Part shown: positions 1 to 64,000 of the stretch, piece by piece
How the letters are laid out: each line of letters opens with the position of its first letter
Position numbering within the stretch: position 1 is the stretch's first letter
Source of the DNA: an uncultured delta proteobacterium
GTDB taxonomy: Bacteria; Desulfobacterota; RBG-13-43-22
Length of the DNA stretch: 64,000 bases
Reading direction: 5' to 3'
NCBI GenBank assembly: GCA_963802945.1
Contig: CAWDKY010000032.1
Coordinates: 32,001-96,000, forward strand
The notes under the pieces: generated by a model
Told to the model about the DNA's origin: nothing
The model's database searches: none
What the model saw: only the letters and a program-made list of their open reading frames with translations
Program-made: the position numbers and the translations under genes

Positions 1-2
1 CC

Positions 3-209
3 GATATCAATATGCCGGTTATGGACGGTATTGGTTTTATCCGGGAAGTCAAGGCCACTTCCTTCCGATTTGTCCCTATTTTGGTGTTGAGCACGGAAAC
101 AGAGAGAAGTTTGAAAGATCAGGCCAAAGAGGCCGGTGCCGCCGGCTGGCTGAATAAACCGTTTCGCCCCGAGCAGTTACTTTGGGTCGTAAAAAAATTT
201 ATCAGGTAA
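3..209 (+). CDS. cheY: CheY-like response regulator (5' end outside window)
   Basis: D-I-N-M-P phosphoacceptor, LSTE and KPF motifs; directly upstream of cheA. Confidence 0.85.
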   Translation, partial: DINMPVMDGIGFIREVKATSFRFVPILVLSTETERSLKDQAKEAGAAGWLNKPFRPEQLLWVVKKFIR

Positions 210-210
210 C

Positions 211-337
211 GATGGCTTCGGAAAAAGCCCATTTGCTTTGTTGCGCAGCATCCTTCGTCGTTGCAGCGTACAAGAAAGTACGCCTCACTCCATCAGGATT
301 TGCGCGCCTCGCATCTGAAACTTTCTTCAAAGCCATC
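211..337. repeat. Palindromic miniature element, family A, copy 1
   Basis: Terminal inverted repeat GATGGCTTCGGAAAAAG / CTTTCTTCAAAGCCATC; core GCGTAC..GTACGC shared with copies at 28128 and 54611. Confidence 0.75.
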
Positions 338-379
338 CAATAATTATTTTTTTTAACAAATTTTTCAGGTGGAAATTTT

Positions 380-2482
380 TTGGAAAGCGCCGAACTTCTA
401 GAGATTTATTACTCTGAGGCGGAAGATCTGCTCCAAAGGATCGAGAAATCTCTCTTGACCCTTGAACAGGTGCCCGAAGATTCTACCCAGATCCAGGAAG
501 TATTTCGGGCCGTTCACACCATGAAAAGCAGTTCGGCCATGGTAGGCTTTGATACCATCTCCGAGTATGCCCACCTCTTGGAAAACCTCCTCGATCGCTT
601 GCGCAGCGGCCGACTTCAACCATCCCGGTCTCTCATCTCCCATCTTTTGACCGGCCAGGGACTACTTCGAACCATGATCGAGAAGGCTTCCAGGGGCGAA
701 GAACCGATCTCTCCGCCTGAACTGGCGGCCCAAAAAGAACAACTGGCCCGTTTCATGGGTATTCAGGGTTCAGAAGAAGCCCCTTCTGTCTTGCCTTCAA
801 TTCCTCCTGTGGCGGAAGAGCAAGATCATATTTATAAAATAAACCTATCCTTTAGAGAAGACTTGTTTTTTTCCGGTCAGGATCCTTTGATGCTCCTGAG
901 AGAACTTCAGGACCTGGGAGAGGTTGTCCAGGTGAAGGCCGATTACTCACGGGTTCCAGGGATTGCTGAGATCAACCCCTTTTCCCTTTACCTTTCCTGG
1001 AAAATCCTGTTTCGAACCCAGGAACCTCTTACTTCCATCGAAGAAGTCTTTTGTTTTATCAAAGAAGATCATTCATTGGAAATACTGGATGTGACCCGTC
1101 AGTTCCCTGAAGGGATCGATCTTTCCCTAGCCGACAAACGAATTGGAGACATACTGCTTGAAGAAGGAGTCATCAACCCGGAAGACTTGCTGGACGCCTT
1201 GCAGGATCAAAAAAAAATCGGGCAGGTCCTGGTTGAAAAAGGGAAAGTGGCGGCGAAAACCCTTTCCCTACTCATGACCGAACAGGAAAAAAGCCGCACC
1301 CTGCTAAGGAAATCCACCATCAGGGTGGAAACCCAAAAGCTGGACAACCTGGCTAATTTTGTCGAAGAGCTGTCGGTCAATCTTTCCAGAGTTTCACACG
1401 AATTGGAAGAAAAGGGGCCTAATTCTTCCCGGATCTTGCTGGAAGAAATGGACCGGGTGGAGCAAAACCTAAGAGAAATTCGGGAACAGGTCATGCGGGT
1501 CCGTATGTTCCCCCTGGAAGGGACTTTCCAGAGATTGCAACGGATGGCCCGGGACCTAGCTGTCGAAGAGGGTAAAGATATAAGAGTTGAGATTCAAGGG
1601 GCGGAGACCGAACTAGATAAGGATCTGATCGAGCAGATCACCGATCCGCTCAAACATTGCATTCGAAATGCCATCGATCACGGAATCGAGCCGCCGGAGG
1701 AACGAGAAAAAAGCGAGAAGAACCCTCAAGGCATTTTATCCATCAAGGCCTTTCAGAGGGAAGGCAAGATTATTATCCAGGTTGCGGACGACGGCCGGGG
1801 TCTGGACCAGGAAGCTATTTACAAGAAAGCGTTGGAAAACCAACTCATCCCACCGGGAACCAGACCTGCCCAGGCCGACTTGCAACGCTTGATCCTGCTT
1901 CCTGGTTTTTCTACCACTGAGACCGTTTCCGATCTCTCCGGCAGAGGAGTCGGTTTGGATGTAGTTCGGGACCAGATCCATCGTATAGGCGGCCTTATTG
2001 ACATTTCTTCTTCTCCCGGACAGGGGACAACCTTCACTTTGAGTATCCCCTTAACCCTGGCGGTTATGGAAGGTCTCCGGATTGATGTCGGAGGGGAGTC
2101 TTATATTGTACCTGTTTCTTCCGTCCTAACGGTCAGGAAGGTCCAGGAACAGGATATTAAAACCGTCGAGGCCCGTGAGGAAATGATCCGTTTCGAAGAG
2201 CAATATATCCCGGCAATTCGTCTGGAAAACGTATTAGGTGTTCCCCGGGAAAAAATCAACGGTCAAAAGATCGCTCTGATCCTGGACAGTCAAAAGAGAA
2301 GATTTGCCCTGCTGGCTGATCAGATATTGGAAACCCGGCAAGTGGTTATCAAAGGCTTGGAAACCCATTTCCGTTCTATTCCTGGATTTTCCGGTGGAGC
2401 TATTCTCGGAGATGGGAAGGTGTGCTTAATCCTGGATATTTATGGCCTGGATCATTTGATCTTTGGGGACTCCATGACCTGA
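380..2482 (+). CDS. cheA: Chemotaxis histidine kinase CheA
   Basis: HPt motif FRAVHTMKS; HATPase motifs RNAIDHGIE, DDGRG, SGRGVGLD; C-terminal CheW domain; TTG start. Confidence 0.95.
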   Translation: MESAELLEIYYSEAEDLLQRIEKSLLTLEQVPEDSTQIQEVFRAVHTMKSSSAMVGFDTISEYAHLLENLLDRLRSGRLQPSRSLISHLLTGQGLLRTMIEKASRGEEPISPPELAAQKEQLARFMGIQGSEEAPSVLPSIPPVAEEQDHIYKINLSFREDLFFSGQDPLMLLRELQDLGEVVQVKADYSRVPGIAEINPFSLYLSWKILFRTQEPLTSIEEVFCFIKEDHSLEILDVTRQFPEGIDLSLADKRIGDILLEEGVINPEDLLDALQDQKKIGQVLVEKGKVAAKTLSLLMTEQEKSRTLLRKSTIRVETQKLDNLANFVEELSVNLSRVSHELEEKGPNSSRILLEEMDRVEQNLREIREQVMRVRMFPLEGTFQRLQRMARDLAVEEGKDIRVEIQGAETELDKDLIEQITDPLKHCIRNAIDHGIEPPEEREKSEKNPQGILSIKAFQREGKIIIQVADDGRGLDQEAIYKKALENQLIPPGTRPAQADLQRLILLPGFSTTETVSDLSGRGVGLDVVRDQIHRIGGLIDISSSPGQGTTFTLSIPLTLAVMEGLRIDVGGESYIVPVSSVLTVRKVQEQDIKTVEAREEMIRFEEQYIPAIRLENVLGVPREKINGQKIALILDSQKRRFALLADQILETRQVVIKGLETHFRSIPGFSGGAILGDGKVCLILDIYGLDHLIFGDSMT

Positions 2483-2614
2483 AGCCAAGGCATGATAACG
2501 GATGCCCGATATTGGAAAAATTCACAACCAAAACCGTTTTTTTGATATTATTAATAATGGTCATTTCGCAATCCGCAATCAACAATTATCAATCTTAAAT
2601 GGGGGGGGTATGTT

Positions 2615-4486
2615 ATGAGCCGGCTGAGTCTTAAGGCAATTGAAAAAAGCCTTCGGTTTAAAATCCTGGCCATCCTGGTGATTACCTTTGGCGTGCTCGG
2701 GGAATTTTTAATGGTCCTTGCCAGGTATTTCCATTTCTCAATTCAACAGATTTTTTACCTGGGCATCTTAGGTGGGGTAGCCATTATCGTCATCGTTTAT
2801 TTTTGCCTGTATAAGTTGATAACCCAAAGGATAAGGATCTTAACCAGGCTGACCCGGGAGATTGGTCAGGGAAATTTGGATCTGGAAATTCCGGTTCAAG
2901 GAGGGGATTCCATTGGGAGATTGGCCGACAACATCAGAACCATGGTTCTAAACCACAAGGATCAGATTGAGTTCGCCAATATTCTGAAGAAGGCCATTCC
3001 TGTTCCCTTGTTTTTTGTCGATCCGAATATGACCGTAACCTTTTTAAATCGAACGGCTTGCGGGACCTCCGGCTTAACCGCCGAGGAGGTGGAAGGCAAG
3101 ATGAAGTGCTGGGACGTATTTAATTCCAACAAGTGCCAGGAGGAATGTATCCTGAAAAAAACCCTTAAAACCGGGAAATTTATTTTGGGTGATGCTCAAT
3201 TCATCCAACCCAAGAAAGGTAAGCCCATAACGATACTGGCTTCTTCCGCTCCCCTTAAAGATTCAAAGGGAAATATCCTGGGTGCCCTGGAGATCTTTCG
3301 AGATGATTCCGATATAGTTCAGACCCAAAATCTATTAAAAAAAGCCGCTCAAAAAGAGGAGGAAGATCGCAAATATCTGGAAGAACGGGTTGAAAAACTC
3401 ACCAACGTATTGCAAAAAGCAGCCTCGGGAGACCTCTCCATCCAGGCCCCGCTTGATGCTAAAGATGATATCATGGACCAACTCTCAATCAAAACCAATG
3501 AGACCTTTGGCAATATGGGAAGATTGATAGCCCAGACCAAGGGCGCAGCCCTGGGTGTGGCCCATCTGGCTGCCCAAATATCAGGTGGGAATCAGGATCT
3601 TTCCTTGCGGACTCAGCAGCAGGCCGGTACCATGGAAGAAATCAGCGCCACTATGGAAGAAATGTCCGCCTCGATTCTTCAAACAGCCAGTAACACCAAG
3701 CGGGCCGATCAAATGGCCAGGGAAGCCGTTGCCCTGGCTCAGGAAGGAAATCAAGTCCTTCAAAAAACCTCATCATCCATGGATCAGGTCATTCAGTCCA
3801 GTCAAAAGATCTCCGAAATTTTAACTCTGGTCAATGAAATCACTTTTCAGACCAATCTGCTGGCCTTAAATGCCGCCATTGAGGCCGCCAGGGCCGGAGA
3901 ACACGGCCGGGGATTCGCTGTAGTGGCTCATGAAGTCCGAAGTCTGGCCAAACGAAGTCAAGAGGCGTCCAAAGAAATTCAGGACCTCATTCATAACAGC
4001 CTCGACAAGGTCTCCTCGGTCCACAAATTAGTGGGAGAAACGCATACCAGCCTGGATAAAATCCGGACCTTGATCCAGAGGCTTTCCGAACACATATCCC
4101 AGGTAACAACAACTTCTCAGGAACAATCCAAAGGGACAGAAGAAATCAACCAGGCTTTGCTTGAGCTTCAAAATATTATCCAACAAAATGCCACTTTGGT
4201 TGAGGACTTGGCTCATTCCAGTCAGATGTTGGCCGAAAGTGCCGAAGGGCTGCAATTATCCACCGAAGGGTTCATCCTCCCCCAGGAGATCGGGGTAAAA
4301 ATACCGGAATTTCATACGCCATCGCTTAAAAAAAAGGAAAGTCTTGTTAAACCGAAAGACCGCCGGGGGATTGAGCCTCCTATCCGTCGGCGTCCGGAAG
4401 AAGATCTGATCAAGACCGGTTCCCAGGAAGACAAACCCTTCTCCGCAAAAGACCTGGATCTGGAAGAAGGATTTGAAGAGTTTTAA
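2615..4486 (+). CDS. Methyl-accepting chemotaxis protein (TM-HAMP-PAS-signalling domain)
   Basis: [27 protein letters not shown] signature; two N-terminal hydrophobic helices; PAS segment; C-terminal GFEEF. Confidence 0.95.
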
Positions 4487-4506
4487 CCCTTGGAAAGAAA
4501 GCGATC

Positions 4507-4962
4507 ATGTCTGATACCATCCAATATATTACTTTTTTTCTGGACCAGGAAGAATATGCCCTAGAATTACTGAAAATCAAGGAGATTATTGCCTTTCGCC
4601 CCTTGACCAGGGTCCCCAGGATGGGTGGGTTTATCAAAGGCATTTTAAACTTGAGGGGGGTGATTCTTCCGGTCTTCGATCCTCGTGAAAAATTTGGTCT
4701 CCCTTCCCGCTCCTATGACTCTCATACCGTTATTTTTATCATGGAACTGGCGGGAAGGTTGGTTGGGCTTATTGTGGATATGGCCAGTGATGTCGTTGAC
4801 CTGACGACGGAGGACGTACAGTCTACCCCGGGCTTCTCCACTCCGATACAAAGCGATTACATCCAGGGGATCGGCTCCATCGAAGGCCGCCTGGTCGTCC
4901 TCCTTAATGCCGACCGCCTCCTGGATGAACAGGAGATAGCGGCCCTGGATAAAACGATTTAA
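4507..4962 (+). CDS. cheW: Chemotaxis adaptor CheW
   Basis: TRVP..FIKGILNLRGVILPV motif; operon context. Confidence 0.95.
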   Translation: MSDTIQYITFFLDQEEYALELLKIKEIIAFRPLTRVPRMGGFIKGILNLRGVILPVFDPREKFGLPSRSYDSHTVIFIMELAGRLVGLIVDMASDVVDLTTEDVQSTPGFSTPIQSDYIQGIGSIEGRLVVLLNADRLLDEQEIAALDKTI

Positions 4963-4972
4963 TAAGAAAAAA

Positions 4973-5090
4973 GGGCTCAAGGATTCGAGGATTCGAGGAT
5001 TCGAGGATTCAAGGGTTCAAGTGGTTTTACTTTCACGCCTTACACTCCGCCCTGCGGTCCTTGACCCCTCGGCCCCTTGAATCCTTTGAA
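4973..5090. repeat. Octamer tandem array (GGATTCGA)n with downstream inverted arm
   Basis: ggattcga x3 plus ggattcaa/gggttcaa at 4981-5020; reverse-complement-like ccttgacccc..ccttgaatcc at about 5059-5085. Confidence 0.75.
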
Positions 5091-5175
5091 TAATTTTCAT
5101 GTTTCATAACGCCTGCTGTAAGCGGGCATAAGGGTTTATTAAGTAAATTTTAATTTTTTTCCCAAGTCATAACGG

Positions 5176-6021
5176 ATGAGCCTAATTCCCCCATTAAAAC
5201 TACCTGATTCAGATTTTCTGGCTTTACGAAGGCTTATTGCCGATGAGACGGGCATCCGACTTTCGGATTTTAAGAAGGGCTTCCTTATATCTCGGCTGTC
5301 CCCAAGACTTAAAGAACTGGGGCTCCGGAGTTTTAAAGAATATGTCCGATTGTTACAACACCCTGGTTCACAAAAAGGAGAAATAGGTCTTCTGATTAAT
5401 CAGATTACCACCAACGAAACCCGGTTTTTCAGAGAAAACCATCACTTTGAATATTTGACTGAAACCTATCTCCCCTCATTAATCCGAGAGAACAAAACTC
5501 CAAGGAGGATATCGTTCTGGAGCGCCGGCTGCGCCACTGGGGAAGAGGCCTACAGTCTGGCCATGATCCTATTTGATTTTAAGAGGAAATATCCCTGGAT
5601 ACAACCCCGTATCCTGGCCACCGACATCGATTCCAGAGCCTTGAATAAGGCCCAAGCCGGACTTTTTCCGGACAAGTCCACCAGGCATATCCCGCCCTCG
5701 CTTCTGAATAAATATTTTCTTAGAGGGGTCAAGGAATGGAGCGGCTGGATAAAGGCCCGTTCCTTTATCAAGGAACTGATTATCTTTAAATATTTCAATC
5801 TCCATAAACCAGGGAAGCTTTCCTTAGGACCTTTTGATGGAATCTTTTGTCGAAATGTCCTCATCTATTTCCTACCCGAATCACAGGAAAGGATCCGGGA
5901 GGTCTTTTACCGAAGTTTGATTCCTAATGGGCTGCTCTTCTTAGGGCACAGTGAACTCCTTTTCGGCAAGGAGGAGGCCTTTAAGTCTTTGGGGAAAACC
6001 ATATACCAGAAAAAAGGATGA
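5176..6021 (+). CDS. cheR: Chemoreceptor methyltransferase CheR
   Basis: TTNETRFFRE, WSAGCATGEEAYS, ATDID, FCRNVLIYF, GHSE motifs. Confidence 0.95.
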   Translation: MSLIPPLKLPDSDFLALRRLIADETGIRLSDFKKGFLISRLSPRLKELGLRSFKEYVRLLQHPGSQKGEIGLLINQITTNETRFFRENHHFEYLTETYLPSLIRENKTPRRISFWSAGCATGEEAYSLAMILFDFKRKYPWIQPRILATDIDSRALNKAQAGLFPDKSTRHIPPSLLNKYFLRGVKEWSGWIKARSFIKELIIFKYFNLHKPGKLSLGPFDGIFCRNVLIYFLPESQERIREVFYRSLIPNGLLFLGHSELLFGKEEAFKSLGKTIYQKKG

Positions 6022-6166
6022 TCTTGAAGGGACAAGTGACGAGGAAAAACAGGAATGGGGGAAATTTTGGAGTAATGGAGGAACAAGATGATCCAACATC
6101 ACAATACTCCATCACTCCGTTTTTAAGTGCACTCGTTTTCCCCGTCACTGATGTTAAGGAAATTTT

Positions 6167-6739
6167 ATGCAAACCGGGTTTAGTGAAAAATATAAACTCC
6201 CGATCCATTTCTTGAACCCCGGGGAGTATTATGCCACCGACCGACCGGAGATCCTGAGCACCATACTCGGGTCCTGCATCTCGGTCTGTCTGGTCGACGA
6301 AAAGAACCAAATAGGGGGGATGAACCATTTTATGCTCCCGGGATGTATTTCCACCAATGAGATCCTGATAAGCGAGATCGGCCGCTATGGCCTCTATGCC
6401 ATGGAACTGCTGATTGGGGAAATCATCAAAAAAGGAGGAGACCGTAAGGCCATTAAAGCAAGATGCTTTGGAGGAGGAGCGGTATTACGGTTTCGTCAAT
6501 CCGATGGAGATGTCCCGGAAGCCAATATTCAGTTCATTCGAAAGTATTTTGAGTTAGAAAAAATCCCCCTGGTGGCCGAGGATCTTGGGGGAGCCCAAGG
6601 GCGAAAAATTTATTTCTTTGTTCCTGAAGGCCGAGTCCTGTTGAAGCGTTTAAAAGATATCACTAAAGAACTGATCGACCTGGAAAACAATTACAAGGGA
6701 GCCCTTTTCAAGAAAAGGATGAAGTCAAAAATTTATTAA
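6167..6739 (+). CDS. cheD: Chemoreceptor glutamine deamidase CheD
   Basis: TILGSCISV, GGMNHFMLP, EDLGG..GRK motifs. Confidence 0.93.
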   Translation: MQTGFSEKYKLPIHFLNPGEYYATDRPEILSTILGSCISVCLVDEKNQIGGMNHFMLPGCISTNEILISEIGRYGLYAMELLIGEIIKKGGDRKAIKARCFGGGAVLRFRQSDGDVPEANIQFIRKYFELEKIPLVAEDLGGAQGRKIYFFVPEGRVLLKRLKDITKELIDLENNYKGALFKKRMKSKIY

Positions 6740-6798
6740 AAGAAGGCCAGAGAAACCGGGCTTGATGAGCGTTTCTCTAAATAAACGAGGGATCTGTT

Positions 6799-7848
6799 TT
6801 GAAAAAAATTCATGTGCTGATTGTTGATGATTCCCCGCTGATGCAGGCCTGGCTGAAAAAAATCCTTTCAGCCGATCCTGAAGTCGGGGAGGTGACTGTA
6901 GCTCAAAATGCGGAAGAGGCCAGGAAATCTCTGCAAACCAAGAGACCCGATGTTATCACCCTGGATGTGGAACTGCCCGGAATAGACGGTATTTCCTTTT
7001 TAAAAGAACTTATGTCCACCTGCCCTTTGCCTGTGGTCATGGTCAGTGCCTATACCCAGGAAAATTGTCGAACTACGATCAAGGCCCTTTCCCTAGGGGC
7101 GGTAGATTTTATCCCAAAACCAGGACCTGGTTTAAAAGAGGAAAAAGAAACCTTCCCCCAGAGGCTCCGGGCCAAGGTCAAAGAAGCAGCCCAGGCACGA
7201 ACCATAGCTCCTCTTCCTGGTCCCCCTTTGCACCTTCACCGTTATGGAATAAAAACAGACCGACGCCCGTTCCGGGAAGTGCAAGGGTCTGTAATCGGAA
7301 TAGGGGCTTCCACCGGCGGGACCCTAGCCCTTAACTTTCTGCTTTCTCAATTACCTGAAAATATTCCTCCGATTGTTATTGTCCAGCACATGCCCCCCCA
7401 GTTTACCGGTGCTTTTGCCGACCATCTGAATCAGGTCTCTCAAATAACTGTTAAAGAAGCCTTCTCGGGAGACCGCCTGAAACGGGGGTTGGCCCTGATC
7501 GTCCCCGGGGGAAAACATGGACAGGTCCAAAAAGATCAACAAGGTCTTTTCCTGACCCTGAATGAAAATCCGCCGGTCAACCACCATCGTCCATCGATAG
7601 ATGTCTTGTTCCAATCTATCGCCCTGACCGTTCAGGAAAAAGGGATCGGCATCCTGCTGACCGGCATGGGAGAAGACGGGGCCCGTGGACTCCTGGCCAT
7701 GCGGAAACAGGGGGCCAAAACATTAGCCCAGGATGAATCGACTTCCGCCATTTTTGGAATGCCCCGGGCGGCCATAAAATTGGGAGCGGCTCAGGAGGTG
7801 GCCCCTCTGGAGGAAGTGCCTGCCTGGCTGATAAAAAAGGTGAGGTGA
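6799..7848 (+). CDS. cheB: Chemotaxis response regulator/methylesterase CheB
   Basis: REC domain plus GASTGG, VQHMP, RPSID, LTGMGEDGA, FGMP motifs. Confidence 0.95.
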   Translation: MKKIHVLIVDDSPLMQAWLKKILSADPEVGEVTVAQNAEEARKSLQTKRPDVITLDVELPGIDGISFLKELMSTCPLPVVMVSAYTQENCRTTIKALSLGAVDFIPKPGPGLKEEKETFPQRLRAKVKEAAQARTIAPLPGPPLHLHRYGIKTDRRPFREVQGSVIGIGASTGGTLALNFLLSQLPENIPPIVIVQHMPPQFTGAFADHLNQVSQITVKEAFSGDRLKRGLALIVPGGKHGQVQKDQQGLFLTLNENPPVNHHRPSIDVLFQSIALTVQEKGIGILLTGMGEDGARGLLAMRKQGAKTLAQDESTSAIFGMPRAAIKLGAAQEVAPLEEVPAWLIKKVR

Positions 7849-7857
7849 TAACCGGCC

Positions 7858-8781
7858 ATGAGTAAAATTCTGATCATCGATGACAGCCGTCTGATCACTC
7901 AGTTCGGTAAAAGTATTCTGACCGGCAAAGGCCATGAAGTGTTAACTGCCGATTCAGGAGAAATGGGTTTAGAGCTGGCCATACAGGACCATCCGGATTT
8001 GATTCTTTTGGATGTCATCCTGCCTGGGATGGACGGCTATCAGATTTGTCAAAAACTTAAAGCAACAGGGCAGAGTCAGGACATCCCGGTGATCATGTTG
8101 ACCTCCAAGGCTGAGCCAGCCGACAAGATCCAAGGGCTGATGTTGGGTGCAGTGGATTATGTAACCAAACCCTTTGATGCCGGAGAATTGATCGCTCGGG
8201 TCAATACCCATTTAAAGATAAAAGAGCTTTATGAGGCCCTTCAGGAAAGAAACCGTCAACTCCAGGAATTGGCCAACCGAGACGGCTTGACCAATCTCTT
8301 TAACCATAGATTCTTTCATGAACACCTGACCCGGGAAATGGACCGGGTACGGCGGTACGGCGGAGTCATTACCTGTGTCCTTGTGGACATTGATTTTTTT
8401 AAGAAAGTCAACGACACCCATGGGCATCAGGTCGGGGACAGCATCCTGACCGAACTGGCCCTGATCCTTCAGAAAGGAATTCGGGAAAGCGACCTGGCCG
8501 CCCGTTATGGAGGGGAAGAATTCGCCCTGGTCCTGATTCAAACCGAAAGCCTGGCCGCCCAGTTGGTTTGTGAACGCCTAAGGTCACATATCGCCGCCTA
8601 CCCTTTTACCGTTGTAGATCCTCCTCTTCAGATTACGGCCAGTTTTGGTATAGCCTCTTTCCCCACAACCAGGATTAAAAAAGAGAAAGATCTGGTTGAG
8701 GCTGCCGATCGGGCCTTGTATCAGGCCAAGGAAGGGGGGAGGAACAAGGTGGTGTTGTTTACTCCCGTGAGCGGAGTATAG
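7858..8781 (+). CDS. Response-regulator diguanylate cyclase (REC-GGDEF, WspR/PleD-like)
   Basis: REC domain (LLDVILP); DIDFFKKVND; RxxD I-site (RESD); RYGGEEF. Confidence 0.93.
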   Translation: MSKILIIDDSRLITQFGKSILTGKGHEVLTADSGEMGLELAIQDHPDLILLDVILPGMDGYQICQKLKATGQSQDIPVIMLTSKAEPADKIQGLMLGAVDYVTKPFDAGELIARVNTHLKIKELYEALQERNRQLQELANRDGLTNLFNHRFFHEHLTREMDRVRRYGGVITCVLVDIDFFKKVNDTHGHQVGDSILTELALILQKGIRESDLAARYGGEEFALVLIQTESLAAQLVCERLRSHIAAYPFTVVDPPLQITASFGIASFPTTRIKKEKDLVEAADRALYQAKEGGRNKVVLFTPVSGV

Positions 8782-8925
8782 GAATCTTTATTTACTCCTT
8801 GACAGTCGCTGGAAATATTCGATAGAGTTCCATCCGAACATATATGAAATTTCTATTCTCCAATCAGATCCGTCGGAGATGAAAGGCTGATTAAATCCCT
8901 TCGATAGATACTAGATTAAAATGCC

Positions 8926-8993
8926 GATACTGGATGTAGGATGAGGGATTTTTATCCAGTATCCAGTATCGTTTTTTGGTTTTATCCAGTATC
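8926..8993. repeat. Heptamer inverted array (GATACTG / ATCCAGT)
   Basis: gatactggatg followed by atccagtatccagtatcg..atccagtatcg; same family at 39668 and 59401. Confidence 0.65.
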
Positions 8994-9103
8994 GCCTACG
9001 AAAGAGCTATTGACCATGAGATAATAACAAGTTAGGGATAAATTCACAGATTTAAAAGTTTCAGAATCCACAATAGAAATTATCATTTATTAAGGAGAGG
9101 TTA

Positions 9104-9520
9104 ATGGAACGAACGTTATCCATCATTAAACCTGATGGAGTGGCCAAAGGACTGATCGGGGAGGTCATTAGGAGATTTGAATCCAATGGCCTTAAAGTTG
9201 CGGCCATAAAGATGATCTGCATGGATAAAAAACAGGCCGAAGGTTTTTATGATGTTCACAGGCAAAAGTCGTTTTTCAACAGCCTGGCCGATTTTATGTC
9301 TTCTGGACCCTGTGTGGTCTTGGTCCTCAAAGGGGAAGGGGCTATCGAGAAAAATAGAAAATTGATGGGGGCAACCGATTACACCAAAGCAGAGCCTGGG
9401 ACCATCCGAGCCGATTTCGCCAGCAGTATCGAGAGAAACATAGTCCATGGATCTGATGGTTCGGAAACAGCCCGGTATGAAATCGGATATTTTTTCAATG
9501 CCCTGGAAATAGTCGGTTAG
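9104..9520 (+). CDS. ndk: Nucleoside diphosphate kinase
   Basis: [25 protein letters not shown] motifs; AAGGAG RBS. Confidence 0.97.
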
Positions 9521-9524
9521 TTTC

Positions 9525-10445
9525 GTGTTGGCGATCAAAGAAACGGTCAAAAAGGTTTTTCTTGTTTTCGGCTTCTTGGTTGTATTTTCCTTGGTCTGGA
9601 CGAGTCAGCCCAGAGCTTCTTGTTATACTTTTCCTTCCTCCCTGACCATCTGCAATGAGCCGGTTCCCTTATCGGATCGAAGCGTTTGGGAAAGAATGGA
9701 CCGGGAGTTCATGCTTGGTGTCTATGACCGAGGCCAGGTTTATTTGTGGTTAAAAAGGAGTAAACGCTATTTCCCTTATATCGAGGCCCGACTGAAAGAA
9801 AAGGGGATGCCTGATGACCTGAAGTACCTGATGGTGGCCGAAAGCTCACTTAATCCTCGGGCGATTTCCAACAAGGCGGCAGCAGGATTCTGGCAGTTTA
9901 TTGAAAAAACAGGGCAAAGATTCGGCCTGCAAAAAAAACTCTGGATTGACGAAAGGCTTGACCTGGCCAAATCCACCGATGCGGCCATCAATTATTTGAA
10001 ATTTTTATACGATTATTTTGGGAAGTGGACCATGGCCATGGCGGCCTATAATTGCGGAGAAGACCGAGTTAAAGAGGAAATAGCCCAGCAAGGAGAAAAT
10101 GATTATTTCCGCCTGGCTTTGCCCCAGGAGACCGAGCGGTATGTCTTTCGTATTTTAACCGCTAAAGTTATCTTAAGCAATCCTGAGTTGTACGGTTTTG
10201 ATCTCCCGGAAAAAGAAGGCTATTACCCCATTGAAACTGATTCTATTGTCCTGCAGCTTCCCCATTCGGTTCCCCTTCGGGATATTGCCAAGGCCTGTGG
10301 ATCCTATATCAAGGAACTCAAAGATTTAAATCCGGAAATTCAAGGCTATACCTTGCCAGCGGGCATGTATCAACTAAAAATTCCGGCTGGGAAAAAATCC
10401 CTTCTGGAAAAAAACTTTAAAGATTTTATAAAAACCACTCCCTAA
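9525..10445 (+). CDS. Lytic murein transglycosylase (SLT/MltD-like)
   Basis: Signal peptide; AES catalytic motif; GFWQF, AAYNCG and ETERYV motifs. Confidence 0.9.
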   Translation: MLAIKETVKKVFLVFGFLVVFSLVWTSQPRASCYTFPSSLTICNEPVPLSDRSVWERMDREFMLGVYDRGQVYLWLKRSKRYFPYIEARLKEKGMPDDLKYLMVAESSLNPRAISNKAAAGFWQFIEKTGQRFGLQKKLWIDERLDLAKSTDAAINYLKFLYDYFGKWTMAMAAYNCGEDRVKEEIAQQGENDYFRLALPQETERYVFRILTAKVILSNPELYGFDLPEKEGYYPIETDSIVLQLPHSVPLRDIAKACGSYIKELKDLNPEIQGYTLPAGMYQLKIPAGKKSLLEKNFKDFIKTTP

Positions 10446-10630
10446 CTACCCCTGTTTTTTCAAATAACCGCTTAAAGTGAAGGTTCTGCGGACGCTTCCT
10501 CTCACCAGAACATCTGATTCAACTTTCATTTCTCTTCACCCTCTTCCCAACCCTCCTTGTCAGGTTTGTTCCCACGGCAGGTATCAAGGGAGAAGCGGCT
10601 TGGGGACTTTTTTAAATCCATTATTTTTGA

Positions 10631-10659
10631 TTGACACGCAATATATTGTGTGTTAGATA
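10631..10659 (+). promoter_or_regulatory. Putative sigma70 promoter for small Cys-rich ORF
   Basis: TTGACA-17bp-TAGATA. Confidence 0.45.
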
Positions 10660-10712
10660 CTTCCTATATACTATATGGAGGAAATAGAGGGGGTTTCCCC
10701 CAAGGAGGGGCT

Positions 10713-10898
10713 ATGGATGAAAAGTTACAGGAAAACCACTTCTGCTATAATATAAAGCTCCCGGATGCCCAATGTTATCGATGTATCTGGCTGGAATGGA
10801 ATGAAAACGCCTCAAACTGCCTTAATAGGAAAAGAATGATCTGTAGCCTTTATATTGAAGAAGTCTTTGGAGACTTTATCACCAAAACAGTCAATTGA
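10713..10898 (+). CDS. Small Cys-rich hypothetical protein (61 aa)
   Basis: Strong RBS AAGGAGG before ATG; five Cys including CxxC. Confidence 0.55.
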   Translation: MDEKLQENHFCYNIKLPDAQCYRCIWLEWNENASNCLNRKRMICSLYIEEVFGDFITKTVN

Positions 10899-11033
10899 AT
10901 ATAAAGGATTCAAGAGGTCCAGGGGGTAAGAATTTAACTGAATGGCATGGAAGTTAAAATCCTTGAACGTCTCGGCTGAGCTCGTCGCAGGCCCTTGAAT
11001 CTTCATCATCCTCGCACCCTATTTTTTACATTG

Positions 11034-11173
11034 AGAGCTTTGAAAAAGGTTCAATTTTGTTCAAGGTCAAGGAAGACGAAAATTTTTGCCACAGGAATAC
11101 ATTTAGTATTTTGAGAATTAAAATTTGAGTCTGAGACAGAGATTGGGCAAAAGGGGACATCTTTCAAAGCTCT
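11034..11173. mobile_element. MITE-like palindromic element, family B
   Basis: Perfect 12-bp terminal inverted repeat AGAGCTTTGAAA / TTTCAAAGCTCT; 140 bp; non-coding. Confidence 0.65.
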
Positions 11174-11193
11174 TGAAGATTCCAAAGTCTAAA

Positions 11194-11517
11194 CTAATGT
11201 TGTAAGAAGTTAAATGGTAAAGGGGGCAGGTCTCCGTTTGGCCTATGATCAAAGTTATCCTTGTGGACAAAGAATAACAGGCAACTATTTTGGTCTTCAA
11301 AATTTCGAGTCGATAGTTGACCACGATTATGCGGCGCCTTAAAATAGTCGCCGATGACCAAAAAGCCGGTGATATTTTTATCAAACTTTAGGTAAAAAAG
11401 AAAAAGGACTGACAAGAATGTGGCCAAGATTAAGAAAAGGGCCATAAACTCCTTTTGCCTAAGGCTTCTTTCTGTGACACTTCTAAAAAATTTTAATAAT
11501 GGCTTAATGCGCTTCAA
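11194..11517 (-). pseudogene. Probable N-terminal remnant of a membrane protein
   Basis: One TM helix followed by KFDKNITGF, then the sequence degenerates; ends about 20 bp from the MITE. Confidence 0.3.
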
Positions 11518-11761
11518 TGTCCTGACTTTCTTTTAAGCTTAAAACCCGATTCCCCTCCCATTTAATCTCTTTAACCCCCTTCATTAAGTTGCACCAAATT
11601 AATGGATGGGTTAGAGACTCAAACTTGATTTCTTTCTCTTTGAAATTTTCCCCACATCAAGAAGATCAAATACGGCAAGGATAAAACGACGAGGGAAATG
11701 ATTCATTTAAAAAAGAAGTCAGCGTCGGTTAATAATCATTCTTCAATCGTTCCTGGTTATT

Positions 11762-12754
11762 TTAAATCATCCACTCCCTGAATACCTCTTTAGACAACTT
11801 AGCAACCTTGATCTGCCACCTTCGATCCCCTTGTCCCAATTGGACCGGAACAACCTGGTCTCCCGGTGCATCACTATAGGTCAGGCAGAGGTGGGCAAAC
11901 CTTTCCCAGTCTTCCGGCTTATTCGGGCGGCCCAGGGCAAGGGCCATTGGGCCCGGGTGCCCGATCACCCGGGCCCAGACGTCTTCCGGATCAGCCCATT
12001 TTTCAATAAATTCGTTTTCTTTTTTGTTTCTGCCGACAACAGCTTTGAACTCCGGGCTTAAACGAAAATGACGACCGGCTTTCAGCAACTCCACTTCTCT
12101 TAAGGGAGGGTCCGGGGAGTGGGAAAATAGTTCTTTTAATCGCCCGGAAAAAATGGGATCGGTTAGCAGACATCCTCCAGCCGGAGCAGGATATGTGAGT
12201 CCATAGCCTTCGGCCATAGCCATCTGCCGTTTTCGAGACCGGCCTTGGATATCCAAAAGCCGAAAGCGGTCCACCAGACCTTCCTGTTCAGGTCTTGTTT
12301 CCGATAGCAGGAGGGCACTCAAGGGTCGAAGGATACGGTTAAGATGGCCGGAGGCCTTTTCAACGGCCCGCAGCGACGTTTTGGTTTGAGAAAACGGCCT
12401 TTGCCCCAGGACCTCTCCAGTAAAAAGAAAATCGGCTCGGACCTTTTCCATCCACTCCCCGGCCTTACGAATCATAAGGGCGTGACAATCAATACAGGGA
12501 TTCATCCCTTTGCCGTAACCGTATCTGGGAGACTTCAGCATCACCCAATGGTCCTGGGTGATATCCAGGACCGTTAAGGGGATATTCAATTGCTCCGCAG
12601 CCCGCCGGGCCTTTTCTTCCCCGAAAAAAGGAGTGACCAAGGCGACCCCCAAAACCTGAATCCCCTGGTCGGATAGAATTCGGGCGGCCAGCATACTGTC
12701 CAGGCCGCCTGAGAGCAAGCCGACTGCCTTAATAGGATGTTTCATGAATTCCAA
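11762..12754 (-). CDS. tRNA thiolation PP-loop ATPase (ThiI/MnmA-like, DUF814-type C-terminus)
   Basis: SGGLDS PP-loop, NPCIDCH, GEVLGQRP, PAGGCLLT, VVGRN motifs. Confidence 0.85.
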   Translation of the reverse strand: MEFMKHPIKAVGLLSGGLDSMLAARILSDQGIQVLGVALVTPFFGEEKARRAAEQLNIPLTVLDITQDHWVMLKSPRYGYGKGMNPCIDCHALMIRKAGEWMEKVRADFLFTGEVLGQRPFSQTKTSLRAVEKASGHLNRILRPLSALLLSETRPEQEGLVDRFRLLDIQGRSRKRQMAMAEGYGLTYPAPAGGCLLTDPIFSGRLKELFSHSPDPPLREVELLKAGRHFRLSPEFKAVVGRNKKENEFIEKWADPEDVWARVIGHPGPMALALGRPNKPEDWERFAHLCLTYSDAPGDQVVPVQLGQGDRRWQIKVAKLSKEVFREWMI

Positions 12755-12834
12755 AAGCTTTTATTAGAATGAATCGACTTTGAGCGTTCGTCGTTCAGCC
12801 TATTTTTAGAAAAATCGTCTTAGAGCTGTTTAAA

Positions 12835-12863
12835 AGTATAGCCGAGGCAGAAGGTTAGGTCAA
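12835..12863 (-). promoter_or_regulatory. sigma70 promoter for tRNA thiolase-like gene
   Basis: TTGACC-17bp-TATACT on the minus strand. Confidence 0.65.
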
Positions 12864-12905
12864 GAACTCCCTGGGGCTTTTCATTAAATGGTTCAGAATA
12901 AAACC

Positions 12906-12934
12906 TTGACATGCACAGATTTTTATATTATAAT
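12906..12934 (+). promoter_or_regulatory. Consensus sigma70 promoter for vapBC
   Basis: Perfect TTGACA-17bp-TATAAT. Confidence 0.8.
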
Positions 12935-12967
12935 TGTTCACAAACAATACACAACCAGGAGGAAGAA

Positions 12968-13165
12968 ATGCGTTCAACGGTAACCTTGGATAAAGCCAGA
13001 CTGGATAGGCTTCTGGAAGAAACCCATTGCCGGAGCAAGGCCTCGGCGGTTTCCCTGGCCATCGACTCGTATCTTAAGCAGAAAAAAATTGAAAAGATAA
13101 AATCCATGAAAGGTAAATTAGAATTCGCCCTGAGGGCCGAGGAGATCAGACATCGTGAAAGATAA
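12968..13165 (+). CDS. vapB: Type II antitoxin, VapB-like
   Basis: Short protein MRSTVTLD..SKASAV; RBS GGAGG; overlaps the PIN toxin gene. Confidence 0.8.
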   Translation: MRSTVTLDKARLDRLLEETHCRSKASAVSLAIDSYLKQKKIEKIKSMKGKLEFALRAEEIRHRER

Positions 13166-13559
13166 AAGGGTCATCATTGATACTTCGGTTTGGATTGCCT
13201 ATTTTAAAGAAAACAACCGGCTGCTGGCCGAAAAGGTGGACCGGGTTTTGAGGGATTGGGAGGTCTTGGTCCCCAGAGTCGTCATGGCCGAATTAATACA
13301 AGGCGCCAAATCAGAAAAGGAAACCTCGGTCATTGCCGAGTTTATTGATGCCTTTAAGATTATCGAGCAGACTAAAGATACCTGGCTGGAGGCCGGTCGA
13401 CTTTCCTATGCCCTGAGAAAGAAAGGGATAATCATCCATCTCCTGGATTGTTATATCACTATCCTGGCTATGGAAAACCAGTGCCGGATTTTCAGCCTGG
13501 ATGAACATTTTATTCTTATTAACAAGCTTAACAAACTCAAACTGATTGCCCAAATTTAA
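13155..13559 (+). CDS. vapC: PIN-domain toxin VapC
   Basis: IIDTSVWI, AELIQG, DCYI, SLDEHF acidic PIN residues. Confidence 0.9.
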   Translation: MKDKRVIIDTSVWIAYFKENNRLLAEKVDRVLRDWEVLVPRVVMAELIQGAKSEKETSVIAEFIDAFKIIEQTKDTWLEAGRLSYALRKKGIIIHLLDCYITILAMENQCRIFSLDEHFILINKLNKLKLIAQI

Positions 13560-13596
13560 TTCGACTGAAGGAAAAAAGCCCACAGGATGGCAAACG

Positions 13597-16500
13597 ATGA
13601 ATAAAAAAGCCAAAACCAAGAAGGAACCCCTGGATGAAATGACTGTCCTGCAGCAGGAGTTGGCAAAATTTAAATCCGCAAATGTCGCCCTTAAGAAAGG
13701 CAGGAAGACCCTGGAAAAAAGGGAGAAGTTCACATCCGGTATTTTTTCCAGCATCCTGGAAGGGATCAGTGTCACAGATAAAGAGATGAACATCCTTTTT
13801 GTCAACCCCACCATGGAACGATGGTTTCCTGATGTCCGGCCCCTGATCGGCAAAAAATGTTATCAGGCTTATCATGGAAGGGATCAGGTCTGTGAGGATT
13901 GTCCCTGTCGTCAAACTCTTCAGACCGGCCAGGACGCTAATGCGGTCATTCCCCGTCTGGATGCCAAGGGAGATATCTTCGGATGGTACCATCACTTCAG
14001 TTTCCCCATGCTGGATCCGAAGACAGGACGGGTTATCGGCGTTATCGAGTACATCCGTAACGTGACCAGACGGAAACAGGCCGAGGACACCCTAAAGGCC
14101 TCGGAAGAGAAGTATCACTCCATTCTTGAAAATCTTGCCGACGGGTATTATGAAGTCGATTTGGCCGGCAACCTCACCTTTTTCAACAATGAATTGGTTA
14201 AGATCTATGGTTATCCCAGAGAATCCATGCTGGGGATAAACAATCGCGTCTATACCGATGAAGAGAATGCCAAAAAGATGTATCAGGCCTTTAATCGGGT
14301 GTATCGCACCGGAGAATTGGCTAGAGGCGTCCAGATTGAAATTATTACCGCAAAAAAGATCAGGAAAAATATGGAGTTTTCCATAGCTTTGATCAGGGAT
14401 CCTCTTGGAAATCTGGTTGGCTTCCAGGGCATTGCCAGGGACATTACCGACCTTATGCAGACCCAGAAAGAGTTAAAGGAGAGCGAGGAGCGATACCGGA
14501 CCATTATTGAAACCATTGAAGACGGATATTATGAGGTGGACCTGAACGGCCATCTGACCTTTTTTAACGATGCCATGACGCGGATCAACGGCTATTCCAG
14601 GGAAGAAATGATGGGGATGCACGCCCGTGATTATACCGACGCCGAAAATAACAAGCTGTTGGATCGTGAATTTAGACAGGTTTATCGTACCCGAACACCT
14701 TCCAAGGGTATCCATTACGAAGTAATCACCAAAAACGGTGAAAAGAAAAACGTAGAGACTTCCATATCCTTGATCAGGGATCCTTCAGATAAACCCATTG
14801 GCTTCCGGGGCATTGCTCGAGACGTTTCCGAATTTACTAAAATCCAGCAAGCGTTAAAGGAGAGCGAGGAGCGATACCGGACTATTATTGAAACCATTGA
14901 AGACGCTTTTTATGAAGTGGATCTGTCCGGAAACTTCACCTATTACAACGATGCTATGATCCGAATGTTAGAATATCCTAAGGATGAACTGTTGGGGATG
15001 AATTACCGGCAATATGCCAATACCGAAAACGCCAAAATATTATTTCAGGCCTTTAATCAGGTGTATCGCACTGGAGAACCTGCCAATGGGGTCATTTACG
15101 ATGCGGTTACCAAGAATGGCAAAGGGAAAACCATTTCGACTTCCGTATCGCTGATCAGGAATCCATTAGGCAACCCGGTCGGGTTTCGGGGCATCTCCAA
15201 GGATATCACCGATCTCATACAGATCCAGACCGCTTTAAAGGAGAGCGAAGAAAGATACCGGACCATTATTGAAACCATTGAAGACGGCTATTATGAGACG
15301 GACCTGGCCGGCAACCTGACCTATTTCAATGACAGCATGTTTCGGATACATGAATATTCAAGAGAAGAACTAATGGGTATGAATAATCGGCAATATACCG
15401 ATGCCGAAAATGCCAAAATTCTGTTTAAAGCCTTTAACCGGGTCTATCGAACCGGGGAACCTTCCACGGGCACCTATTATGATATTATGACCAAAGATGG
15501 TAAAAAGAAAAATTTGGAGGCCTCGGTATCGTTGATCAAAGACCCTTCAGGTAAACCTATCGGTTTCCGGGGCATCGCCCGGGATGTAAGCGAACTTAGA
15601 AAGACAGAGAAGGCCCTACAAACCAGCGAAGAGCGTTTTCGTATGGCCGCTGAAAGTTCCAATGATTTTATTTATGAATGGGATCTCCAATCAGGTCGAA
15701 TTGATTGGTCCGGCACTGCCGGTATGAAACTTGGACATGTTTTAGGTGAACTTCCAGTCACCGCTGTTGACTTTGATAGACTGATTCATCCAGAGGACCA
15801 TGAACGTTTCTCAGAAGCCGTTATAAACCATTTGAGGCACGGGAAGCCTTACATGGAAGAATACCGGATGATCAGGAAAGACGGGAATATCATCCACATG
15901 AGCGCTGCCGGAATGTGTCTGCGGAATGAAGCCGGAAGGGCTTACAAATGGATCGGGGCCTTAAGCGACATTACCGAACGTAAAAGAGCCGAAGAAGAAC
16001 TCAAAGATAGTTTAGACAAGCTGCACAAGGCCATGGGGGGGATCATCCAGGCCATGGCCTTAACGGTAGAAAGCAAGGACCCTTACACCGCCGGGCATCA
16101 ACAACGGGTCTCCAAACTGGCGCGGACTATCGCCCAGGAAATGGGCCTGTCTAAGGACCAGATTGAGGCTATCCGTATGGCCGGCGTAGTCCATGATCTG
16201 GGCAAGATATCAGTGCCGGCCGAAATCTTAAGTAAGCCGACCAAACTTTCTGATATCGAATTCAGCCTGATCAAAGGTCACTCGCAAACGAGTTATGATA
16301 TCCTGAAGGATATAGAGTTCCCCTGGCCTATTGCCGAGATCACCCTCCAGCACCACGAACGGCTGGATGGTTCCGGGTATCCTTCGGGTCTCAAAGGGGA
16401 TCAAATTATGCTCGAGGCCCAAGTCCTGATGGTGGCTGATGTGGTCGAGGCCATTGCCTCCCATCGGCCTTACCGGCCGGCCCTGGGGGTTGAGGTAGCC

Positions 16501-16599
16501 CTGGATGAGATTTCAAAAAACAAAGGGAAATTATACAACCCGGCTGCGGTTGAAGCCTGTGTAAGGATTTTCAAGGAAAAGGGATACTCTTTCAATTAA
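13597..16599 (+). CDS. Multi-PAS sensor HD-GYP cyclic-dinucleotide phosphodiesterase
   Basis: About six PAS/PAC units; KDPYTAGH, HDLGK, HHERLDGSGYP, RPYR; start taken as ATG at 13597. Confidence 0.92.
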   Translation: MNKKAKTKKEPLDEMTVLQQELAKFKSANVALKKGRKTLEKREKFTSGIFSSILEGISVTDKEMNILFVNPTMERWFPDVRPLIGKKCYQAYHGRDQVCEDCPCRQTLQTGQDANAVIPRLDAKGDIFGWYHHFSFPMLDPKTGRVIGVIEYIRNVTRRKQAEDTLKASEEKYHSILENLADGYYEVDLAGNLTFFNNELVKIYGYPRESMLGINNRVYTDEENAKKMYQAFNRVYRTGELARGVQIEIITAKKIRKNMEFSIALIRDPLGNLVGFQGIARDITDLMQTQKELKESEERYRTIIETIEDGYYEVDLNGHLTFFNDAMTRINGYSREEMMGMHARDYTDAENNKLLDREFRQVYRTRTPSKGIHYEVITKNGEKKNVETSISLIRDPSDKPIGFRGIARDVSEFTKIQQALKESEERYRTIIETIEDAFYEVDLSGNFTYYNDAMIRMLEYPKDELLGMNYRQYANTENAKILFQAFNQVYRTGEPANGVIYDAVTKNGKGKTISTSVSLIRNPLGNPVGFRGISKDITDLIQIQTALKESEERYRTIIETIEDGYYETDLAGNLTYFNDSMFRIHEYSREELMGMNNRQYTDAENAKILFKAFNRVYRTGEPSTGTYYDIMTKDGKKKNLEASVSLIKDPSGKPIGFRGIARDVSELRKTEKALQTSEERFRMAAESSNDFIYEWDLQSGRIDWSGTAGMKLGHVLGELPVTAVDFDRLIHPEDHERFSEAVINHLRHGKPYMEEYRMIRKDGNIIHMSAAGMCLRNEAGRAYKWIGALSDITERKRAEEELKDSLDKLHKAMGGIIQAMALTVESKDPYTAGHQQRVSKLARTIAQEMGLSKDQIEAIRMAGVVHDLGKISVPAEILSKPTKLSDIEFSLIKGHSQTSYDILKDIEFPWPIAEITLQHHERLDGSGYPSGLKGDQIMLEAQVLMVADVVEAIASHRPYRPALGVEVALDEISKNKGKLYNPAAVEACVRIFKEKGYSFN
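14092..15620 (+). repeat. Intragenic 381-bp tandem repeat (4 PAS units)
   Basis: ttaaaggagagcga.ga..gataccggac.attattgaaaccattgaagacg at 14473, 14854 and 15235 (period 381); a more diverged unit near 14092. Confidence 0.85.
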
Positions 16600-16636
16600 T
16601 TCCTTTTTACGGCCACAGACCCAAGCCCCTTTCTAT

Positions 16637-17494
16637 CTATCTGGGAACCAATCGGATCTCGAACACTTTCGGCCAATATTTTCCGGTTACAAAAATCCGG
16701 TTTTCCTGGGCATCATAGGCGATGCCGTTTAAAACATCCACGCCTTGAGCACGATCTGTTGCGGGCAATAACCCTTGCAGATCGATCCAGCCGGTTACCC
16801 GGCCGGTCTTGGGTGAAATCCTGACGATCCGATCGGTCAGATAAACATTGGCGTAAATTTTCCCTTGGATATATTCCAGCTCATTGAGCAGGGTTACGGG
16901 AAGGCCCCGGTCGTGGACTTGAATCCGTTTGACTTCCTTGAAGTTGTCAGGGTCCAGAAAATGCAAGAACGACGTACCGTCGCTCATGATCAAATATTTT
17001 CCGTCTTGGGTGATCCCCCAGCCTTCCGTGGGGTAGGTAAATTTCCTAAGCAATTGAAACGTCCCCCGGTCATAAACAAAACCCGTTCTCGTTTTCCAGG
17101 TCAGTTGAATAATTTTGTTTTGCCATAAGGTTATCCCTTCACCGAAAAATTGATAGGGTAATTGGTAAAGTTTTACTGTTTGTCCGGTCTCCAGCTTGAC
17201 TTTCCGCAAAGACGATTTCCCCAAAAGGCCCGTTCCTTCATAAAGAAATCCTTGGTGAAATACCAGCCCCTGGGTAAAGGCTTTGGGGTCGTGCGGAAAG
17301 ACACGGACAACCTTGAAACCGAAAACCGGCGTGGGTGATCCTGAACCTTCGGCCTTTTGTTGAAGAGAAAAGAGGGAACCTATCAGAATAAAAAAAAGTA
17401 TTAATCCAAAAACAAAAACTCTCAGCCTTAAGCTTTGAGCTTTTAGCCTCCGGCTTTTAGCTTTAAAACTTTCGCCTCGTCCCTTAGGTCTCAT
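16637..17494 (-). CDS. Glutaminyl-peptide cyclotransferase
   Basis: PHDPKAFTQGL, FFGEG, EGWG, LNELE, VLNGIAYD, TGKYW motifs. Confidence 0.93.
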   Translation of the reverse strand: MRPKGRGESFKAKSRRLKAQSLRLRVFVFGLILFFILIGSLFSLQQKAEGSGSPTPVFGFKVVRVFPHDPKAFTQGLVFHQGFLYEGTGLLGKSSLRKVKLETGQTVKLYQLPYQFFGEGITLWQNKIIQLTWKTRTGFVYDRGTFQLLRKFTYPTEGWGITQDGKYLIMSDGTSFLHFLDPDNFKEVKRIQVHDRGLPVTLLNELEYIQGKIYANVYLTDRIVRISPKTGRVTGWIDLQGLLPATDRAQGVDVLNGIAYDAQENRIFVTGKYWPKVFEIRLVPR

Positions 17495-17674
17495 GCCTCG
17501 TTCCTCTTATGAGTTTTCCAAACCACTACCTTTTAACTTATCAAAAATTTAACTAAATGTCATTCCTTAGATGTTTGGTTAAAAAAAGCGAGCAATTATA
17601 AAAGAAATGGTATAAACATATTGACAAGGAGAAATTAATGGTAATTATTATTAAAATCAAGATAAGGAGGGCCT

Positions 17675-18169
17675 ATGACTAAAACCGAACAAAATTTACA
17701 AGAAGCCTTTGCCGGCGAATCCCAGGCCAACCGTAAATATCTGGCCTTTGCCAAACAGGCCGATCAGGAGGGTTACCCCCAGGCGGCCGAACTGTTCCGG
17801 GCTGCGGCCGAAGCAGAAACGGTTCATGCCCATGCCCATTTGCGCGCCTTGGGAGGGATCAGGAAGACAGCGGAAAACTTGAAGGAGGCCATCTCGGGGG
17901 AGACCCATGAATTTAAAAAGATGTACCCGGGTATGATTGAGACCGCCAAGCAAGAAGGCCATAAAGCGGCTGAAAGAAGTTTTTCCTATGCCAATGCCGT
18001 TGAAGAAGTCCATGCCAATCTCTACCAAAAGGTCCTTGACAACCTGGAAAACAAGAAACCGGTCGATTATTATGTCTGTTCGGTGTGCGGGTATACTTGT
18101 GAAAATGGACCTCCGGAAACCTGCCCGGTTTGCGGCTCCAAGGCCAAGGCCTTTTCTAAAGTTGATTAA
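17675..18169 (+). CDS. rbr: Rubrerythrin
   Basis: FAGESQA; ExxH motifs; C-terminal CSVC..CPVC; AAGGAGG RBS. Confidence 0.93.
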   Translation: MTKTEQNLQEAFAGESQANRKYLAFAKQADQEGYPQAAELFRAAAEAETVHAHAHLRALGGIRKTAENLKEAISGETHEFKKMYPGMIETAKQEGHKAAERSFSYANAVEEVHANLYQKVLDNLENKKPVDYYVCSVCGYTCENGPPETCPVCGSKAKAFSKVD

Positions 18170-18210
18170 ATTTATTCATTGAAGCAGGGCAAAGGAATCC
18201 TTTCGAATTT

Positions 18211-19305
18211 ATGCGACAACAACTGATCATCTTCCTTTCCATTGCCCTGCTGATTTATTTTGGGCTCCATAGCCTCCTTTTTTCTCTCTTCATAAAATTT
18301 TTCAATCCCAGGAGGGCTACTCAATTTGAATTGGCCTTCCTTCTCTTGTTTCTGGCTTTATGTTTCATTACGGCCTTTATCTGGGCCCAATTCAGCAGTC
18401 ATAGCTTTATCCGGTGGTTCTATTATTTTTCGGCCATCTGGTTTGGTGTTCTGATTAATCTATTGCTCATTTTCGCTGCCGGACTTTTGGTGATGACTAT
18501 CCTTCAATGGCTTTCCTTGAGTATAAACCAACGAGCCTTCGGCGTCTTTCTGTTGGTTCTAACGGCTCTATATACCTCCTATGGTCTTTATCACGCCACT
18601 CAGTTAAAAACAAAACTCCTATCCATCCCCATTAAAAATTGCCCCAGGGAATGGCGAGGCAAAAAAATCGCCCAGCTATCGGACCTCCATCTGGGCATTA
18701 TAAACGGAGAAGGATTAACTCGAAAAATCCTTTCAAAAATAATTGAACAGAAGGCTGACTTCGTTTTTATTACCGGTGATCTTTTCGACGGCACAGGAGA
18801 CGATCTCTATCAGTCCATTGAACCTTTAACTCAATTAAAAGTTCCGATTTATTATATCACCGGCAATCATGAAACCTACTTGGGTATCGATAAGGCCGTA
18901 TCGGCTATTGGAAAAACAAAAATTAAATTATTGCGCGACGAGATCGTTGACCTTGGCGGGATTCAGTTGATCGGTATCGATTACCCCCCGAGAGGATGGA
19001 GAAAAGATATTACACCCATTTTGGAGAAAATCGACCAAACTAAACCCAGCATCCTCCTCTATCATGAGCCTGCCCAGGTTGAAACGGCCCAACGATTCAA
19101 TGTCTCTTTGCAGCTTTCAGGTCATACCCATAACGGACAGATGTGGCCCATGAAAATCTTCACACATTTCATCTATAAGGGATTGGATTACGGGTTTCAT
19201 CAAACAGGAGATTATTGCCTTTACACCAGCAGCGGGGCCGGCACCTGGGGTCCGCCCATGCGCATAGGCAGCACCCCGGAAATCGTCATCATAACCGTTA
19301 AATAG
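18211..19305 (+). CDS. Membrane-anchored metallophosphoesterase
   Basis: Four TM helices; SDLH, GD, GNHE and SGHTH motifs. Confidence 0.9.
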   Translation: MRQQLIIFLSIALLIYFGLHSLLFSLFIKFFNPRRATQFELAFLLLFLALCFITAFIWAQFSSHSFIRWFYYFSAIWFGVLINLLLIFAAGLLVMTILQWLSLSINQRAFGVFLLVLTALYTSYGLYHATQLKTKLLSIPIKNCPREWRGKKIAQLSDLHLGIINGEGLTRKILSKIIEQKADFVFITGDLFDGTGDDLYQSIEPLTQLKVPIYYITGNHETYLGIDKAVSAIGKTKIKLLRDEIVDLGGIQLIGIDYPPRGWRKDITPILEKIDQTKPSILLYHEPAQVETAQRFNVSLQLSGHTHNGQMWPMKIFTHFIYKGLDYGFHQTGDYCLYTSSGAGTWGPPMRIGSTPEIVIITVK

Positions 19306-19361
19306 GGGACTGTTTTCGTTGAAACCGGAGTCGGAAAAAGTTCGTCCTTGGAACAAAGACC

Positions 19362-19805
19362 TCACGAATCCCAGAGGATCTTCGGGGAGCGACTCGCCTT
19401 CACCCGGCTTCGTCTCTTTTTTTCAGCAATCCTTTCCTCCTGGACTCTGCGGGAAAGCCGGGTCTTTTTTCTGAACCGGGGTTTGGTTAAGGCCTGCTCT
19501 ATCAGTTCAACAAAACGCTGTAAGGCCAGTTCCCGATTGCCGACCTGACTGCGGGTTTGTTGGGCGTTGACCCAAAGGATCCCCGCTTTATTAATACGGG
19601 TGGGGAGCTTTTTAAGGAGCTGCTGTTTTTCTTCTGCTGAAAGGGAAGGCGACTTGAGGACATCGAACCAGAGGGTGATGCGGGTACTGACCTTGTTGAC
19701 GTTCTGTCCCCCGGCTCCACTGCTTCGGGAGGCGGTAAAATAAAGTTCCCCTTCGAGAATAAAAAGCCGGTCGGTAATTTTAATGCCCCGTTGTTCTGAT
19801 CCCAT
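19362..19805 (-). CDS. arfB: Alternative ribosome rescue peptidyl-tRNA hydrolase ArfB
   Basis: SGAGGQNVNK (GGQ), RSQ..NR, basic C-terminal tail. Confidence 0.93.
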   Translation of the reverse strand: MGSEQRGIKITDRLFILEGELYFTASRSSGAGGQNVNKVSTRITLWFDVLKSPSLSAEEKQQLLKKLPTRINKAGILWVNAQQTRSQVGNRELALQRFVELIEQALTKPRFRKKTRLSRRVQEERIAEKKRRSRVKASRSPKILWDS

Positions 19806-20083
19806 CCTATTTTCTTATCCTTACGTCCGAAACGGCTCGGATTATCCTTAAAGCCGTTGGAACTTTTTGGTTTTTGGGCGCTTGTTACAGGATAGAGCGA
19901 TTTTCCTGAAAAGCCAATATATCACTGCATCTTATCCGCTTCAACTATATAAAAAGCCAATATATTGAAAATATTTTTTGACAAAACTCTTCATAATTGA
20001 TTAAAAATATAAAATAAATTTAACAGGGCCATAGGGTTTGGGGATTTCAGGAAGTTTTTGGTTTCAGGAAGGCGCCATTCGAA

Positions 20084-20242
20084 TTCGGGGCCGGGGCCGA
20101 ATCCCGCTGCGGTCTCTTGGTCTGGCCATGGTCGGGGGGGCTGGTGTTTTCCCAGCTTTTGACCCTCTATATCACACCGGTCTTTTTTGTCTACATGGAG
20201 TCCTTTCATAAAAAATTAAGACAGTGGAGAGAAAAAAAGTGA
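20084..20242 (+). pseudogene. 3' remnant of an RND (AcrB/MdtC-like) efflux permease
   Basis: With two frame slips it reads FGAGAESR/RSLGLAMVGG/LVFSQLLTLYITPVFFVYME..stop; TGA overlaps the budA GTG. Confidence 0.75.
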
Positions 20243-21030
20243 GTCCTACAAAAAAACAGAAACGGTTTTATCTCGGGCTAAGCCTTTTTATTTTCTTTTC
20301 GATCTCGGCCTGTGTTCAAGCCCCTTTAAACACCGTCAACCAGGTTTCGACTATTGACGCCTTACTGGCTGGCTCCTATGAAGGACAGATGTCCTTGGAG
20401 AAACTGCTGACCTATGGGAATTTTGGCATCGGGACTTTTGAGAACCTGGATGGAGAGATGGTCCTATTGGACGGCCGTGTTTATCAAGTCAAGGCCGATG
20501 GAAAGGTCTATCGTCCACCCCTGGATTTATCGACCCCCTTTGCTTCGGTGGTCCAATTTAAAGCAGATTATAGCTTTCCGATCGACAAAGAAATGGATCT
20601 TAAAGGCCTAGAAAAAATGATCGAAGATACGATACCCAACAAGAATCTGTTTTATGCCATTAAAGTGAAAGGGATCTTCCAGACCATGAAGACCCGAAGT
20701 GTTCCGGCCCAGAAGAAACCCTATCCTCCTCTGGCCGAGGTGACTAAAAACCAACTTATTTTTTCCTTCGAAACTATTTCCGGAACGGTGGTTGGATTCA
20801 GATCGCCGGTATTTGTGAAAGGTGTTAACGTGCCGGGCAATCACCTCCATTTTATCTCCGATGATTTTAAATCAGGAGGGCATGTTCTGGATTTTCGACT
20901 GCAAAAAGGAATCATTGAGATTGACCGTTGCCATCAATTCTTCATGATCCTGCCTGAAAAGGAAGGCTCATTTAGTCAGGTTGACCTTGGCCGTGATCGG
21001 ACTGAGGAGTTGGAAAAAGTGGAGCACTAA
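20239..21030 (+). CDS. budA: Alpha-acetolactate decarboxylase with lipoprotein-like signal peptide
   Basis: QVSTIDALL, FGIGTF..LDGEM, RSVP, HLHF..GGHVLD motifs; ISAC lipobox. Confidence 0.9.
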   Translation: MSPTKKQKRFYLGLSLFIFFSISACVQAPLNTVNQVSTIDALLAGSYEGQMSLEKLLTYGNFGIGTFENLDGEMVLLDGRVYQVKADGKVYRPPLDLSTPFASVVQFKADYSFPIDKEMDLKGLEKMIEDTIPNKNLFYAIKVKGIFQTMKTRSVPAQKKPYPPLAEVTKNQLIFSFETISGTVVGFRSPVFVKGVNVPGNHLHFISDDFKSGGHVLDFRLQKGIIEIDRCHQFFMILPEKEGSFSQVDLGRDRTEELEKVEH

Positions 21031-21046
21031 TTCAAAAAGGATTCAA

Positions 21047-21190
21047 GGGATCAGTGGCGCCTTTGGGATAATACCTTTCGTCGCCGTCTATCCATATCAT
21101 TTCCTTCGATGCCTTGTCCTGCAAGACCATCATGGTTCCCCTGAGTAACACCCCTAAAGAACCTCTGATGAAGAAATAGACACAAGCCTG
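21047..21190 (-). pseudogene. Duplicated internal fragment of the gene at 23896-24354
   Basis: About 140 bp nearly identical to 24016-24163, with a few substitutions and indels. Confidence 0.85.
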
Positions 21191-21688
21191 GTAGGGTCGT
21201 GAGGGCAAATCTTCAGTTATGACATTTCCGATGGATGAATATTTTCCTTATTTTTCTCTTTATATAGAAAGATATAGTGAGGAACGTTTGTACTTGTTAA
21301 GGTAAGTCAAGGTATAGAAGGTACAAGAAAAAGGTCGATTTTCAATAACGTCCCCATTTATGCATGATTATGTGTTCTGACCAATGTTGTGGTGACGGAC
21401 AGTGTCAAGATAAATCTTCTTGCGACTTACAAATGGGTGCTATTATGAAGTGCAAAGGTCAGATTATGATTTGAACTAAACAAGCTACTTACCAGAAAAT
21501 GAGGCGGTCAGAATATTAGCCAGGAAGATAGTGATGAGGACCATCTGATAGTTGCTCTGTTTCAGCTTAATCAATAGGTTCATAGTAGACCTAAGGGGTT
21601 CCGGCATTGGTTCGATGATATCCTCCCCTCCTAACCCTCTCCACCGGGGGAAGGAAAGGGCGGGGATGCTTTATCGGACCAAAATAAA

Positions 21689-22930
21689 TTATCGCTTCTC
21701 CCAACTGGGGAAAGGATAAATAAGCTGGGAAGTTGAAAACTCAAAGGGCCAGATGACCTGTTGCTGCCCTTTCTGCCACTGGAGGATCTTCTGTTTAGTG
21801 AACCCTTGATGTTTAATTATATGGCTCGGCTCTATGGTCAGAGTTTCTCCGATAGGGGAAATATACTTCGTTTTTTCAAGCGCCTCGATTAAGGCCGCTT
21901 TATCCAGAGTTCCGGCTTTTTTAATACCCTCGGCTACGAAATAAATATTCGTGTAGGCCAAGGGAGCAAAATAAGTAGCCGGTTCCTGATTGTATTCTTT
22001 GATGTAAGCCTCCCAGAAATGTTTACTCACCGGGCTTACCTCTTTGATGGAAGGCGCCCACATACCGTATAGAACGACTCCCTCTGCCAACGGGGATTTT
22101 CCAAAAACAGCCGGCCATCCTGGAGTAGTCCCTATAAAGATTGGAGGAGCAAATTGAATCTCCTTGCTCTGCTCTATAATGGGTAGCGCATCGGCGCCAT
22201 ACCCGGTCCATAGGAAAATATCCGGTTTGGCTTCTTGAGCGTGCCGGAGGATGGCGCTATAGTCTCCGCCGCCTCGCGCCGCACTCTTGAAAGGTTCTCC
22301 CTCAAGTGTCCGTAATTTTCCTTCAATTGTCTTCCAGTCCTTAAACTGAGCTTTACCCGCGTTGAATGAAGCGCTGCCGTAGGCTTCTTCTTCATAGGCC
22401 TGAAACCATTTGTCTATTTTAATCTCAGGATGGTTTTTGTTGATCGCTGTCCAGCCTTCCAGATAACTCCCTTCCTGTTGGTAATCCCAGGGATGAAGGT
22501 GAAAGTACCAATCGGCAGCCTTACCCACAGCCTGCTCACAACGAGAGGATGCAGCGCCTATCCAAACGGTTACCTTTGCGTATTTTTTCATAATCGGGAT
22601 TTCGCCCAGATGTACACCACTGGACATGCCCCCGATGAGTACATCAACTTTGTCCACAGTGACCAGTTTCTCCACCGCGGCCGCTCCTTTTATCGGCCTC
22701 ATTTCATCATCGATCACGACCAGTTCGACCTGACGTCCCAGGAGACCGCCGGATTTGTTGATTTCTGTTACGGCCAACTTCATGGCTTTGGCCCCTTGCT
22801 CTCCGGTAATATCGGCCAAAGGGAGAATGGCTCCGAATTTGATGGGGCCTTGAGCAAATACTGCCGGGACCATTAGCAAGACTGAGATGAAAATAGCCAC
22901 ACACTGCCGTAAAATTTTTCGATATTTCAT
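21689..22930 (-). CDS. Orphan LivJ/K-type ABC substrate-binding protein
   Basis: Signal peptide; INKSGGLLGRQVELVVIDD; no cognate permease adjacent. Confidence 0.88.
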   Translation of the reverse strand: MKYRKILRQCVAIFISVLLMVPAVFAQGPIKFGAILPLADITGEQGAKAMKLAVTEINKSGGLLGRQVELVVIDDEMRPIKGAAAVEKLVTVDKVDVLIGGMSSGVHLGEIPIMKKYAKVTVWIGAASSRCEQAVGKAADWYFHLHPWDYQQEGSYLEGWTAINKNHPEIKIDKWFQAYEEEAYGSASFNAGKAQFKDWKTIEGKLRTLEGEPFKSAARGGGDYSAILRHAQEAKPDIFLWTGYGADALPIIEQSKEIQFAPPIFIGTTPGWPAVFGKSPLAEGVVLYGMWAPSIKEVSPVSKHFWEAYIKEYNQEPATYFAPLAYTNIYFVAEGIKKAGTLDKAALIEALEKTKYISPIGETLTIEPSHIIKHQGFTKQKILQWQKGQQQVIWPFEFSTSQLIYPFPSWEKR

Positions 22931-23026
22931 CTGATGAGTTCCTCTTTTGTGATTGTTGGGATTTTATATTCTTTCCATCCAAAAGTTAATTCTTTTCAAA
23001 TCATCGCCTTTATGTTGTGTTCCGAA

Positions 23027-23770
23027 TTATTTAGTGATTATTACAACCAGCCCAGTAGCGTTCCATGCAGGGCTATCAATGGTCCCTATTCCTGAAAAAA
23101 ATGAACCATTATCCAAAGATTTTCTACCAACTTGGAAATCGATAACCGCATTACCTCCCATTTTTAGCACAGCATTACGGAGTTCATACTTAAGGGTTTC
23201 GGTTCTATAATCAATGTCCTTTTGTTTTCTTGAACTGTGATCCTTTAAAAACCAACAGGGGTAATTCCAAGGCCCTAAGAAGTTGGGAATTGTAATAAGA
23301 AAAGGAAAGACTGGGGCATAGCTTTGAAAATTCATTGCCTTGCAGTATTTATTCAACCGGCTTATATCTCGATTGTTAACGTATAGGTAATTATTGATCC
23401 AGATTAACGGAGATGTTTCTTCGCCCTGTACAAGATTAATGTCAACTTTGCCTAGGGTTACGATTTTATTTTCAAATTCTTTTAATACCGAGGCGTTGGC
23501 AATTCTGAATAAATCTTTATCCTTAACAAGTCCTTCTCGATACACCCCTTCTTCTTTTAATACTTTGATTAAATCTTCATCCTTAACAATTCCTTCGGGA
23601 TAGGCCCCTTCAAATATTTCTATGTTTTCAATCTTGAAATTTGAGTCGGGTTTAATATTTTGGGATTGGCCGGCTTCAAATTTTGTGAGTTTGATGTCTG
23701 TTTTTGGGAGGTGCCCGCATCCCACCCATAAAGGCAATAAGAGTACGATAGCGATTAATTGTCTTTTCAT
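23027..23770 (-). CDS. Hypothetical lipoprotein (YbjQ-like C-terminus)
   Basis: GGAGG RBS; WVGC lipobox; GGNAVI..ATG C-terminal pattern; AT-rich. Confidence 0.65.
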   Translation of the reverse strand: MKRQLIAIVLLLPLWVGCGHLPKTDIKLTKFEAGQSQNIKPDSNFKIENIEIFEGAYPEGIVKDEDLIKVLKEEGVYREGLVKDKDLFRIANASVLKEFENKIVTLGKVDINLVQGEETSPLIWINNYLYVNNRDISRLNKYCKAMNFQSYAPVFPFLITIPNFLGPWNYPCWFLKDHSSRKQKDIDYRTETLKYELRNAVLKMGGNAVIDFQVGRKSLDNGSFFSGIGTIDSPAWNATGLVVIITK

Positions 23771-23895
23771 CCACTCCTCCTGTTTAATGGTTTGACGATC
23801 ATCTATTATGACTGGTAATATACACAATTTTAGAACTTATTGGAAATGAAGAATTCAGCAAGAAGTCAACATCAAACTTGACAAGGCCTGTAAAG

Positions 23896-24354
23896 TCAAA
23901 TCCTGACTTTCACCGATGATTTGTCAAGGTGTTTTTTCTCGACTTCAAAATTTTCAGACTTGAAGTTACTGTAATATCGGCCGTTCTGAGCAGTGAACTT
24001 AAGCACGCAGTAATCGGGATCGGTGACGCCTTTGGGATAATACCTTTCGTCGCCGTCTATCCATATCATTTCCTTCGATGCCTTGTCCTGCAAAACCTCC
24101 ATGGTTCCCCTGAGCATGACACCCCTAAAGAACCTCTGGTCGAAGAAATAGACGCAAGCCTTGGGATTGGCATTGTATTGCTTGACTCTCATCGACGAGG
24201 TGTTCGTGGTAAAGAACAAATGCTTGATACCTTCTCTCTTCCGTGGAGGAAGCATGGCCTTCGAATTGGGAAAACCCGCTTTATCGACTGAGCTGATAAT
24301 GGAAACGGTCACCTTGTCGATCAGATTTCCAATGGTCTTTTCAGAATCTCTCAT
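23896..24354 (-). CDS. Pyridoxamine 5'-phosphate oxidase-like / general stress flavoprotein
   Basis: FTTNTSS, NPKACVYF, DPDYCVLKF motifs. Confidence 0.85.
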   Translation of the reverse strand: MRDSEKTIGNLIDKVTVSIISSVDKAGFPNSKAMLPPRKREGIKHLFFTTNTSSMRVKQYNANPKACVYFFDQRFFRGVMLRGTMEVLQDKASKEMIWIDGDERYYPKGVTDPDYCVLKFTAQNGRYYSNFKSENFEVEKKHLDKSSVKVRI

Positions 24355-24392
24355 GGTCTCGCCCTTCTTTAGATTTGAATACCTGTTAAAAG

Positions 24393-24528
24393 TCGTCACA
24401 CCGGCCCCGCATCAAGTGCGGTGTAGGCTCCAGCCGGTGTCCAGGGAATCCTTAACTCTCGAAAATACTGGATGACGGCTTTGATGGCGCTGTCCGCTAT
24501 TACGACACAGTCTCTTCGCCGGAATGAC
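24393..24528. repeat. Nested REP-like palindrome
   Basis: gtcacaccgg..ccggtgtccag ... ctggat ... ttcgccggaatgac arms with an inner ccgca..tgcgg hairpin. Confidence 0.5.
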
Positions 24529-24631
24529 CCCAATAAGTGTTCGGTGACTTTCCACATTCCATCAAATATTTTCAAGGGAGAAATAACATTCGTATTTATC
24601 CGTGTGGGATCGTAGTCAAAACTAAATTTGA

Positions 24632-24988
24632 TTAAGCTCTGTATTCCACAATGACCTCGGACTCAAGATTAAATGATGGTGTATGAACCAGGATCATCTT
24701 CACCGGTTTCGGACTATTGTTGGAGTATGAGAAATGCTGCCCCCGTTTAATAACGCACAAATCCCCGGCATTGAGGATTATAGGATCACCGTCAATCTGA
24801 AACGAAATATTTCCCGATATCAGGTAATAATACTTGTCGGATCGTTTCGACCAGGCTTCCGGGTGACTCGCCCCGCCGGGGACAACGATTTCAGCCACGG
24901 ATGAACTCCCCTCAAACCTGGCCGTGTAATCGCGTATCTCCAAGCCATAAAAATCAAATGGGATAATCTCTGCTTGTCTGACAATCAC
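24632..24988 (-). CDS. Cupin domain protein
   Basis: YYLISG..LNAGDLCVI..H cupin pattern; GTG start after AGGA. Confidence 0.8.
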   Translation of the reverse strand: MIVRQAEIIPFDFYGLEIRDYTARFEGSSSVAEIVVPGGASHPEAWSKRSDKYYYLISGNISFQIDGDPIILNAGDLCVIKRGQHFSYSNNSPKPVKMILVHTPSFNLESEVIVEYRA

Positions 24989-25117
24989 AGTTGTCCTCTC
25001 TCCTGTTTCAAATATTTGTCTAACAATATAGACCTGACCCTATAACCCAAAATACTTCTCAAAAGGAGTATGTCAAGGAATTTTATCAGGGACGAGGGCA
25101 AAATCGAGATTCAAAAC

Positions 25118-25930
25118 CTATTGAATCAAGCGGCGGACCATCAGGCGTATGGCTAAGGGAAGGGTTATCAGGCAGAAGACCAGGAGATACAAAAGGCTCC
25201 AGAGTAGTTGCGGAGAAAGGACATTCAAGGCCAGGGCGCGGGTCAGTTCCACGATATGGGTCAGGGGAAAGATCCAGGCCAGGATCTTGGCCCAGAAAGG
25301 AAGCTGATCCAAAGGGAAAAAGGTGCCGGAAAAAAGAAACATGGGGGTGATGAAAAGAAAGACCGGGAAATTGAAGGCTTCGATGGTGGGCATCAAGGCC
25401 GTAAAGCACATGCCCGCAGCCGCAAAGGCCAGCCCTCCAATCAGGGAGACCAGAAGTATCCCCAGAGACCAGGGATAAGCCAGAAGTCCGAAAAATGAAA
25501 GGATGATCATCATCAAGACCGTAGCCATCAAAGAACGACTGGTGCCCCAGAAGATTTCGCCCAGGATAACCTCTTCCGCCGTCAATGGCGTGGCCATAAT
25601 GGCGTCAAAAGTTTTTTGATAGTACATCCGCACATAGGAGGCGTAGGTGGTTTCAAAAAAGGCGTTCTGCATGATATTGATGGCCAGAATCCCCGGGGCA
25701 ATAAAGGCCGCATAACTGATCAGCCGTCCGGCGAAGTTCAGTTGCCCCACCAGGTAACCTAATCCCGCCCCAAAGGCCAAAAGATAAAAAATCGGTTCTA
25801 AAATCGGAGGCAGGAAATTGATCTTCCAGGTCTTGATATAAACATCCCAATTGCGCTGCCAGACACGGATAAAACGCCAAGTGATTTTGGTCGGAATATC
25901 GAGCCCGGGGTTCGAAGCGATGAGGTTCAT
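25118..25930 (-). CDS. ABC-2 permease, NodJ-like
   Basis: EPIFYLLAFG, PMFLFSGTFFP, PLTH motifs; start overlaps ATPase stop. Confidence 0.88.
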   Translation of the reverse strand: MNLIASNPGLDIPTKITWRFIRVWQRNWDVYIKTWKINFLPPILEPIFYLLAFGAGLGYLVGQLNFAGRLISYAAFIAPGILAINIMQNAFFETTYASYVRMYYQKTFDAIMATPLTAEEVILGEIFWGTSRSLMATVLMMIILSFFGLLAYPWSLGILLVSLIGGLAFAAAGMCFTALMPTIEAFNFPVFLFITPMFLFSGTFFPLDQLPFWAKILAWIFPLTHIVELTRALALNVLSPQLLWSLLYLLVFCLITLPLAIRLMVRRLIQ

Positions 25931-26847
25931 TCGCGAAGCCCCCGGCCGGTAAATTTTAAGAACACATCTTCCAGAGTGGCCATCCGCAGAGTACAACCGC
26001 TGGTGCAATATTCATCGGAGATTTGACGGAACAATTTTTCTCCTTCCCGGGTCGGGATCAGCAAGAGGTGCGGGATTTGTTCAAAAGGGATCTGTTGAGC
26101 CTTGAGAAAATCCATCAGCGGTTGGCCTGGATTTTCCACCTCGATCACATTCCCGCCGATATGCTGCAGGATGAGGGAAAGAGGTTTCCCCTCCACCAGG
26201 ATATGCCCCTGATCCATAATCACCAGGCGGTCACAGATCTGTTCGGCCTCGTCCATATAATGGGTGGTCAGCAGGATACAAAGCCCCTTGGCCTTGAGCT
26301 GCCTCACCTGTTCCCAAACCTGGTGTCTGGACTGGGGGTCCAGTCCGGTAGTGGGTTCATCCAGGATCAACAGATCAGGATTATGGATCAAAGCCCGGGC
26401 AATGACCAGACGGCGCATGAGCCCGCCGGACAGCTCAGGAATCAGGGCCTGCTTCTTATTGGTCAAGCCCATAAAGGTCAGCCATTCTTCGGCCCGCTGG
26501 CGGGCGATATTCCTGGGCAGATTAAAATAGCGGGAATAAACCATCAGGTTTTCCCAGACAGTAAGATCCGGGTCGAGGTTGTTTTCCTGCTGGCAGACCC
26601 CGGTCCTGGCTTTGATTTCCCGGAAGTGTGTTCGAATGTCTTTTCCAAAAACCAGCAGACGCCCGTCGGTTATGGGAGAAAAGCCATAGATCATGCGGAT
26701 CGTACTGGTCTTGCCAGCGCCGTTGGGACCTAGAAACCCAAAGCACTCCCCGGCCTGGATCTCAAAGGAGATCCGATCCACGGCCACCATATCCGGGAAA
26801 CGCTTGGTCAGGTTTTCGGCTTTTATCACCGGATTCACGAAAGACAC
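25927..26847 (-). CDS. ABC exporter ATPase, NodI-like
   Basis: GPNGAGKT, LSGG, LDEPTTGLDPQSR, TTHYMDEAE motifs. Confidence 0.92.
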   Translation of the reverse strand: MSFVNPVIKAENLTKRFPDMVAVDRISFEIQAGECFGFLGPNGAGKTSTIRMIYGFSPITDGRLLVFGKDIRTHFREIKARTGVCQQENNLDPDLTVWENLMVYSRYFNLPRNIARQRAEEWLTFMGLTNKKQALIPELSGGLMRRLVIARALIHNPDLLILDEPTTGLDPQSRHQVWEQVRQLKAKGLCILLTTHYMDEAEQICDRLVIMDQGHILVEGKPLSLILQHIGGNVIEVENPGQPLMDFLKAQQIPFEQIPHLLLIPTREGEKLFRQISDEYCTSGCTLRMATLEDVFLKFTGRGLRE

Positions 26848-26848
26848 C

Positions 26849-28150
26849 TCAGCTTTCTACTTCTTCTCGTATGGGCACCCAGAACATTAGCAGCATGGCC
26901 GGGATTGAGGCGCCAAATGCAATGAGAAACATGTTCAGATACCCCATATGCTCCACAATAACCCCGCCGAATCCTCCGAAAAAGGTGGAAAAAATAGACA
27001 TGACCGCCGAGCCTACGGCATAGTGTGAGGCCTTGAATTCCGGTTTACAGGTGCGCAGAATATAGACGATCAACACGGCGTTACCCAGCCCGGCCGCCAT
27101 TTGTTCGTAACAATGCACTGCGGCAATGACGGCCAAACCGAAATGCGTGGCCGCTGAAGGAAGGGACCAGGCCAGCCAGACATAAGCCCAGATATTGAAG
27201 TTCATGAGGATGGTCAAAGGCCAGATGGCTTTTTTCAACCCTTTCTTCTTGATCCATATCCCACCAATGGACGTTCCGGCAATAGCCCCCAGCGCACCCA
27301 AAATCCCGCCAAGCCAGGAAAGCTGGGCCTTGGTCACGCCCAACTCTCGCATAAGAAACGGCGTGCCCATGGAAAATAGGATCTCATCCCCGATTTTATA
27401 GGTAATGATGAAGATAATAACCAGGGCCACTTTCTCCTGTTCAAAGTAGGTGCTGAAGGCGCGGCCGAAATCTCGTGTAATCCCGGAAAACGATCGCACC
27501 GCCTGAGGACGATCTTTCTCGAATCGGGGAAGCTGCCAGGTATGAAAAAGCGTGACCAGGAGCATAGTAACGGCAGCCGCCCCGAAGGCATAACCCCAGG
27601 GCCGGTATTTATCAGCCCCGCCGAGTCTGGCAGCAGCAAAGGCCGCCAAAGCCACAAATCCACTGCGGACCAGGATAACCGCCAATCTGTAAGCAAAAAC
27701 GCGGTATCCGGTATAGGCGGCCTGTTCCTTGGGGTCGGTCAGGCCTTCCATATAGTATCCGTCAATGGCGATGTCGTTGGTCGCCGAGAGGAAGGCCAGA
27801 ACAATAAAGGTCCCCGCAATGATGGCCAGGATCAAGCCGGCATCGGTTTGATGCGTGGCGATAAAACAGCAGTATGAAACCCCGATGATCAGCAGACTGA
27901 TGCCGGCCTGCACCGCGATCATCCAGGTCCGTTTCTTTCCAATGATGTCCAAAAAGGGGGCCCAGAGGAATTTCAGATTCCAGGGTATGCCGAGAAAATT
28001 CAAATAACCGATGTAACGTTCCTTCAATCCGATATCGGTAAAGAAGACCGACGAAAGTATCCGAATGATCGCATAGGGCAGGCCTTCGGCCAGGTAGGTG
28101 CTGAAAACCCAGACACCGGGTTTATTTACAGGTTGTTGAAAACGGCCCAT
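26849..28150 (-). CDS. ampG: AmpG-family MFS transporter
   Basis: EGLP, PWNLKFLWAP, SATNDIAIDG motifs; 5' end overlaps a miniature element. Confidence 0.82.
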   Translation of the reverse strand: MGRFQQPVNKPGVWVFSTYLAEGLPYAIIRILSSVFFTDIGLKERYIGYLNFLGIPWNLKFLWAPFLDIIGKKRTWMIAVQAGISLLIIGVSYCCFIATHQTDAGLILAIIAGTFIVLAFLSATNDIAIDGYYMEGLTDPKEQAAYTGYRVFAYRLAVILVRSGFVALAAFAAARLGGADKYRPWGYAFGAAAVTMLLVTLFHTWQLPRFEKDRPQAVRSFSGITRDFGRAFSTYFEQEKVALVIIFIITYKIGDEILFSMGTPFLMRELGVTKAQLSWLGGILGALGAIAGTSIGGIWIKKKGLKKAIWPLTILMNFNIWAYVWLAWSLPSAATHFGLAVIAAVHCYEQMAAGLGNAVLIVYILRTCKPEFKASHYAVGSAVMSIFSTFFGGFGGVIVEHMGYLNMFLIAFGASIPAMLLMFWVPIREEVES

Positions 28151-28335
28151 CTACTTTGTTGCCCTCATCCCTCGTTATTGCGGCGTACTATTATGTACGC
28201 CTCATTCCTCTGGATTTCTTCGCGTAAAAGACAACGCTCAGTCCCACCCCTTCGAGACGGGTTCCGGGTTTCGGGTGCCTCGTATCTGGACCTTTTTGAG
28301 CAACCCGTGAAAAACGAGATTTTCCGAAATCTGTT
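28128..28335. mobile_element. Palindromic miniature element, family A, copy 2, with nested 54-bp insert
   Basis: Ends acaggttgttgaaaa / ttttccgaaatctgtt; aligns with the 54611 copy except 28219-28272, which is flanked by TTTC direct repeats. Confidence 0.75.
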
Positions 28336-28340
28336 AAGAT

Positions 28341-28964
28341 TCATAAAGAGGGTTGGATCGCCACAATGGCCGCCGCCAATTCTTCCAAGCCGAAAGAAAA
28401 GAAATGATCCGCTCCTTCAATAATTTTTAAGGGTGGGGAGGATGGCATCAATCGAATTACATTCTGGATATTAAGAATAGGGGCATAAGGGTCCTGATCG
28501 CCGACAACGATCAGACGGGTTTTAGTATCCTGAGCCAAAAAAGAAAAATCCATCATACCGGCCGGAGGCGAAACCAGGATCGATCCCTGAACATCCGGAT
28601 GGGTCAAGCCCGCCCGGACACTGACCCAGGCCCCGAAAGAATAACCGGCCAGGACAATGTGTTGTAGGCCCAAGCCTTTCAGATAGGCCATGGCCGCCGA
28701 AACATCGTCTGCCTCCCCTGCCCCTTGATCAAAATCCCCTTGGCTTCGGCCTACCCCGCGGAAGTTAAAACGTAAGCTCGTCCAACCCGACTCTTCAAAC
28801 GTCCGGGCGATGAGGCCAACAACATGGTTGTACATGTCACCACCATACAGAGGATGGGGATGAGAGACGACAACGGCTTTGGACAATTCACCTTGGGTCA
28901 GGAGCCCTTCCAGATAAAGGGACCCCGAAGGAAACAGAATCTTTTTTGCTGATCCGGCTTCCAT
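28341..28964 (-). CDS. Alpha/beta hydrolase
   Basis: HPHPLYGG, RFNFRGVG, GYSFG nucleophile elbow, D and GADHFF. Confidence 0.92.
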   Translation of the reverse strand: MEAGSAKKILFPSGSLYLEGLLTQGELSKAVVVSHPHPLYGGDMYNHVVGLIARTFEESGWTSLRFNFRGVGRSQGDFDQGAGEADDVSAAMAYLKGLGLQHIVLAGYSFGAWVSVRAGLTHPDVQGSILVSPPAGMMDFSFLAQDTKTRLIVVGDQDPYAPILNIQNVIRLMPSSPPLKIIEGADHFFSFGLEELAAAIVAIQPSL

Positions 28965-29013
28965 AAAATTCCTTCCATTTGCGGATTACACGTCGGCAAT
29001 TTGCCTGTTTTTC

Positions 29014-30409
29014 TTATAGCCGGTCCTCGTATACCTCAATAACATCCCCGGGCACGTCTTTGACGGTGACGCGCGCTCCCTGCTTGCGGAGGGTGTCTTG
29101 CAGCAGCTTTCACATCCAGTTTCCTCGGGGTCACATTATGACGGGCGGCCAGGGCGGCGGCGGTGCCGGCTGCCTGGCCAGTGCACATGCTGGGGGCGCA
29201 ATACCGGTCTGCGGCAAAGGCGTAGAAATCGGCCGAGATGGTGGCGCCGGCGGCCAAAAGGTTGTCCGTTTCGTTGGAGACCAGACAGCGATAAGGAATA
29301 TCGTGGGGCCGCACTACTTCATAGACGTGTTCACCATCAGGACCATAGATGTCCGGGCCCATATTGCTGACGGCAATGGAGTCGTCGAAAGCCCTGCCTT
29401 CATAAATGTCTTGCTCCGACAGGACATATTCCCCCAATATCCGGTGGGTATCCCTGAAGATGGGGATGGTGGCCGTCTTTTCCACCGAAGAATGTTCGAA
29501 CCCAGGGATATTGTCCTTGAGCAGATGAAAGGCGGACCAGACCTGTTTTCTGAGATCCATTTCCCCGGCCGTTACATCCTCGATCATCCAACCATGATGC
29601 CCCACCGCCAGGGGATAGTTGAAGCCTTCAATCATGGCGATTCCGGGTTTAGGGGTATGGACGATCAAAGTTTCGCGGTAGCCGTGGTATCGTCCGTCAG
29701 CCTTGGCCTTTTGAACCATGCTCTTACCACCATACAAGCCGCCCCATTCTTCCGGGTTTTCTTTTTTAAATCTGTTAAATCTTTCGGCATCCACACCGCT
29801 GATATAAAAACGGCAGCCGAAACCCATATGCCGGCCTTTCTTTGGTCCCCGGCCGTGTCCCTCATCCAGGCAGGGCGTGCCGGATTTCCAGGCGATGTCG
29901 GCGTTTCCTGTGGAATCGACGATGACTTTGCCCAGGATAGCGAATCTGCCCTGGATGCACTCGATAAAGATGCCTTTGAGGGCATTGTTTTCCTTGATCG
30001 CCCCGACGCCGGAGGTATGATACAGCAGCTTCACCTTCGCCTCGGACATCATATCGTCCAGAACCACTTTGTAGCATTCGCAATCGAAAGTGGTGGAAGT
30101 AAAGGCCCGATCCCGGGTTCGTGCAGCGGCATCTCTTAAAATGCCCCCGTCGGCCCTGAGCCGATTAACCACATCGGTAATAATGCCGCCCTGTATGGCC
30201 GGGTCAAGAAGTGAGAAGGTACTGCTCATACTGTGCGTCTGCATGCCTCCCAAGGCACCGAACTTTTCAATGAGTATGGTCTGCGCGCCGTTCCGGGCAG
30301 AGGCTAGGGCTGCGCCGATCCCGGCCGGTCCGCCGCCGACGACAATAACATCCGCTTCAACAAAAACGGGAATATTTTTTTGCGGCTCCATGATGGTCTT
30401 CATAGGCAT
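29014..30409 (-). CDS. FAD-dependent oxidoreductase; frameshift near 29110
   Basis: DVIVVGGGPAG, DSTGNAD, IPYRCLV, GQAAG; C-terminus resumes as LLQDTLRKQG in another frame, matching the paralog. Confidence 0.85.
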
Positions 30410-30471
30410 TCTCCTTGGCTGAGGTAATAGGTATAATTGGGTATACGATTACACATCTAAGATTGAAACTC

Positions 30472-32010
30472 TTAATACTTTCCTAAATCTTCTTCGGAAA
30501 TAAGAACTTCTTTGGTTCTTCTGGCCACGATCTTGGCCTGTTGAATAAATTGATACGGTTCAAGGGCCTCTGGGGGAACCTCTTTCACACTAACGCGGAC
30601 GCCCTGCTTACGAAGGGCTTCCTGAACCAATTTTGCATCAAGTTTTTTCGGCGTCACATGATTCTTGACGGCCAGGGCCGCGGCCGTGCCGGCTGCCTGA
30701 CCGGTACAGATAGAAGGTGTACAGTATCTGATGCCGGCAGCGCCAAAAGCACCGGCCGAAATGATAGCGCCGGCGGCCATAAGGTTTTCCACTTCTTTAG
30801 AAACCAAAGAACGGTAAGGAACGTCGTAGGGCAGGATGTCATAAGCAAACCGGCCCGACACTTCATAGACGTCAGGCGGCATATTGCTGATGGCTACAGC
30901 GTCCTCAAATATTTTGCCTTGGCGCATATCCCCGTAGGTCAGAACGTGTTCGCCGATGAGTCTGTGCTGGTTGCCCCATAGGGCGAACTGTGGAAATCGG
31001 TCGATGTAGGAGTTCTCAAATCCGCCGACGTTTTCCTTAAGAGCCTTGTGGATAGCAACAGCCTGCTTCCTCATGTCTATCTCCCCGGCCGTCAGATCTT
31101 TGGTACTCCAGCAGGCTTCGCGCGCCGCGTAAAGCAAGGTCATGATCCAAATCTTACCGCTTTGATGCATATCCCAGTTCTGGGAAACGATAATTTTATC
31201 GACAATAATATATTCTCCCGCTGCTTTTGCCTTGGCGAGGACCTTTGCTGCGCCGTACATGCCGGACCAGTCGTCCTTGTTGGCTACTCGAAAGGCGTCG
31301 AATTTGGTCTGGTCAACGCCTCCGATATAGAATGTGCTCAAATAACCACTCTGGCGGCCTTTGTTTTTTCCGGCAGGATAACCTTCATCGCCGCTGCAGG
31401 GCGCCCTGGATTTCCATATCATGTCCCCTGTACCCGTCGTGTCAACAACTACTTTTCCCAAAACCGCCCTCCGGCCTTCCTTGCCTTCAACGATAACGCC
31501 TTTAAGCAAGTTTTCTTCCCTGATAGCGGCCACGGCAAAGGAATGATATAACAATTTGACGCCTGCTTCGGCCATGAGACCGTCAAGCATATACTTGTAG
31601 TACTCCGGGTCAAAACAATAGCCCCAGCGCCCCCACCAGCCGACTTCGGTTTCAACCATTCGCTTCGGCAATTTATCGGCGCCCAACGTTGCCATAAAAA
31701 CGTCCTTCATCGGGGCTCGTGTTTCCGGAGGCAACTGCTCTGCGGTCAGCATAGCCCCGGCATCTTTGAGACGCCCCAGGAACTCCTGAATGATCCCGGA
31801 ATGCAGTTCAGGATCGACAAAAGCGAACATTGAGTTTTGTCCCTGCGTTTGGAGTCCGCCCAAACTGCCAAACCGGTCTATAAGAATTGTCTGGGCGCCG
31901 GTTCGCGCCGCGGCTAAAGCTGCCCCTATGCCCGACGGCCCGCCGCCGACAACAACGACATCAGCTTCATCAAGAACGCTGATCTCTCGTTGCGGTTCAA
32001 TAATTTTCAT
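30472..32010 (-). CDS. FAD-dependent oxidoreductase (paralog of adjacent gene)
   Basis: DVVVVGGGPSG, DTTGTGD, VPYRSLV, GQAAG; AAGGAG RBS before ATG at 32010. Confidence 0.9.
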   Translation of the reverse strand: MKIIEPQREISVLDEADVVVVGGGPSGIGAALAAARTGAQTILIDRFGSLGGLQTQGQNSMFAFVDPELHSGIIQEFLGRLKDAGAMLTAEQLPPETRAPMKDVFMATLGADKLPKRMVETEVGWWGRWGYCFDPEYYKYMLDGLMAEAGVKLLYHSFAVAAIREENLLKGVIVEGKEGRRAVLGKVVVDTTGTGDMIWKSRAPCSGDEGYPAGKNKGRQSGYLSTFYIGGVDQTKFDAFRVANKDDWSGMYGAAKVLAKAKAAGEYIIVDKIIVSQNWDMHQSGKIWIMTLLYAAREACWSTKDLTAGEIDMRKQAVAIHKALKENVGGFENSYIDRFPQFALWGNQHRLIGEHVLTYGDMRQGKIFEDAVAISNMPPDVYEVSGRFAYDILPYDVPYRSLVSKEVENLMAAGAIISAGAFGAAGIRYCTPSICTGQAAGTAAALAVKNHVTPKKLDAKLVQEALRKQGVRVSVKEVPPEALEPYQFIQQAKIVARRTKEVLISEEDLGKY

Positions 32011-32025
32011 ACCACACTCCTTTGA

Positions 32026-32087
32026 GAAGAATTTCTGTTTTGATGGAAAAACTTTAAACTTAGAAAAAGGCGGGGTCAAGGAGAAAA
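32026..32087 (-). promoter_or_regulatory. Repeated promoter cassette, copy A
   Basis: TTGACC(32079-74)-17bp-TAAAGT(32056-51) plus shared leader. Confidence 0.7.
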
Positions 32088-32107
32088 TAGGAAGATGAAT
32101 CCTAGAT

Positions 32108-32169
32108 TAAATCCTGATCAGAGGCATTCTCATTTTATTTTTGACCAAACCCTCAAGAGACGTTACTAT
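32108..32169 (+). promoter_or_regulatory. Divergent promoter block, copy 1
   Basis: taaatcctgatcagaggcat, then TTGACC-17bp-TACTAT; homologous to 35268-35334. Confidence 0.65.
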
Positions 32170-32466
32170 GGAAACCGCAATAGCAAACCATTTGTTCGCT
32201 CTGGTCGGGGATATGGGAGGTTATGCCACCAGTCAATCTAAGGTACCAACAAAACACAGGAATACCACGCCAGTAGTCGCTTCTGACGAGTTCAATACAC
32301 CAGCAACTAGGGTATGGTTCACTTCAGTTATCGCACGGGTTATACTATATGAGCCAATACTATCACGGCAGAGCCTTGGACATCATTGGAAGGGGTAATG
32401 GCCGACTCGCGTCGAAACTTATTTGCTAAAATAAGTATCTTTTGCCTGAAGCTTGATGTCATAACC

Positions 32467-32922
32467 CTACTTTTTCACCCGCCTGGTAGCTTTCTCTTCA
32501 AGAAGCCTTCTGATCTCCCGACGACCAAGCTTCCTCAAGGCTACCAGCACCCTTTTCTTCTCGTCCTTCGGCTTAAACTTCCCTATCTCCCACAGGTGCG
32601 CAGCCCCAACCGAAACGCCGGCCAGCACAGCTAACTCCTTCTGGGAAATGCCCAAGTGCCTACGGAGGCTTCGAATCAACCCAGGAGAAAGCCGAGAGGC
32701 TTTTACTTCTTCAGGTGATGCTTCCAATATTCTCTCTCTTATCCCCGATACTTTTTGCTGATGAGCTGTAGATCGCTCGAGCAGTAAAACAATCTTACGA
32801 AGTTGGGAGACCTTGTTTTTCAAAAGCCGAATATCTCGAGCCAGGGGAGCTGACGTCTTATGGATCTCCCTCTTGGTCAAACGTTGAATCTCTGATTTCA
32901 TAATGGATTCCATCTTGCCCAT
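32467..32922 (-). CDS. Coiled-coil plus XRE-type HTH protein
   Basis: IRSLRRHLGISQKELA..VS..WE.GK..P; GGAGG RBS. Confidence 0.8.
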   Translation of the reverse strand: MGKMESIMKSEIQRLTKREIHKTSAPLARDIRLLKNKVSQLRKIVLLLERSTAHQQKVSGIRERILEASPEEVKASRLSPGLIRSLRRHLGISQKELAVLAGVSVGAAHLWEIGKFKPKDEKKRVLVALRKLGRREIRRLLEEKATRRVKK

Positions 32923-33052
32923 GCATTCCTCCTCTCAGACAGTGCCCGGTTGGTTTACAAGGTTATTTTTGATAGAGATTATGATAGATTTTTAGTTATC
33001 AGGAAGTCCCTCTTGGGCTAATAAGCCCATATAAAAGAGATCTTATTTTCTT

Positions 33053-33113
33053 AAAGGAGTGGTTTTTCACTGGATAGAGTATAGGATAAGAAAAAAACCG
33101 GGTCAAGGAGAAA
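33053..33113 (-). promoter_or_regulatory. Repeated promoter cassette, copy B (diverged)
   Basis: TTGACC(33106-01)-17bp-TATACT(33083-78). Confidence 0.65.
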
Positions 33114-33479
33114 GACAGGGATAGAGGATATCTCGGTAGAAAATGAAAAAGCTTTCCCCAAAAATTAAAAATTACGAAAGAAACCCCCAAATTTCCCCAA
33201 ACATGGTCTCTCCTGACCGAACTCAGCGAGTACACCTCCTAATGGTTGACATTAGCATGTATTTGAATTAGCGATTACGGGTTGAAATAGACAATCCGAT
33301 TCATTGGACCTTGGAGCGGACTAAAGAATAAATTTCTCAAAGGGGTCTTCGATCATAGAGAAAATATCTCCACAGAATTTTGGGAATATCGAATACGAAA
33401 GGCCTATGAGGGATCTCGGGCAACTGATCTATCTATCAACGTATTGGAAAAAGAGTGGCCCCGGAAATTTCCAGCACCT

Positions 33480-34517
33480 TCATGCTTTCAGCTTTTCAAC
33501 GACATCTCGAAGCTTTTTAAAAAGTTCTCCCTCACGTTCCGCGCAGGTAAGCATTAACTCGCTGGCCTTATCAAAATTGTCTCCGGACTGGCCTCGCTGT
33601 TTGATGATGCGCACAGCGATGACGGCAAAATGACGCCATAAATCTCCAATAGAAGTCATTTCCTGCGATAATCGGGCAAGATCATCAGAGCCGCTAAAAA
33701 GATCAGAGGCTTCCTGAAGAAAGGCCGCATACATAAAGCGAAATCCGGCGCCGCCTGTTCCTATTTCTTCCTGCATACGAATGAGATGAGCCAGTTGCCG
33801 GCAGGCTTCATTAAAACCAAACTTGTCCGGACTATCTTTAATCTTTTTAGCCAAATAACGTATGCCCCGTATGCCAAAAAGGGGCAAAGGAATTCTCAGC
33901 ATCATGTTGCAGGTATCCTTCATACCCTTGATACAGGCTGTGCGCAGATCAGGATTAGGCCGGACGGTTTTCAGATAATACATTAAACCACGCGGCTCCA
34001 GCGGCCCGCGCGCGAAACGCGCCCTTTCCAGATCTTCCGCCAGACAATCTACCGGGTGATCCAATATCGGGTCGCTCAAGCGGAAACCGTTTTCAATCTC
34101 ATGCAGAACAATCAAGTTGTGTCCGTTAAAATTAAAACGAAAACGTTTTGGAAAATAGGAAAGCCAGTAGATGTTGGTCTTCACTGCGACAACCTGTCCG
34201 GTTCGAAGTACGCGACGCAGTTCATCCATGCCTTTTTGGGGATTGCGAAAACGCTTAAAGACGAATTTTCCCCCCAGTCTTGTGGTAGCTTTGCGGAAGA
34301 TGGCTCCCGCCTGCGTCCTGTAAGTGCTGAGTGGCATCCCGACCCATTTAATAAACGGCAGATGGCCGAAAAAAATGCCGCTCCCAATGCCGAAAGCCAT
34401 GGGTTCGGAAATATCCACGCCCTCATGACGAAACAGAGCGGATGTAACGCCGGATTCGCAATGGGCAGAAAAACGATGGATAAAAGGTTTGCCGTTGATT
34501 ATGATTTCTGTCGTCAT
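33480..34517 (-). CDS. BtrH N-terminal domain (papain-like) protein
   Basis: AHCESG, SEPMAFGIGSG, FNGHN, EEIGTGGAGFRFMYAAFL motifs. Confidence 0.82.
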   Translation of the reverse strand: MTTEIIINGKPFIHRFSAHCESGVTSALFRHEGVDISEPMAFGIGSGIFFGHLPFIKWVGMPLSTYRTQAGAIFRKATTRLGGKFVFKRFRNPQKGMDELRRVLRTGQVVAVKTNIYWLSYFPKRFRFNFNGHNLIVLHEIENGFRLSDPILDHPVDCLAEDLERARFARGPLEPRGLMYYLKTVRPNPDLRTACIKGMKDTCNMMLRIPLPLFGIRGIRYLAKKIKDSPDKFGFNEACRQLAHLIRMQEEIGTGGAGFRFMYAAFLQEASDLFSGSDDLARLSQEMTSIGDLWRHFAVIAVRIIKQRGQSGDNFDKASELMLTCAEREGELFKKLRDVVEKLKA

Positions 34518-34536
34518 GAATAAATGAGTACCTTCC

Positions 34537-34944
34537 TTATACTTGATCAGGCACGGTTTTCAACTCTTCCAGAGTAATGGCCAACACTTTTGCGTATTGG
34601 ACTAAAACCGATAATTTAAGTTTTCTAAAAATATGCGGGCGGAAATGCCTCTTGACTCTGAATTTGGCTATGCCCGCTGTCTTAGCCAGAATCTTCGGGT
34701 TCATCTGACGCCGTTCCATATGGTAAACCAGCGGGCTTTTCATGCCCGCGAGTACGGCTTTTCTGGTTTCCTCCAAATTGGCCGCCAATTCATCTACAGC
34801 GAGGCCGTTAATTTCTTCTTCTGCCTTCCAGCCGATACTGGGCACAATGACATATTTCCCCTCATCATTGACAGCGTAACAGGCACGTTTTTGGTCTTCA
34901 TAATATTGAGGAACGTCATCCTGTGGAACTTCATTTGTTTTCAT
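34537..34944 (-). CDS. Conserved hypothetical protein (EVPQD N-terminus, HTH-like C-terminus)
   Basis: MKTNEVPQD, YAVN, S.GW, SPL.Y.M, VKRH..P; recalled as a common neighbour of BtrH-N genes. Confidence 0.7.
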   Translation of the reverse strand: MKTNEVPQDDVPQYYEDQKRACYAVNDEGKYVIVPSIGWKAEEEINGLAVDELAANLEETRKAVLAGMKSPLVYHMERRQMNPKILAKTAGIAKFRVKRHFRPHIFRKLKLSVLVQYAKVLAITLEELKTVPDQV

Positions 34945-35074
34945 GGTCGGTTTCTTTCAATAATAGTGACCTTTTCCGTCTAAACGTATTTTTTTATACT
35001 AAAATAGATACAACGCAAAGCAAAATTCTGTTACAATAATTACTCATTATTTTATTAATAATCTCAATTAATTT

Positions 35075-35190
35075 ATAAGAAGTTGCTTTTTGATGGGAAG
35101 AGTATAAGGAAAGAAGAAGACACGGTCAAGGATAAAAATAGGGCGGAAGGCAAGGGGACAAGGGGGGACTTTAAAGAAAATGGGACTATA
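35075..35190 (-). promoter_or_regulatory. Repeated promoter cassette, copy C (long form)
   Basis: TTGACC(35129-24)-17bp-TATACT(35106-01); about 115 bp aligns with 50672-50786. Confidence 0.75.
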
Positions 35191-35267
35191 CAGGTCTGGA
35201 CTGTACAGATAAAAGTCGATAATAGGAAAAGGAAATCCGGCTCCCAATTTCTTACAGATTTTTCCCT

Positions 35268-35334
35268 TTAAATCCTGATCAGAGGCATCCATCCTTATTT
35301 TCCTTTTGACGAAAGCCCCGGGAGGCGTTAGTAT
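35268..35334 (+). promoter_or_regulatory. Divergent promoter block, copy 2 (upstream of parA-like gene)
   Basis: taaatcctgatcagaggcat, then TTGACG-17bp-TAGTAT. Confidence 0.65.
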
Positions 35335-35400
35335 AAAACAAATTCAAAGAACACCTGATCAAAATTCAAAAGGTTTGTTAGCTGTTAGCTGGAGACCAAC

Positions 35401-36153
35401 ATGAAACCCATCATTTTCTCCGTAATGAATCACAAGGGCGGTGTGGGCAAGACGACGACCGCAGTCAGTCTGGCCGCGGGGTGGGTGGAAAACGGTCGCC
35501 GGGTCCTATTGATCGATCATGATCCACAGGGCAGCGCCAGTCTGTCCCTGGGTATTGCAACCGACGGCCAGGACCTGATGAAGGCCCTGACCGCCTCAAC
35601 CGCGCTGCCGGTAGCGGAAACCGGACTTCCCGGTTTGTATCTGGTGCCTTCCGGGCAGGGACTGGTGGAGGCCCGCCAGCGTTTCAGCGGGGCCCTCGGG
35701 CTGGAACTACTGCGGAGATGCCTAGAGCGCACGCCCTGGGATTGGGACCGGGTAATCATCGACTGCCCACCCGGAGAGGAAATCCTGACCCTGGGGGCCC
35801 TGCGGACTTCCCGGTATGTCCTTATTCCCGTAGAAGTCCACTATCTGGGCCTGAATGGGATAAACCAGATCCATAAAACCATCTCCGCCGTCCAACGGGA
35901 TAACCCTCTCCTGGAAATCGGGGCGGTCATCCCCTGCCGGTCCCATCCTCGTAGAATAATCCACAGGGTAATCATGGAGAAATTGGAAACGCTTTTTCCA
36001 GGGAAGGTAGCTCCCGGGGTACGGGAATGCGTTTCCCTGGCGGAAGTCCCGGCCTCCGGGATGTCCATTTTTCAGTATGCCCCCTGGTCCAATGGGGCCG
36101 CCGATTACCTGGAAGTGATCCGCTGGCTGGAAGGCCGGTTGAAAGGCTCTTGA
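35401..36153 (+). CDS. ParA/Soj family ATPase (orphan)
   Basis: KGGVGKTT, DHDPQG and IIDCPP motifs. Confidence 0.9.
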   Translation: MKPIIFSVMNHKGGVGKTTTAVSLAAGWVENGRRVLLIDHDPQGSASLSLGIATDGQDLMKALTASTALPVAETGLPGLYLVPSGQGLVEARQRFSGALGLELLRRCLERTPWDWDRVIIDCPPGEEILTLGALRTSRYVLIPVEVHYLGLNGINQIHKTISAVQRDNPLLEIGAVIPCRSHPRRIIHRVIMEKLETLFPGKVAPGVRECVSLAEVPASGMSIFQYAPWSNGAADYLEVIRWLEGRLKGS

Positions 36154-37023
36154 CCAGCTTTTCCTCCCAGGTACCGGTAAGCAGAGGATGAGGGAAGGCT
36201 GGATCCGCCTGACCGCTATAGTTTTAAGAAAATACATGGACCAAAAAATTCAAAAGCACCTCCTCTTGGGTGTCAGTTCTCTACTTTATCCTTTTTATGC
36301 TTTTATTGATACAAGTTAGAATCAACGTCCTTTATTACGGGACTATGCGTGTCTAAACTTCAAAATAGAAGGAGATAAGAGGAACAGAAGAGGCAGACTT
36401 TCAAAATTTGGACGAACTACCCCCTCGGTGATTTTCTAATTTTCAACCAAAAAAATGATACCTACCTATCTTGATAGTTTTGAGCCAAAAAACGGCTCTT
36501 AAAAACGATCAAATCCGCACTTTCCCGGCAGGTATCCCATGGTCAGTTTTAAGGGTAGTTTTAGGAGGGTCAATTGCAACGTTGTGTTGGGGACTTCACC
36601 TACTACTACACAGAATCAAAGCGCTAATAATTTATCAATTACCAATGGAAATATGGATGAAATAGTTAGACTACCTACGGGTTTTGAACTTGAGCTGTCA
36701 TCACTCCTTTTTTAGCCAAAGCCGTCTCCTTCCTTTGGGCTAACTCAGAGCTTATCACATGTTCAGTCGGTCCAACGACCTGGGGTTCACCCCTCGGCTC
36801 TGCCGGATGTCAAGTGACTTTTTTAAACTCATATGTTCCAGAAAGATTAAAAAAATATATGTTCACTGTCATTCCACTAAGTTAAAAGGGTCGTTGGCAT
36901 TATCAAAATTTTTAAACTCGCAATTCACAACCGTAATGGTCATATCTGCATTATTACTTCTTTGTCCCTTGGCATCCACTACAAATCAAATTATGGGGTT
37001 CAAGGTTTGGCCTTTTGCGACCT

Positions 37024-37776
37024 TTAGGGGCGGTTGATCAGGTTGGCCAGGTACCCGGCCCCAAAGCCGTTGTCTATATTGACCACGGCCACGCCCGAGG
37101 CGCAGGAATTGAGCATCCCGAGCAGGGCGGCCAGGCCGTTGAAGCTGGCCCCGTAACCTATGCTGGTGGGAACGGCAATGACCGGACGTTCCACTAAGCC
37201 CCCCACTACGCTGGGCAGGGCCCCTTCCATCCCGGCCACCACAATCAAGACCGAAGCCGACAAGATCTTTTCCTGATTGGCCATCAGGCGGTGCAATCCG
37301 GAAATCCCTACGTCATATAGGTACTCCGTAGGATTGCCCATGATTTGGGCTGTAAGCATAGCTTCTTCGGCCACCGGCATATCGGATGTCCCGGCTGAAA
37401 TAACCAGGACCAGCCCACGGCCTGGCAATGTTTTAACCGGTTTGGAAAGACAGGTTAAGACCCTGGAAAGGGGATGATAGACAGCCTCGGGAAATCGCTT
37501 GCAAACTAGAGCGGCCTTTTGAGCATCCAGCCGGGTGACCAGGATGTTTTCCTTGTTTTTTTTCATCCGACCCATGATTTCTATGATCTGTTTGGCTGTC
37601 TTCCCTTCGCCGAAAATGACTTCCGGAAATCCCTGGCGCAAAGAACGATGGTGGTCGATTCGGGCAAAGTCAATATCTTCAAAAGGAAGGTATTTCATTT
37701 TTTTCACGGCCTGATCAACAGACACCTTTCCATTCTTGACCTGGTTTAAGAGTTCTTTTAAACGGTCCGGATTCAT
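37024..37776 (-). CDS. larB: Nickel pincer cofactor biosynthesis protein LarB
   Basis: RQGFPEVIFGEGK, AGTSD, AGMEGALPS, PTSIGYG, VNIDNGFGA motifs. Confidence 0.93.
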   Translation of the reverse strand: MNPDRLKELLNQVKNGKVSVDQAVKKMKYLPFEDIDFARIDHHRSLRQGFPEVIFGEGKTAKQIIEIMGRMKKNKENILVTRLDAQKAALVCKRFPEAVYHPLSRVLTCLSKPVKTLPGRGLVLVISAGTSDMPVAEEAMLTAQIMGNPTEYLYDVGISGLHRLMANQEKILSASVLIVVAGMEGALPSVVGGLVERPVIAVPTSIGYGASFNGLAALLGMLNSCASGVAVVNIDNGFGAGYLANLINRP

Positions 37777-37901
37777 TTTTTCTCCCTTTAAAATTCCCCA
37801 AGTTCGGGGCTTTCCGAATCATTTGGGAATTGGTTTGATTTTAAGTTCCTGTTCAGTTAGAATACATGGGTTCTCATATTCTGTCAAATGGTTCGGTTGG
37901 T

Positions 37902-38815
37902 ATGCAAAATCCTCTTTCCTGGATCGAGGTCTGTCTGACGGTTTCCCCGCAGTTGTGCGAGGCCTGCAGTTCGATCATCTTTGAAGAAACCGGTCAGGGC
38001 TCTTTTACGGAAGACCATCAGGACGAAGGCCAAGAAATGTCCAGGCTCAAGACTTATTTCCCCAGGGATGAGTCGTTCCGGGACAATCTGTTAAAACTGA
38101 AAAAAAGAATTTTCTTTTTATATGCTCATTTCCCGGATTTTCCTCCCCCGACCTGGGCATTCAGCCAGATCTTTGAAGAGAACTGGCAGGAAAACTGGAA
38201 GCAATTTTTTAAACCTCTGCGGGTATGTTCCAACATCATCGTCTGTCCAACCTGGGAAAGGTATGAACCTGAATTGGGAGAGATCGTTTTGAGGCTTGAT
38301 CCCGGCCAGGCCTTCGGCACAGGCGGCCATGCCACTACCCGCCTTTGTTTGAAGGCCATGGAATCATTGGCCGAAGACCCTAGACAGAAGGACTTTCTTT
38401 TTTCAAGGGTCCTGGATGTAGGTACGGGAAGCGGCATCCTGGCCCTGGCCGCCGCCTGTTTTCAGGCCGGATCGGTATTGGCGATTGACAACGATCCCCT
38501 GGCCGTAGAAGCCGCCCGTGAGCATGTGCATCTGAATAAAATGGAAACACGAATCCAGGTGGAATTGGCTACACCGGAAACAGTGTCCGGCCCCTTTTCA
38601 TTGATACTGGCCAATCTGACCCTTAATGATCTGGTCCCTCTGACCCCGGTTTTTAAAAATCTGCTGTCTCCTAATGGGGTCCTGGTGACCTCAGGGGTCC
38701 TGGGCTTTCAATCCCGGGACTTGATCAGGGCCTTTGCCAAGGGAAAATACCATTGAGGACCTTGGTCCTGGAAGAGGAATGGGCCTGTATCATTTTTGGG
38801 GAATCCAGAATATAG
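37902..38815 (+). CDS. prmA: Ribosomal protein L11 methyltransferase; frameshift near 38742
   Basis: DPGQAFGTGGH.TT, VLDVGTGSGILA, D.DP; EEEW C-terminus lies in a shifted frame ending at 38815. Confidence 0.9.
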
Positions 38816-38844
38816 GGAACAGGATCAGAAAAAAACCAACTTCT

Positions 38845-39594
38845 ATGCGACGATTTTTTATCCCACCTGAACAGCTCCTTGCCCCGGATCCGTATTTACA
38901 AGGAGATGAAGCCAGACATCTTTTGCAGGTACTGCGGATGAAGGTCGGAGACCAGGTCATGCTCTTTGACAATTCCAATCAGCAATATCAGGCCCGGATC
39001 AGCTCCATATCCGGGGACAAGGTTCATTTTGAAATTTTGGACCGACAGACCATCAGGAGGGAATCCCCCATCCAGATCATCCTCGGTTTGCCTTTGATTC
39101 GGTCCCAACCCTTTGAGTGGATGCTGCAAAAGGGTACGGAATTAGGGGTGGCGACCTTCCGTCCCTTTTATTCCGTCCACAGCCGTCGAAATTTTGAGAA
39201 AGCAGAAATGGAATCCCGTATGAAGCGTTGGCAACGGATTATCGTGGAGGCGGCCAAACAATGTGAGAGGAATGTCCTGCCCAAACTTTTTCCCGCTGTC
39301 TCCTTCACAGATATTCTCGAAGAAGAGCAAGAAGCCATCAAGATCATTCCCTATGAAGAAGAATCTTCCCGGACTTTGAAAGACCTTGAACGGCAACCAT
39401 CCCCCTCGGGCTCTGTTTTGGCCTTGATAGGACCCGAAGGGGGGTTTCATCAAGATGAAGTACAAGAGGCCCAGCTAAAAGGGTTTGTCCCCATTTCTTT
39501 GGGCCCCAGAACTTTACGATCAGAAACCGCTGCCCTGGCCCTGATCTGCCTGTTTCAATTCCTTTGGGGAGATATGGGAACAGGGAAAACCTGA
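38845..39594 (+). CDS. rsmE: 16S rRNA m3U1498 methyltransferase
   Basis: MRRFF, HLLQVLR, KGTELG, IGPEGG, LGPRTLRSETA motifs. Confidence 0.95.
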   Translation: MRRFFIPPEQLLAPDPYLQGDEARHLLQVLRMKVGDQVMLFDNSNQQYQARISSISGDKVHFEILDRQTIRRESPIQIILGLPLIRSQPFEWMLQKGTELGVATFRPFYSVHSRRNFEKAEMESRMKRWQRIIVEAAKQCERNVLPKLFPAVSFTDILEEEQEAIKIIPYEEESSRTLKDLERQPSPSGSVLALIGPEGGFHQDEVQEAQLKGFVPISLGPRTLRSETAALALICLFQFLWGDMGTGKT

Positions 39595-39667
39595 TTCAGG
39601 GGATTTGAAGTTATTATCTCCAATCTGATCCGCCGGAGTTGAAGGGCTGTTGAAGTCCGATCGACCG

Positions 39668-39741
39668 AGACTGGATTCTGGATACTGGATATCGGATATT
39701 TATCAAGCATCCAGTATCGGTTTTTGGTTTTATCCAGTATC
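39668..39741. repeat. Heptamer inverted array (CTGGATA / ATCCAGT)
   Basis: ctggattctggatactggatatcggata .. atccagtatcgg .. atccagtatc. Confidence 0.7.
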
Positions 39742-39838
39742 ACTCTATAAACACTTTTGCCCCCAAGCAGTTCGAAAATTGGGGATAAATTCTCAGATTT
39801 AAGCTATAAGAATTTTATTGTTATTCAAGGAGGAAATC

Positions 39839-40231
39839 ATGCGCTGTCCTAATTGTGGCTATGTCAGTTTTGATTACCTGGATCGATGTGCCAAATGCAA
39901 CGCCGATTTGACCGGGGAAAGGCGAAGGCTGAACCTTCCGGGGAGACAACCAAACCCGATTTCCTTGCAGAAAATCATGGAACGAGTGCCGATCATGACC
40001 CAAAAAGAAAAAGGGCAAGAAAGGGAAGCTTCGACCGGCAAACCCCAAGGGCCGCTTACTTCCAACGAACCCAGGATCGACCTGGATCAAGGGCTTCCTC
40101 TGGATATATCATCCTCTTCGGATCTGAAAGCTGCTCCTCAGAAATCAAAAATCCCCTCCCAGGAAGAGGGCGGATTGGAATTATCGTTGGAAGGGTTGGA
40201 AGCCATTATTACTCCTGAAAAAAAGAAGTAA
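39839..40231 (+). CDS. Zinc-ribbon hypothetical protein
   Basis: MRCPNCGYVSFDYLDRCAKC; AAGGAGG RBS. Confidence 0.75.
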   Translation: MRCPNCGYVSFDYLDRCAKCNADLTGERRRLNLPGRQPNPISLQKIMERVPIMTQKEKGQEREASTGKPQGPLTSNEPRIDLDQGLPLDISSSSDLKAAPQKSKIPSQEEGGLELSLEGLEAIITPEKKK

Positions 40232-40299
40232 TATTGAATTCACTAATTCAGGTTTTTTTTCTTGACAAATTATTTGGAAACGTTTAATTCTCCATGTGT

Positions 40300-40375
<76 letters not shown>

Positions 40376-40959
40376 CGGATGCCTGTTGATTCCCGGTCAA
40401 CAGGAGTCAAAGTCTTTTCAATATACCTCCGCTTCAAATCGACTGATAACATCAAAAGAGATCTCTCGTTTAAGTGTGCTGAGCCAATTTTCGGTCACAC
40501 ACAAAAAAACAAAGTTGTCCCTCTCGGGAAAGACGATCCCCTGCTTGATAACGCCCTCTCATTACAAAATATTTTCCGACCGGTGTAGCTATTAAGGGTC
40601 CCCAAAAAATATTGACCCAATTTGGCTGTCTGGCCCCATCTAAGGCGAACCCACCTATTTTTATGTCAAGAATATTAGGAGACTTTTAATAAAAGGGTGG
40701 GGTGTCTCTTTGTTTTATCTTTCCTGGGTAGAGAAAAAAAGAAACGAGAATTTGTCGGACAGATGTGAATTTTGAGATGTTTTCATTATTGAACGAATAA
40801 GTCTTTTTTTTCAATTAGAATTTAAAAAATTCATTGACATTATTTTTTTAATATTTTAACAATTAGACCAAAAAAAGACCATAGCTGTTCCCCTATCATT
40901 AACCACCCGAATTTCCTGAAAGAGATCTGGCTTGCCTCTTTTAGTTTATAAGGTAATCT

Positions 40960-42463
40960 ATGAACGTTGCCAGGAATTTAGAACGGTCGGCCCTCTTCTT
41001 TCCCGAGCACCCCGCCCTCAGCGATGGGGAACAGGAACTCACTTATCAAACCTTAAACACCTTGGCCAATCAGGTGGCCACCTCCTTGATTCAATTCGGG
41101 GTAAAACCGGGGGATTTTATAGGCCTTTGTGCGCCCAATAGCGCCGATTGGATTATTTTCTATTTCGGAGTTCTCAAAACCGGCGCAGTGGCCGTGACTT
41201 ATTCCTATCTTCTCCAGGAAAAGGAACTTAACCTTCTGGTTCATCACTCCAAACCCAAGATGATTTTTACAACCGACAGCCGAATCCCGGAAGTGGAGAA
41301 AATGAAGGCCTCGGGAGCTTCTGGAAAAAATCATCTGCCCTCATGGTGATGTGAATCTGACTCAATTATTGGATCGGGGTCGGGAAACTTTTCAAGCCAT
41401 CGATCGCGACCGAAGCGATCCCGCCGCTGTTTTATATACCGGAGGGACCACCGGGGATCCCAAAGGGGTCCTGCTGACGCATGAAAATATCAACGTCTCC
41501 AGCCATAATGTGGCCTTCTCGGAACGATCCAGTGAATTCGACCGGGCCCTTTGTTATCTCCCCTTCAATCATGTCTTTGGTCAAATGCACATCATGAATG
41601 CCACTGTTTTGAGCGCCGGATGTCTGGAAATTTTACCGGGTTTTGATTTGGATAAGGTCCTTAAGTTAATCTCCAGGGGAAAGATCACCAAGTTTTATGC
41701 AGTTCCTACAACCTATATCCGCCTGCTCACTGAGGAAAATCTCAAAGAAAAATTGGGTAAGATACGATATTGTTTTTCGGCCGCCGCCAGTCTGGCCGGG
41801 GAGATCGTCCGGCAATGGAAAGAACGTACCGGACTGACTATTTATGAAGCCTACGGTTTGACCGAATCCGCCTCGATGGTCACCTATAACCATTTTTGTC
41901 GTCATGTGGTCGGGTCGGTCGGGGAAGTGGCACCCGGTATCGAGGTGGAGATTCGAGATCTATCGGGTAACAAACTGGGAAAAAATCAAGAAGGTGAAAT
42001 TTGTATTCGAGGGCGGAACATCATGGCCGGCTACCTCAATAATCCCAAAGATACCCAAGCGGCTTTTTGGGAGAATGACTGGTTTAGATCCGGAGATATC
42101 GGTTATCTCGATGATCAGGGATATCTTTTCATTGTCGATCGCCTCAAAGATATGATCATCACCGGCGGGGAAAATGTTTATCCCAGGGAAGTCGAAGAGA
42201 TTATTTACACCCGAAGCGAAGTGCAGGAGTGTGCGGTTGTCGGTCTTCCTGACCGGGAGTGGGGTGAAAGGGTGACCGCTTTCATTATTCCGAAACCAGG
42301 ACGGGTGATCAGCCCTCAAGATTTGAAATCTTTCCTAAAGTCTTCTTTATCCTCTTTCAAGGTGCCTAAAGAGGTGGTGACGCTGGAGGAAATGCCCAAG
42401 AGTCCAGCCGGCAAAATCCTGAAACGAGAACTGAAAAAAAGTTATTTGGAGGGAAAGAGCTGA
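40960..42463 (+). CDS. Acyl-CoA ligase (AMP-binding); frameshift near 41315
   Basis: Two ORFs join into one ligase: YTGGTTGDPKG, YGLTE, SGDIG, GKILK. Confidence 0.88.
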
Positions 42464-42769
42464 AACGAGCCTAACGTGGTGCAAAAACCCCATCATTTAT
42501 CTTTTATTAATTATTGACTTTTGTCCCGGAAAACCCCATCCCCCTTTTGGGGAAAGGATTGCCTGCTGGTGTTGATTCGCCTGCTTGCCGGGCGACGGGG
42601 CAGACATGGCAGGCAGACATGGAGGGGAAATTCAACTTTTAACAAAACCGTCAAAATATAATATTTTTCATTCCATAGTTAAAGATTAAGCGTGTTAGTC
42701 TTTCCACCTCATTTTTATTGGTAAAAAATAATAGAGACGAATCCGGACCTGATTAGGAGTCTATGTCGG

Positions 42770-43585
42770 ATGGAAACTGATCAAGTAAAACTGCGGATCG
42801 AACACCTATCACTCAGCTTTGGCGGTGTCAGCGCACTGGTCGACATTAGCCTGGACATCCGGGACAAAGAAATACTGGCCATTATCGGACCTAACGGCGC
42901 CGGAAAGACCGCCCTTCTCAACTGCATCAACGGCTTCTACAAACCTCAAAAAGGTGAGATCGTTTATAACGGGAAAAGGATTACCCGGATGCGCCCGGAC
43001 AAGCTGGCGAGCTTGGGCATTGCTAGGACCTTTCAGAACATCGAGCTGTACACAGGACTGACCACCCAGGATAATATCATGGCCGCCCGGCATGTGCTCA
43101 TGAAGCAAAACTTCCTCACGGGTTCGCTATACTTCGGCTGGGCCGTCAAAGAGGAAATCAAGCATCGCCGGACCGTCGAGGAGATTATCGATTTCCTGGA
43201 AATAGCGCCCATTAGAAAGAAGGTGGTCGGTCTGCTGCCCTACGGAATGCGAAAAAGGGTCGAGCTGGCCAGGGCTTTGGCCCTGGAGCCGAAAGTTCTG
43301 CTGCTTGACGAGCCTATGGCCGGGATGAACCTGGAGGAAAAGGAGGATATTGCCCGGTTCATCATTGATGTCTTCGAAGGCCAGGGAGACACCTATCCGG
43401 ATACCCCGGTTCTGAGGGATGGGATCGGCTGCATCATCCTGGTCGAACATGATATGGGAGTGGTTATGGACATTGCCGACCGGATTATCGTCCTTGATTT
43501 CGGGCGAAAGATTGCCGAGGGCACCCCGGCCGAAATCAGCACCAATCCCGAGGTGATCAGCGCTTATCTGGGGAAAGGGAAATAG
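42770..43585 (+). CDS. Liv-type ABC ATPase (LivG-like)
   Basis: GPNGAGKT, RTFQN, LPYG, LLDEP, VEHDM motifs. Confidence 0.92.
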   Translation: METDQVKLRIEHLSLSFGGVSALVDISLDIRDKEILAIIGPNGAGKTALLNCINGFYKPQKGEIVYNGKRITRMRPDKLASLGIARTFQNIELYTGLTTQDNIMAARHVLMKQNFLTGSLYFGWAVKEEIKHRRTVEEIIDFLEIAPIRKKVVGLLPYGMRKRVELARALALEPKVLLLDEPMAGMNLEEKEDIARFIIDVFEGQGDTYPDTPVLRDGIGCIILVEHDMGVVMDIADRIIVLDFGRKIAEGTPAEISTNPEVISAYLGKGK

Positions 43586-43629
43586 ATCCAAACCAAGAAT
43601 ATTTTGAGAATTTATCTCTAACTTTTTCG

Positions 43630-43688
43630 AATGGAATATTGGAATGGTGGTCTCAAAAATCCAATACTCCACCACTCCAATACTCCAG
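43630..43688. repeat. Octamer inverted array (TGGAATAT / ATACTCCA)
   Basis: aatggaatattggaatggtgg .. ccaatactccaccactccaatactcca; similar array at about 6068-6119. Confidence 0.6.
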
Positions 43689-43750
43689 TTTATATCATTG
43701 TAATTAGTTCTGGATTTATAAGATATTTCAAATAACGTTGGTAAGATTTC

Positions 43751-44546
43751 ATGCTGCAAGTCAACAATATCGAAGTGGTCTATATGAATGTCATTCAGGT
43801 GCTGCGAGGCGTATCCCTGGAGGTGGGTGATGGAAAGATCGTTGCCCTGCTCGGGGCCAATGGCGCCGGCAAGACGACCACACTCAAGGCCATATCCGGA
43901 ATGCTGAAGACGGAAGAGGGAAAGGTAACCGATGGCAGCATTGATTTTGATGGAAAGAGGATTGACCAGTATGGTCCCGAGGCCATTGCCGCTTTGGGCA
44001 TCAGCCAGGCCATGGAAGGGCGAAGGGTTCTTGAGCACCTGAGTGTTGAGGAAAATTTACTGGTCGGCGCTTACTGCCGTAAAGACCGGGCCGGGGTCAA
44101 GAGGGACCTGGAAATGGTCTTTGACTACTTCCCCAGGATCAAAGACCTCCGCTACCGGATCAGCGGCTATCTGTCCGGTGGTGAACAGCAGATGCTGGTG
44201 ATCGGGCGGGCGCTCATGGCCCGTCCGAAGCTGATGCTTCTGGATGAACCTTCACTCGGTCTGGCCCCTTTGCTGGTGCAGGACATCTATGAAATCATCC
44301 AGAGAATCAGTGTCCGAGCAAAAAATGGCCATACTCCTTGTGGAGCAAAACGTCAGAGCTGCCCTGGGTATCGCTGATTATGGTTATGTGATGGAGAATG
44401 GCAGGGTGGTTCTAGGAGGTCCGGCTGAGAAGTTAAGAGATAATGAGGATGTTCGGGAATTTTATCTGGGATTATCGGCTGTCGGCTCCCGAAAGAGCTA
44501 TCGTGAAATCAAGCACTACCGGCGCAAGAAGAGGTGGTTGAGTTAG
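43751..44546 (+). CDS. Liv-type ABC ATPase (LivF-like); frameshift near 44312
   Basis: GANGAGKTT, LSGGEQQM, DEPSLGLAP; LLVEQN continues in a shifted frame. Confidence 0.9.
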
Positions 44547-44549
44547 AAA

Positions 44550-46513
44550 ATGAAGACAAAGGCCATGACAGACAGGGACGAAGGCAGAGATCTCATAAAG
44601 AAAAGGGCGATACCTGGCCCAAGATACTCAAGTATAACTTTGAAAAGTATGGCGATAATCGAAGAGCCATGCGCCATAAGCACTACGGCATCTGGCAGCC
44701 TTACTCCTGGAAGGACTACTATCTCAAGGTCAAATACCTGGCCCTTGGGTTGCTGTCCCTCGGCTTTGAACCCGGGGATAAGGTGCTTATTGTCGGGGAT
44801 AATGCCCCCGAGTGGTATTATGCCGAACTGGCTGCCCAGGCCAGTCATGGGGTTTCTGTGGGGGTGTGTCCGGATTTACTTCCTCGGGAGATAAAAATCA
44901 TTGCCGAAAATTCCGAAGCCAGATTTGCCATCGTTGAAGATCAGGAGCAGGTGGATAAGTTTCTCCAAATCAAAGCCGAGCTTCCCTTGCTCAAAAAGGT
45001 TATTTACTGGAGCTATAAGGGACTGGCCCACTATGATGACCCTATTTTGATGGGCTATAAACAGGTCCTGGAAAAAGGGGACAATATGAGGCGGAACACC
45101 TCGGGCTCTTTGAGCGCATAGTGGAAACCGGCAAGGCCGATGATATCTGCGCCATGGTTTACACTTCAGGGACCAGCGGAACCGCACCCAAGGGAGCTGT
45201 CCACACCTATAGGACGATGAGGGCGGGCGCCGATCATTATTTACATCTTGATCCCTGGTATGAAAACGACAATGTGGTCCCTTACCTGCCCCCGGCCTGG
45301 ATGACTGAGCAATGGGTTGGAATCGGTTGTCACCTGCTATCGGCTTGCATCCTGAACTTTGCTGAAGCGCCGGAGACCCAACAGCGGGATACCAGGGAAA
45401 CAGGACCAAGCATCGTATTCTACGATGCCCGGCTATGGGAGAGTCTGGCGGCCATGGTCCAGGCACGGATTCTTGGGGCTGATGCTATCCAAAAGCTGGC
45501 CTTCCGTCTGTTGATGCCGATCGGCTACAAGATGGCCGATCTGAGGTTTCAAAAGAAAAAACCGGACCTCTTCCAGAAAATACTCCACGGCTTGGCTGAT
45601 CTCGTCCTATTCAGACCTCTTAGAAACAGTCTTGGTCTGTCCAATGCCAGAATCTGTTATAGCACCGGGGCCGTGCTCAGTCCGGAGGCCTTCAGGTTCT
45701 ACCATGCCCTGAATCTTCCCCTCAAAAGCCTATACGGGACAACAGAGGGCGGAGCTCTCACCGGCGCCAGGGATGAGGACATCTGTACTGAGACTGTTGG
45801 GCCTGTCCCCAAGGGGACGGAGGTAAAAATAACCGATAATGGGGAACTGATTTATCGTCAGCCCGGCATTTTTGTCGGATATTATAAGGACCCGGAGAAG
45901 ACTGCCGAAGTGCTAAAAGACGGGTGGTTTTATAGTGGAGACAGCGGTTTCATCCGGGAGGATGGACACATTGTATTTTTGGACAGGGTCAGAGGACTTA
46001 ATTGAGCTGGAAAGTGGCGAAAAACTGGCCCCCCAATGGATTGAGAGCCGGCTGAAATTCAGTCCTTATATCAAGGAAGCCTGGGTTCTGGCCGGACCGG
46101 ACCAGGCCTACGCCTCGGCAATATTAATCATTAACTATGATACATGTCAGAAGGTGGGCCGGACAAAAGAGGGTGGCTTATACTACCTTCGCCGAGCTTT
46201 CCCAGAAGGCCGGAGGTTTACGAGTTGGTGAAGCAGGATATCGACAGAATAAACAGCACGCTTGCCCCCGGGTTGCAGGGTGAAGAAATATGTCAACCTG
46301 CACAAGGAATTCGATCCGGATGAGGGCGAGGTAACCAGGAACAGAAAGCTGAGGAGGACCTTTTTGGAAGAGCGTTATCGCGAGCTTATCGATGCGATCT
46401 ATGGGGATAAGACCGAGGTGTCGATAGAAGCCCGGGTCAGGTATCAGGATGGGCGGACGGGAACCATAAAGACGACTCTTAGCATCAAGTCTGTTGAAGG
46501 AGCCTTCGTATGA
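44550..46513 (+). CDS. Long-chain acyl-CoA synthetase within ABC operon; several frameshifts
   Basis: Consecutive ORF pieces: KHYGIWQ, YTSGTSG..PKG, YGTTE, SGDSG, SPYIKEA, GEVTRNRKLRR. Confidence 0.82.
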
Positions 46514-47397
46514 CCTTCTTCCTTCAATTGGTGGTAACCGGTTTTGCCCTGGGCATGGTCTATGCCCTTGTCGCCATAGGCTTTGTTATTATTCTAAAAT
46601 GCTCCAATGCCTTTAACATTGCCCAGGGACACTTTGTAATGATTGGTGGTTACCTGGGCTATACCTTCCTGGTGCCCTTCGGCCTGCCGATATGGGCCAC
46701 CCTGATTCTGGCAATAGTAGTGGCCATCATCATGGGTTTGTTAATAGAACGCCTTACCCTGCGCCCTTTGATGGGTCAATCAGAACTGGCTGTCATCATG
46801 ATGACTATTGCCTTGGCCACTGTATTGGAAGGGCTGGCAACCCTGATCTGGGGCGGCGAATATAAGACCTACCATGGAGTACTGCCGACGCTGACCCTGA
46901 AACTGGGTCAGATATCCATACCCCCGGAGTCGCTAATCGGACTCATCGTCTCTGTTGTTTGCGTAACGTTGCTCATGCTTCTCTTCCGCTATACCAAAAT
47001 CGGACTGGCCATGAGGGCCACTGCCGAGGATTTGCAGGTGGTGCAGAGTGTGGGTATCAAGGCAACCACGGTCTATGCCGTCTCCTGGGTCATTGCCTGT
47101 GTCGTCGGTGTGATCGGCGGCATTCTTTTGGGCGGCGTGTCCGGCGTTATGATACCCCTCGCCGAGATCGGTTTGAAAGCATTCGCCGTGGTGCTGCTGG
47201 GAGGGGTGAACTCAATTGGCGGGGCCATTGTAGCCGGGATCATACTGGGTATGCTGGAAAATGTGGCTGCCGGGTACCTGGACCCATTACTGCCCGGCGG
47301 CGGGCTGGCCCAAATATTTCCGTTTATGGTCATGATCATTGTGCTCATCTTTAGGCCCTATGGTCTATTTGGTCTGGTCAGGATAGAAAGGATTTAA
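46510..47397 (+). CDS. Liv-type ABC permease (LivH-like)
   Basis: YALVAIG, FNIAQG, GLAMRA and RPYGLFG motifs. Confidence 0.92.
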   Translation: MTFFLQLVVTGFALGMVYALVAIGFVIILKCSNAFNIAQGHFVMIGGYLGYTFLVPFGLPIWATLILAIVVAIIMGLLIERLTLRPLMGQSELAVIMMTIALATVLEGLATLIWGGEYKTYHGVLPTLTLKLGQISIPPESLIGLIVSVVCVTLLMLLFRYTKIGLAMRATAEDLQVVQSVGIKATTVYAVSWVIACVVGVIGGILLGGVSGVMIPLAEIGLKAFAVVLLGGVNSIGGAIVAGIILGMLENVAAGYLDPLLPGGGLAQIFPFMVMIIVLIFRPYGLFGLVRIERI

Positions 47398-47400
47398 TCA

Positions 47401-48459
47401 ATGGGTTTACGCTCCGGAACCTTTCAAGAAACCTACGCGCAGGATATGGCTGTCTTCCGCACCAAGGCTGCAATGGGGAATGCTCCTGGTCTTTCCTCAT
47501 CTTTCTTTTCACCTGCCCATTGTTATTTCAGTGACAGGATACTGACCATCATGACCATGATCGGTATTGCCATTATCAGTGTTCACGGGCTCAATATTCT
47601 GACCGGATACTGCGGCCAAATCTCCATGGGCCATGTGGGTTTTATGGCAGTCGGCGCCTATGTCTCGGCGATCTTAACCGCCAAGCTCGGCTGGTCATTC
47701 TGGGCGGCCTTGCCCTGTGCCGCCCTGGCCGCGGGAATGGCAGGTTTGATCTTCGGTCTGCCGTCCTTAAAGATCAAGGGTTCTACCTCATTATGGCCAC
47801 CATCGCCGCCCATTTTATTATTATCTGGCTGATCCTCCAGCTCCGAAGTATCACCGGCGGAGCTGACGGCATGGCTGTGCCCAAACCCCGGATAGGCAGT
47901 ATCGTGTTGACGTCCAAAGCCAGCTACTTCTACCTGGTTATGATAATGGCCTGCCTGGCCACGTTCTTGGCTGTAAACATGGTCAGGACCAGGGCAGGCA
48001 GGGCCTTCGTCGCCATCAGAGATAACGACCTGGCGGCTGAGGTCATGGGGATCAATCTGTGGAGTTATAAGCTGCAGGCATTCTTTATCGGCTGTGTTTA
48101 TGCCGGAGTGGCCGGGGCCTTGCTGGTTCACTACTATGGATTCGCCAGTGTCGACCAGTTTCCCTTCATGGATTCCGTCTGGTATATGGGCATGCTGATT
48201 GTCGGCGGAATGGGCAGCATCCCGGGGGCTATTCTCGGCGCCGTATCTCTCAAGCTGCTGGATGAGCTGGTCACCATTGTCGGCCCCATCTTATCGGCAG
48301 CCGTTGCTGCCCAGGCAGCCGCTTCATTGGCCCTCATCACCCGGGGATTAGTCATTATTCTCTTTCTTATTTTTGAACCCAGGGGACTCGCACACCGGTG
48401 GGAGACTTATCAAGGCCTATTTCAGATTGTGGCCTTTCTCACATGAAGAAACAGAGTGA
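47401..48459 (+). CDS. Liv-type ABC permease (LivM-like); several frameshifts
   Basis: GLNILTGYCGQISMGH, GRAFVAIRDN, EPRGL; YFRLWPFS end in a shifted frame. Confidence 0.85.
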
Positions 48460-48531
48460 AGGGGGTGATTGATCCGACAAAATACTAAACTTGTTGTTTA
48501 AACCATCAAACCATGTTGAGAGGAGGAGACA

Positions 48532-49791
48532 ATGGCTAAAATTAAATTTGGTTCAATGTGGGTCGCATTCGTAATGTTGTTTATGGTAGGTGGATTGCTG
48601 TTTTCCCCGAAGGCCAACGCTGCCGGAAAAACCGTGTATATCGGCGGCACCATGTCGCTGACCGGACCCTACGCTGAGGATTCGGCGGCAATCCTGGCTG
48701 CCTTTGAGGACTATGTTAAGTATGTAAACGAGACCAAACGTTTGGCCCCCTGGCGCAAAGAGAAATGGCCCGCCGATATAAACCTGGAACTGCTCTGGCG
48801 CGATGACGAGCTCAAACCGGCCAAGGCCCTCTCCATCTACGAGGAGCTCAAGGCCAAAGGGATGCTGGTCTACAGGATATCGGGATCGCCCATCGCCCTG
48901 GCCCTCAAGGACAGGCTGAATCAGGACCACATGGGGGCCACGAGTATGGCCTCCGGACCCTACCTCCTGAAACCACCGCAAACCGTTTTTACCTATTATC
49001 CCATTTATACCGATTCCCTGGCGGCAATCGCCGATTGGTTTAAGGCCCAATGGAAGGGGCCGGGGAAACCAAGGGTGGCTTACCTGACCGCTGATAATGC
49101 CATGGGCAAGTCGATTGAAATACCTGAGATGAAAGCCTATCTTGAGAAGGCGGGATTTGAATTTGTCGGTATCCAGTATGTGCCCCTGGTCCCCACCTCC
49201 CCGCCTACGACCCAATTAATGTGGCTGAAACAAAACAAGGTTGACCTGGCCCTGGGTGTGATGGTCAACCCCGGCTCACAACCGACCATCAAAGAAGCGG
49301 TAAGACTGGGCATGGGCCCCCATCTGGATTACAAAATCGTTTTCGGTCAAGCCTTACCCAGCCACGCCGCCGTGTTCGCTCCGGCCATGGGTGTGCTGGG
49401 TGACGGTTTTATCTGTGCCGGGAGTTTTCCTCCATTGGATGATCTAGCCACTCCGGGGATAAAATTCTGTGACGACCTGCAGAAGAAATATCACCCAACC
49501 AAAAGGGCCACCCATGTCATGTACGTGGGCGGTATGCTCGAGGCCATGGTCCAGGTTGAAGCCTTAAGGCTGGCCTTGCAAAAGACGCCCCTTGAAAAGC
49601 TGAAACCGGAAGATGTGCTTCAAAACGGGTTCTACAAAATTAAAAATCTTTCTACCGGGAACTTGAGTGCCACCCCAATGAGCTATGGTCCGGGGAATGT
49701 CGAAGGAGTTAGTGCAGTACGTATAGACCAGGTCCAGAAGGGAAAAGTGGTCAACCTGGGCACAACATGGCCGATTCGGCATATTTATTAA
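48532..49791 (+). CDS. ABC substrate-binding protein (LivJ-like fold)
   Basis: Signal peptide; SLTGPYA; AGGAGG RBS; last gene of the operon. Confidence 0.88.
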   Translation: MAKIKFGSMWVAFVMLFMVGGLLFSPKANAAGKTVYIGGTMSLTGPYAEDSAAILAAFEDYVKYVNETKRLAPWRKEKWPADINLELLWRDDELKPAKALSIYEELKAKGMLVYRISGSPIALALKDRLNQDHMGATSMASGPYLLKPPQTVFTYYPIYTDSLAAIADWFKAQWKGPGKPRVAYLTADNAMGKSIEIPEMKAYLEKAGFEFVGIQYVPLVPTSPPTTQLMWLKQNKVDLALGVMVNPGSQPTIKEAVRLGMGPHLDYKIVFGQALPSHAAVFAPAMGVLGDGFICAGSFPPLDDLATPGIKFCDDLQKKYHPTKRATHVMYVGGMLEAMVQVEALRLALQKTPLEKLKPEDVLQNGFYKIKNLSTGNLSATPMSYGPGNVEGVSAVRIDQVQKGKVVNLGTTWPIRHIY

Positions 49792-49808
49792 CCCTAATCA
49801 CGATCATT

Positions 49809-49836
49809 CCGGGGGCTCTGCGTCAAGGGCCCCTGG
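49809..49836 (+). terminator. GC-rich hairpin after ABC operon
   Basis: ccgggggctct / agggcccctgg stem; weak U-tract. Confidence 0.45.
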
Positions 49837-50171
49837 TTACCTCAGTCGTAAACCTTTTTTATTAGCTACGAACCCACACAGACTCACGGGACAAGTCAAG
49901 GGCGATGAACTACTTTCTCGCCCTTGACGAGGTCGGCCCTACAACTATTCTAAAGAGACCATTCCGAAGGTTAACGATTACCATTTAAAATCTGCATAAA
50001 AAAAAGGGGGGGGCCGCATTTGCCCATCACTTTATTTGAAATGACTAAGAGTCAAGGGTAGACTTGACCCCTTTTTTAACCATCTAGTCCATTCCAGCGA
50101 TGGTGGTGTCCGACACGAGGCCTGTCTGGAACTGCTTTTTAGACGAGTCTAAAGCGGACTGCCGGGCCGCC

Positions 50172-50430
50172 TCATTTCTTTTGATTCGCTACGATATATT
50201 CAGCCATGGTTCTTATAGAGGTGAATATCTTCCGCCCTTCTCTTAGGTTTTCGATCTTAATACCGTAATTGTTTTCCATAAGAATGGCAAGCTCCATCGC
50301 ATCAATAGAATCAAGACCCAACCCGTTTCCGAAAAGAGGTGCTTCCGTTTCAATTTCTTCCGGTGTAAGGTCTAACAGGTTCAGCAGCGGTTATGATCTC
50401 TTCCTTCAGTTTGAGAATCAATTCCTCCAT
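50172..50430 (-). CDS. Acyl carrier protein (absent from ORF track; one extra base near 50385)
   Basis: MEELILKLKEEIITA/LNLLDLTPEEIETEAPLFGNGLGLDSIDAMELAILMENNYGIKI..TMAEYIVANQKK-stop. Confidence 0.88.
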
Positions 50431-50591
50431 GATTTTCATTTTCCTTTAAATAGTTTTTCCAAATTAAAAAGTAAATTTTAACACATTCTTTAAATTTTTT
50501 AAATCTTTTTATCCTGTCTTCCTGCTCAACCACGAAGGGAGAAAGGAGGCTATTCTACAGGAGCGAAGAGAAAAGAAATGGTTGAATGAAT

Positions 50592-50786
50592 GATAAGAAC
50601 TTGCTTTTTATGGGAGGAAGTATAAGTTGAAAAAAAAGTCGAAGTCAAGGAGAAAATCAGGTCAAAATTTGATAAGAAGTTGCTTTTTGATGGGTAAAGT
50701 ATAAGACAAAGAAAAGTTTAGATCAAGAAGAAAAATAGGGCGGAAGGTAAGATGACAAAGGGGGACGTTTGAAGAAAAAAGGGACT
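50592..50786 (-). promoter_or_regulatory. Repeated promoter cassette, tandem copies D1 and D2
   Basis: 79-bp period; TTGACT-18bp-TATACT (50648-50619) and TTGATC-17bp-TATACT (50726-50698). Confidence 0.75.
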
Positions 50787-50837
50787 TTGCCAGTTGGGAT
50801 TATACCAAGAGTGAGAAATAAGGGGGAAAGAAGGCCT

Positions 50838-51948
50838 GGCAGATTCTACTTGCAAGTGCGCCACATTAGATAACCGCAGGACATGATGGGATTTTCTGGT
50901 AGTGTGTGAAGCACGACCAACACGCACCCCAGAAAGGGACCCATCATGCCCTATACCCATCTTACAGAAAAAGATCGATATGTCATCAGCCATTTGAAGG
51001 TGGCCGGTTTTTCGCTACGGGAGATTGGACGTCGTCTCGGGCGAGACCATGCCACCATTAGTCGGGAGATCAAACGTAACGGCCCAACCTATCCTGAAGG
51101 AATATACTGGTACGATTTCACACAACCCCGGGCCATTGAGCGGCGTCATAAAGCCCGGCATTATCGCCGGCATGATCACCGTACGCTGGTTGAATATGTT
51201 GAAGCTAAAATCCGTATCGAATGGCCTCCGGAAGTTATTGCTGCTCACCTAAAGCTTGATCACCCAAACGATAAAACCATGCGTATCTGCCAGGAAACTA
51301 TTTATCGGTGGATATTTCAAGATGCTCAACAAGGTGGCGATCTCTACTGCTATCAGAGACGCCGTCACAAAAAACGCCGCAAACAAAGACGCTATGGCTC
51401 GGGAAGACGTTTTATCCCTGGGCGTGTTTCCATTGATCAACGTCCATCCCTGGTTGATTTACGCCAACGGTTTGGGGACTGGGAAGGGGACACGCTGGAA
51501 GGTGGAAAAGGAAAAGGGGGCCTGGCCACTCATGTCGAGCGTAAAGGCCGTTATCTATTGGCAGCCAAGCTCTCGGACAAGACCTCCAACACCATGACTC
51601 AGCAAAGCATTAAATCCTTTCGGAAAGCTCCCCGGACCCTACGCCATACCCTCACCGTTGATAATGGTAAAGAATTTTCTAATTTCAAAGAGCTCGAAAA
51701 TAAAACCGGGTTAAAAGTCTATTTCGCAGACCCCTATGCAGCTTGGCAGCGGGGAATCAATGAAAATACAAATGGTCTGTTAAGACAATATTTCCCAAAA
51801 GGAACTGATTTCCAAAAGATATCGGAAAAAGAGATTGCTTTTGTCGTTAAAAAACTAAATAATCGCCCCAGAAAATGTCTCCACTACCAGACCCCTCATG
51901 CGGTCTTCTGTCAGGCTCTTAGTGGTGCACTTTGAAGTAGAATCTGCC
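50838..51948 (+). mobile_element. IS30-family insertion sequence (1111 bp)
   Basis: 27-bp terminal inverted repeats GGCAGATTCTACTT.. with 3 mismatches; transposase stop lies inside the right repeat. Confidence 0.93.
50946..51935 (+). CDS. IS30-family DDE transposase
   Basis: [12 protein letters not shown]; [39 protein letters not shown] motifs. Confidence 0.96.
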
Positions 51949-52045
51949 GTTTCACCTAAGGGGAACAACCCGAAGTATAAAAATCACCCTGCACCTTTTG
52001 AAAAAGGGAGGACCAGGGGAAATTTTAATAAGGTGTAGGACATTC

Positions 52046-52953
52046 ATGGATCAAATTTTAAAAGGACTTTATCGCTTGGGAGTACGTGAGTTTCCTTCTT
52101 ATCTCGTAGTGGGGAGCAGTCTAATTATTCAGGTTGATGCTGGAACCACATTTACGGGGCCGCAGGTCCTCCAAGATATTCAAGAAGCGCTGGGGAAAGG
52201 AAGGGGACCGGACTTTCTTTTCCACACCCATTCCCACTTCGACCATGTAGGCAGCACCCCTTTTCTCAAGCGGCACTTTCCGGAGATAAAAATAGGCGGC
52301 AGTGAAACGTTCGCCAGGCGGCTCTCTCAGCCCAAGGCCGGGAAAGCCATAGCTGATCTCAACCGTGCGCTTGTTCAGAAAAATAATATGGACCAGGGCT
52401 TTATTCCCGGGGATTTTGACTACAGCCTCTTGACGGTTGAGCGGATTCTTAAAAACGGGGATTTGGTCGATCTGGGTGGAGGGGCATCGCTTGAGGTCCT
52501 CGCCACTCCCGGCCACACCAACGACAGCCTGAGCTTCTTTCTCCCCCATCTGGAGGTCATGCTGCCGGGCGATGCGCTCGGGATCCTTCCGGGAGATGAT
52601 GTTTGGGTGGCGCCCCAGTTTCTATCTAGCTACGAGGATTATCTCGACTCCATCGATCGGGTTAGAAAAAAAGCGCCGAAAACCCTTCTCTTGGGCCATC
52701 ACTCCGTGGTACGCCAAGCGGAATCGACCGATTTTTTAAGGCCGCTGTTTCCGACTGCCAGGCCTTCCGGGAGATGATCGAACAGTATCTGAACGAATTC
52801 CAGATGAAGGAAGAAATGGTCGTCCAGCGTATCCAGGCCGCCGAGTATCAGACGCTCCGCAAAAGCAAACAGCCCGAGGCGGCTTTTCTTTTAAACCTTG
52901 CCGCCCAGGTCCGCTTGATCGCGAGAGATATGAAAGGGGATCGGATGGGATAA
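52046..52953 (+). CDS. MBL-fold metallo-hydrolase; frameshift near 52730
   Basis: HTHSHFDH, TPGHT, GD, GH motifs; C-terminus continues in a shifted frame to TAA at 52953. Confidence 0.85.
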
Positions 52954-53003
52954 TATTATTTTCAGGCAAAATGCCTGACCTATTTAATTTTGAGCTTTGA
53001 GTT

Positions 53004-53028
53004 TCGTTCCCACCCATAGCGTGGGAAC
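53004..53028. repeat. REP-like hairpin
   Basis: gttcccac-ccatagc-gtgggaac between convergent genes. Confidence 0.5.
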
Positions 53029-53076
53029 AATAAATAGGTTTGTGGTTTACTTCAGCTTTCAGTTTTCAGCTATTTT

Positions 53077-54597
53077 TTATTTTCCGAGCTTATCCTTAAG
53101 CTCCCTTTTCAGTATTTTACCGGCACTATTGCGGGGGAATTCTTTTACAAAAACGACCTTTTTGGGAATCTTAAAGTAGGCAATTTTTTCTTGGAGGACT
53201 TCGAGCAGTACTTCTTCGGTCATCGTAGCGCCCTTGTTCAGCAAAACAAAGGCCGCCACCACTTCGCCCCGCTTGGAATCGGGCATCCCGACCGCTGCGG
53301 CCTCCGACACTTGAGGAATCGATTCGATGGCGCGCTCCACTTCGGCGGCATAGATATTCTCTCCCGAACTGATAATCATATCGATCTTTCGGCCGACAAT
53401 ATAAAGAAACCCCTCACGATCCTGTTTCCCTAGATCGCCAGTGTAAAACCATCCATCGCGGAAAGACGCCTGCGTCTCTTGCTCCTTATTCCAGTATCTT
53501 AAAAAAACGGTGGGGCCCTTTACCACAACCTCACCAACTTCGCCCGGCGGCACATCCTGGCCGCTTTCATCCACGATTCGCAAGTGGGTGTGGAATACCT
53601 CTTTGCCGACCGACCCGGCTTTGCGGATAGTGTCTTCGAGATCCAGGGAGGTCAGTCGCAAAGTTTCGGTCATGGCATACCCCTGCGTGAACCGGACTCC
53701 CTTTTCCTCCTGATACTTGCGGATCAGGTCAACGGACATGGAAGCCCCGCCGGCAATGAAGAAATAGACGTGGGAAAAATCAGCTCTTTCCCAGGCGTCG
53801 GTTTTGGCCATCATTTCAAACATCACCGGTACCGCAAACATGTAGTTGATTTTTTCAGCGCAGATAAGCTCAACAACTTCCGAAGGGTTGTCGAAACTTT
53901 TAAGAACCAGCGAGCCTCCGGCATAAATAGCCGGCGTGGCCGAGGCGGCCAGGGCCCCGATGTGGAAAAGGGGAGCTACTACAAGGGATTTGCAGTTGGA
54001 GCTGATGCCGTAGCCGATCAGGGAATGGATGGCCCCAAAAAGAAAGTTTTCATGCGAAAGCACGGCCCCTTTGGGATCGCCGGTCGTCCCGGATGTATAC
54101 ATGATGACTAAGGGATCTTTCAGGGTCAATTCCTCCGCGGGAATCGGTTCTTCTTCCGGAAATGAGGCTGTAAAATTCGCAAGAGAAGCATCGCTGGAAA
54201 ATCGGTCGCCGCCATGCTGGAGATAATGCTCAACCGCTGGGGATGCAGCTTTAAGCCCCTCGGCCTTGTCTACAAGTTCAGCAGAATAGATCAGGGCCCG
54301 GGGAGCGGCATCTTTAATGATATAACCCATTTCCGGCAGCGCCAGTTTTAAATTAATGGGGACGATCATCGCACCGGTTTTGGCGCAGGCAAAAAAGACT
54401 TCCAGAAATTCGCTGGAGTTGACCATCAGGGTTGCCACCCGTTCACCCTTTTTGACGTCGAGCGCTGCCAGCGCATGGGCGGTTTGGTTCACCCGCGCAT
54501 TGAACTGGCGGTTGGTGAATGCCCGGTCTTCCTGTTTTAGAAAAGGCCGCTGCGGATAAGTCAGCGCGCGCTTGTAAATCCACTCCCCAATGTTCAT
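53077..54597 (-). CDS. Acyl/aryl-CoA ligase (MenE/FadD-like)
   Basis: YTSGTTGDPKG, GYAMTE, TGDLG, GKILK; AAGGAG RBS. Confidence 0.92.
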   Translation of the reverse strand: MNIGEWIYKRALTYPQRPFLKQEDRAFTNRQFNARVNQTAHALAALDVKKGERVATLMVNSSEFLEVFFACAKTGAMIVPINLKLALPEMGYIIKDAAPRALIYSAELVDKAEGLKAASPAVEHYLQHGGDRFSSDASLANFTASFPEEEPIPAEELTLKDPLVIMYTSGTTGDPKGAVLSHENFLFGAIHSLIGYGISSNCKSLVVAPLFHIGALAASATPAIYAGGSLVLKSFDNPSEVVELICAEKINYMFAVPVMFEMMAKTDAWERADFSHVYFFIAGGASMSVDLIRKYQEEKGVRFTQGYAMTETLRLTSLDLEDTIRKAGSVGKEVFHTHLRIVDESGQDVPPGEVGEVVVKGPTVFLRYWNKEQETQASFRDGWFYTGDLGKQDREGFLYIVGRKIDMIISSGENIYAAEVERAIESIPQVSEAAAVGMPDSKRGEVVAAFVLLNKGATMTEEVLLEVLQEKIAYFKIPKKVVFVKEFPRNSAGKILKRELKDKLGK

Positions 54598-54610
54598 CGA
54601 GATTACTCCT

Positions 54611-54768
54611 TAACAGGTTGCTGAAAAAGGCCCATCTACTGTGTTGCCCTCATCCCTCGTCATTGCGGCGTACCTCTGTGTACGCCTCACAGTCTCGGAA
54701 TTTCGGCGCCTTGTATCTGGACCTTTTCGAGCAACCTTTAAAATAAATTGGTAATACGCAAATTGTTA
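54611..54768. mobile_element. Palindromic miniature element, family A, copy 3
   Basis: AGGTTGCTGAAAAAGG / CCTTTTCGAGCAACCT inverted arms; fills the whole intergenic gap. Confidence 0.75.
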
Positions 54769-55989
54769 AGTAATATTTTTCAGCACCAGCGAAACAAAGG
54801 TCCCCCCGGATGAAAACCCGTTTATCAGACCGAAATTAATTGGAAGGTCTATCTTTTTTTCCATGACAAACCGCAGCGGACGGATCGGATTTTTAAGACC
54901 GACCGTGGGGGGAATGCTTCCCGCCTTTATCGATAAGGCCATGGCCGCCGTCCTTATCCCCCCGGATGAGAAGCTCTCACCCACAGCCCCTTTAATGGCG
55001 CTGATATAGGGTCGATCAGTAGCGCTTCCAAATACGATAGACAGCGCCTCGGCCTCAAGGGCGTCCAGTCTGCTGCCGCCGCTGGCGGCGGCCGAGACAT
55101 AATCGATTGCGCCGGGGGCGATCCCGGCCGAATTCAGCGCCCGGGTGATCGCCAGGACCGACCCCCGGGGATCTGAAGGCCAGTCGGTGGGCGGGGCCGG
55201 CGCTGAGCTCAGGCCCCATCCGACAATTTCACAATAGGGTCTGTGCCCGCGGGCCTCGGCCTGCGAGAAGGTCTCAAGGCATACCATCCCCGCCCCCTCG
55301 CCGACTACCGGTCCGTTTCGACGGATGTCAAAGGGACGTGCTCCCTCCGGCCCGCCGCCTAACGGGGAAAGGGCCTTAAAATGGGTCAGCACTCTAAAAA
55401 AGAATTCTGAAATAATATCTACGCCACCGGCAAACATAAAATCGGCCCGGCCTTGTTTAATCTCAGAAGCGGCGTAGACGATGGCCGTCTCGGCCGAGGC
55501 CTCACGGTGATTGATGGTTGAGTTGATCCCCCTGAAGCCAAGCTCGATGGAAGTATGGCCGGCCGGCGCGTTCATCACCGTATTCGGCACCTGAAAGGGA
55601 CCGACCATCCCCGGGCCTTGGCTGAGAAGCACTCCGGCAAACTGGGCGGCAACGTCGGTGCTGCCGACGGCGGTCCCCAGGATAATCCCCGTCCGATCCC
55701 GGTTGGAGACGTCTATGCTGACCCCGGCATCCTCCAGGGCCATCCTGGCTGAAGCGCAGGCCAGAGAGGATGTCCGGTCCATCTTGCGAAGGTTTTTCAC
55801 GGAGATGAACGCTCTGGGGCTAAAGTCCGTTACAGCCGCTCCCAGTTTGGAAGCAAAATGGGACGTATCAAAATGCGTAATCGGGGAGATGCCGCAGTCT
55901 CCCCGGAAAAGTTTCTGCAAGAAATCATCCTTTCCAACCCCTAAGGGAGTGACCAGGCCGACCCCGGATATGACCACACGGTTACTCAT
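54766..55989 (-). CDS. Ketosynthase-like chain-length factor (catalytic triad absent)
   Basis: KS fold but REAS in place of TACS, SAAASG in place of NAHGT, GES in place of GHT; start overlaps the KS stop. Confidence 0.85.
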   Translation of the reverse strand: MSNRVVISGVGLVTPLGVGKDDFLQKLFRGDCGISPITHFDTSHFASKLGAAVTDFSPRAFISVKNLRKMDRTSSLACASARMALEDAGVSIDVSNRDRTGIILGTAVGSTDVAAQFAGVLLSQGPGMVGPFQVPNTVMNAPAGHTSIELGFRGINSTINHREASAETAIVYAASEIKQGRADFMFAGGVDIISEFFFRVLTHFKALSPLGGGPEGARPFDIRRNGPVVGEGAGMVCLETFSQAEARGHRPYCEIVGWGLSSAPAPPTDWPSDPRGSVLAITRALNSAGIAPGAIDYVSAAASGGSRLDALEAEALSIVFGSATDRPYISAIKGAVGESFSSGGIRTAAMALSIKAGSIPPTVGLKNPIRPLRFVMEKKIDLPINFGLINGFSSGGTFVSLVLKNIT

Positions 55990-57229
55990 GGGCAATCCCT
56001 CTCGGGGTATAACTTCCCAAAACGATGGCGGTGTTGTTTCCGCCGAAGGCAAAAGAATTGGAAAGAACGATATTCACCTCCGCCTCCCGGCAGCCTTCGG
56101 TAACATAGTCCAGATCACATTCGGGGTCGGGTTCGGTCAGGTGAATCGTCGGCGGAATAAAATGCTGAAAAATAGCCAGAACGCAAGCCACTGCTTCGAT
56201 GGCGCCGGCCGCGCCCAAGGTGTGGCCCGTCATGGATTTTGTGGAACTCACCGGGAGGTGATAGGCCCGTTGGCCGAAAACCGCCTTGATCGCCTTGGTT
56301 TCTACAGGATCGTTGGCCGGGGTGGCCGTGCCATGGGCGTTGATATAGTCCACCTGCTCAGGGGCTAGGCCGCTGTCCTGCAAGGCGGCTTCTATACAGC
56401 GCACCGCCCCCGAAGCCTCAGGGTCCGGAGCGGTCATATGGTAGCTGTCGCAACTCACCCCGTATCCGAGGACCTCCCCGTAGATGCGCGCTCCCCGCTT
56501 TTGCGCCTGGCTCAAGGCCTCCAGGATCATGATGCCGGCCCCTTCGCCGAGAGAAAGCCCCTGCCGGTTTTTGTCGAAAGGCTTGCAATATTCCGGGTCC
56601 ACCGCCTGCAGCGCGTTAAAAGCGCCGTAAGTAATCCGGCAAAGGGGTTCGGTGCCTCCGGCGATAACCACGGTTGCCGTCCCCTCCCGGATCAGATCCC
56701 TGGCATACCCGATGGCCGTGGCGCCGGATGAACAGGCGGTCATGAATGTGGTTTTGGGTCCCATCAGCCCTAAGTTTGAGGCGATCTGGTCCGCGGAAGA
56801 GGCGCAGCAAAAGGCCGAAAAAGGCGAATAGCGGACGCCTTTACCGCTGCCCTGGAGATATTGGCGATAGGCCTCCTCGCCTTCCAGCATGCCGCCGGCC
56901 CCGCCGCCGATAACAACGCCGGTATCGGCCTGCAGGACTTCCGGAAAAGGAAAAAGTCCCGCATCGCTCAAGGCCTCCAGCGCAGCCGCCATGGCCATGC
57001 GGTCCGAACGAGACATCCGCTTTAATGAGAATTCCGGCGGGATCATCTCGCGTGGGGCAAAATTTTTCACTTCCCCGCCGGTATGGGTTCTGAAGTCGGT
57101 CGTATCAAAGACCGTGACCGGTCCGATGCCGCATACCCCTTGCCTTAGAGCTGCGCTGAATTTAGACGCACTCCCGGCAATGGCATTGATGGTTCCCAGT
57201 CCGGTGATGACGACTCTTTCTTTTTCCAT
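55982..57229 (-). CDS. Beta-ketoacyl-ACP synthase (FabF-like, triad intact)
   Basis: TACSSG, NAHGTAT, GHTLGAAG, SNSFAFGGNN motifs. Confidence 0.93.
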   Translation of the reverse strand: MEKERVVITGLGTINAIAGSASKFSAALRQGVCGIGPVTVFDTTDFRTHTGGEVKNFAPREMIPPEFSLKRMSRSDRMAMAAALEALSDAGLFPFPEVLQADTGVVIGGGAGGMLEGEEAYRQYLQGSGKGVRYSPFSAFCCASSADQIASNLGLMGPKTTFMTACSSGATAIGYARDLIREGTATVVIAGGTEPLCRITYGAFNALQAVDPEYCKPFDKNRQGLSLGEGAGIMILEALSQAQKRGARIYGEVLGYGVSCDSYHMTAPDPEASGAVRCIEAALQDSGLAPEQVDYINAHGTATPANDPVETKAIKAVFGQRAYHLPVSSTKSMTGHTLGAAGAIEAVACVLAIFQHFIPPTIHLTEPDPECDLDYVTEGCREAEVNIVLSNSFAFGGNNTAIVLGSYTPRGIAHE

Positions 57230-57304
57230 AAGAACTTATTAGTTCACAGAAAGCTGTAATAATAGGCAGACAGATTGAATGTTTTTTATTTGATATTTTT
57301 TAGC

Positions 57305-57365
57305 TAGGAACTTGCTTTTTGAGAGGAGACTATAAACCAAGGGAAAAACGGGGTCAAGGAGAAAA
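57305..57365 (-). promoter_or_regulatory. Repeated promoter cassette, copy E
   Basis: TTGACC(57357-52)-17bp-TATAGT(57334-29) plus leader tcaaaaagcaagttcct. Confidence 0.72.
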
Positions 57366-57431
57366 GGGTTATAAAGCAAGAACCCAGTATGACAATTTTA
57401 ACCAAAGAAGAGAAGTAACAGAAGATCAACC

Positions 57432-59390
57432 TTACTCTTCTATAGTTTCCATTTTCAATATCGAATCTTCCCAATAAGCCGTCAGCTGATTCACTTCTTT
57501 TTCAATCCGGGTATAGTCCTGCATCAAATCCTCGAATTGAGAACGATCCTTATAAGTCTCGGGATCGGCCAAAAGCGTTTCCATCCTTTTCTTTTCCTCA
57601 AAGGCATTCGAAAGCTGTTCCTCCAATTCTTTGATTTGTTTTATTAAGGGCGCCTGGCGTCGAAAAAGGGCATTTCTCTGTTCCGCCTCTTGACGTTTTT
57701 CTTCCTGGGATTTTCGAACAACGGATTTATTGGCCGGGGTTCCTTCTTTCTCCCTACGGGTTCTCGGCAAGGGATAGATATCGGAGAGGCGGGCTTTCCA
57801 AATTTCTTCAAAGTCCTGGTAATTGCCTGGAAAAAGTTCCGCCTTTCCATCACGGATATAGAGGACCTTGTTGGACAGGGCATTGATCAGATGACGGTCG
57901 TGGGTTATAATACATAAGGGCCCGGAAAAGGATTTCAGGGCTTCCTCCAATACTTCCCTGGAGGGGATATCCAGGTGATTGGTCGGCTCATCGAAGAGCA
58001 AAAAATTGGCCCCGGATAAAAGCATCTTGAGGATGATTAGACGGCTCTTTTCCCCACCGGAGAGGACGGACACTTTTTTTTCAATATCTCCTTCTCGAAA
58101 AAGAAAGGCCGCCAGTAAGTTTCGCAAGGTCCCGTAGGTTCGATCACCGGCCACCTGAGCTGCCTCCTGCCAAACGGTGTGGGTCTCCTCCAACTGTTCC
58201 AATTGATGTTGGGCGAAATAGCTGACCGTAATGTTATGACCCAGAATGCGCTGCCCGGAATCGGGTTGAATGACCCCGGCCATGATTCTTAAAAGGGTGC
58301 TTTTTCCTGCTCCGTTCGGCCCCAAGATGGCTATTCGATTTTCCCGGGTAATCATCAAATCCAATTTTTGATAGAGATGGTTTTGGCCGTAGGATTTTGA
58401 AATACCCTTCAGCTCCAACACAGCCTTTCCGGTCCTTGCCATTTTTGGAAAATGGAAGGAAATACTTTGTTCGGCCGAGGGGGGTTGGATTCGTTCCAGA
58501 TGTTCAAGGGTCTTGATCCGGGATTGGACCTGTTTGGCTCGATCTTTCCGGGAACGGTTGCGGGCAATAAAGTCTTCAAGCTGGCGTATTTTTTCCTGCT
58601 GGTTGGCAAAGGCGGCTTTTTGGAGTTGAAGCCGCTTTTGTTTTTCAATAAGATAGCGGCTGTAGTTCCCGGGAAAGGAAGTAAGGGCTCCTTTTTCCAA
58701 TTCAAAAGTCTTTTGAACAACCCGATCCAAAAAGGCCCGGTCATGGGAGATTAGGAGCAGGGCCGAGGAAGTGTTTTGTAAGAAGGTCTCCAGCCAGATC
58801 AAAGAATCCAGATCCAGGTGGTTGGTTGGTTCATCCAGAAGCAAGAGATCCGGTTGGCTCAAAAGGAGCCGGGCCAGGGCCACCCGCATGATCCAGCCCC
58901 CACTTAAAGTTTCCACCGCTGTCTGGAAAGATTCCTCTTTAAAGCCCAAACCGGCCAGGACCTGTTTGGCTCGAAATTCCAGATCATAAGCCCCGAGGCG
59001 TTCCATCTCTGCCAGCAGATGGCTTTGCCTTTTGGCCAGAACCTCCAATTGGGCCTGATCGGTTGTCATATCCAGTCTCTGGGTGATTTGCTTAAACTCA
59101 GCCAAGATTTGTTGAACAGAGGAATCGACTTCCATCACTTGCTGAAGTACGGTTTTCCCGGTCAACTCTATGACATCTTGGGGGAGATACCCGAGACGAA
59201 GCCCTTTCTTTCTGTGGACCAGACCACTGTCCGGCTCCATAACCCCTAGCAGGATCTTAAAGAGGGTAGTCTTGCCGGCACCATTGACCCCTACCAGGGC
59301 GATTCGTTCTCCGGCATGGATGGAGAGCGAGACATCTCTCAAGACATCTTGCTTTCCGTAGAATTTATCGACGTGACTAAGAGCAATCAT
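57432..59390 (-). CDS. ABC-F family ATPase
   Basis: Two ABC domains (LSGGW, LSGGEK, DEPTNHLD twice), no TM segments, C-terminal coiled coil. Confidence 0.93.
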   Translation of the reverse strand: MIALSHVDKFYGKQDVLRDVSLSIHAGERIALVGVNGAGKTTLFKILLGVMEPDSGLVHRKKGLRLGYLPQDVIELTGKTVLQQVMEVDSSVQQILAEFKQITQRLDMTTDQAQLEVLAKRQSHLLAEMERLGAYDLEFRAKQVLAGLGFKEESFQTAVETLSGGWIMRVALARLLLSQPDLLLLDEPTNHLDLDSLIWLETFLQNTSSALLLISHDRAFLDRVVQKTFELEKGALTSFPGNYSRYLIEKQKRLQLQKAAFANQQEKIRQLEDFIARNRSRKDRAKQVQSRIKTLEHLERIQPPSAEQSISFHFPKMARTGKAVLELKGISKSYGQNHLYQKLDLMITRENRIAILGPNGAGKSTLLRIMAGVIQPDSGQRILGHNITVSYFAQHQLEQLEETHTVWQEAAQVAGDRTYGTLRNLLAAFLFREGDIEKKVSVLSGGEKSRLIILKMLLSGANFLLFDEPTNHLDIPSREVLEEALKSFSGPLCIITHDRHLINALSNKVLYIRDGKAELFPGNYQDFEEIWKARLSDIYPLPRTRREKEGTPANKSVVRKSQEEKRQEAEQRNALFRRQAPLIKQIKELEEQLSNAFEEKKRMETLLADPETYKDRSQFEDLMQDYTRIEKEVNQLTAYWEDSILKMETIEE

Positions 59391-59400
59391 TTAAAGAGAG

Positions 59401-59485
59401 AGACTGGATGCTGGATAAAAGTAAAAAGACTGATACTGGATTTCGGAAAAATCCAGCATCTAGTATCCAGTATCAGGCATCTGGC
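59401..59485. repeat. Heptamer inverted array (CTGGATG / ATCCAGY)
   Basis: ctggatgctggata..atactgga / atccagcatctagtatccagtatc. Confidence 0.65.
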
Positions 59486-59493
59486 AATGTGCA

Positions 59494-59847
59494 TCAAAAT
59501 GATTTCTTTTCTTTCTGCAGGTATTCCCCCAAAAGGCCCCGGGAATGGATATCCTCGTGGCAATAGGCACAAAGATTTTCCCAGTTACTTCCGTCCGGCG
59601 GGTTGTTCAGATGGTTTCCATCCTTATGGTGGACGGTCAGGAGTTGCCTCTGGGCAGGGGTAAATTCCCGGCCGCAACGGGCACAGATCAAACCGTGTAG
59701 GGTCAGCGATCGTTCCCGGTAATTCTCCTTAACGGGGATGTTGGTCCGGATTTCCTGTACAATCTCCTTGATGGTTTTATTGCCGGGTTGCCCGGGTTTT
59801 TTCCCCCGCTGGGATTGCCGGCCTGGTCCGAAAGTCATACGGCCCAT
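59494..59847 (-). CDS. YajD-family HNH nuclease
   Basis: YRERSL, CARCGREF, LTVHHKD, NPPDGSNWENLCAYCH motifs. Confidence 0.88.
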   Translation of the reverse strand: MGRMTFGPGRQSQRGKKPGQPGNKTIKEIVQEIRTNIPVKENYRERSLTLHGLICARCGREFTPAQRQLLTVHHKDGNHLNNPPDGSNWENLCAYCHEDIHSRGLLGEYLQKEKKSF

Positions 59848-59912
59848 GGCGAGTATTTTCCTCTTTGAACATTTTTAAAGGGAAGGTTAATGCAGTATCC
59901 ATTCCGTCAAGC

Positions 59913-61166
59913 CTAGTCCTTCTCGGAGGTGGCTTTTTCATCACCGCTTTTTATTTCCACGGTATCCTTTCCCTTGATCACTCTTTTAAAACAATTGGAA
60001 CAAAAATTATAAGTTTGGCGTACTGCCGGTACCTGACCAAGACCAACGCGCATTTTTAAGGGAACATAGCCGGCCAGGGTGGACCAAGGTTTATCAGGGA
60101 ACAGGTACAAATTATAATAAGATCTTCTCTTCGCTTGCCAATTCTGGTTCCAGGCATAATCAGTCAGGAGATTGATTTCATCCACCTCGCCGGAATGAAA
60201 GGCCCTTTCAAACATCTTTTCCAACAGCACGGCGCCTGGAGAGTAAGAGGAATAGGCTTCATCATAGCAAATCTTTAAAATGATCAAAGACCGATTTATT
60301 TGAAAGGCCAGGTGAGCAGCAATCGTTTTCCCTTCAGCTTCCAGGAAGTGCCACTCCAACCAGCCCAGGTCCGTCAGCCGACCGGTCAAGGCTTTATAAA
60401 AAGACACCAAGGAATCGCCTTGACATAAAGCGCTGCCTTCGGTGTACTTCCAGCTGCAGGCCTCCACCGCCATGAAACGGGAAAGTTCTTGTTCGGTAAG
60501 GGAATCCCCTGTCAAAAAGGAAATTTTTGCCCCTGGAAGGGTAAACAATTTGCGTTCCAGGCGGCGTAAGTTTCGGACATATTTGGTTCCCAGGAGGGCC
60601 TTATATTCATCAAAAGATCGATCAACTTTAACAAAAGAGCCGTAACCGTCAAAAACAGACACCGCCTTAATTTTTCTTACTCCGTTATTCATGAGCTTTA
60701 TGGTGGGAGAACTTTCAGGGAGGCGTCTCATCTCAAAACTAAAACAGGTCGGTTGCATACGGGTCAGTTGAGACAGAAGTAAGGGGATGATCTCTTGTTC
60801 GCCGCCCGATTTAACCAAGAAATCAACCGAAGCAGTCTGGTCGTTATAGGGGGTCCGGAATTTATGGCAAGGCATTCCTATTCGTTTAATAGGAGTGATT
60901 ACTACCGGAAGCACACCCACCAGAGTTGAATGGTCATAAGCAAAAAGACAAAACCAACCCTCTCCGGGACTCAATTGATACTCCAGGTAAGAAGCGATCC
61001 AGGCGTGGGATGGATCCGGCAATCGATGCGGGGCCTGGAAGGCCAGGTCATTCCAGGCAGTTGCATGGGGTTTAAGCCCTTCAAGGGTTCTCACCGTTTG
61101 AATTTGAAAACCATTGTGATTCTTAAAAATAGGTTCTCCTGAGGAATCTCTTTTTGGGGTGATCAT
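59913..61166 (-). CDS. CelD/BcsL-like GNAT acetyltransferase
   Basis: W..L, RNLRR..RKL, E..SWK, YD..YS.YSPG..L motifs. Confidence 0.82.
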   Translation of the reverse strand: MITPKRDSSGEPIFKNHNGFQIQTVRTLEGLKPHATAWNDLAFQAPHRLPDPSHAWIASYLEYQLSPGEGWFCLFAYDHSTLVGVLPVVITPIKRIGMPCHKFRTPYNDQTASVDFLVKSGGEQEIIPLLLSQLTRMQPTCFSFEMRRLPESSPTIKLMNNGVRKIKAVSVFDGYGSFVKVDRSFDEYKALLGTKYVRNLRRLERKLFTLPGAKISFLTGDSLTEQELSRFMAVEACSWKYTEGSALCQGDSLVSFYKALTGRLTDLGWLEWHFLEAEGKTIAAHLAFQINRSLIILKICYDEAYSSYSPGAVLLEKMFERAFHSGEVDEINLLTDYAWNQNWQAKRRSYYNLYLFPDKPWSTLAGYVPLKMRVGLGQVPAVRQTYNFCSNCFKRVIKGKDTVEIKSGDEKATSEKD

Positions 61167-61262
61167 TCTTAAATTATCCTGTCTTCATCTACTTAAACAG
61201 TGTATTACTTCCAAGGATTCCCTCTCGCCCTTTCCGGAAAGAGGGTAAAGGACAATTACCGC

Positions 61263-62435
61263 CTACTTACTGAGGAGGCTTCGATATACTTCTACATTTT
61301 GTTTTGCAATCACATCCCAGCTAAATAATCTTGATGCCCTTTCATACAAGCGCCGGCCTATTTCTTCTCTCTGTTGTGAGTCACGGATAAGCCTAAGCAT
61401 TTTTTCTGCCAAGTCGGCCGGGTCATTCTCTTTTACAAATATCCCATCTCCACCGATATACTCCGGCAGGCCAACCGATCGAGAGGCAATAACCGGCACA
61501 GCGTTAGCCATGGCCGTAGTTACTGTCGATCCGGCTTCACTGGTTGTATAGGGGATGACCAAGAATAAACTCTTTTGGTATTCCACCCACAATTCTTGCT
61601 CATTCGTAAAGACATAGTCAAACCATTTAACCTGATCAGTCAAACCCGATTGGGCAATGGGCTCAATTCCCTCTTCCTGACCGTATTCACGATTCAACCC
61701 GTGGATAAGGACTTTTGGGCTAATCCCCTTTTCTTTTAAGATGACCAGGGCCTTTAAAAATAGATCGAAGCCCTTACCATGGGCCAAATGATGCCCGCCG
61801 CAAAAAATGATCTGATCTCGTGAATATGAAGTCAAATTCGGTAGGTGGGTCCCATGGGGGATGACATGAATCTTTTCAGCTTGAATACCCCAGGATTCCA
61901 ATTGTTTTTTCATGGGAAGCGTTTGAACAATAAGGGCATCAGCTTTATTATAGACCCGGTTTAATCGGACTGTAGTCAGCTTGAAATTCTTTAATTTAAA
62001 TTGCTTCTGGATGGAATCGATTTCATGAATGGTGACCACCCGCTTAGACTCGGTCGGGAAAGTCAAAAAAGAAAGCAAGGGTAGAAAGCCGAAAGAGCCC
62101 TGGGTCTGCTGATAATTTAATATAGGCAGCTTCAGGTGTTTCAGGTACCGAGCCCCCTTGAAGACATCCCCCCCATATTCAGGCAGGAGTCGGGCCAGCC
62201 GTTTAATCCTGGACCCCGGTTTGGGGTAAAAATCGGCAAAATGCATTTGGGGAACAAGGGAGAAGGACAAATCGGGGTTAAACGGATCGTGACCATAACA
62301 CCGGCAGTTGGCCGACAGGATATGGACTTTCAGACCTGTTCGTTCAAGGGCCGAAGACAGCCTGTTGGCAAAGTTGCCGCAACTTTTCTCCTTATACCAG
62401 CAAGCAATTATCCCAATTTCCTCCAAGTGATCCAT
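61263..62435 (-). CDS. Glycosyltransferase family 4
   Basis: VTIHE, VIPHG, KG.D.F, AMANAVPVIAS..GLPE motifs. Confidence 0.88.
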   Translation of the reverse strand: MDHLEEIGIIACWYKEKSCGNFANRLSSALERTGLKVHILSANCRCYGHDPFNPDLSFSLVPQMHFADFYPKPGSRIKRLARLLPEYGGDVFKGARYLKHLKLPILNYQQTQGSFGFLPLLSFLTFPTESKRVVTIHEIDSIQKQFKLKNFKLTTVRLNRVYNKADALIVQTLPMKKQLESWGIQAEKIHVIPHGTHLPNLTSYSRDQIIFCGGHHLAHGKGFDLFLKALVILKEKGISPKVLIHGLNREYGQEEGIEPIAQSGLTDQVKWFDYVFTNEQELWVEYQKSLFLVIPYTTSEAGSTVTTAMANAVPVIASRSVGLPEYIGGDGIFVKENDPADLAEKMLRLIRDSQQREEIGRRLYERASRLFSWDVIAKQNVEVYRSLLSK

Positions 62436-63166
62436 TGAACCCCCTTCCTGATTAATGATTTAAGAAACCGCTTTCTTCCTTCGGTTAATTCCGGATTTAG
62501 GATGAGTTGAAGTATTTGATCAGCGACCTCCTCGGGTCTTGCCGGAGAAATATTTTTTAAAAAATCTCTTGGAAAAAGGCTTAACATCTCCGTATCGACA
62601 TATCCCGGGCAGAGGTAAGCAATTTTGATATTCGTAGCGGCCACCTCCTGTGACAAGGCTTCAGTCAAGCCAACCAGCCCGAATTTTGAGGCACAATAAA
62701 CGGCTAGATTAGGGAACCCTCCTTTCCCGGCCCCAGAGACCAAATTAATAATTTGCCCATAACCTTGCCTCAGCATGATCAACAATACTTCGCGCGAGCA
62801 AAGAAAAGCCCCTTTTAAATTGGTATCAATCATTTTATCCCAATCCGCGCTCGTTGTCGAGACCATTGGACCATAAACCAATACTCCTGCATTATTAATC
62901 AGAACATCTATCCGCCCATAGCGATCCACGACCTGAGCGATGAGGCTCTTCACTTCCTTCTCTTGTCGGACATCGGTAGGAATTGGAATACAAGAACCAC
63001 CCTTAGCCTTAATGAGGCCGCAAGCCTTTTCCAAGGCTTCCTTATTCCGTGCCGCCAGAATCACCTGTGCGCCTTTTTCAACCAAAATCAGAGAAGTTGC
63101 CAACCCGATTCCCTTGCTGGCGCCAGTCACAATAATCACTTTGTCTTGGACTAAACTTTTATTCAT
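62408..63166 (-). CDS. SDR family oxidoreductase
   Basis: TGASKGIG, NNAG and YCASK motifs. Confidence 0.93.
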   Translation of the reverse strand: MNKSLVQDKVIIVTGASKGIGLATSLILVEKGAQVILAARNKEALEKACGLIKAKGGSCIPIPTDVRQEKEVKSLIAQVVDRYGRIDVLINNAGVLVYGPMVSTTSADWDKMIDTNLKGAFLCSREVLLIMLRQGYGQIINLVSGAGKGGFPNLAVYCASKFGLVGLTEALSQEVAATNIKIAYLCPGYVDTEMLSLFPRDFLKNISPARPEEVADQILQLILNPELTEGRKRFLKSLIRKGVQWITWRKLG

Positions 63167-64000
63167 TGGCTAAGATGCTCATCATCCCAACAACTGCTCG
63201 AGCGGCCTTAACTAAAAACTTGGGGTTCAGCTTATCCAAGGTATCGTCCGCACTATGCATGTAGGGATTTCTGTAAAAGGAGGTAATGAACACCGCATTA
63301 TAGCCCTTCTCCCAGAAGGATAGTTCATCCCCTCAACCACACTGAGGGCCGATATTTTTTTTGATCCCAATGTCCCCCCCCTTCAAACGGGAATAAATGT
63401 TCTCAACAAACGAGGTATTGGCCGGACGCCCGCCGACCAGTAAAATTTCATTAGGATTTTTAAATCCTGTTTGGACAAAATAAATCGGCTTTTTAATCAT
63501 CTGTTTGGCCAAGTAAAGCCCTTCTCTCAAAAAGCCTGTGCCTTGAGTTTCCCGCCACAAGGCCTTCAAAGAAGGTTGCGTGTATCCGATCGTATCGATG
63601 TTGATGACTCCTTTAATGGAACGACCCTTGGCCGCCAGTTCTTGGGCATAGGCTTGGCTGCCTTTGTGGCCCTGTTCTTCATTGGAAAAAAAGACCCACT
63701 CCACCGTGTTATTACCGGGATTCCCGGCTAAGAATCGAGCCCCTTCCAATAAAACCGCCACCCCTGTGCCGTTGTCGTCGGCCCCGGGGGCCGACCTGTG
63801 GGATTCCCAGCCGGCCGGGTGCGAATCGTAATGGGCGCAGACCACATAAACCGTTTCAGGATCTTTTTTCCCTGAAATGCGGGCCACAACATTTTTCCAT
63901 ATTTTGCCTTCTGCGGTATAAAAGGGGTAGTTTACATCCAAGGTTTTGTACGGTTTGAGTTTATGGTAAAGATAGTCGGCCACTTGATTCTGTTTTTCCC
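63159..64000 (-). CDS. M28 family metallopeptidase-like protein with in-frame TGA at 63333-63335 (candidate selenocysteine); 5' end outside window
   Basis: AHYDS, GADDNGTG, NEE, NID motifs; the same frame continues after TGA as GDELSFWEKGYNAV..NPYMHSADDT to TAA at 63159, overlapping the SDR start. Confidence 0.85.

Follow-up and report, generated by a model that had tools for sequence, protein, structure and literature searches.

Six homologous units in the window

Six homologous promoter units, all on the minus strand, were located by a profile search in the window (the whole 64,000-nt stretch of DNA analysed here), each at the place where the initial annotation had put it (E = 5e-9 to 1e-27). 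Common to all six is a layout of TTGAC or TTGAT, 17 bp (18 bp in one unit), a TATACT-like box, about 30 conserved bases and a sharp end. The boxes were called in every copy by a consensus scan (9-10 of 12 positions), including the single 18-bp spacer with its A run, and the abrupt end of homology claimed after the -10 box was seen at about 30 nt. The significance of the units comes from the profile and not from the 15-mer, which on its own gave seven matches at up to three mismatches, compared with 4.45 expected and with seven reached in 18 of 100 shuffles.

The units correspond to the right end of an insertion sequence (IS) of the IS91 family, to which the IS coordinates given here refer. Copy A (32012-32092; profile E = 2e-13) is a minimal right end with the boxes TTGACC-17-TAAAGT (-35 at 32079-32074, -10 at 32056-32051), and the ribosome site and ATG of an FAD-dependent oxidoreductase gene (30472-32010, minus strand) follow within about 12 nt downstream. 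Next come genes for a second FAD oxidoreductase (29036-30409), for a hydrolase and for an MFS transporter. A co-oriented relic of the IS91-family transposase gene (32121-32248, minus strand; IS coordinates 1019-1147) adjoins copy A on its upstream side. Copy B (33041-33127; E = 5e-14), also a minimal right end, has TTGACC-17-TATACT (-35 at 33106-33101, -10 at 33083-33078) and the most diverged terminal part of the six; a 151-aa HTH_3/MqsA-like protein (32467-32922, minus strand) starts about 120 nt past the cassette. Between copy B and the BtrH-like gene is a second relic (33333-33481, minus strand; IS coordinates 416-546), derived from the N-terminal part of the transposase gene.

Copy C (35062-35279, with the profile match at 35062-35188; E = 1e-27) covers the 3' non-coding region of the IS in full (IS coordinates 1473-1679), with TTGACC-17-TATACT (-35 at 35129-35124, -10 at 35106-35101). 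It precedes two minus-strand genes (33480-34944), encoding a 135-aa protein without a family match (34537-34944) and a BtrH_N/DUF4872 protein (33480-34517). A fragment of the IS 3' spacer without a promoter cassette is found at 36338-36443 (minus strand; IS coordinates 1470-1573). Copy D2 (50666-50845, with the profile match at 50666-50781; E = 8e-20) contains most of the IS 3' spacer (IS coordinates 1511-1681) and has TTGATC-17-TATACT (-35 at 50726-50721, -10 at 50703-50698). Its terminus adjoins the truncated 5' edge of copy D1 (50590-50666; E = 5e-9), a minimal right end with TTGACT-18-TATACT (-35 at 50648-50643, -10 at 50624-50619), the only 18-bp spacer among the six, in which a T run on the minus strand reads as the A run on the plus strand. 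The likeness of C and D2, previously aligned over about 115 bp, is real but its length had been understated: 207 and 178 nt, respectively, match the IS 3' non-coding region. Downstream of D1 and D2 is an acyl carrier protein (ACP) gene (50172-50439, minus strand), which reads in three frames; the two or more frameshifts that this implies stem either from assembly indels or from decay. Copy E (57292-57376; E = 4e-13), a minimal right end with TTGACC-17-TATAGT (-35 at 57357-57352, -10 at 57334-57329), precedes an operon (53077-57229, minus strand) of a ketosynthase (55982-57229), a second ketosynthase-like protein (54766-56052) and an AMP-binding ligase (53077-54597). The genes had been assigned correctly throughout (FAD oxidoreductases, HTH, BtrH pair, ACP and ketosynthase-ligase). 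The window had, however, been described as lacking a recombinase, and this does not hold, given an IS30-family transposase gene (50946-51935) and the two IS91-type relics.

The parent IS91-family element

The parent element is an insertion sequence of about 1.68 kb belonging to the IS91 family (Y2 HUH, rolling-circle). It begins with a short left end (TTTGAWAC), which is followed by about 130 nt, a gene for a 444-aa transposase and about 215 nt of non-coding DNA ending in CTTATCAAA. An outward, near-consensus promoter of the sigma70 type is recognized in this terminal non-coding stretch, its -35 box about 60 nt and its predicted start about 22 nt from the terminus. The genome has a single intact 444-aa transposase gene, whose product scores above the cut-offs of Pfam Y2_Tnp (78.6 bits; cut-off 20.9), Pfam Zn_Tnp_IS91 (71.7 bits; cut-off 26.3) and the NCBIfam IS91 family transposase (174.1 bits; cut-off 125), and far under that of NCBIfam ISCR clade Ia (126.9 bits; cut-off 925). 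The possibility raised at the outset that the matches are simply the termini of a catalogued IS is borne out in substance, as they are IS termini, but no catalogue name for the 1.68-kb IS was found in the databases searched.

The cassette is physically part of this element. It begins about 105 nt past the stop codon of the intact transposase gene, on the same strand, and occupies the identical place in a second intact element found in a relative (genome G010; 85% over 1546 nt). In three genomes of the genus, it follows the 3' end of the transposase gene, co-oriented, in all seven loci where the transposase match reaches residue 424 or beyond. An outgroup IS from another family of the phylum, with a 65% identical transposase, ends in TTGACA-17 bp-TATACT and the same terminal motif, and a second outgroup IS keeps the -35 box and the terminal motif, with a poorer -10 box. 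A single-sequence search of the present genome with the IS gave 93 matches, 27 of which reach the right end, with starts ranging from 2 to 1579; transposase coding sequence contiguous with the right end is retained in 14 of the IS matches. Left ends are rare, about three (one full, two partial) against at least 133 right ends, and the copies are truncated upstream at varying points.

No inverted repeats of 16 nt or longer were found at the locus of the intact copy, and the two ends of the element share only a 7-nt imperfect match, between the left end and the right terminal sequence in reverse. A short target duplication was not visible by eye at the flanks of the intact copies, of which there are only two; one of these, with a cargo gene, sits between 207-bp direct repeats. 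Among 57 copies aligned at the terminus, no GTTC/CTTG tetranucleotide adjoins it, and the bases beyond are A (38/57), A/T and A (36/57), then random. Subterminal palindromes were not recognized either: DNA folds of three right ends, on both strands, were no better than shuffles (z-scores -0.35 to +0.97).

Copy number, distribution and turnover

In this genome, whose assembly contains redundant contigs and numerous split genes besides 6.7% contamination, the profile gave 133 matches at E<1e-3 (123 at <1e-5). With five pairs in duplicated contexts, about 128 copies are distinct, and nearly all are solo right ends of 85-215 nt, lacking the transposase and the left end. The copies reach 80-90% identity over 60-100 nt, and the matches of copy C within its own genome show 82-89% over 72-100 nt. 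Seven co-oriented copies lie within 17 kb on contig C30. Matches were present in all 12 sampled genomes of the genus and in 18 of 20 other genomes of the family (which is the entire order and class among the genomes searched), and in none of eight genomes from other families of the phylum.

The presence of the cassette varies between orthologous loci. Upstream of an orthologous ketosynthase gene (90-94% identical), it exists in four of seven genomes of the genus, including G000, and is absent in three; the four cassettes show three different junctions. It is also absent upstream of the amidohydrolase ortholog in genome G008. No clean empty site sharing both flanks was found, and the upstream flank differs even between close relatives, so that this variation may stem from transposition or from recombination. 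In a very small sample (four genes each), the genes behind a cassette were present in 4 of 20 gene-genome pairs and neighbouring controls in 15 of 20.

Promoter geometry and position relative to genes

The claim that the boxes and the spacer length are held while the spacer drifts is upheld on the genome scale. The spacer is 17 bp in 107 of the 133 copies and 16-18 bp in 128, and conservation is highest in the hexamers even among minimal solo copies, with identities of 0.90 and 0.93 against 0.64 for the spacer and 0.60 for the terminal 23 nt. The stronger conservation of the hexamers in solo copies may be partly an effect of detection by the profile. According to a position test built on a crude ORF map, 57 copies in tandem gaps point with the genes and seven against them (p = 8e-11), and 47 copies lie in divergent gaps compared with six in convergent ones (background gap lengths of 186 and 143 kb, respectively). 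As the copies are located 5' of genes and point at them, they probably act as promoters. A special tie of the unit to the gene cluster, suggested by the initial annotation, is not supported, for the 133 copies stand before very diverse genes (72 of 86 downstream ORFs have Pfam families, and these are highly varied). Common control of the acquired genes, also proposed there, likewise gains no support from these results.

We consider it probable that the six units are right (oriIS-side) ends of IS91-family insertion sequences whose outward sigma70-type promoter drives the neighbouring genes. Their identity as IS91-family right ends is very likely, and promoter function for the neighbouring genes, judged from sequence and position, appears rather likely. 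The initial annotation left a choice between a portable promoter module and the terminus of an unrecognised element; the latter is correct and accounts for the former. RNA polymerase would start at the right ends and transcribe the adjoining gene, as at POUT in the oriIS region of ISCR1. The ragged upstream edge may reflect rolling-circle copying that was one-ended or stopped too early, or else a subsequent deletion, and selection would keep that part of the right end which drives a useful gene. All five transcription units of the type II ketosynthase-type cluster in the window (FAD oxidoreductases, the HTH gene, the BtrH pair, ACP and ketosynthase-ketosynthase-ligase) would then carry the same borrowed, predicted promoter, each taken from such an end.

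Alternative explanations

The strongest alternative, which we nevertheless regard as unlikely, is that the units are inert transposon debris without promoter action, the boxes being parts of oriIS recognized by the transposase, and the location ahead of genes reflecting choice or tolerance of insertion. The boxes and the terminal motif are indeed conserved in intact and outgroup elements, and so have a role for the element itself; the hexamers could serve it as part of the origin, or as a promoter that, on a circular form, would transcribe the transposase gene across the junction. Target choice is known for IS91-type elements (PMC13181058), and insertions inside genes or at their 3' ends could simply be purged. 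Purging, however, explains the absence from coding DNA and not the excess of divergent over convergent gaps or of copies pointing with the genes in tandem gaps. Moreover, 117 of the 133 copies agree with the consensus at 9 or more of 12 positions and have a spacer of 16-18 bp, the hexamers are better kept than the terminal motif in solos that have lost the rest of the element, and a sigma70 promoter so near to the consensus would probably be active regardless of where it came from.

Beyond the outward promoter at individual right ends, a genome-scale domestication can be imagined, which we hold to be a rather improbable extension: IS91 right ends would be the standard promoter of the accessory genome in this class, forming arrays and a transposon-derived regulon of more than 100 operons. 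Arrays of alternating ends and genes, such as the ketosynthase cluster in the window and the array on contig C30, might have been built by ISCR-like serial one-ended capture. The terminal motif would lie within the first 25 nt of each transcript and over the start site, where the transposase or a host factor could bind.

Co-regulation by selection rather than mobility, in which a factor bound to the 25-30 nt conserved after the -10 box would govern the cluster and about 100 other operons as an operator or leader, is very improbable. Although this stretch covers the usual position of repressor binding, the total conservation far exceeds what RNA polymerase needs, and the genes behind the six window copies share a biosynthetic theme, the stretch is an IS terminus, being contiguous with transposase DNA in 14 copies here and placed after the transposase 3' end in all seven loci in relatives, and it is kept in elements from other families of the phylum. 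In addition, the downstream genes have no common functional theme genome-wide, the presence of the unit varies between orthologous loci, no Rfam family was matched and the DNA folds revealed no structure. Secondary co-regulation through the shared sequence is possible. Finally, an integron-type platform (a Pc promoter with attI) or another site-specific recombination site, with the 3' boundary as crossover point, would suit the sharp boundary with unrelated genes beyond it and the co-oriented arrays (such as that on C30), but it can scarcely be entertained, as there is no GTT-type core at the boundary, what lies upstream is not an integrase gene but the 3' end of a transposase gene of IS91 type, and hairpin-forming repeats are missing.

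For annotation, the cassette could be taken for the signature of a regulon or for a new system of portable promoters, but it is IS debris, and the family should be masked before genomes of these lineages are annotated or searched for motifs. The approximately 128 transposase-less ends, with their strong bias towards positions ahead of genes and facing them, suggest that a sizeable share of the accessory operons is promoted by one mobile element. The compact near-consensus promoter may also be useful for expressing genes from such organisms.

Comparison with known elements

Correia-type elements are short, transposase-less intergenic repeats that bring promoters to their neighbours; such elements are bounded by inverted repeats at two ends, are flanked by target duplications and are mobile as complete units. 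By contrast, the copies found here are stumps with only one defined end and a ragged other edge. Correia elements are named among the promoter-bearing miniature elements in the study of putative mobile promoters (PMPs) by Nijveen, Matus-Garcia and van Passel (2012; PMC3575422), in which the criterion for a PMP is an identity of 80% or more across 50 nt or more, found in a single genome ahead of genes that are not paralogous, and 210 PMPs were known insertion sequences. By this definition the present units are alike, as copy C matches others at 82-89% over 72-100 nt and the downstream proteins fall into unrelated Pfam families. However, most PMP families are pairs (PMC3575422), whereas the family here has about 128 members and is traceable to a specific element and a specific end.

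Compared with canonical IS91 elements (IS91, IS801 and IS1294), as treated in PMC13181058, the present IS has in common the zinc-binding and Y2 transposase domains (above the curated cut-off) and dissimilar ends without long inverted repeats. It may also share the lack of a target duplication, none having been seen by eye at the two intact copies. The excess of right ends here also fits an essential oriIS, a dispensable terIS and one-ended transposition (PMC13181058). It differs in having neither GTTC/CTTG next to the terminus nor detected subterminal palindromes, and no orf121-like gene; a consensus outward promoter is not described for IS91 itself in the part of PMC13181058 consulted.

The closest situation is that of ISCR1, in which two outward promoters of the oriIS region, POUT (PCR1-1 and PCR1-2), raise downstream expression 13- to 15-fold (Lallement et al. 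2018; PMC6218425). Both are IS91-related rolling-circle elements, with outward promoters (predicted in the present IS) in the non-coding DNA that runs from the stop codon of the transposase gene to the oriIS end and is 232 bp long in ISCR1 and about 215 nt in the present IS. In both, the DNA past the end is variable and mostly co-oriented with the promoters, and the next gene lies at no fixed distance (0-1211 bp away in ISCR1, between a few and several hundred nt in the present IS; PMC6218425). The two ISCR1 promoters, TAAACG-N17-TAAGAT and TTCGGA-N18-TTTATA, were shown to function, whereas the single one here, TTGACC-17-TATACT, is a prediction much nearer to the consensus (PMC6218425), and the transposase is outside the ISCR clade (127 bits for clade Ia, against the cut-off of 925). 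Complete copies of ISCR1 are found next to class 1 integrons in clinical Gammaproteobacteria (PMC6218425), unlike the more than 100 transposase-less stumps per genome seen here before ordinary metabolic genes of an uncultured anaerobe. In short, mobile DNA with outward promoters that switch on neighbouring genes is known, and this IS, with more than 100 copies in one anaerobe genome, would be another case, which would extend the idea of POUT in ISCR1 from clinical Gammaproteobacteria to environmental anaerobes.

Element ends with a predicted promoter in the window

Judging from its sequence, the element whose end recurs six times in the window is an IS91-family insertion sequence with a putative outward promoter like that of ISCR1, mostly reduced to solo ends (cassettes). 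The six copies, all right-hand (oriIS-side) ends on the minus strand, are A (32012-32092), B (33041-33127), C (35062-35279), D1 (50590-50666), D2 (50666-50845) and E (57292-57376). Each was checked on the sequence and found where the initial annotation had placed it, and the co-oriented, promoter-like character which that annotation gave to all six is confirmed overall. The mutual alignment spans about 75 nt and runs from a T-rich stretch through TTGAC or TTGAT, a T-rich spacer of 17 bp (18 bp in D1) and a TATACT-like box into about 30 conserved bases that terminate in CTTATCAAA, past which the DNA is unrelated among copies. A simple promoter consensus scan called all six units at 9-10 of 12 positions, and against a profile drawn mostly from other copies they scored E-values of 5e-9 to 1e-27, far above chance; matches to the 15-mer pattern by itself were not above chance. 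Copies C and D2 span nearly the entire 3' non-coding region of the IS, and transposase relics are found directly upstream of copy A (32121-32248) and, within the same window, at 33333-33481.

Each unit sits upstream of a minus-strand gene and is aimed at it. Downstream of the units are FAD oxidoreductases, an HTH_3 protein, a 135-aa protein with a BtrH_N/DUF4872 protein, a frameshifted acyl carrier protein, and an operon for a ketosynthase, a ketosynthase-like protein and an AMP-ligase. A plus-strand promoter reading was rejected because the sole hexamer pair there has a 14-nt spacer. No integron-like crossover core was seen at the cassette boundary, and DNA folds of either strand gave no hairpin or leader structure. 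At the gathering threshold, Rfam recognized nothing in 30000-58500 but a tRNA gene at 40300-40372 (plus strand, 73 bits), which, like a small HNH endonuclease gene at 59494-59844 (minus strand), lies beside or between the parts of the cluster.

Several genes of the window are split into adjacent ORFs (40960-42460, 44534-46002, 47401-48443 and 50172-50439), namely, two AMP-binding ligases, a branched-chain permease and the acyl carrier protein, the last of which is spread over three frames. Many ORFs downstream of cassettes elsewhere in the genome are also truncated, and these defects reflect either assembly indel errors or widespread gene decay. An intact-looking IS30-family transposase gene (50946-51935, plus strand; NCBIfam 293.8 bits, cut-off 80; Pfam HTH_38 and rve) begins about 100 nt from where copy D2 ends upstream and is divergent from that copy; the element to which it belongs is not the owner of the cassettes.

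A genome-wide family

A genome-wide profile search, as proposed in the initial annotation, unveiled a large family with a sharp downstream boundary, co-oriented arrays and a linked IS91-type transposase. The profile from the six units recognized 109 places in the window's own genome (G000) at E<1e-3, and a second profile, built from those 109, recognized 133 copies, of which 123 fall below 1e-5 and 86 below 1e-10. The G000 assembly has 6.7% reported contamination, redundant contigs and many split genes, and five pairs of copies have duplicated surroundings (on redundant contigs or in an inverted duplication), so that about 128 of the copies are distinct. Near-identical stretches are carried by the contig pairs C64/C16, C72/C29 and C67/C27, and contig C62 has an inverted duplication; the near-identical stretches fit the contamination or a strain mixture, with copy counts slightly inflated.

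The upstream edge of the copies is graded: 56 of the 133 start just above the -35 region and 41 a little higher, and the other 36 extend past the profile. Co-oriented arrays are common; in contig C30 of G000 (272976-289133), seven cassettes lie in about 17 kb with one to seven genes downstream of each (radical SAM, DAPG-hydrolase-like, nitroreductase, metallo-beta-lactamase fold and MarC genes), and these copies form a variant of their own, in which the -35 box is TTGCCC and the upstream module is distinct. Neighboring copies are barely more alike than others (66.5% vs 62.9% identity), a difference too weak to argue for local gene conversion between nearby copies.

With a 98-nt copy as query, matches were found in 12 of 12 sampled genomes of the genus, in none of eight genomes from other families of the phylum and, at E<=1e-6, in 18 of 20 other genomes of the family, with all four genera represented; family, order and class comprise an identical set of 21 genomes here.

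The owner of the cassettes

In the 36 long copies, homology continues upstream of the profile, and the DNA there, read on the promoter strand, translates as the C-terminal portion of a transposase. When G000 was searched with Pfam Y2_Tnp, one open gene was identified, on contig C25, with a cassette directly downstream of it; its 444-aa protein carries Y2_Tnp and Zn_Tnp_IS91 and, against the NCBIfam model for IS91 family transposases, scores 174 bits (cut-off 125). Another intact copy, in genome G010, shows 85% identity to this one over 1546 nt, and its cassette occupies the identical position. Based on these two copies, the element is about 1.68 kb long and consists of a left end (TTTGAWAC), about 130 nt, the gene, and about 215 nt of non-coding DNA to CTTATCAAA. 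Across the family, transposase matches at E<=1e-40 were found in 22 places, and in all seven whose match extends to residue 424 or beyond, a co-oriented cassette follows about 100-125 nt behind the transposase. A whole-element search of G000 gave 93 matches, of which 27 extend to the right end, with starts at positions 2 to 1579, and 14 still contain transposase coding sequence; of left ends, there are one full and two partial only. The initial annotation had read the cassette as either a portable promoter module or the end of an unrecognized element; the latter part holds, and the element is now recognizable as an IS91-family insertion sequence. Among 2084 transposase relatives in public data (E<=1e-20), the named ones bear the plain label 'transposase' and come from Deltaproteobacteria, Thermodesulfobacteriota, Syntrophales or Smithellaceae MAGs; no catalogue name for the IS was found among them.

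The sole intact IS of G000, together with a 159-aa gene downstream of its promoter, is enclosed by 207-bp direct repeats, 98% identical, that duplicate the 5' part of a flavoprotein gene (locus L122 of contig C25, 145-351 and 2667-2873). This arrangement resembles the product of circle integration through homologous recombination, or else a duplication junction, rather than a simple IS insertion. Twenty transposase relics in G000 stop at one IS coordinate, about 1137-1165 (for example, 32121-32248 of the window and C34 27476-27706), and seven of them have a cassette within 75 nt behind. The shared endpoint could come from an internal-deletion derivative that was propagated, or could mark where a variable linker beyond the reach of the search begins.

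Near full-length relatives of the transposase, with 65-66% identity, exist in three genomes from other families, among 250 other genomes of the phylum sampled (244 outside this family). By eye, and beyond the reach of the profile, the end of one of these elements reads TTGACA, 17 bp, TATACT and then the identical terminal motif, and in a second the -35 box and terminal motif are retained, its -10 being poorer; the third element leaves its contig before its end. The predicted outward promoter and the terminal motif are therefore features of the element clade, not of the host cluster. At two outgroup loci (L147, on the reverse strand, and L149), the element's last few bases recur just past its terminus as 60-90 nt of short tandem iterations, TATCAA-like in one element and TATCACC-like in the other, as though there had been stuttering at initiation or termination.

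Promoter geometry and downstream genes

By an alignment-based count, 107 of the 133 copies have a 17-bp spacer, and 128 have one of 16-18 bp. At the -35 position, 56 copies have TTGACC, 30 TTGATC and 15 TTGCCC, and at the -10 position, 84 have TATACT, 17 TATATT and 10 TATAAT; at least 9 of 12 consensus positions are matched in 117. Any two copies share on average only 63% identity in the core, so the promoter geometry has been held against considerable drift. The hexamers are kept as well in minimal solos (0.90, 0.93) as in IS-attached copies (0.85, 0.90), whereas the solos are lower in the spacer (0.64 vs 0.74), the upstream T-rich stretch (0.73 vs 0.81) and the terminal 23 nt (0.60 vs 0.67), a contrast that may stem partly from profile detection of short copies. 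The predicted promoter may also serve the element itself, for instance by reading over a circle junction into the transposase gene.

According to a crude ORF map, 106 of the 133 copies are intergenic with a co-oriented next ORF. On the same crude map, copies in tandem gaps are aimed with the genes in 57 cases and against them in seven (binomial p = 8e-11), divergent gaps hold 47 copies and convergent gaps six (background gap length 186 vs 143 kb), and the remaining copies lie within crude ORFs (ten) or at contig edges (six). Because the divergent/convergent contrast is independent of element orientation, replication-strand bias alone is insufficient as an explanation. A Pfam family was recognized at E<=1e-4 in 72 of 86 downstream ORFs, and the families are highly varied, among them enoyl-CoA hydratases, aldehyde:ferredoxin oxidoreductases, HpaB-type enzymes, short-chain dehydrogenases, AMP ligases, radical SAM enzymes, nitroreductases, a Cu/Zn superoxide dismutase and Rrf2 regulators.

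Turnover between relatives

The ketosynthase has orthologs, 90-94% identical, in six other genomes of the genus, and in these seven genomes including G000 the cassette upstream of it is present in four and absent in three. Among the four, its junction with the gene-proximal DNA falls at three distinct points; one genome has the cassette upstream of a promoter region that looks native and also exists in a cassette-free genome. An amidohydrolase gene is preceded by a cassette at the identical junction in G000 and G005, and not in G008 (both relatives of G000). Between G000 and G005, whose proteins are 96-98% identical, synteny ends at the cassette's upstream edge at two loci. No clean empty site sharing both flanks was found among the loci compared, so the turnover may reflect either insertion or recombination between copies.

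Each of the seven genomes of the genus that carry the ketosynthase operon has different DNA upstream of it (L093-L099), and the operon itself seems to shift from one context to another. A tRNA gene lies upstream of the ortholog in one genome; locus L098, from G011, is among those compared. For the FAD oxidoreductase, only four related loci were found, the closest of which (77% identity, labeled as a Syntrophomonadaceae MAG) shows no cassette up to 3 kb away.

Among five relatives, four genes preceded by a cassette were recovered in 2, 0, 1 and 1, and four neighbor genes without a cassette in 5, 1, 5 and 4, which suggests, in a tiny sample of four versus four genes, that the cassette-preceded genes are biased to the accessory fraction.

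Comparison with known systems

The cassette family falls within the operational definition of putative mobile promoters, which occur mostly in pairs and some of which have already been traced to insertion sequences (PMC3575422). As in canonical IS91-type elements (PMC13181058), the two ends are distinct, long inverted repeats are lacking and right ends are in excess; unlike those elements, the present one has no GTTC/CTTG target beside its terminus and no subterminal palindromes in its DNA folds. In the limited literature searched, which yielded only work on ISCR1 and general reviews, IS91-type solo ends were nowhere described as a promoter family of genome-wide extent. ISCR1 is the closest known case (PMC6218425): its 232-bp oriIS-side region contains two outward promoters, which raise expression 13- to 15-fold in variable, mostly co-oriented downstream genes. 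The present transposase belongs to the IS91 family but lies outside the ISCR clade, and, compared with the ISCR1 region, the element has a single predicted promoter that is much nearer to consensus. In short, an IS91-family end with an outward promoter is known in kind, and the present case is notable mainly for the scale of the cassette family.

Follow-up and report, generated by a model that had tools for sequence, protein, structure and literature searches.

A conserved in-frame UGA codon, probably decoded as selenocysteine, in an exported M28 metallopeptidase

The window, as we call the whole stretch of 64,000 nucleotides analysed here, ends within an M28 metallopeptidase gene that lies on the minus strand and is interrupted by an in-frame TGA (Table 1). 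The complete gene counts 336 codons in the contig and extends past the window end. Its product, which starts with a hydrophobic signal-like segment (such a segment is found in 120 of the 124 family members), scores 112.7 bits against the Pfam M28 model (PF04389), whose curated cut-off is 21.3. Around the interruption the codons read CAG TGT GGT TGA GGG GAT GAA CTA TCC TTC TGG GAG AAG GGC TAT, which confirms what a sequence-only reading of this DNA had reported. The frame is open for 221 codons between the window edge and the TGA and for 57 codons on the 3' side, up to a TAA at 63161-63159 that, also as reported, overlaps the ATG of the downstream gene (ORF 62408-63166). The latter encodes a short-chain dehydrogenase; its ATG lies inside the last M28 codons, giving an 8-nt overlap, and such a gene directly follows the M28 gene in two relatives as well (L023 and L025).

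Table 1. Position of the features discussed in the text (window coordinates unless stated otherwise).
Feature	Position	Strand	Basis
Short-chain dehydrogenase gene, downstream of the M28 gene	62408..63166	-	Pfam adh_short, 210 bits
M28 metallopeptidase gene, codons 58-336 and TAA	63159..64000	-	Pfam PF04389, 112.7 bits
Codons 1-57, including the signal-like segment	contig C32 96001-96169, beyond the window end
57 codons 3' of the UGA (GDELSFWEKGYNAV...NPYMH...), protein-coding only if the UGA is decoded	63162..63332	-	conservation; alignment to solved M28 enzymes
His305 codon	63255..63257	-	aligned with His256 of Aeromonas aminopeptidase (NPYMH / NPRIH)
Candidate extended two-tier element (10-bp lower stem, internal loop, 8-bp upper stem)	63280..63334	-	RNAalifold consensus
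Upper SECIS-like hairpin UCCUUCU-GGG-AGAAGGG	63304..63320	-	invariant in 7 sequences, kept in L140
In-frame TGA, codon 279, probably read as selenocysteine	63333..63335	-	TGA in 8 distinct DNAs; Cys homologs
Cys277 codon (TGT), Cys of the C-G-U motif	63339..63341	-	nearly invariant (at least 90%) in alignment A2
Asp192 codon (NIDTIGY), presumed metal ligand	63594..63596	-	invariant column
Glu164-Glu165 codons (NEEQG), presumed general base and metal ligand	63675..63680	-	alignment with Aeromonas aminopeptidase; column conservation
Asp132 codon (PGADDNG)	63774..63776	-	invariant; aligned with the bridging Asp of the di-zinc site of Aeromonas aminopeptidase
His113 codon (AHYDS), metal-ligand motif	63831..63833	-	invariant column in family alignments

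The co-catalytic ligand set and the catalytic Glu, with roles assigned as in the Aeromonas aminopeptidase (AAP), are well conserved: H113, D132, E164, E165 and D192 are invariant or nearly so, E164 in all four family alignments and E165 in two of them, with at least 90% conservation in the other two. H305 aligns with the His of the NPxxH motif, in AAP His256, which we take to be the fifth metal ligand; two relatives, P0123 and P0128, have a Glu instead. The His of NPYMH had already been proposed as the C-terminal ligand, and this assignment stands, while its position is corrected to residue 305 (63257-63255).

TGA was found at the same column in eight distinct DNA sequences, from seven genomes and one metagenome contig, whose proteins are 33-91% identical; such a recurrence is more than chance. 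Seven of them read QCG-TGA-GDE. L140, the eighth, originates from a different family within the phylum; its protein shows 33% identity across 332 residues, and 62 open codons follow its TGA, so that in all eight members whose DNA was compared the TGA is followed by 57-62 further codons. A sample of 401 genomes of the phylum contained six carriers, and in each of them the match likewise has a single TGA. In six sequences the 57 codons after the UGA show 58-93% amino-acid identity, with no indel and no stop, and their synonymous and non-synonymous counts are similar to those of the 60 codons before it. Next to the UGA, the family has G-D-E in place of the S-D-H of ordinary M28 enzymes.

Most protein records stop at this column. 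Among the 120 best database homologs, 100 end exactly there, as C-x; so do 39 of the best 150 clusters at 50% identity and 55 of 78 further matches. These truncated proteins, about 190 in all, are known as protein records only, which do not give the stop codon; the database homologs have 278 residues and are named 'M20/M25/M40 family metallo-hydrolase' or 'hypothetical protein'. Eight full-length homologs carry a Cys at the column (CGCGDEG; P0123, P0124, P0127, P0129, P0166, P0205, P0273 and P0313). Presumed Sec forms outnumber Cys forms: the list of clusters at 50% identity contains at least 39 of the former and 6 of the latter. In a FastTree tree of 152 rows (SH-like support, many long-branch warnings), the family is separated from seven generic M28 proteins with a support of 91, and the Cys forms are scattered over two or three places. 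The sequence-only reading had pointed out that a TGG-to-TGA change was conceivable, some M28 proteins having Trp at this place. For the clade of the window enzyme this concern falls away: of 51 matches with at least 49% identity, 49 stop there, and read-through with Trp occurs in none. Trp does occur in a distant group, in the read-through proteins P0125 and P0270, as protein records in which it may stand for TGG or for a TGA translated with code 4; P0270, a fragment of 107 residues, continues through the column into GDEGSFWDEGYDAIYVNSYYKNPYHH.

Scanning of the contigs of the genomes gave three family members and four generic M28 genes, and in a metagenome scan with the generic pattern PGADDN[GA][ST]G, L038 was the only family member among the 80 loci listed. 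Of 77 genomes searched across the class of G472, only 1 had the gene, so that no further distant DNA was gained, and viral contigs searched with P0054 gave no match. One truncated member is present in an Asgard (Hodarchaeota) MAG, which hints that the family crosses domains.

The hairpin described by the sequence-only reading, with the stem UCCUUCU/AGAAGGG and a GGG loop beginning 19 nt after the UGA, is indeed present, its stem starting 12 nt after the UGA. In the model of the bacterial SECIS element, the apical loop has 3-9 nt with a G in its first two positions, the upper stem 4-16 bp, the distance from UGA to loop is 16-37 nt and the minimum free energy (MFE) is -7.5 kcal/mol or lower (PMC13188914, Fig. 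2 legend). The loop (GGG, or UGGGA), the stem (7 bp in the window, 8 bp in relatives) and the spacing of 19 nt fit these rules. The energy rule is satisfied at 40 nt by the relatives (-8.4 to -12.7 kcal/mol), whereas the window's own sequence passes it only with longer pieces (-6.5 kcal/mol at 40 nt, -8.1 at 45 nt and -20.3 at 60 nt). Fold z-scores range from -0.04 (the window) to -1.8 for 40-nt pieces and from -0.4 to -2.9 for 60-nt pieces; the stability of the hairpin is unremarkable.

The hairpin is invariant in seven sequences, synonymous sites included, and of 355 seven-codon windows (median synonymous difference 0.37) the only two within the gene with zero synonymous difference both lie over the hairpin codons. 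This shows that a SECIS-type hairpin is under constraint at the RNA level. A non-Sec M28 gene, L026, encodes the identical peptide SFWEKGYNA with other codons, and its fold reaches only -0.9 kcal/mol versus -8.1 to -12.2. A similar hairpin can also be seen in certain M28 genes without Sec, such as L056. Codons for Ser-Phe have some inherent complementarity to those for Glu/Lys-Gly. In the distant L140 the stem is UCCUUCU/AGAAGGA with a GGUC loop, and the 3' arm encodes S-E-G instead of E-K-G; MAFFT placed this hairpin without the one-base loop gap, so that pair counts including L140 are too low, and we read the hairpin from the sequence. L038 has a compensatory change of a G-C to an A-U pair. 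Covariation support is nevertheless thin, the pair changes in seven closely related sequences amounting to one compensatory change, three G-C/G-U exchanges and two broken cells. The RNAalifold consensus of the seven sequences, with 18 pairs, gives a larger two-tier element whose lower stem takes in the G and A of the UGA; its existence is weakly supported.

In selD of this genome, a C-G pair closes a CGGGA loop that lies at a similar distance from the UGA. A genome-wide scan for stop codons followed by a GGG-loop hairpin showed no excess of TGA over TAA or TAG (33, 27 and 15 cases, each about 2 per 10,000 codons), and the list of TGA cases contained no other convincing gene, so that no SECIS consensus could be derived for this organism. 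A search of positions 63000-63500 of the window against Rfam with E values up to 10 returned four chance matches (best 18.6 bits), none of them meaningful.

The genome has selA (627 bits), selB, selD and the tRNA-Sec gene selC (74.3 bits, anticodon tca). selD itself carries one in-frame TGA, and two MvhD/FlpD genes have a TGA at the known CxxU site. A Sec-type formate dehydrogenase was not found (the best match to TIGR01553, 119 bits against a cut-off of 814, is without stop), and none of the AhpC-TSA genes of the genome has an in-frame stop. TGA is also an ordinary stop in this organism, closing 570 of 1725 open frames of at least 300 codons. selB is broken by two frameshifts in the present assembly and intact in four of the five same-genus relatives searched (G472 left out). 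The M48 gene next to the M28 gene is also frameshifted here and forms a single frame in L023; assembly indels are thus likely, if not proven, in both cases. tRNA-Sec is present in 6 of 7 carrier genomes and in none of four Bacteroidota genomes whose M28 protein has S/A-S-D-H. Logan contigs of two other runs (X1 and X4) cover the TGA codon and show no difference at 63333-63335 among the matches listed; those of X2 and X3 cover other parts only. The shares for the runs holding the sequence are all at most 0.17, and no RNA run is listed among them.

From the conserved UGA, the conserved downstream frame, the Cys homologs, the Sec machinery and the constrained hairpin, we conclude with a probability of about 0.88 that the gene encodes an exported di-zinc aminopeptidase-type M28 enzyme in which the UGA of codon 279 is decoded as selenocysteine. 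Selenocysteine was the proposal of the sequence-only reading, which had staked it on close homologs, on the Sec machinery and on read support for the TGA; every one of these points came out in its favour, the first by TGA in 8 of 8 sequences with DNA compared and Cys in eight full-length proteins, the last by independent assemblies as well as the Logan contigs. In this scheme the hairpin, located within the reading frame at 12-29 nt behind the UGA, would be bound by SelB loaded with Sec-tRNA(Sec). Translation would then proceed past the inserted Sec for another 57 codons, which would supply the fifth metal ligand and the C-terminal helix.

Three other explanations of the UGA have to be weighed against this conclusion. 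The codon might be a true stop yielding a protein of 278 residues, in which case the 57 codons behind it would be decayed sequence or a small gene of their own. This is how gene-calling programs and the annotation at NCBI read it, with a protein of 278 residues, and an ORF of 54 residues from Met283 is called separately in some contigs (P0271). However, most members have Leu at residue 283 or otherwise differ, so that there is no general start at this place; in eight sequences down to 33% identity the frame behind the UGA is uninterrupted and matches the part before it in conservation, it holds the His aligned with the fifth ligand, full-length Cys homologs exist, and no terminator-like site was found after the UGA on the coding strand. 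We regard a true stop as very improbable. The comparative data already refute a sequencing error or a recent nonsense mutation of TGG or TGC in a decaying gene, and we give this explanation hardly any chance: the frameshifts of selB and of the M48 gene would speak for it, but the same TGA stands in eight distinct sequences from independent assemblies, the X1 and X4 contigs agree with it, and, as had been pointed out, the other lesions are indels whereas the TGA codon keeps the frame.

Reading of the UGA by a near-cognate tRNA (Trp, Cys, Arg) or a suppressor, the hairpin merely slowing termination, could draw on the Trp of P0125 and P0270, on the frameshifted selB and on the unremarkable stability of the hairpin. 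It is improbable in view of the tRNA-Sec of the carrier genomes, of the intact selB of the relatives, and of a hairpin that, like the one in selD of this genome, resembles bacterial SECIS elements in its spacing and in the G-G/U pattern of its apex. Cys is the usual counterpart of Sec, and Cys is what eight full-length forms have at the column; moreover, leaky read-through would not fix a UGA across such divergence.

In alignments with solved enzymes, Sec279 falls on the Cys of YGCSDH in the fungal LapA (7oez) and on Cys227 of ACSDH in AAP (1amp/3b3t). PMC4012986 places the AAP loop immediately above the di-zinc site, with a C223-C227 disulfide keeping it rigid, and Thr325 of DapE, the residue before S-D, directly above the metals, the T325C mutant being inactive. 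Sec279 would therefore lie in a loop overhanging both metal ions, at the Cys227 position just before the x-D motif, and this agrees with the earlier proposal of a C-x-U site near the active centre. The second Cys of the AAP bridge has no equivalent at -4, where residue 275 is a Pro (GPQCGU); no Cys is close by except that at -2, so that a bridge, if any, would be of different geometry (C-x-U). Cys277 is the likely selenenylsulfide partner of Sec279. A Cys277-Sec279 bond may stiffen the lid loop as the disulfide does in the Aeromonas enzyme, a role that we consider possible but put forward with reserve; it would outlast a disulfide in the reducing, anoxic surroundings of the carrier bacteria, and once the bond is reduced, the selenolate set free above the zinc ions could coordinate them and so inactivate the enzyme. 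The bridge and switch roles are based on sequence alignment and on one paper (PMC4012986).

Selenocysteine might instead be a metal ligand or a catalytic residue that changes the metal content or the chemistry, an idea that competes with the lid role and not with decoding. The replacement of S-D-H by G-D-E next to Sec would fit it, as would the inactive T325C at the aligned DapE residue above the metals, and a 2026 review records Sec as a metal ligand in several families (PMC13188914). On the other hand, none of the five canonical ligand columns is lost, nor is the catalytic Glu, so that the di-zinc site is complete without Sec, and Cys277, two residues away, is nearly invariant, as expected of a redox pair. 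We find a ligand or catalytic role rather unlikely. A literature search on Ser228 of AAP gave no paper.

To our knowledge, the bacterial selenoproteins described so far, with few exceptions, either act as thiol-type oxidoreductases or bind redox metals. The sequence-only reading knew of no characterised M28 selenoprotein, in agreement with the literature and with NCBIfam: among the 119 families in Table 1 of the May 2026 inventory (PMC13188914) there is no row for M28, PF04389 or another peptidase, and no selenoprotein model of NCBIfam release 20.0 fits the protein, the best match being LapA with 68.4 bits against a cut-off of 600. A Sec reading of the TGA, which is almost certain, reveals a large family of selenium-containing metallopeptidases, one that both genome annotation and today's lists of selenoproteins seem to have missed. 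A bolder view, in which we place little confidence, is that this large unlisted family is the first selenium-containing metallopeptidase and that selenium over the di-zinc site makes a redox- or metal-operated lid switch, by which the exported peptidase would be turned on and off with the redox surroundings of anaerobes. If true, Sec in the active-site lid of a hydrolytic zinc peptidase would widen the known uses of selenium and offer a natural test case of Sec beside a Lewis-acid metal centre. With Sec prevailing over Cys among its members, the family could also shed light on when Sec is preferred to Cys outside classical redox enzymes. The roughly 190 truncated entries, annotated as 270-290 residues without the last metal ligand, would be corrected by a Sec-flagged family model.

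The best solved relative is the M28 leucyl aminopeptidase of Aeromonas (Vibrio) proteolytica, AAP (1amp, 1rtq, 3b3t; E values 2e-35 to 6e-35). Both enzymes have the motifs H-x-D, ADD, EE, x-D and NPxxH, and AAP is a secreted single-domain enzyme, as is the window enzyme by its predicted export. Identity is low, however, and only parts align. At the Sec279 column AAP has Cys227 (A-C-S-D-H), in its disulfide-held loop over the di-zinc site (PMC4012986); the window enzyme would have Sec for this Cys, with the partner Cys at -2 (C-G-U) instead of -4 (C223), G-D-E for S-D-H, and about 20 extra residues between the fourth ligand and the loop. DapE (M20) belongs to the same clan and has the same di-zinc site. 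In its loop V, Thr325 immediately precedes the conserved S-D, has its place directly above the metals and is required for turnover (PMC4012986). By motif register (G-T-S-D versus G-U-G-D), taken from printed primers and the AAP alignment, Sec279 would hold the place of Thr325; DapE, unlike the window enzyme, is a cytoplasmic dimeric desuccinylase.

Among predicted selenoproteins, the UshA-like protein of ocean metagenomes (COG0737, NF041198) is also a metal-dependent hydrolase with a CxU motif and not a thiol oxidoreductase (PMC2398784; PMC13188914, Table 1), but it is a phosphoesterase of another fold with no sequence relation to M28, compared here by description only. The trypsin-like and MucD-like proteins of the GOS data are secreted proteases with Sec predicted at a conserved Cys (PMC2398784; PMC9312934, a 2022 review); Table 1 of the 2026 review (PMC13188914) does not list them. 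They are serine proteases and not metallopeptidases, and they count 9 and 2 sequences against 128 and 12 Cys homologs, whereas in the family of the window enzyme the predicted Sec forms far outnumber those with Cys.

The gene under study carries an in-frame TGA at codon 279 (Sec279), and its frame is open on both sides of this codon: upstream as far as the window edge, and downstream for 57 more codons. The window is C32:32001-96000, part of a 4.37 Mb host genome in 72 contigs. In the full contig the gene has 336 codons, with a signal-like segment at its N-terminus (MKIKLWLLVFLWVFFQQSPAVASS), and the read-through protein matches Pfam Peptidase_M28 with 112.7 bits (cut-off 21.3). The TGA, the frame, the overlap of TAA and ATG and the M28 assignment had all been described correctly in the sequence-only reading, the sole correction concerning the NPYMH His, whose residue number is 305. 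At 63159-63166 the peptidase TAA falls within the opening codons of the dehydrogenase gene (ATGAATAA), and the same order of the two genes is found in L023 and L025, two family loci of relatives. This overlap suggests a translational coupling that would require ribosomes to get past the UGA.

Coordinates of the peptidase gene features, of its upstream neighbour and of selenocysteine-related genes in the host genome
Feature	Location	Strand	Remark
In-frame TGA	window 63335-63333	minus	read in CAG TGT GGT TGA GGG GAT GAA CTA TCC TTC TGG GAG AAG GGC TAT
Peptidase stop TAA	window 63161-63159	minus	overlaps ATG of downstream short-chain dehydrogenase gene
M48 peptidase/TPR gene	L022 2186-3626 = contig C32 96185-97625, just past window end	minus	directly upstream of the Sec-M28 gene
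selB	G000 contig C30:178945-180834 (L009)	minus	two frameshifts, frame 1 to 0 to 1, near short G and C runs
selD	G000 C17:415477-416388 (L018)		one in-frame TGA, Sec in G-U-A-S-K
MvhD/FlpD-type gene 1	G000 C15:41905-42276 (L131)		TGA at known C-x-x-U site, C-H-W-U
MvhD/FlpD-type gene 2	G000 C17:32489-32716 (L133)		TGA at known C-x-x-U site, C-Q-H-U

The family gene was found in 6 of 401 genomes sampled from the phylum, all of them in the window's genus, and each match contains one TGA. When all 21 genomes of the class were searched, the carriers were 6 of the 14 genomes of this genus, and no full-length family match was found in the 7 genomes from three other genera. QCG-TGA-GDE could be read in 7 distinct DNA sequences (the window's own, five relatives and one metagenome contig) whose proteins are 60-92% identical. 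A second sample of 391 genomes gave one further carrier, G472, from another family of the same phylum (locus GC 62%; gene in 1 of the 77 genomes of its class). Its protein is only 33% identical over 332 residues, yet this column again holds TGA (VVRDDCG-TGA-GDEGSFW), and the frame stays open for a further 62 codons. The TGA in the peptidase gene is no accident, and the patchy distribution of the gene fits gain and loss, or transfer.

Across six sequences, amino-acid identity is 58-93% in the 57 codons after the TGA, without indel or stop, and 62-93% in the 60 codons before it; codon differences, both synonymous and non-synonymous, are similarly numerous on the two sides. The downstream stretch aligns with the C-terminal part of solved M28 enzymes (NPYMH-S-ADDT versus SPYIH-S-ADDT in fungal LapA and NPRIH-T-TQDT in the Aeromonas aminopeptidase), which a product ending at residue 278 would lack. 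To judge from these alignments, the codons downstream of the TGA are translated.

Most database relatives stop at the Sec column. The 120 best matches to the read-through protein include 100 that end in C-x exactly there, with typical lengths of 277-278, a count that rests on protein sequences, the TGA itself being read only in the available DNA. Another 18 comprise two that end one residue earlier, one ending in N-G and 15 longer or generic M28 proteins. For matches with at least 49% identity the figure is 49 of 51, the other two being fragments. Again in protein sequences, 39 of the best 150 clusters of a library clustered at 50% identity end at this column, as do 55 of the 78 new matches from a search started with a Cys form. 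The annotation of these entries, whose NCBI-derived names are 'M20/M25/M40 family metallo-hydrolase', 'M28 family metallopeptidase' or 'hypothetical protein', breaks off at the TGA. Full-length homologs with Cys at the column also exist: eight proteins (P0123, P0124, P0127, P0129, P0166, P0205, P0273 and P0313) read C-G-C-G-D-E-G, and Val and Ser each occur in one full-length protein.

One subclade of the tree ends in C-A, C-V, C-P or C-T instead of C-G (P0102, P0110, P0139, P0156, P0161, P0163, P0208 and others), and its full-length relatives P0128 and P0131 have Val or Ser at the column without the Cys. The motif is therefore variable, and this subclade seems to have replaced Sec by residues other than Cys. 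Trp stands at the column (DCG-W-GDE) in two read-through proteins, P0125 (330 aa) and the fragment P0270 (107 aa); the codon may be a TGA that a metagenome gene caller rendered as Trp under genetic code 4, or a genuine TGG. P0270 aligns at 72% with the final 47 residues of the shortened P0081 and then runs on as W-GDEGSFWDEGYDAIYVNSYYKNPYHH, so the frame goes on beyond the column in the distant group of 277-residue relatives too. P0326 (285 aa, 'M28 family metallopeptidase [Candidatus Hodarchaeota archaeon]', from an Asgard MAG) likewise stops at this column (..DDKCK). Barring contamination, the family, perhaps together with the Sec codon, is present in archaea, where SECIS elements sit in the 3' UTR.

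The host genome has tRNA-Sec (74.3 bits, anticodon tca), selA (627 bits), selB and selD. TGA also serves as an ordinary stop here, ending 570 of 1725 open frames of at least 300 codons. tRNA-Sec is present in 6 of 7 carrier genomes and was found in none of four Bacteroidota genomes in which the M28 genes read S/A-S-D-H at this site. In the first MvhD gene a hairpin, CUGGA-GUU-UCCAG, lies 22 nt past the UGA, and the second contains additional stops, probably owing to another frameshift. The frameshifts in selB could mean that the strain itself has lost SelB. However, 4 of 5 relatives have selB uninterrupted, with 646-682 codons in one frame (completeness of the fifth genome, 85%), and the M48/TPR gene, which is in one frame in L023, is likewise split here, its N-terminal part lying in one frame and its C-terminal M48 and TPR part in another. 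We therefore think that both are probably assembly indels. Decoding of the UGA as Sec is given a probability of about 0.88.

The SECIS-like hairpin proposed from the sequence, UCCUUCU-GGG-AGAAGGG, starts 12 nt past the UGA and its loop 19 nt past it. The published bacterial model, as set out in the legend to Fig. 2 of PMC13188914, allows 3-9 nt for the loop and 4-16 bp for the stem, and calls for a G within the first two positions of the loop (usually as N1-G-[G/U]-N-N2), a spacing of 16-37 nt and an MFE of at most -7.5 kcal/mol; the peptidase hairpin agrees with this model in loop, stem, G pattern (U-GGG-A) and spacing. Its energy is -6.5, -8.1 and -20.3 kcal/mol at 40, 45 and 60 nt, and that of the relatives -8.4 to -12.7 kcal/mol at 40 nt. 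In selD of the same genome, a C-G pair closes a CGGGA loop whose GGG begins 17 nt past the UGA.

The evolutionary signals for the hairpin are stronger than its stability, which is unimpressive against shuffles (z between -0.04 and -1.8 for 40-nt folds, between -0.4 and -2.9 for 60-nt folds). The structure proposed by RNAalifold has two tiers and 18 pairs; one pair is compensatory, three are G-C/G-U pairs, and two cells are broken. Synonymous differences (median 0.37) are zero in 8 of 355 seven-codon windows; six of these precede the start, in a region covered by near-identical rows only, and the only two inside the gene both lie over S-F-W-E-K-G, that is, the hairpin. At the G472 locus the stem UCCUUCU/AGAAGGA is kept with a GGUC loop, its 3' arm being encoded by S-E-G (TCA GAA GGA) in place of E-K-G, one base out of register with the frame. 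L026, a non-Sec M28 gene, encodes the same peptide SFWEKGYNA with AGT TTT TGG GAA AAG GGA and folds at -0.9 kcal/mol, compared with -8.1 to -12.2 kcal/mol for the eight TGA forms. However, Ser-Phe and Glu/Lys-Gly codons are partly complementary, a like hairpin occurs in a few ordinary M28 genes, and a genome-wide scan for this hairpin type found no excess after TGA over TAA or TAG.

No characterised M28 selenoprotein was known to the sequence-only reading, and none emerged. Table 1 of a May 2026 review, which calls it the most comprehensive inventory (119 families and subfamilies), has no peptidase, M28 or PF04389 row (PMC13188914). The sole protease listed in a 2022 review is a trypsin-like serine protease (PMC9312934), and the GOS study predicted two kinds of serine protease with Sec, trypsin-like (9 sequences) and MucD-like (2), as well as a UshA-like hydrolase that has CxU (PMC2398784). 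'Peptidase' is absent from the main text of the BSepDB, deep-Sep, 2022 review and Olavius symbiont papers, although supplementary candidate tables of deep-Sep and BSepDB could list the family. Full-text literature searches gave nothing relevant linking selenoprotein with M28, metallopeptidase, aminopeptidase or peptidase, and no NCBIfam model passed (the best, LapA, reached 68.4 bits where 600 are required). The finding is real and its first interpretation holds: judged from sequence comparison, this is a new, large, Sec-dominated M28 subfamily, predicted to be decoded by the ordinary bacterial mechanism. The function of Sec is testable by experiment.

In the window's clade, each of the 6 homologous loci has, directly upstream of the peptidase gene, a gene for an M48 peptidase with TPR repeats, presumably BepA-like by domain make-up; gpmI precedes this M48 gene in the three loci with sufficient upstream flank (L023, L024 and L025), and a dehydrogenase and a GT4 glycosyltransferase follow the peptidase gene in 2 loci. 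These neighbours, none of which was found at the G472 locus, suggest envelope protein turnover for the window's clade. An N-terminal hydrophobic segment in 120 of 124 members, with a lipobox-like motif in 17, indicates that the peptidase is exported.

By phmmer and the family profile, C-G-U-G-D-E aligns with Y-G-C-S-D-H of LapA (7oez) and A226-C227-S-D-H of the Aeromonas enzyme (1amp, 3b3t), which bears out the earlier placement of Sec near the active site. In the passage of PMC4012986 on these loops, the Aeromonas loop, the equivalent of loop V in the desuccinylase DapE, lies directly above the di-zinc site and is very rigid through the C223-C227 disulfide; DapE Thr325, the residue before S-D, is directly above the metals, its T325A and T325S changes lower kcat 25-50-fold and the T325C enzyme has no activity. 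Judged by motif register, Sec279 would occupy the place of Thr325. Cys277 is kept in at least 90% of family members. SelB would insert Sec at the hairpin, the full-length enzyme would then be exported, and a Cys277-Sec279 selenenylsulfide could fix the lid loop, its reduction releasing a selenolate just above the zinc ions and possibly inhibiting the enzyme. This lid or switch role is put forward tentatively, at somewhat less than even odds, the main alternative being that Sec is a direct metal ligand. As a lid, the selenenylsulfide would be the counterpart, in a reducing habitat, of the Aeromonas disulfide, in a family that differs from ordinary M28 enzymes by having G-D-E in place of S-D-H.
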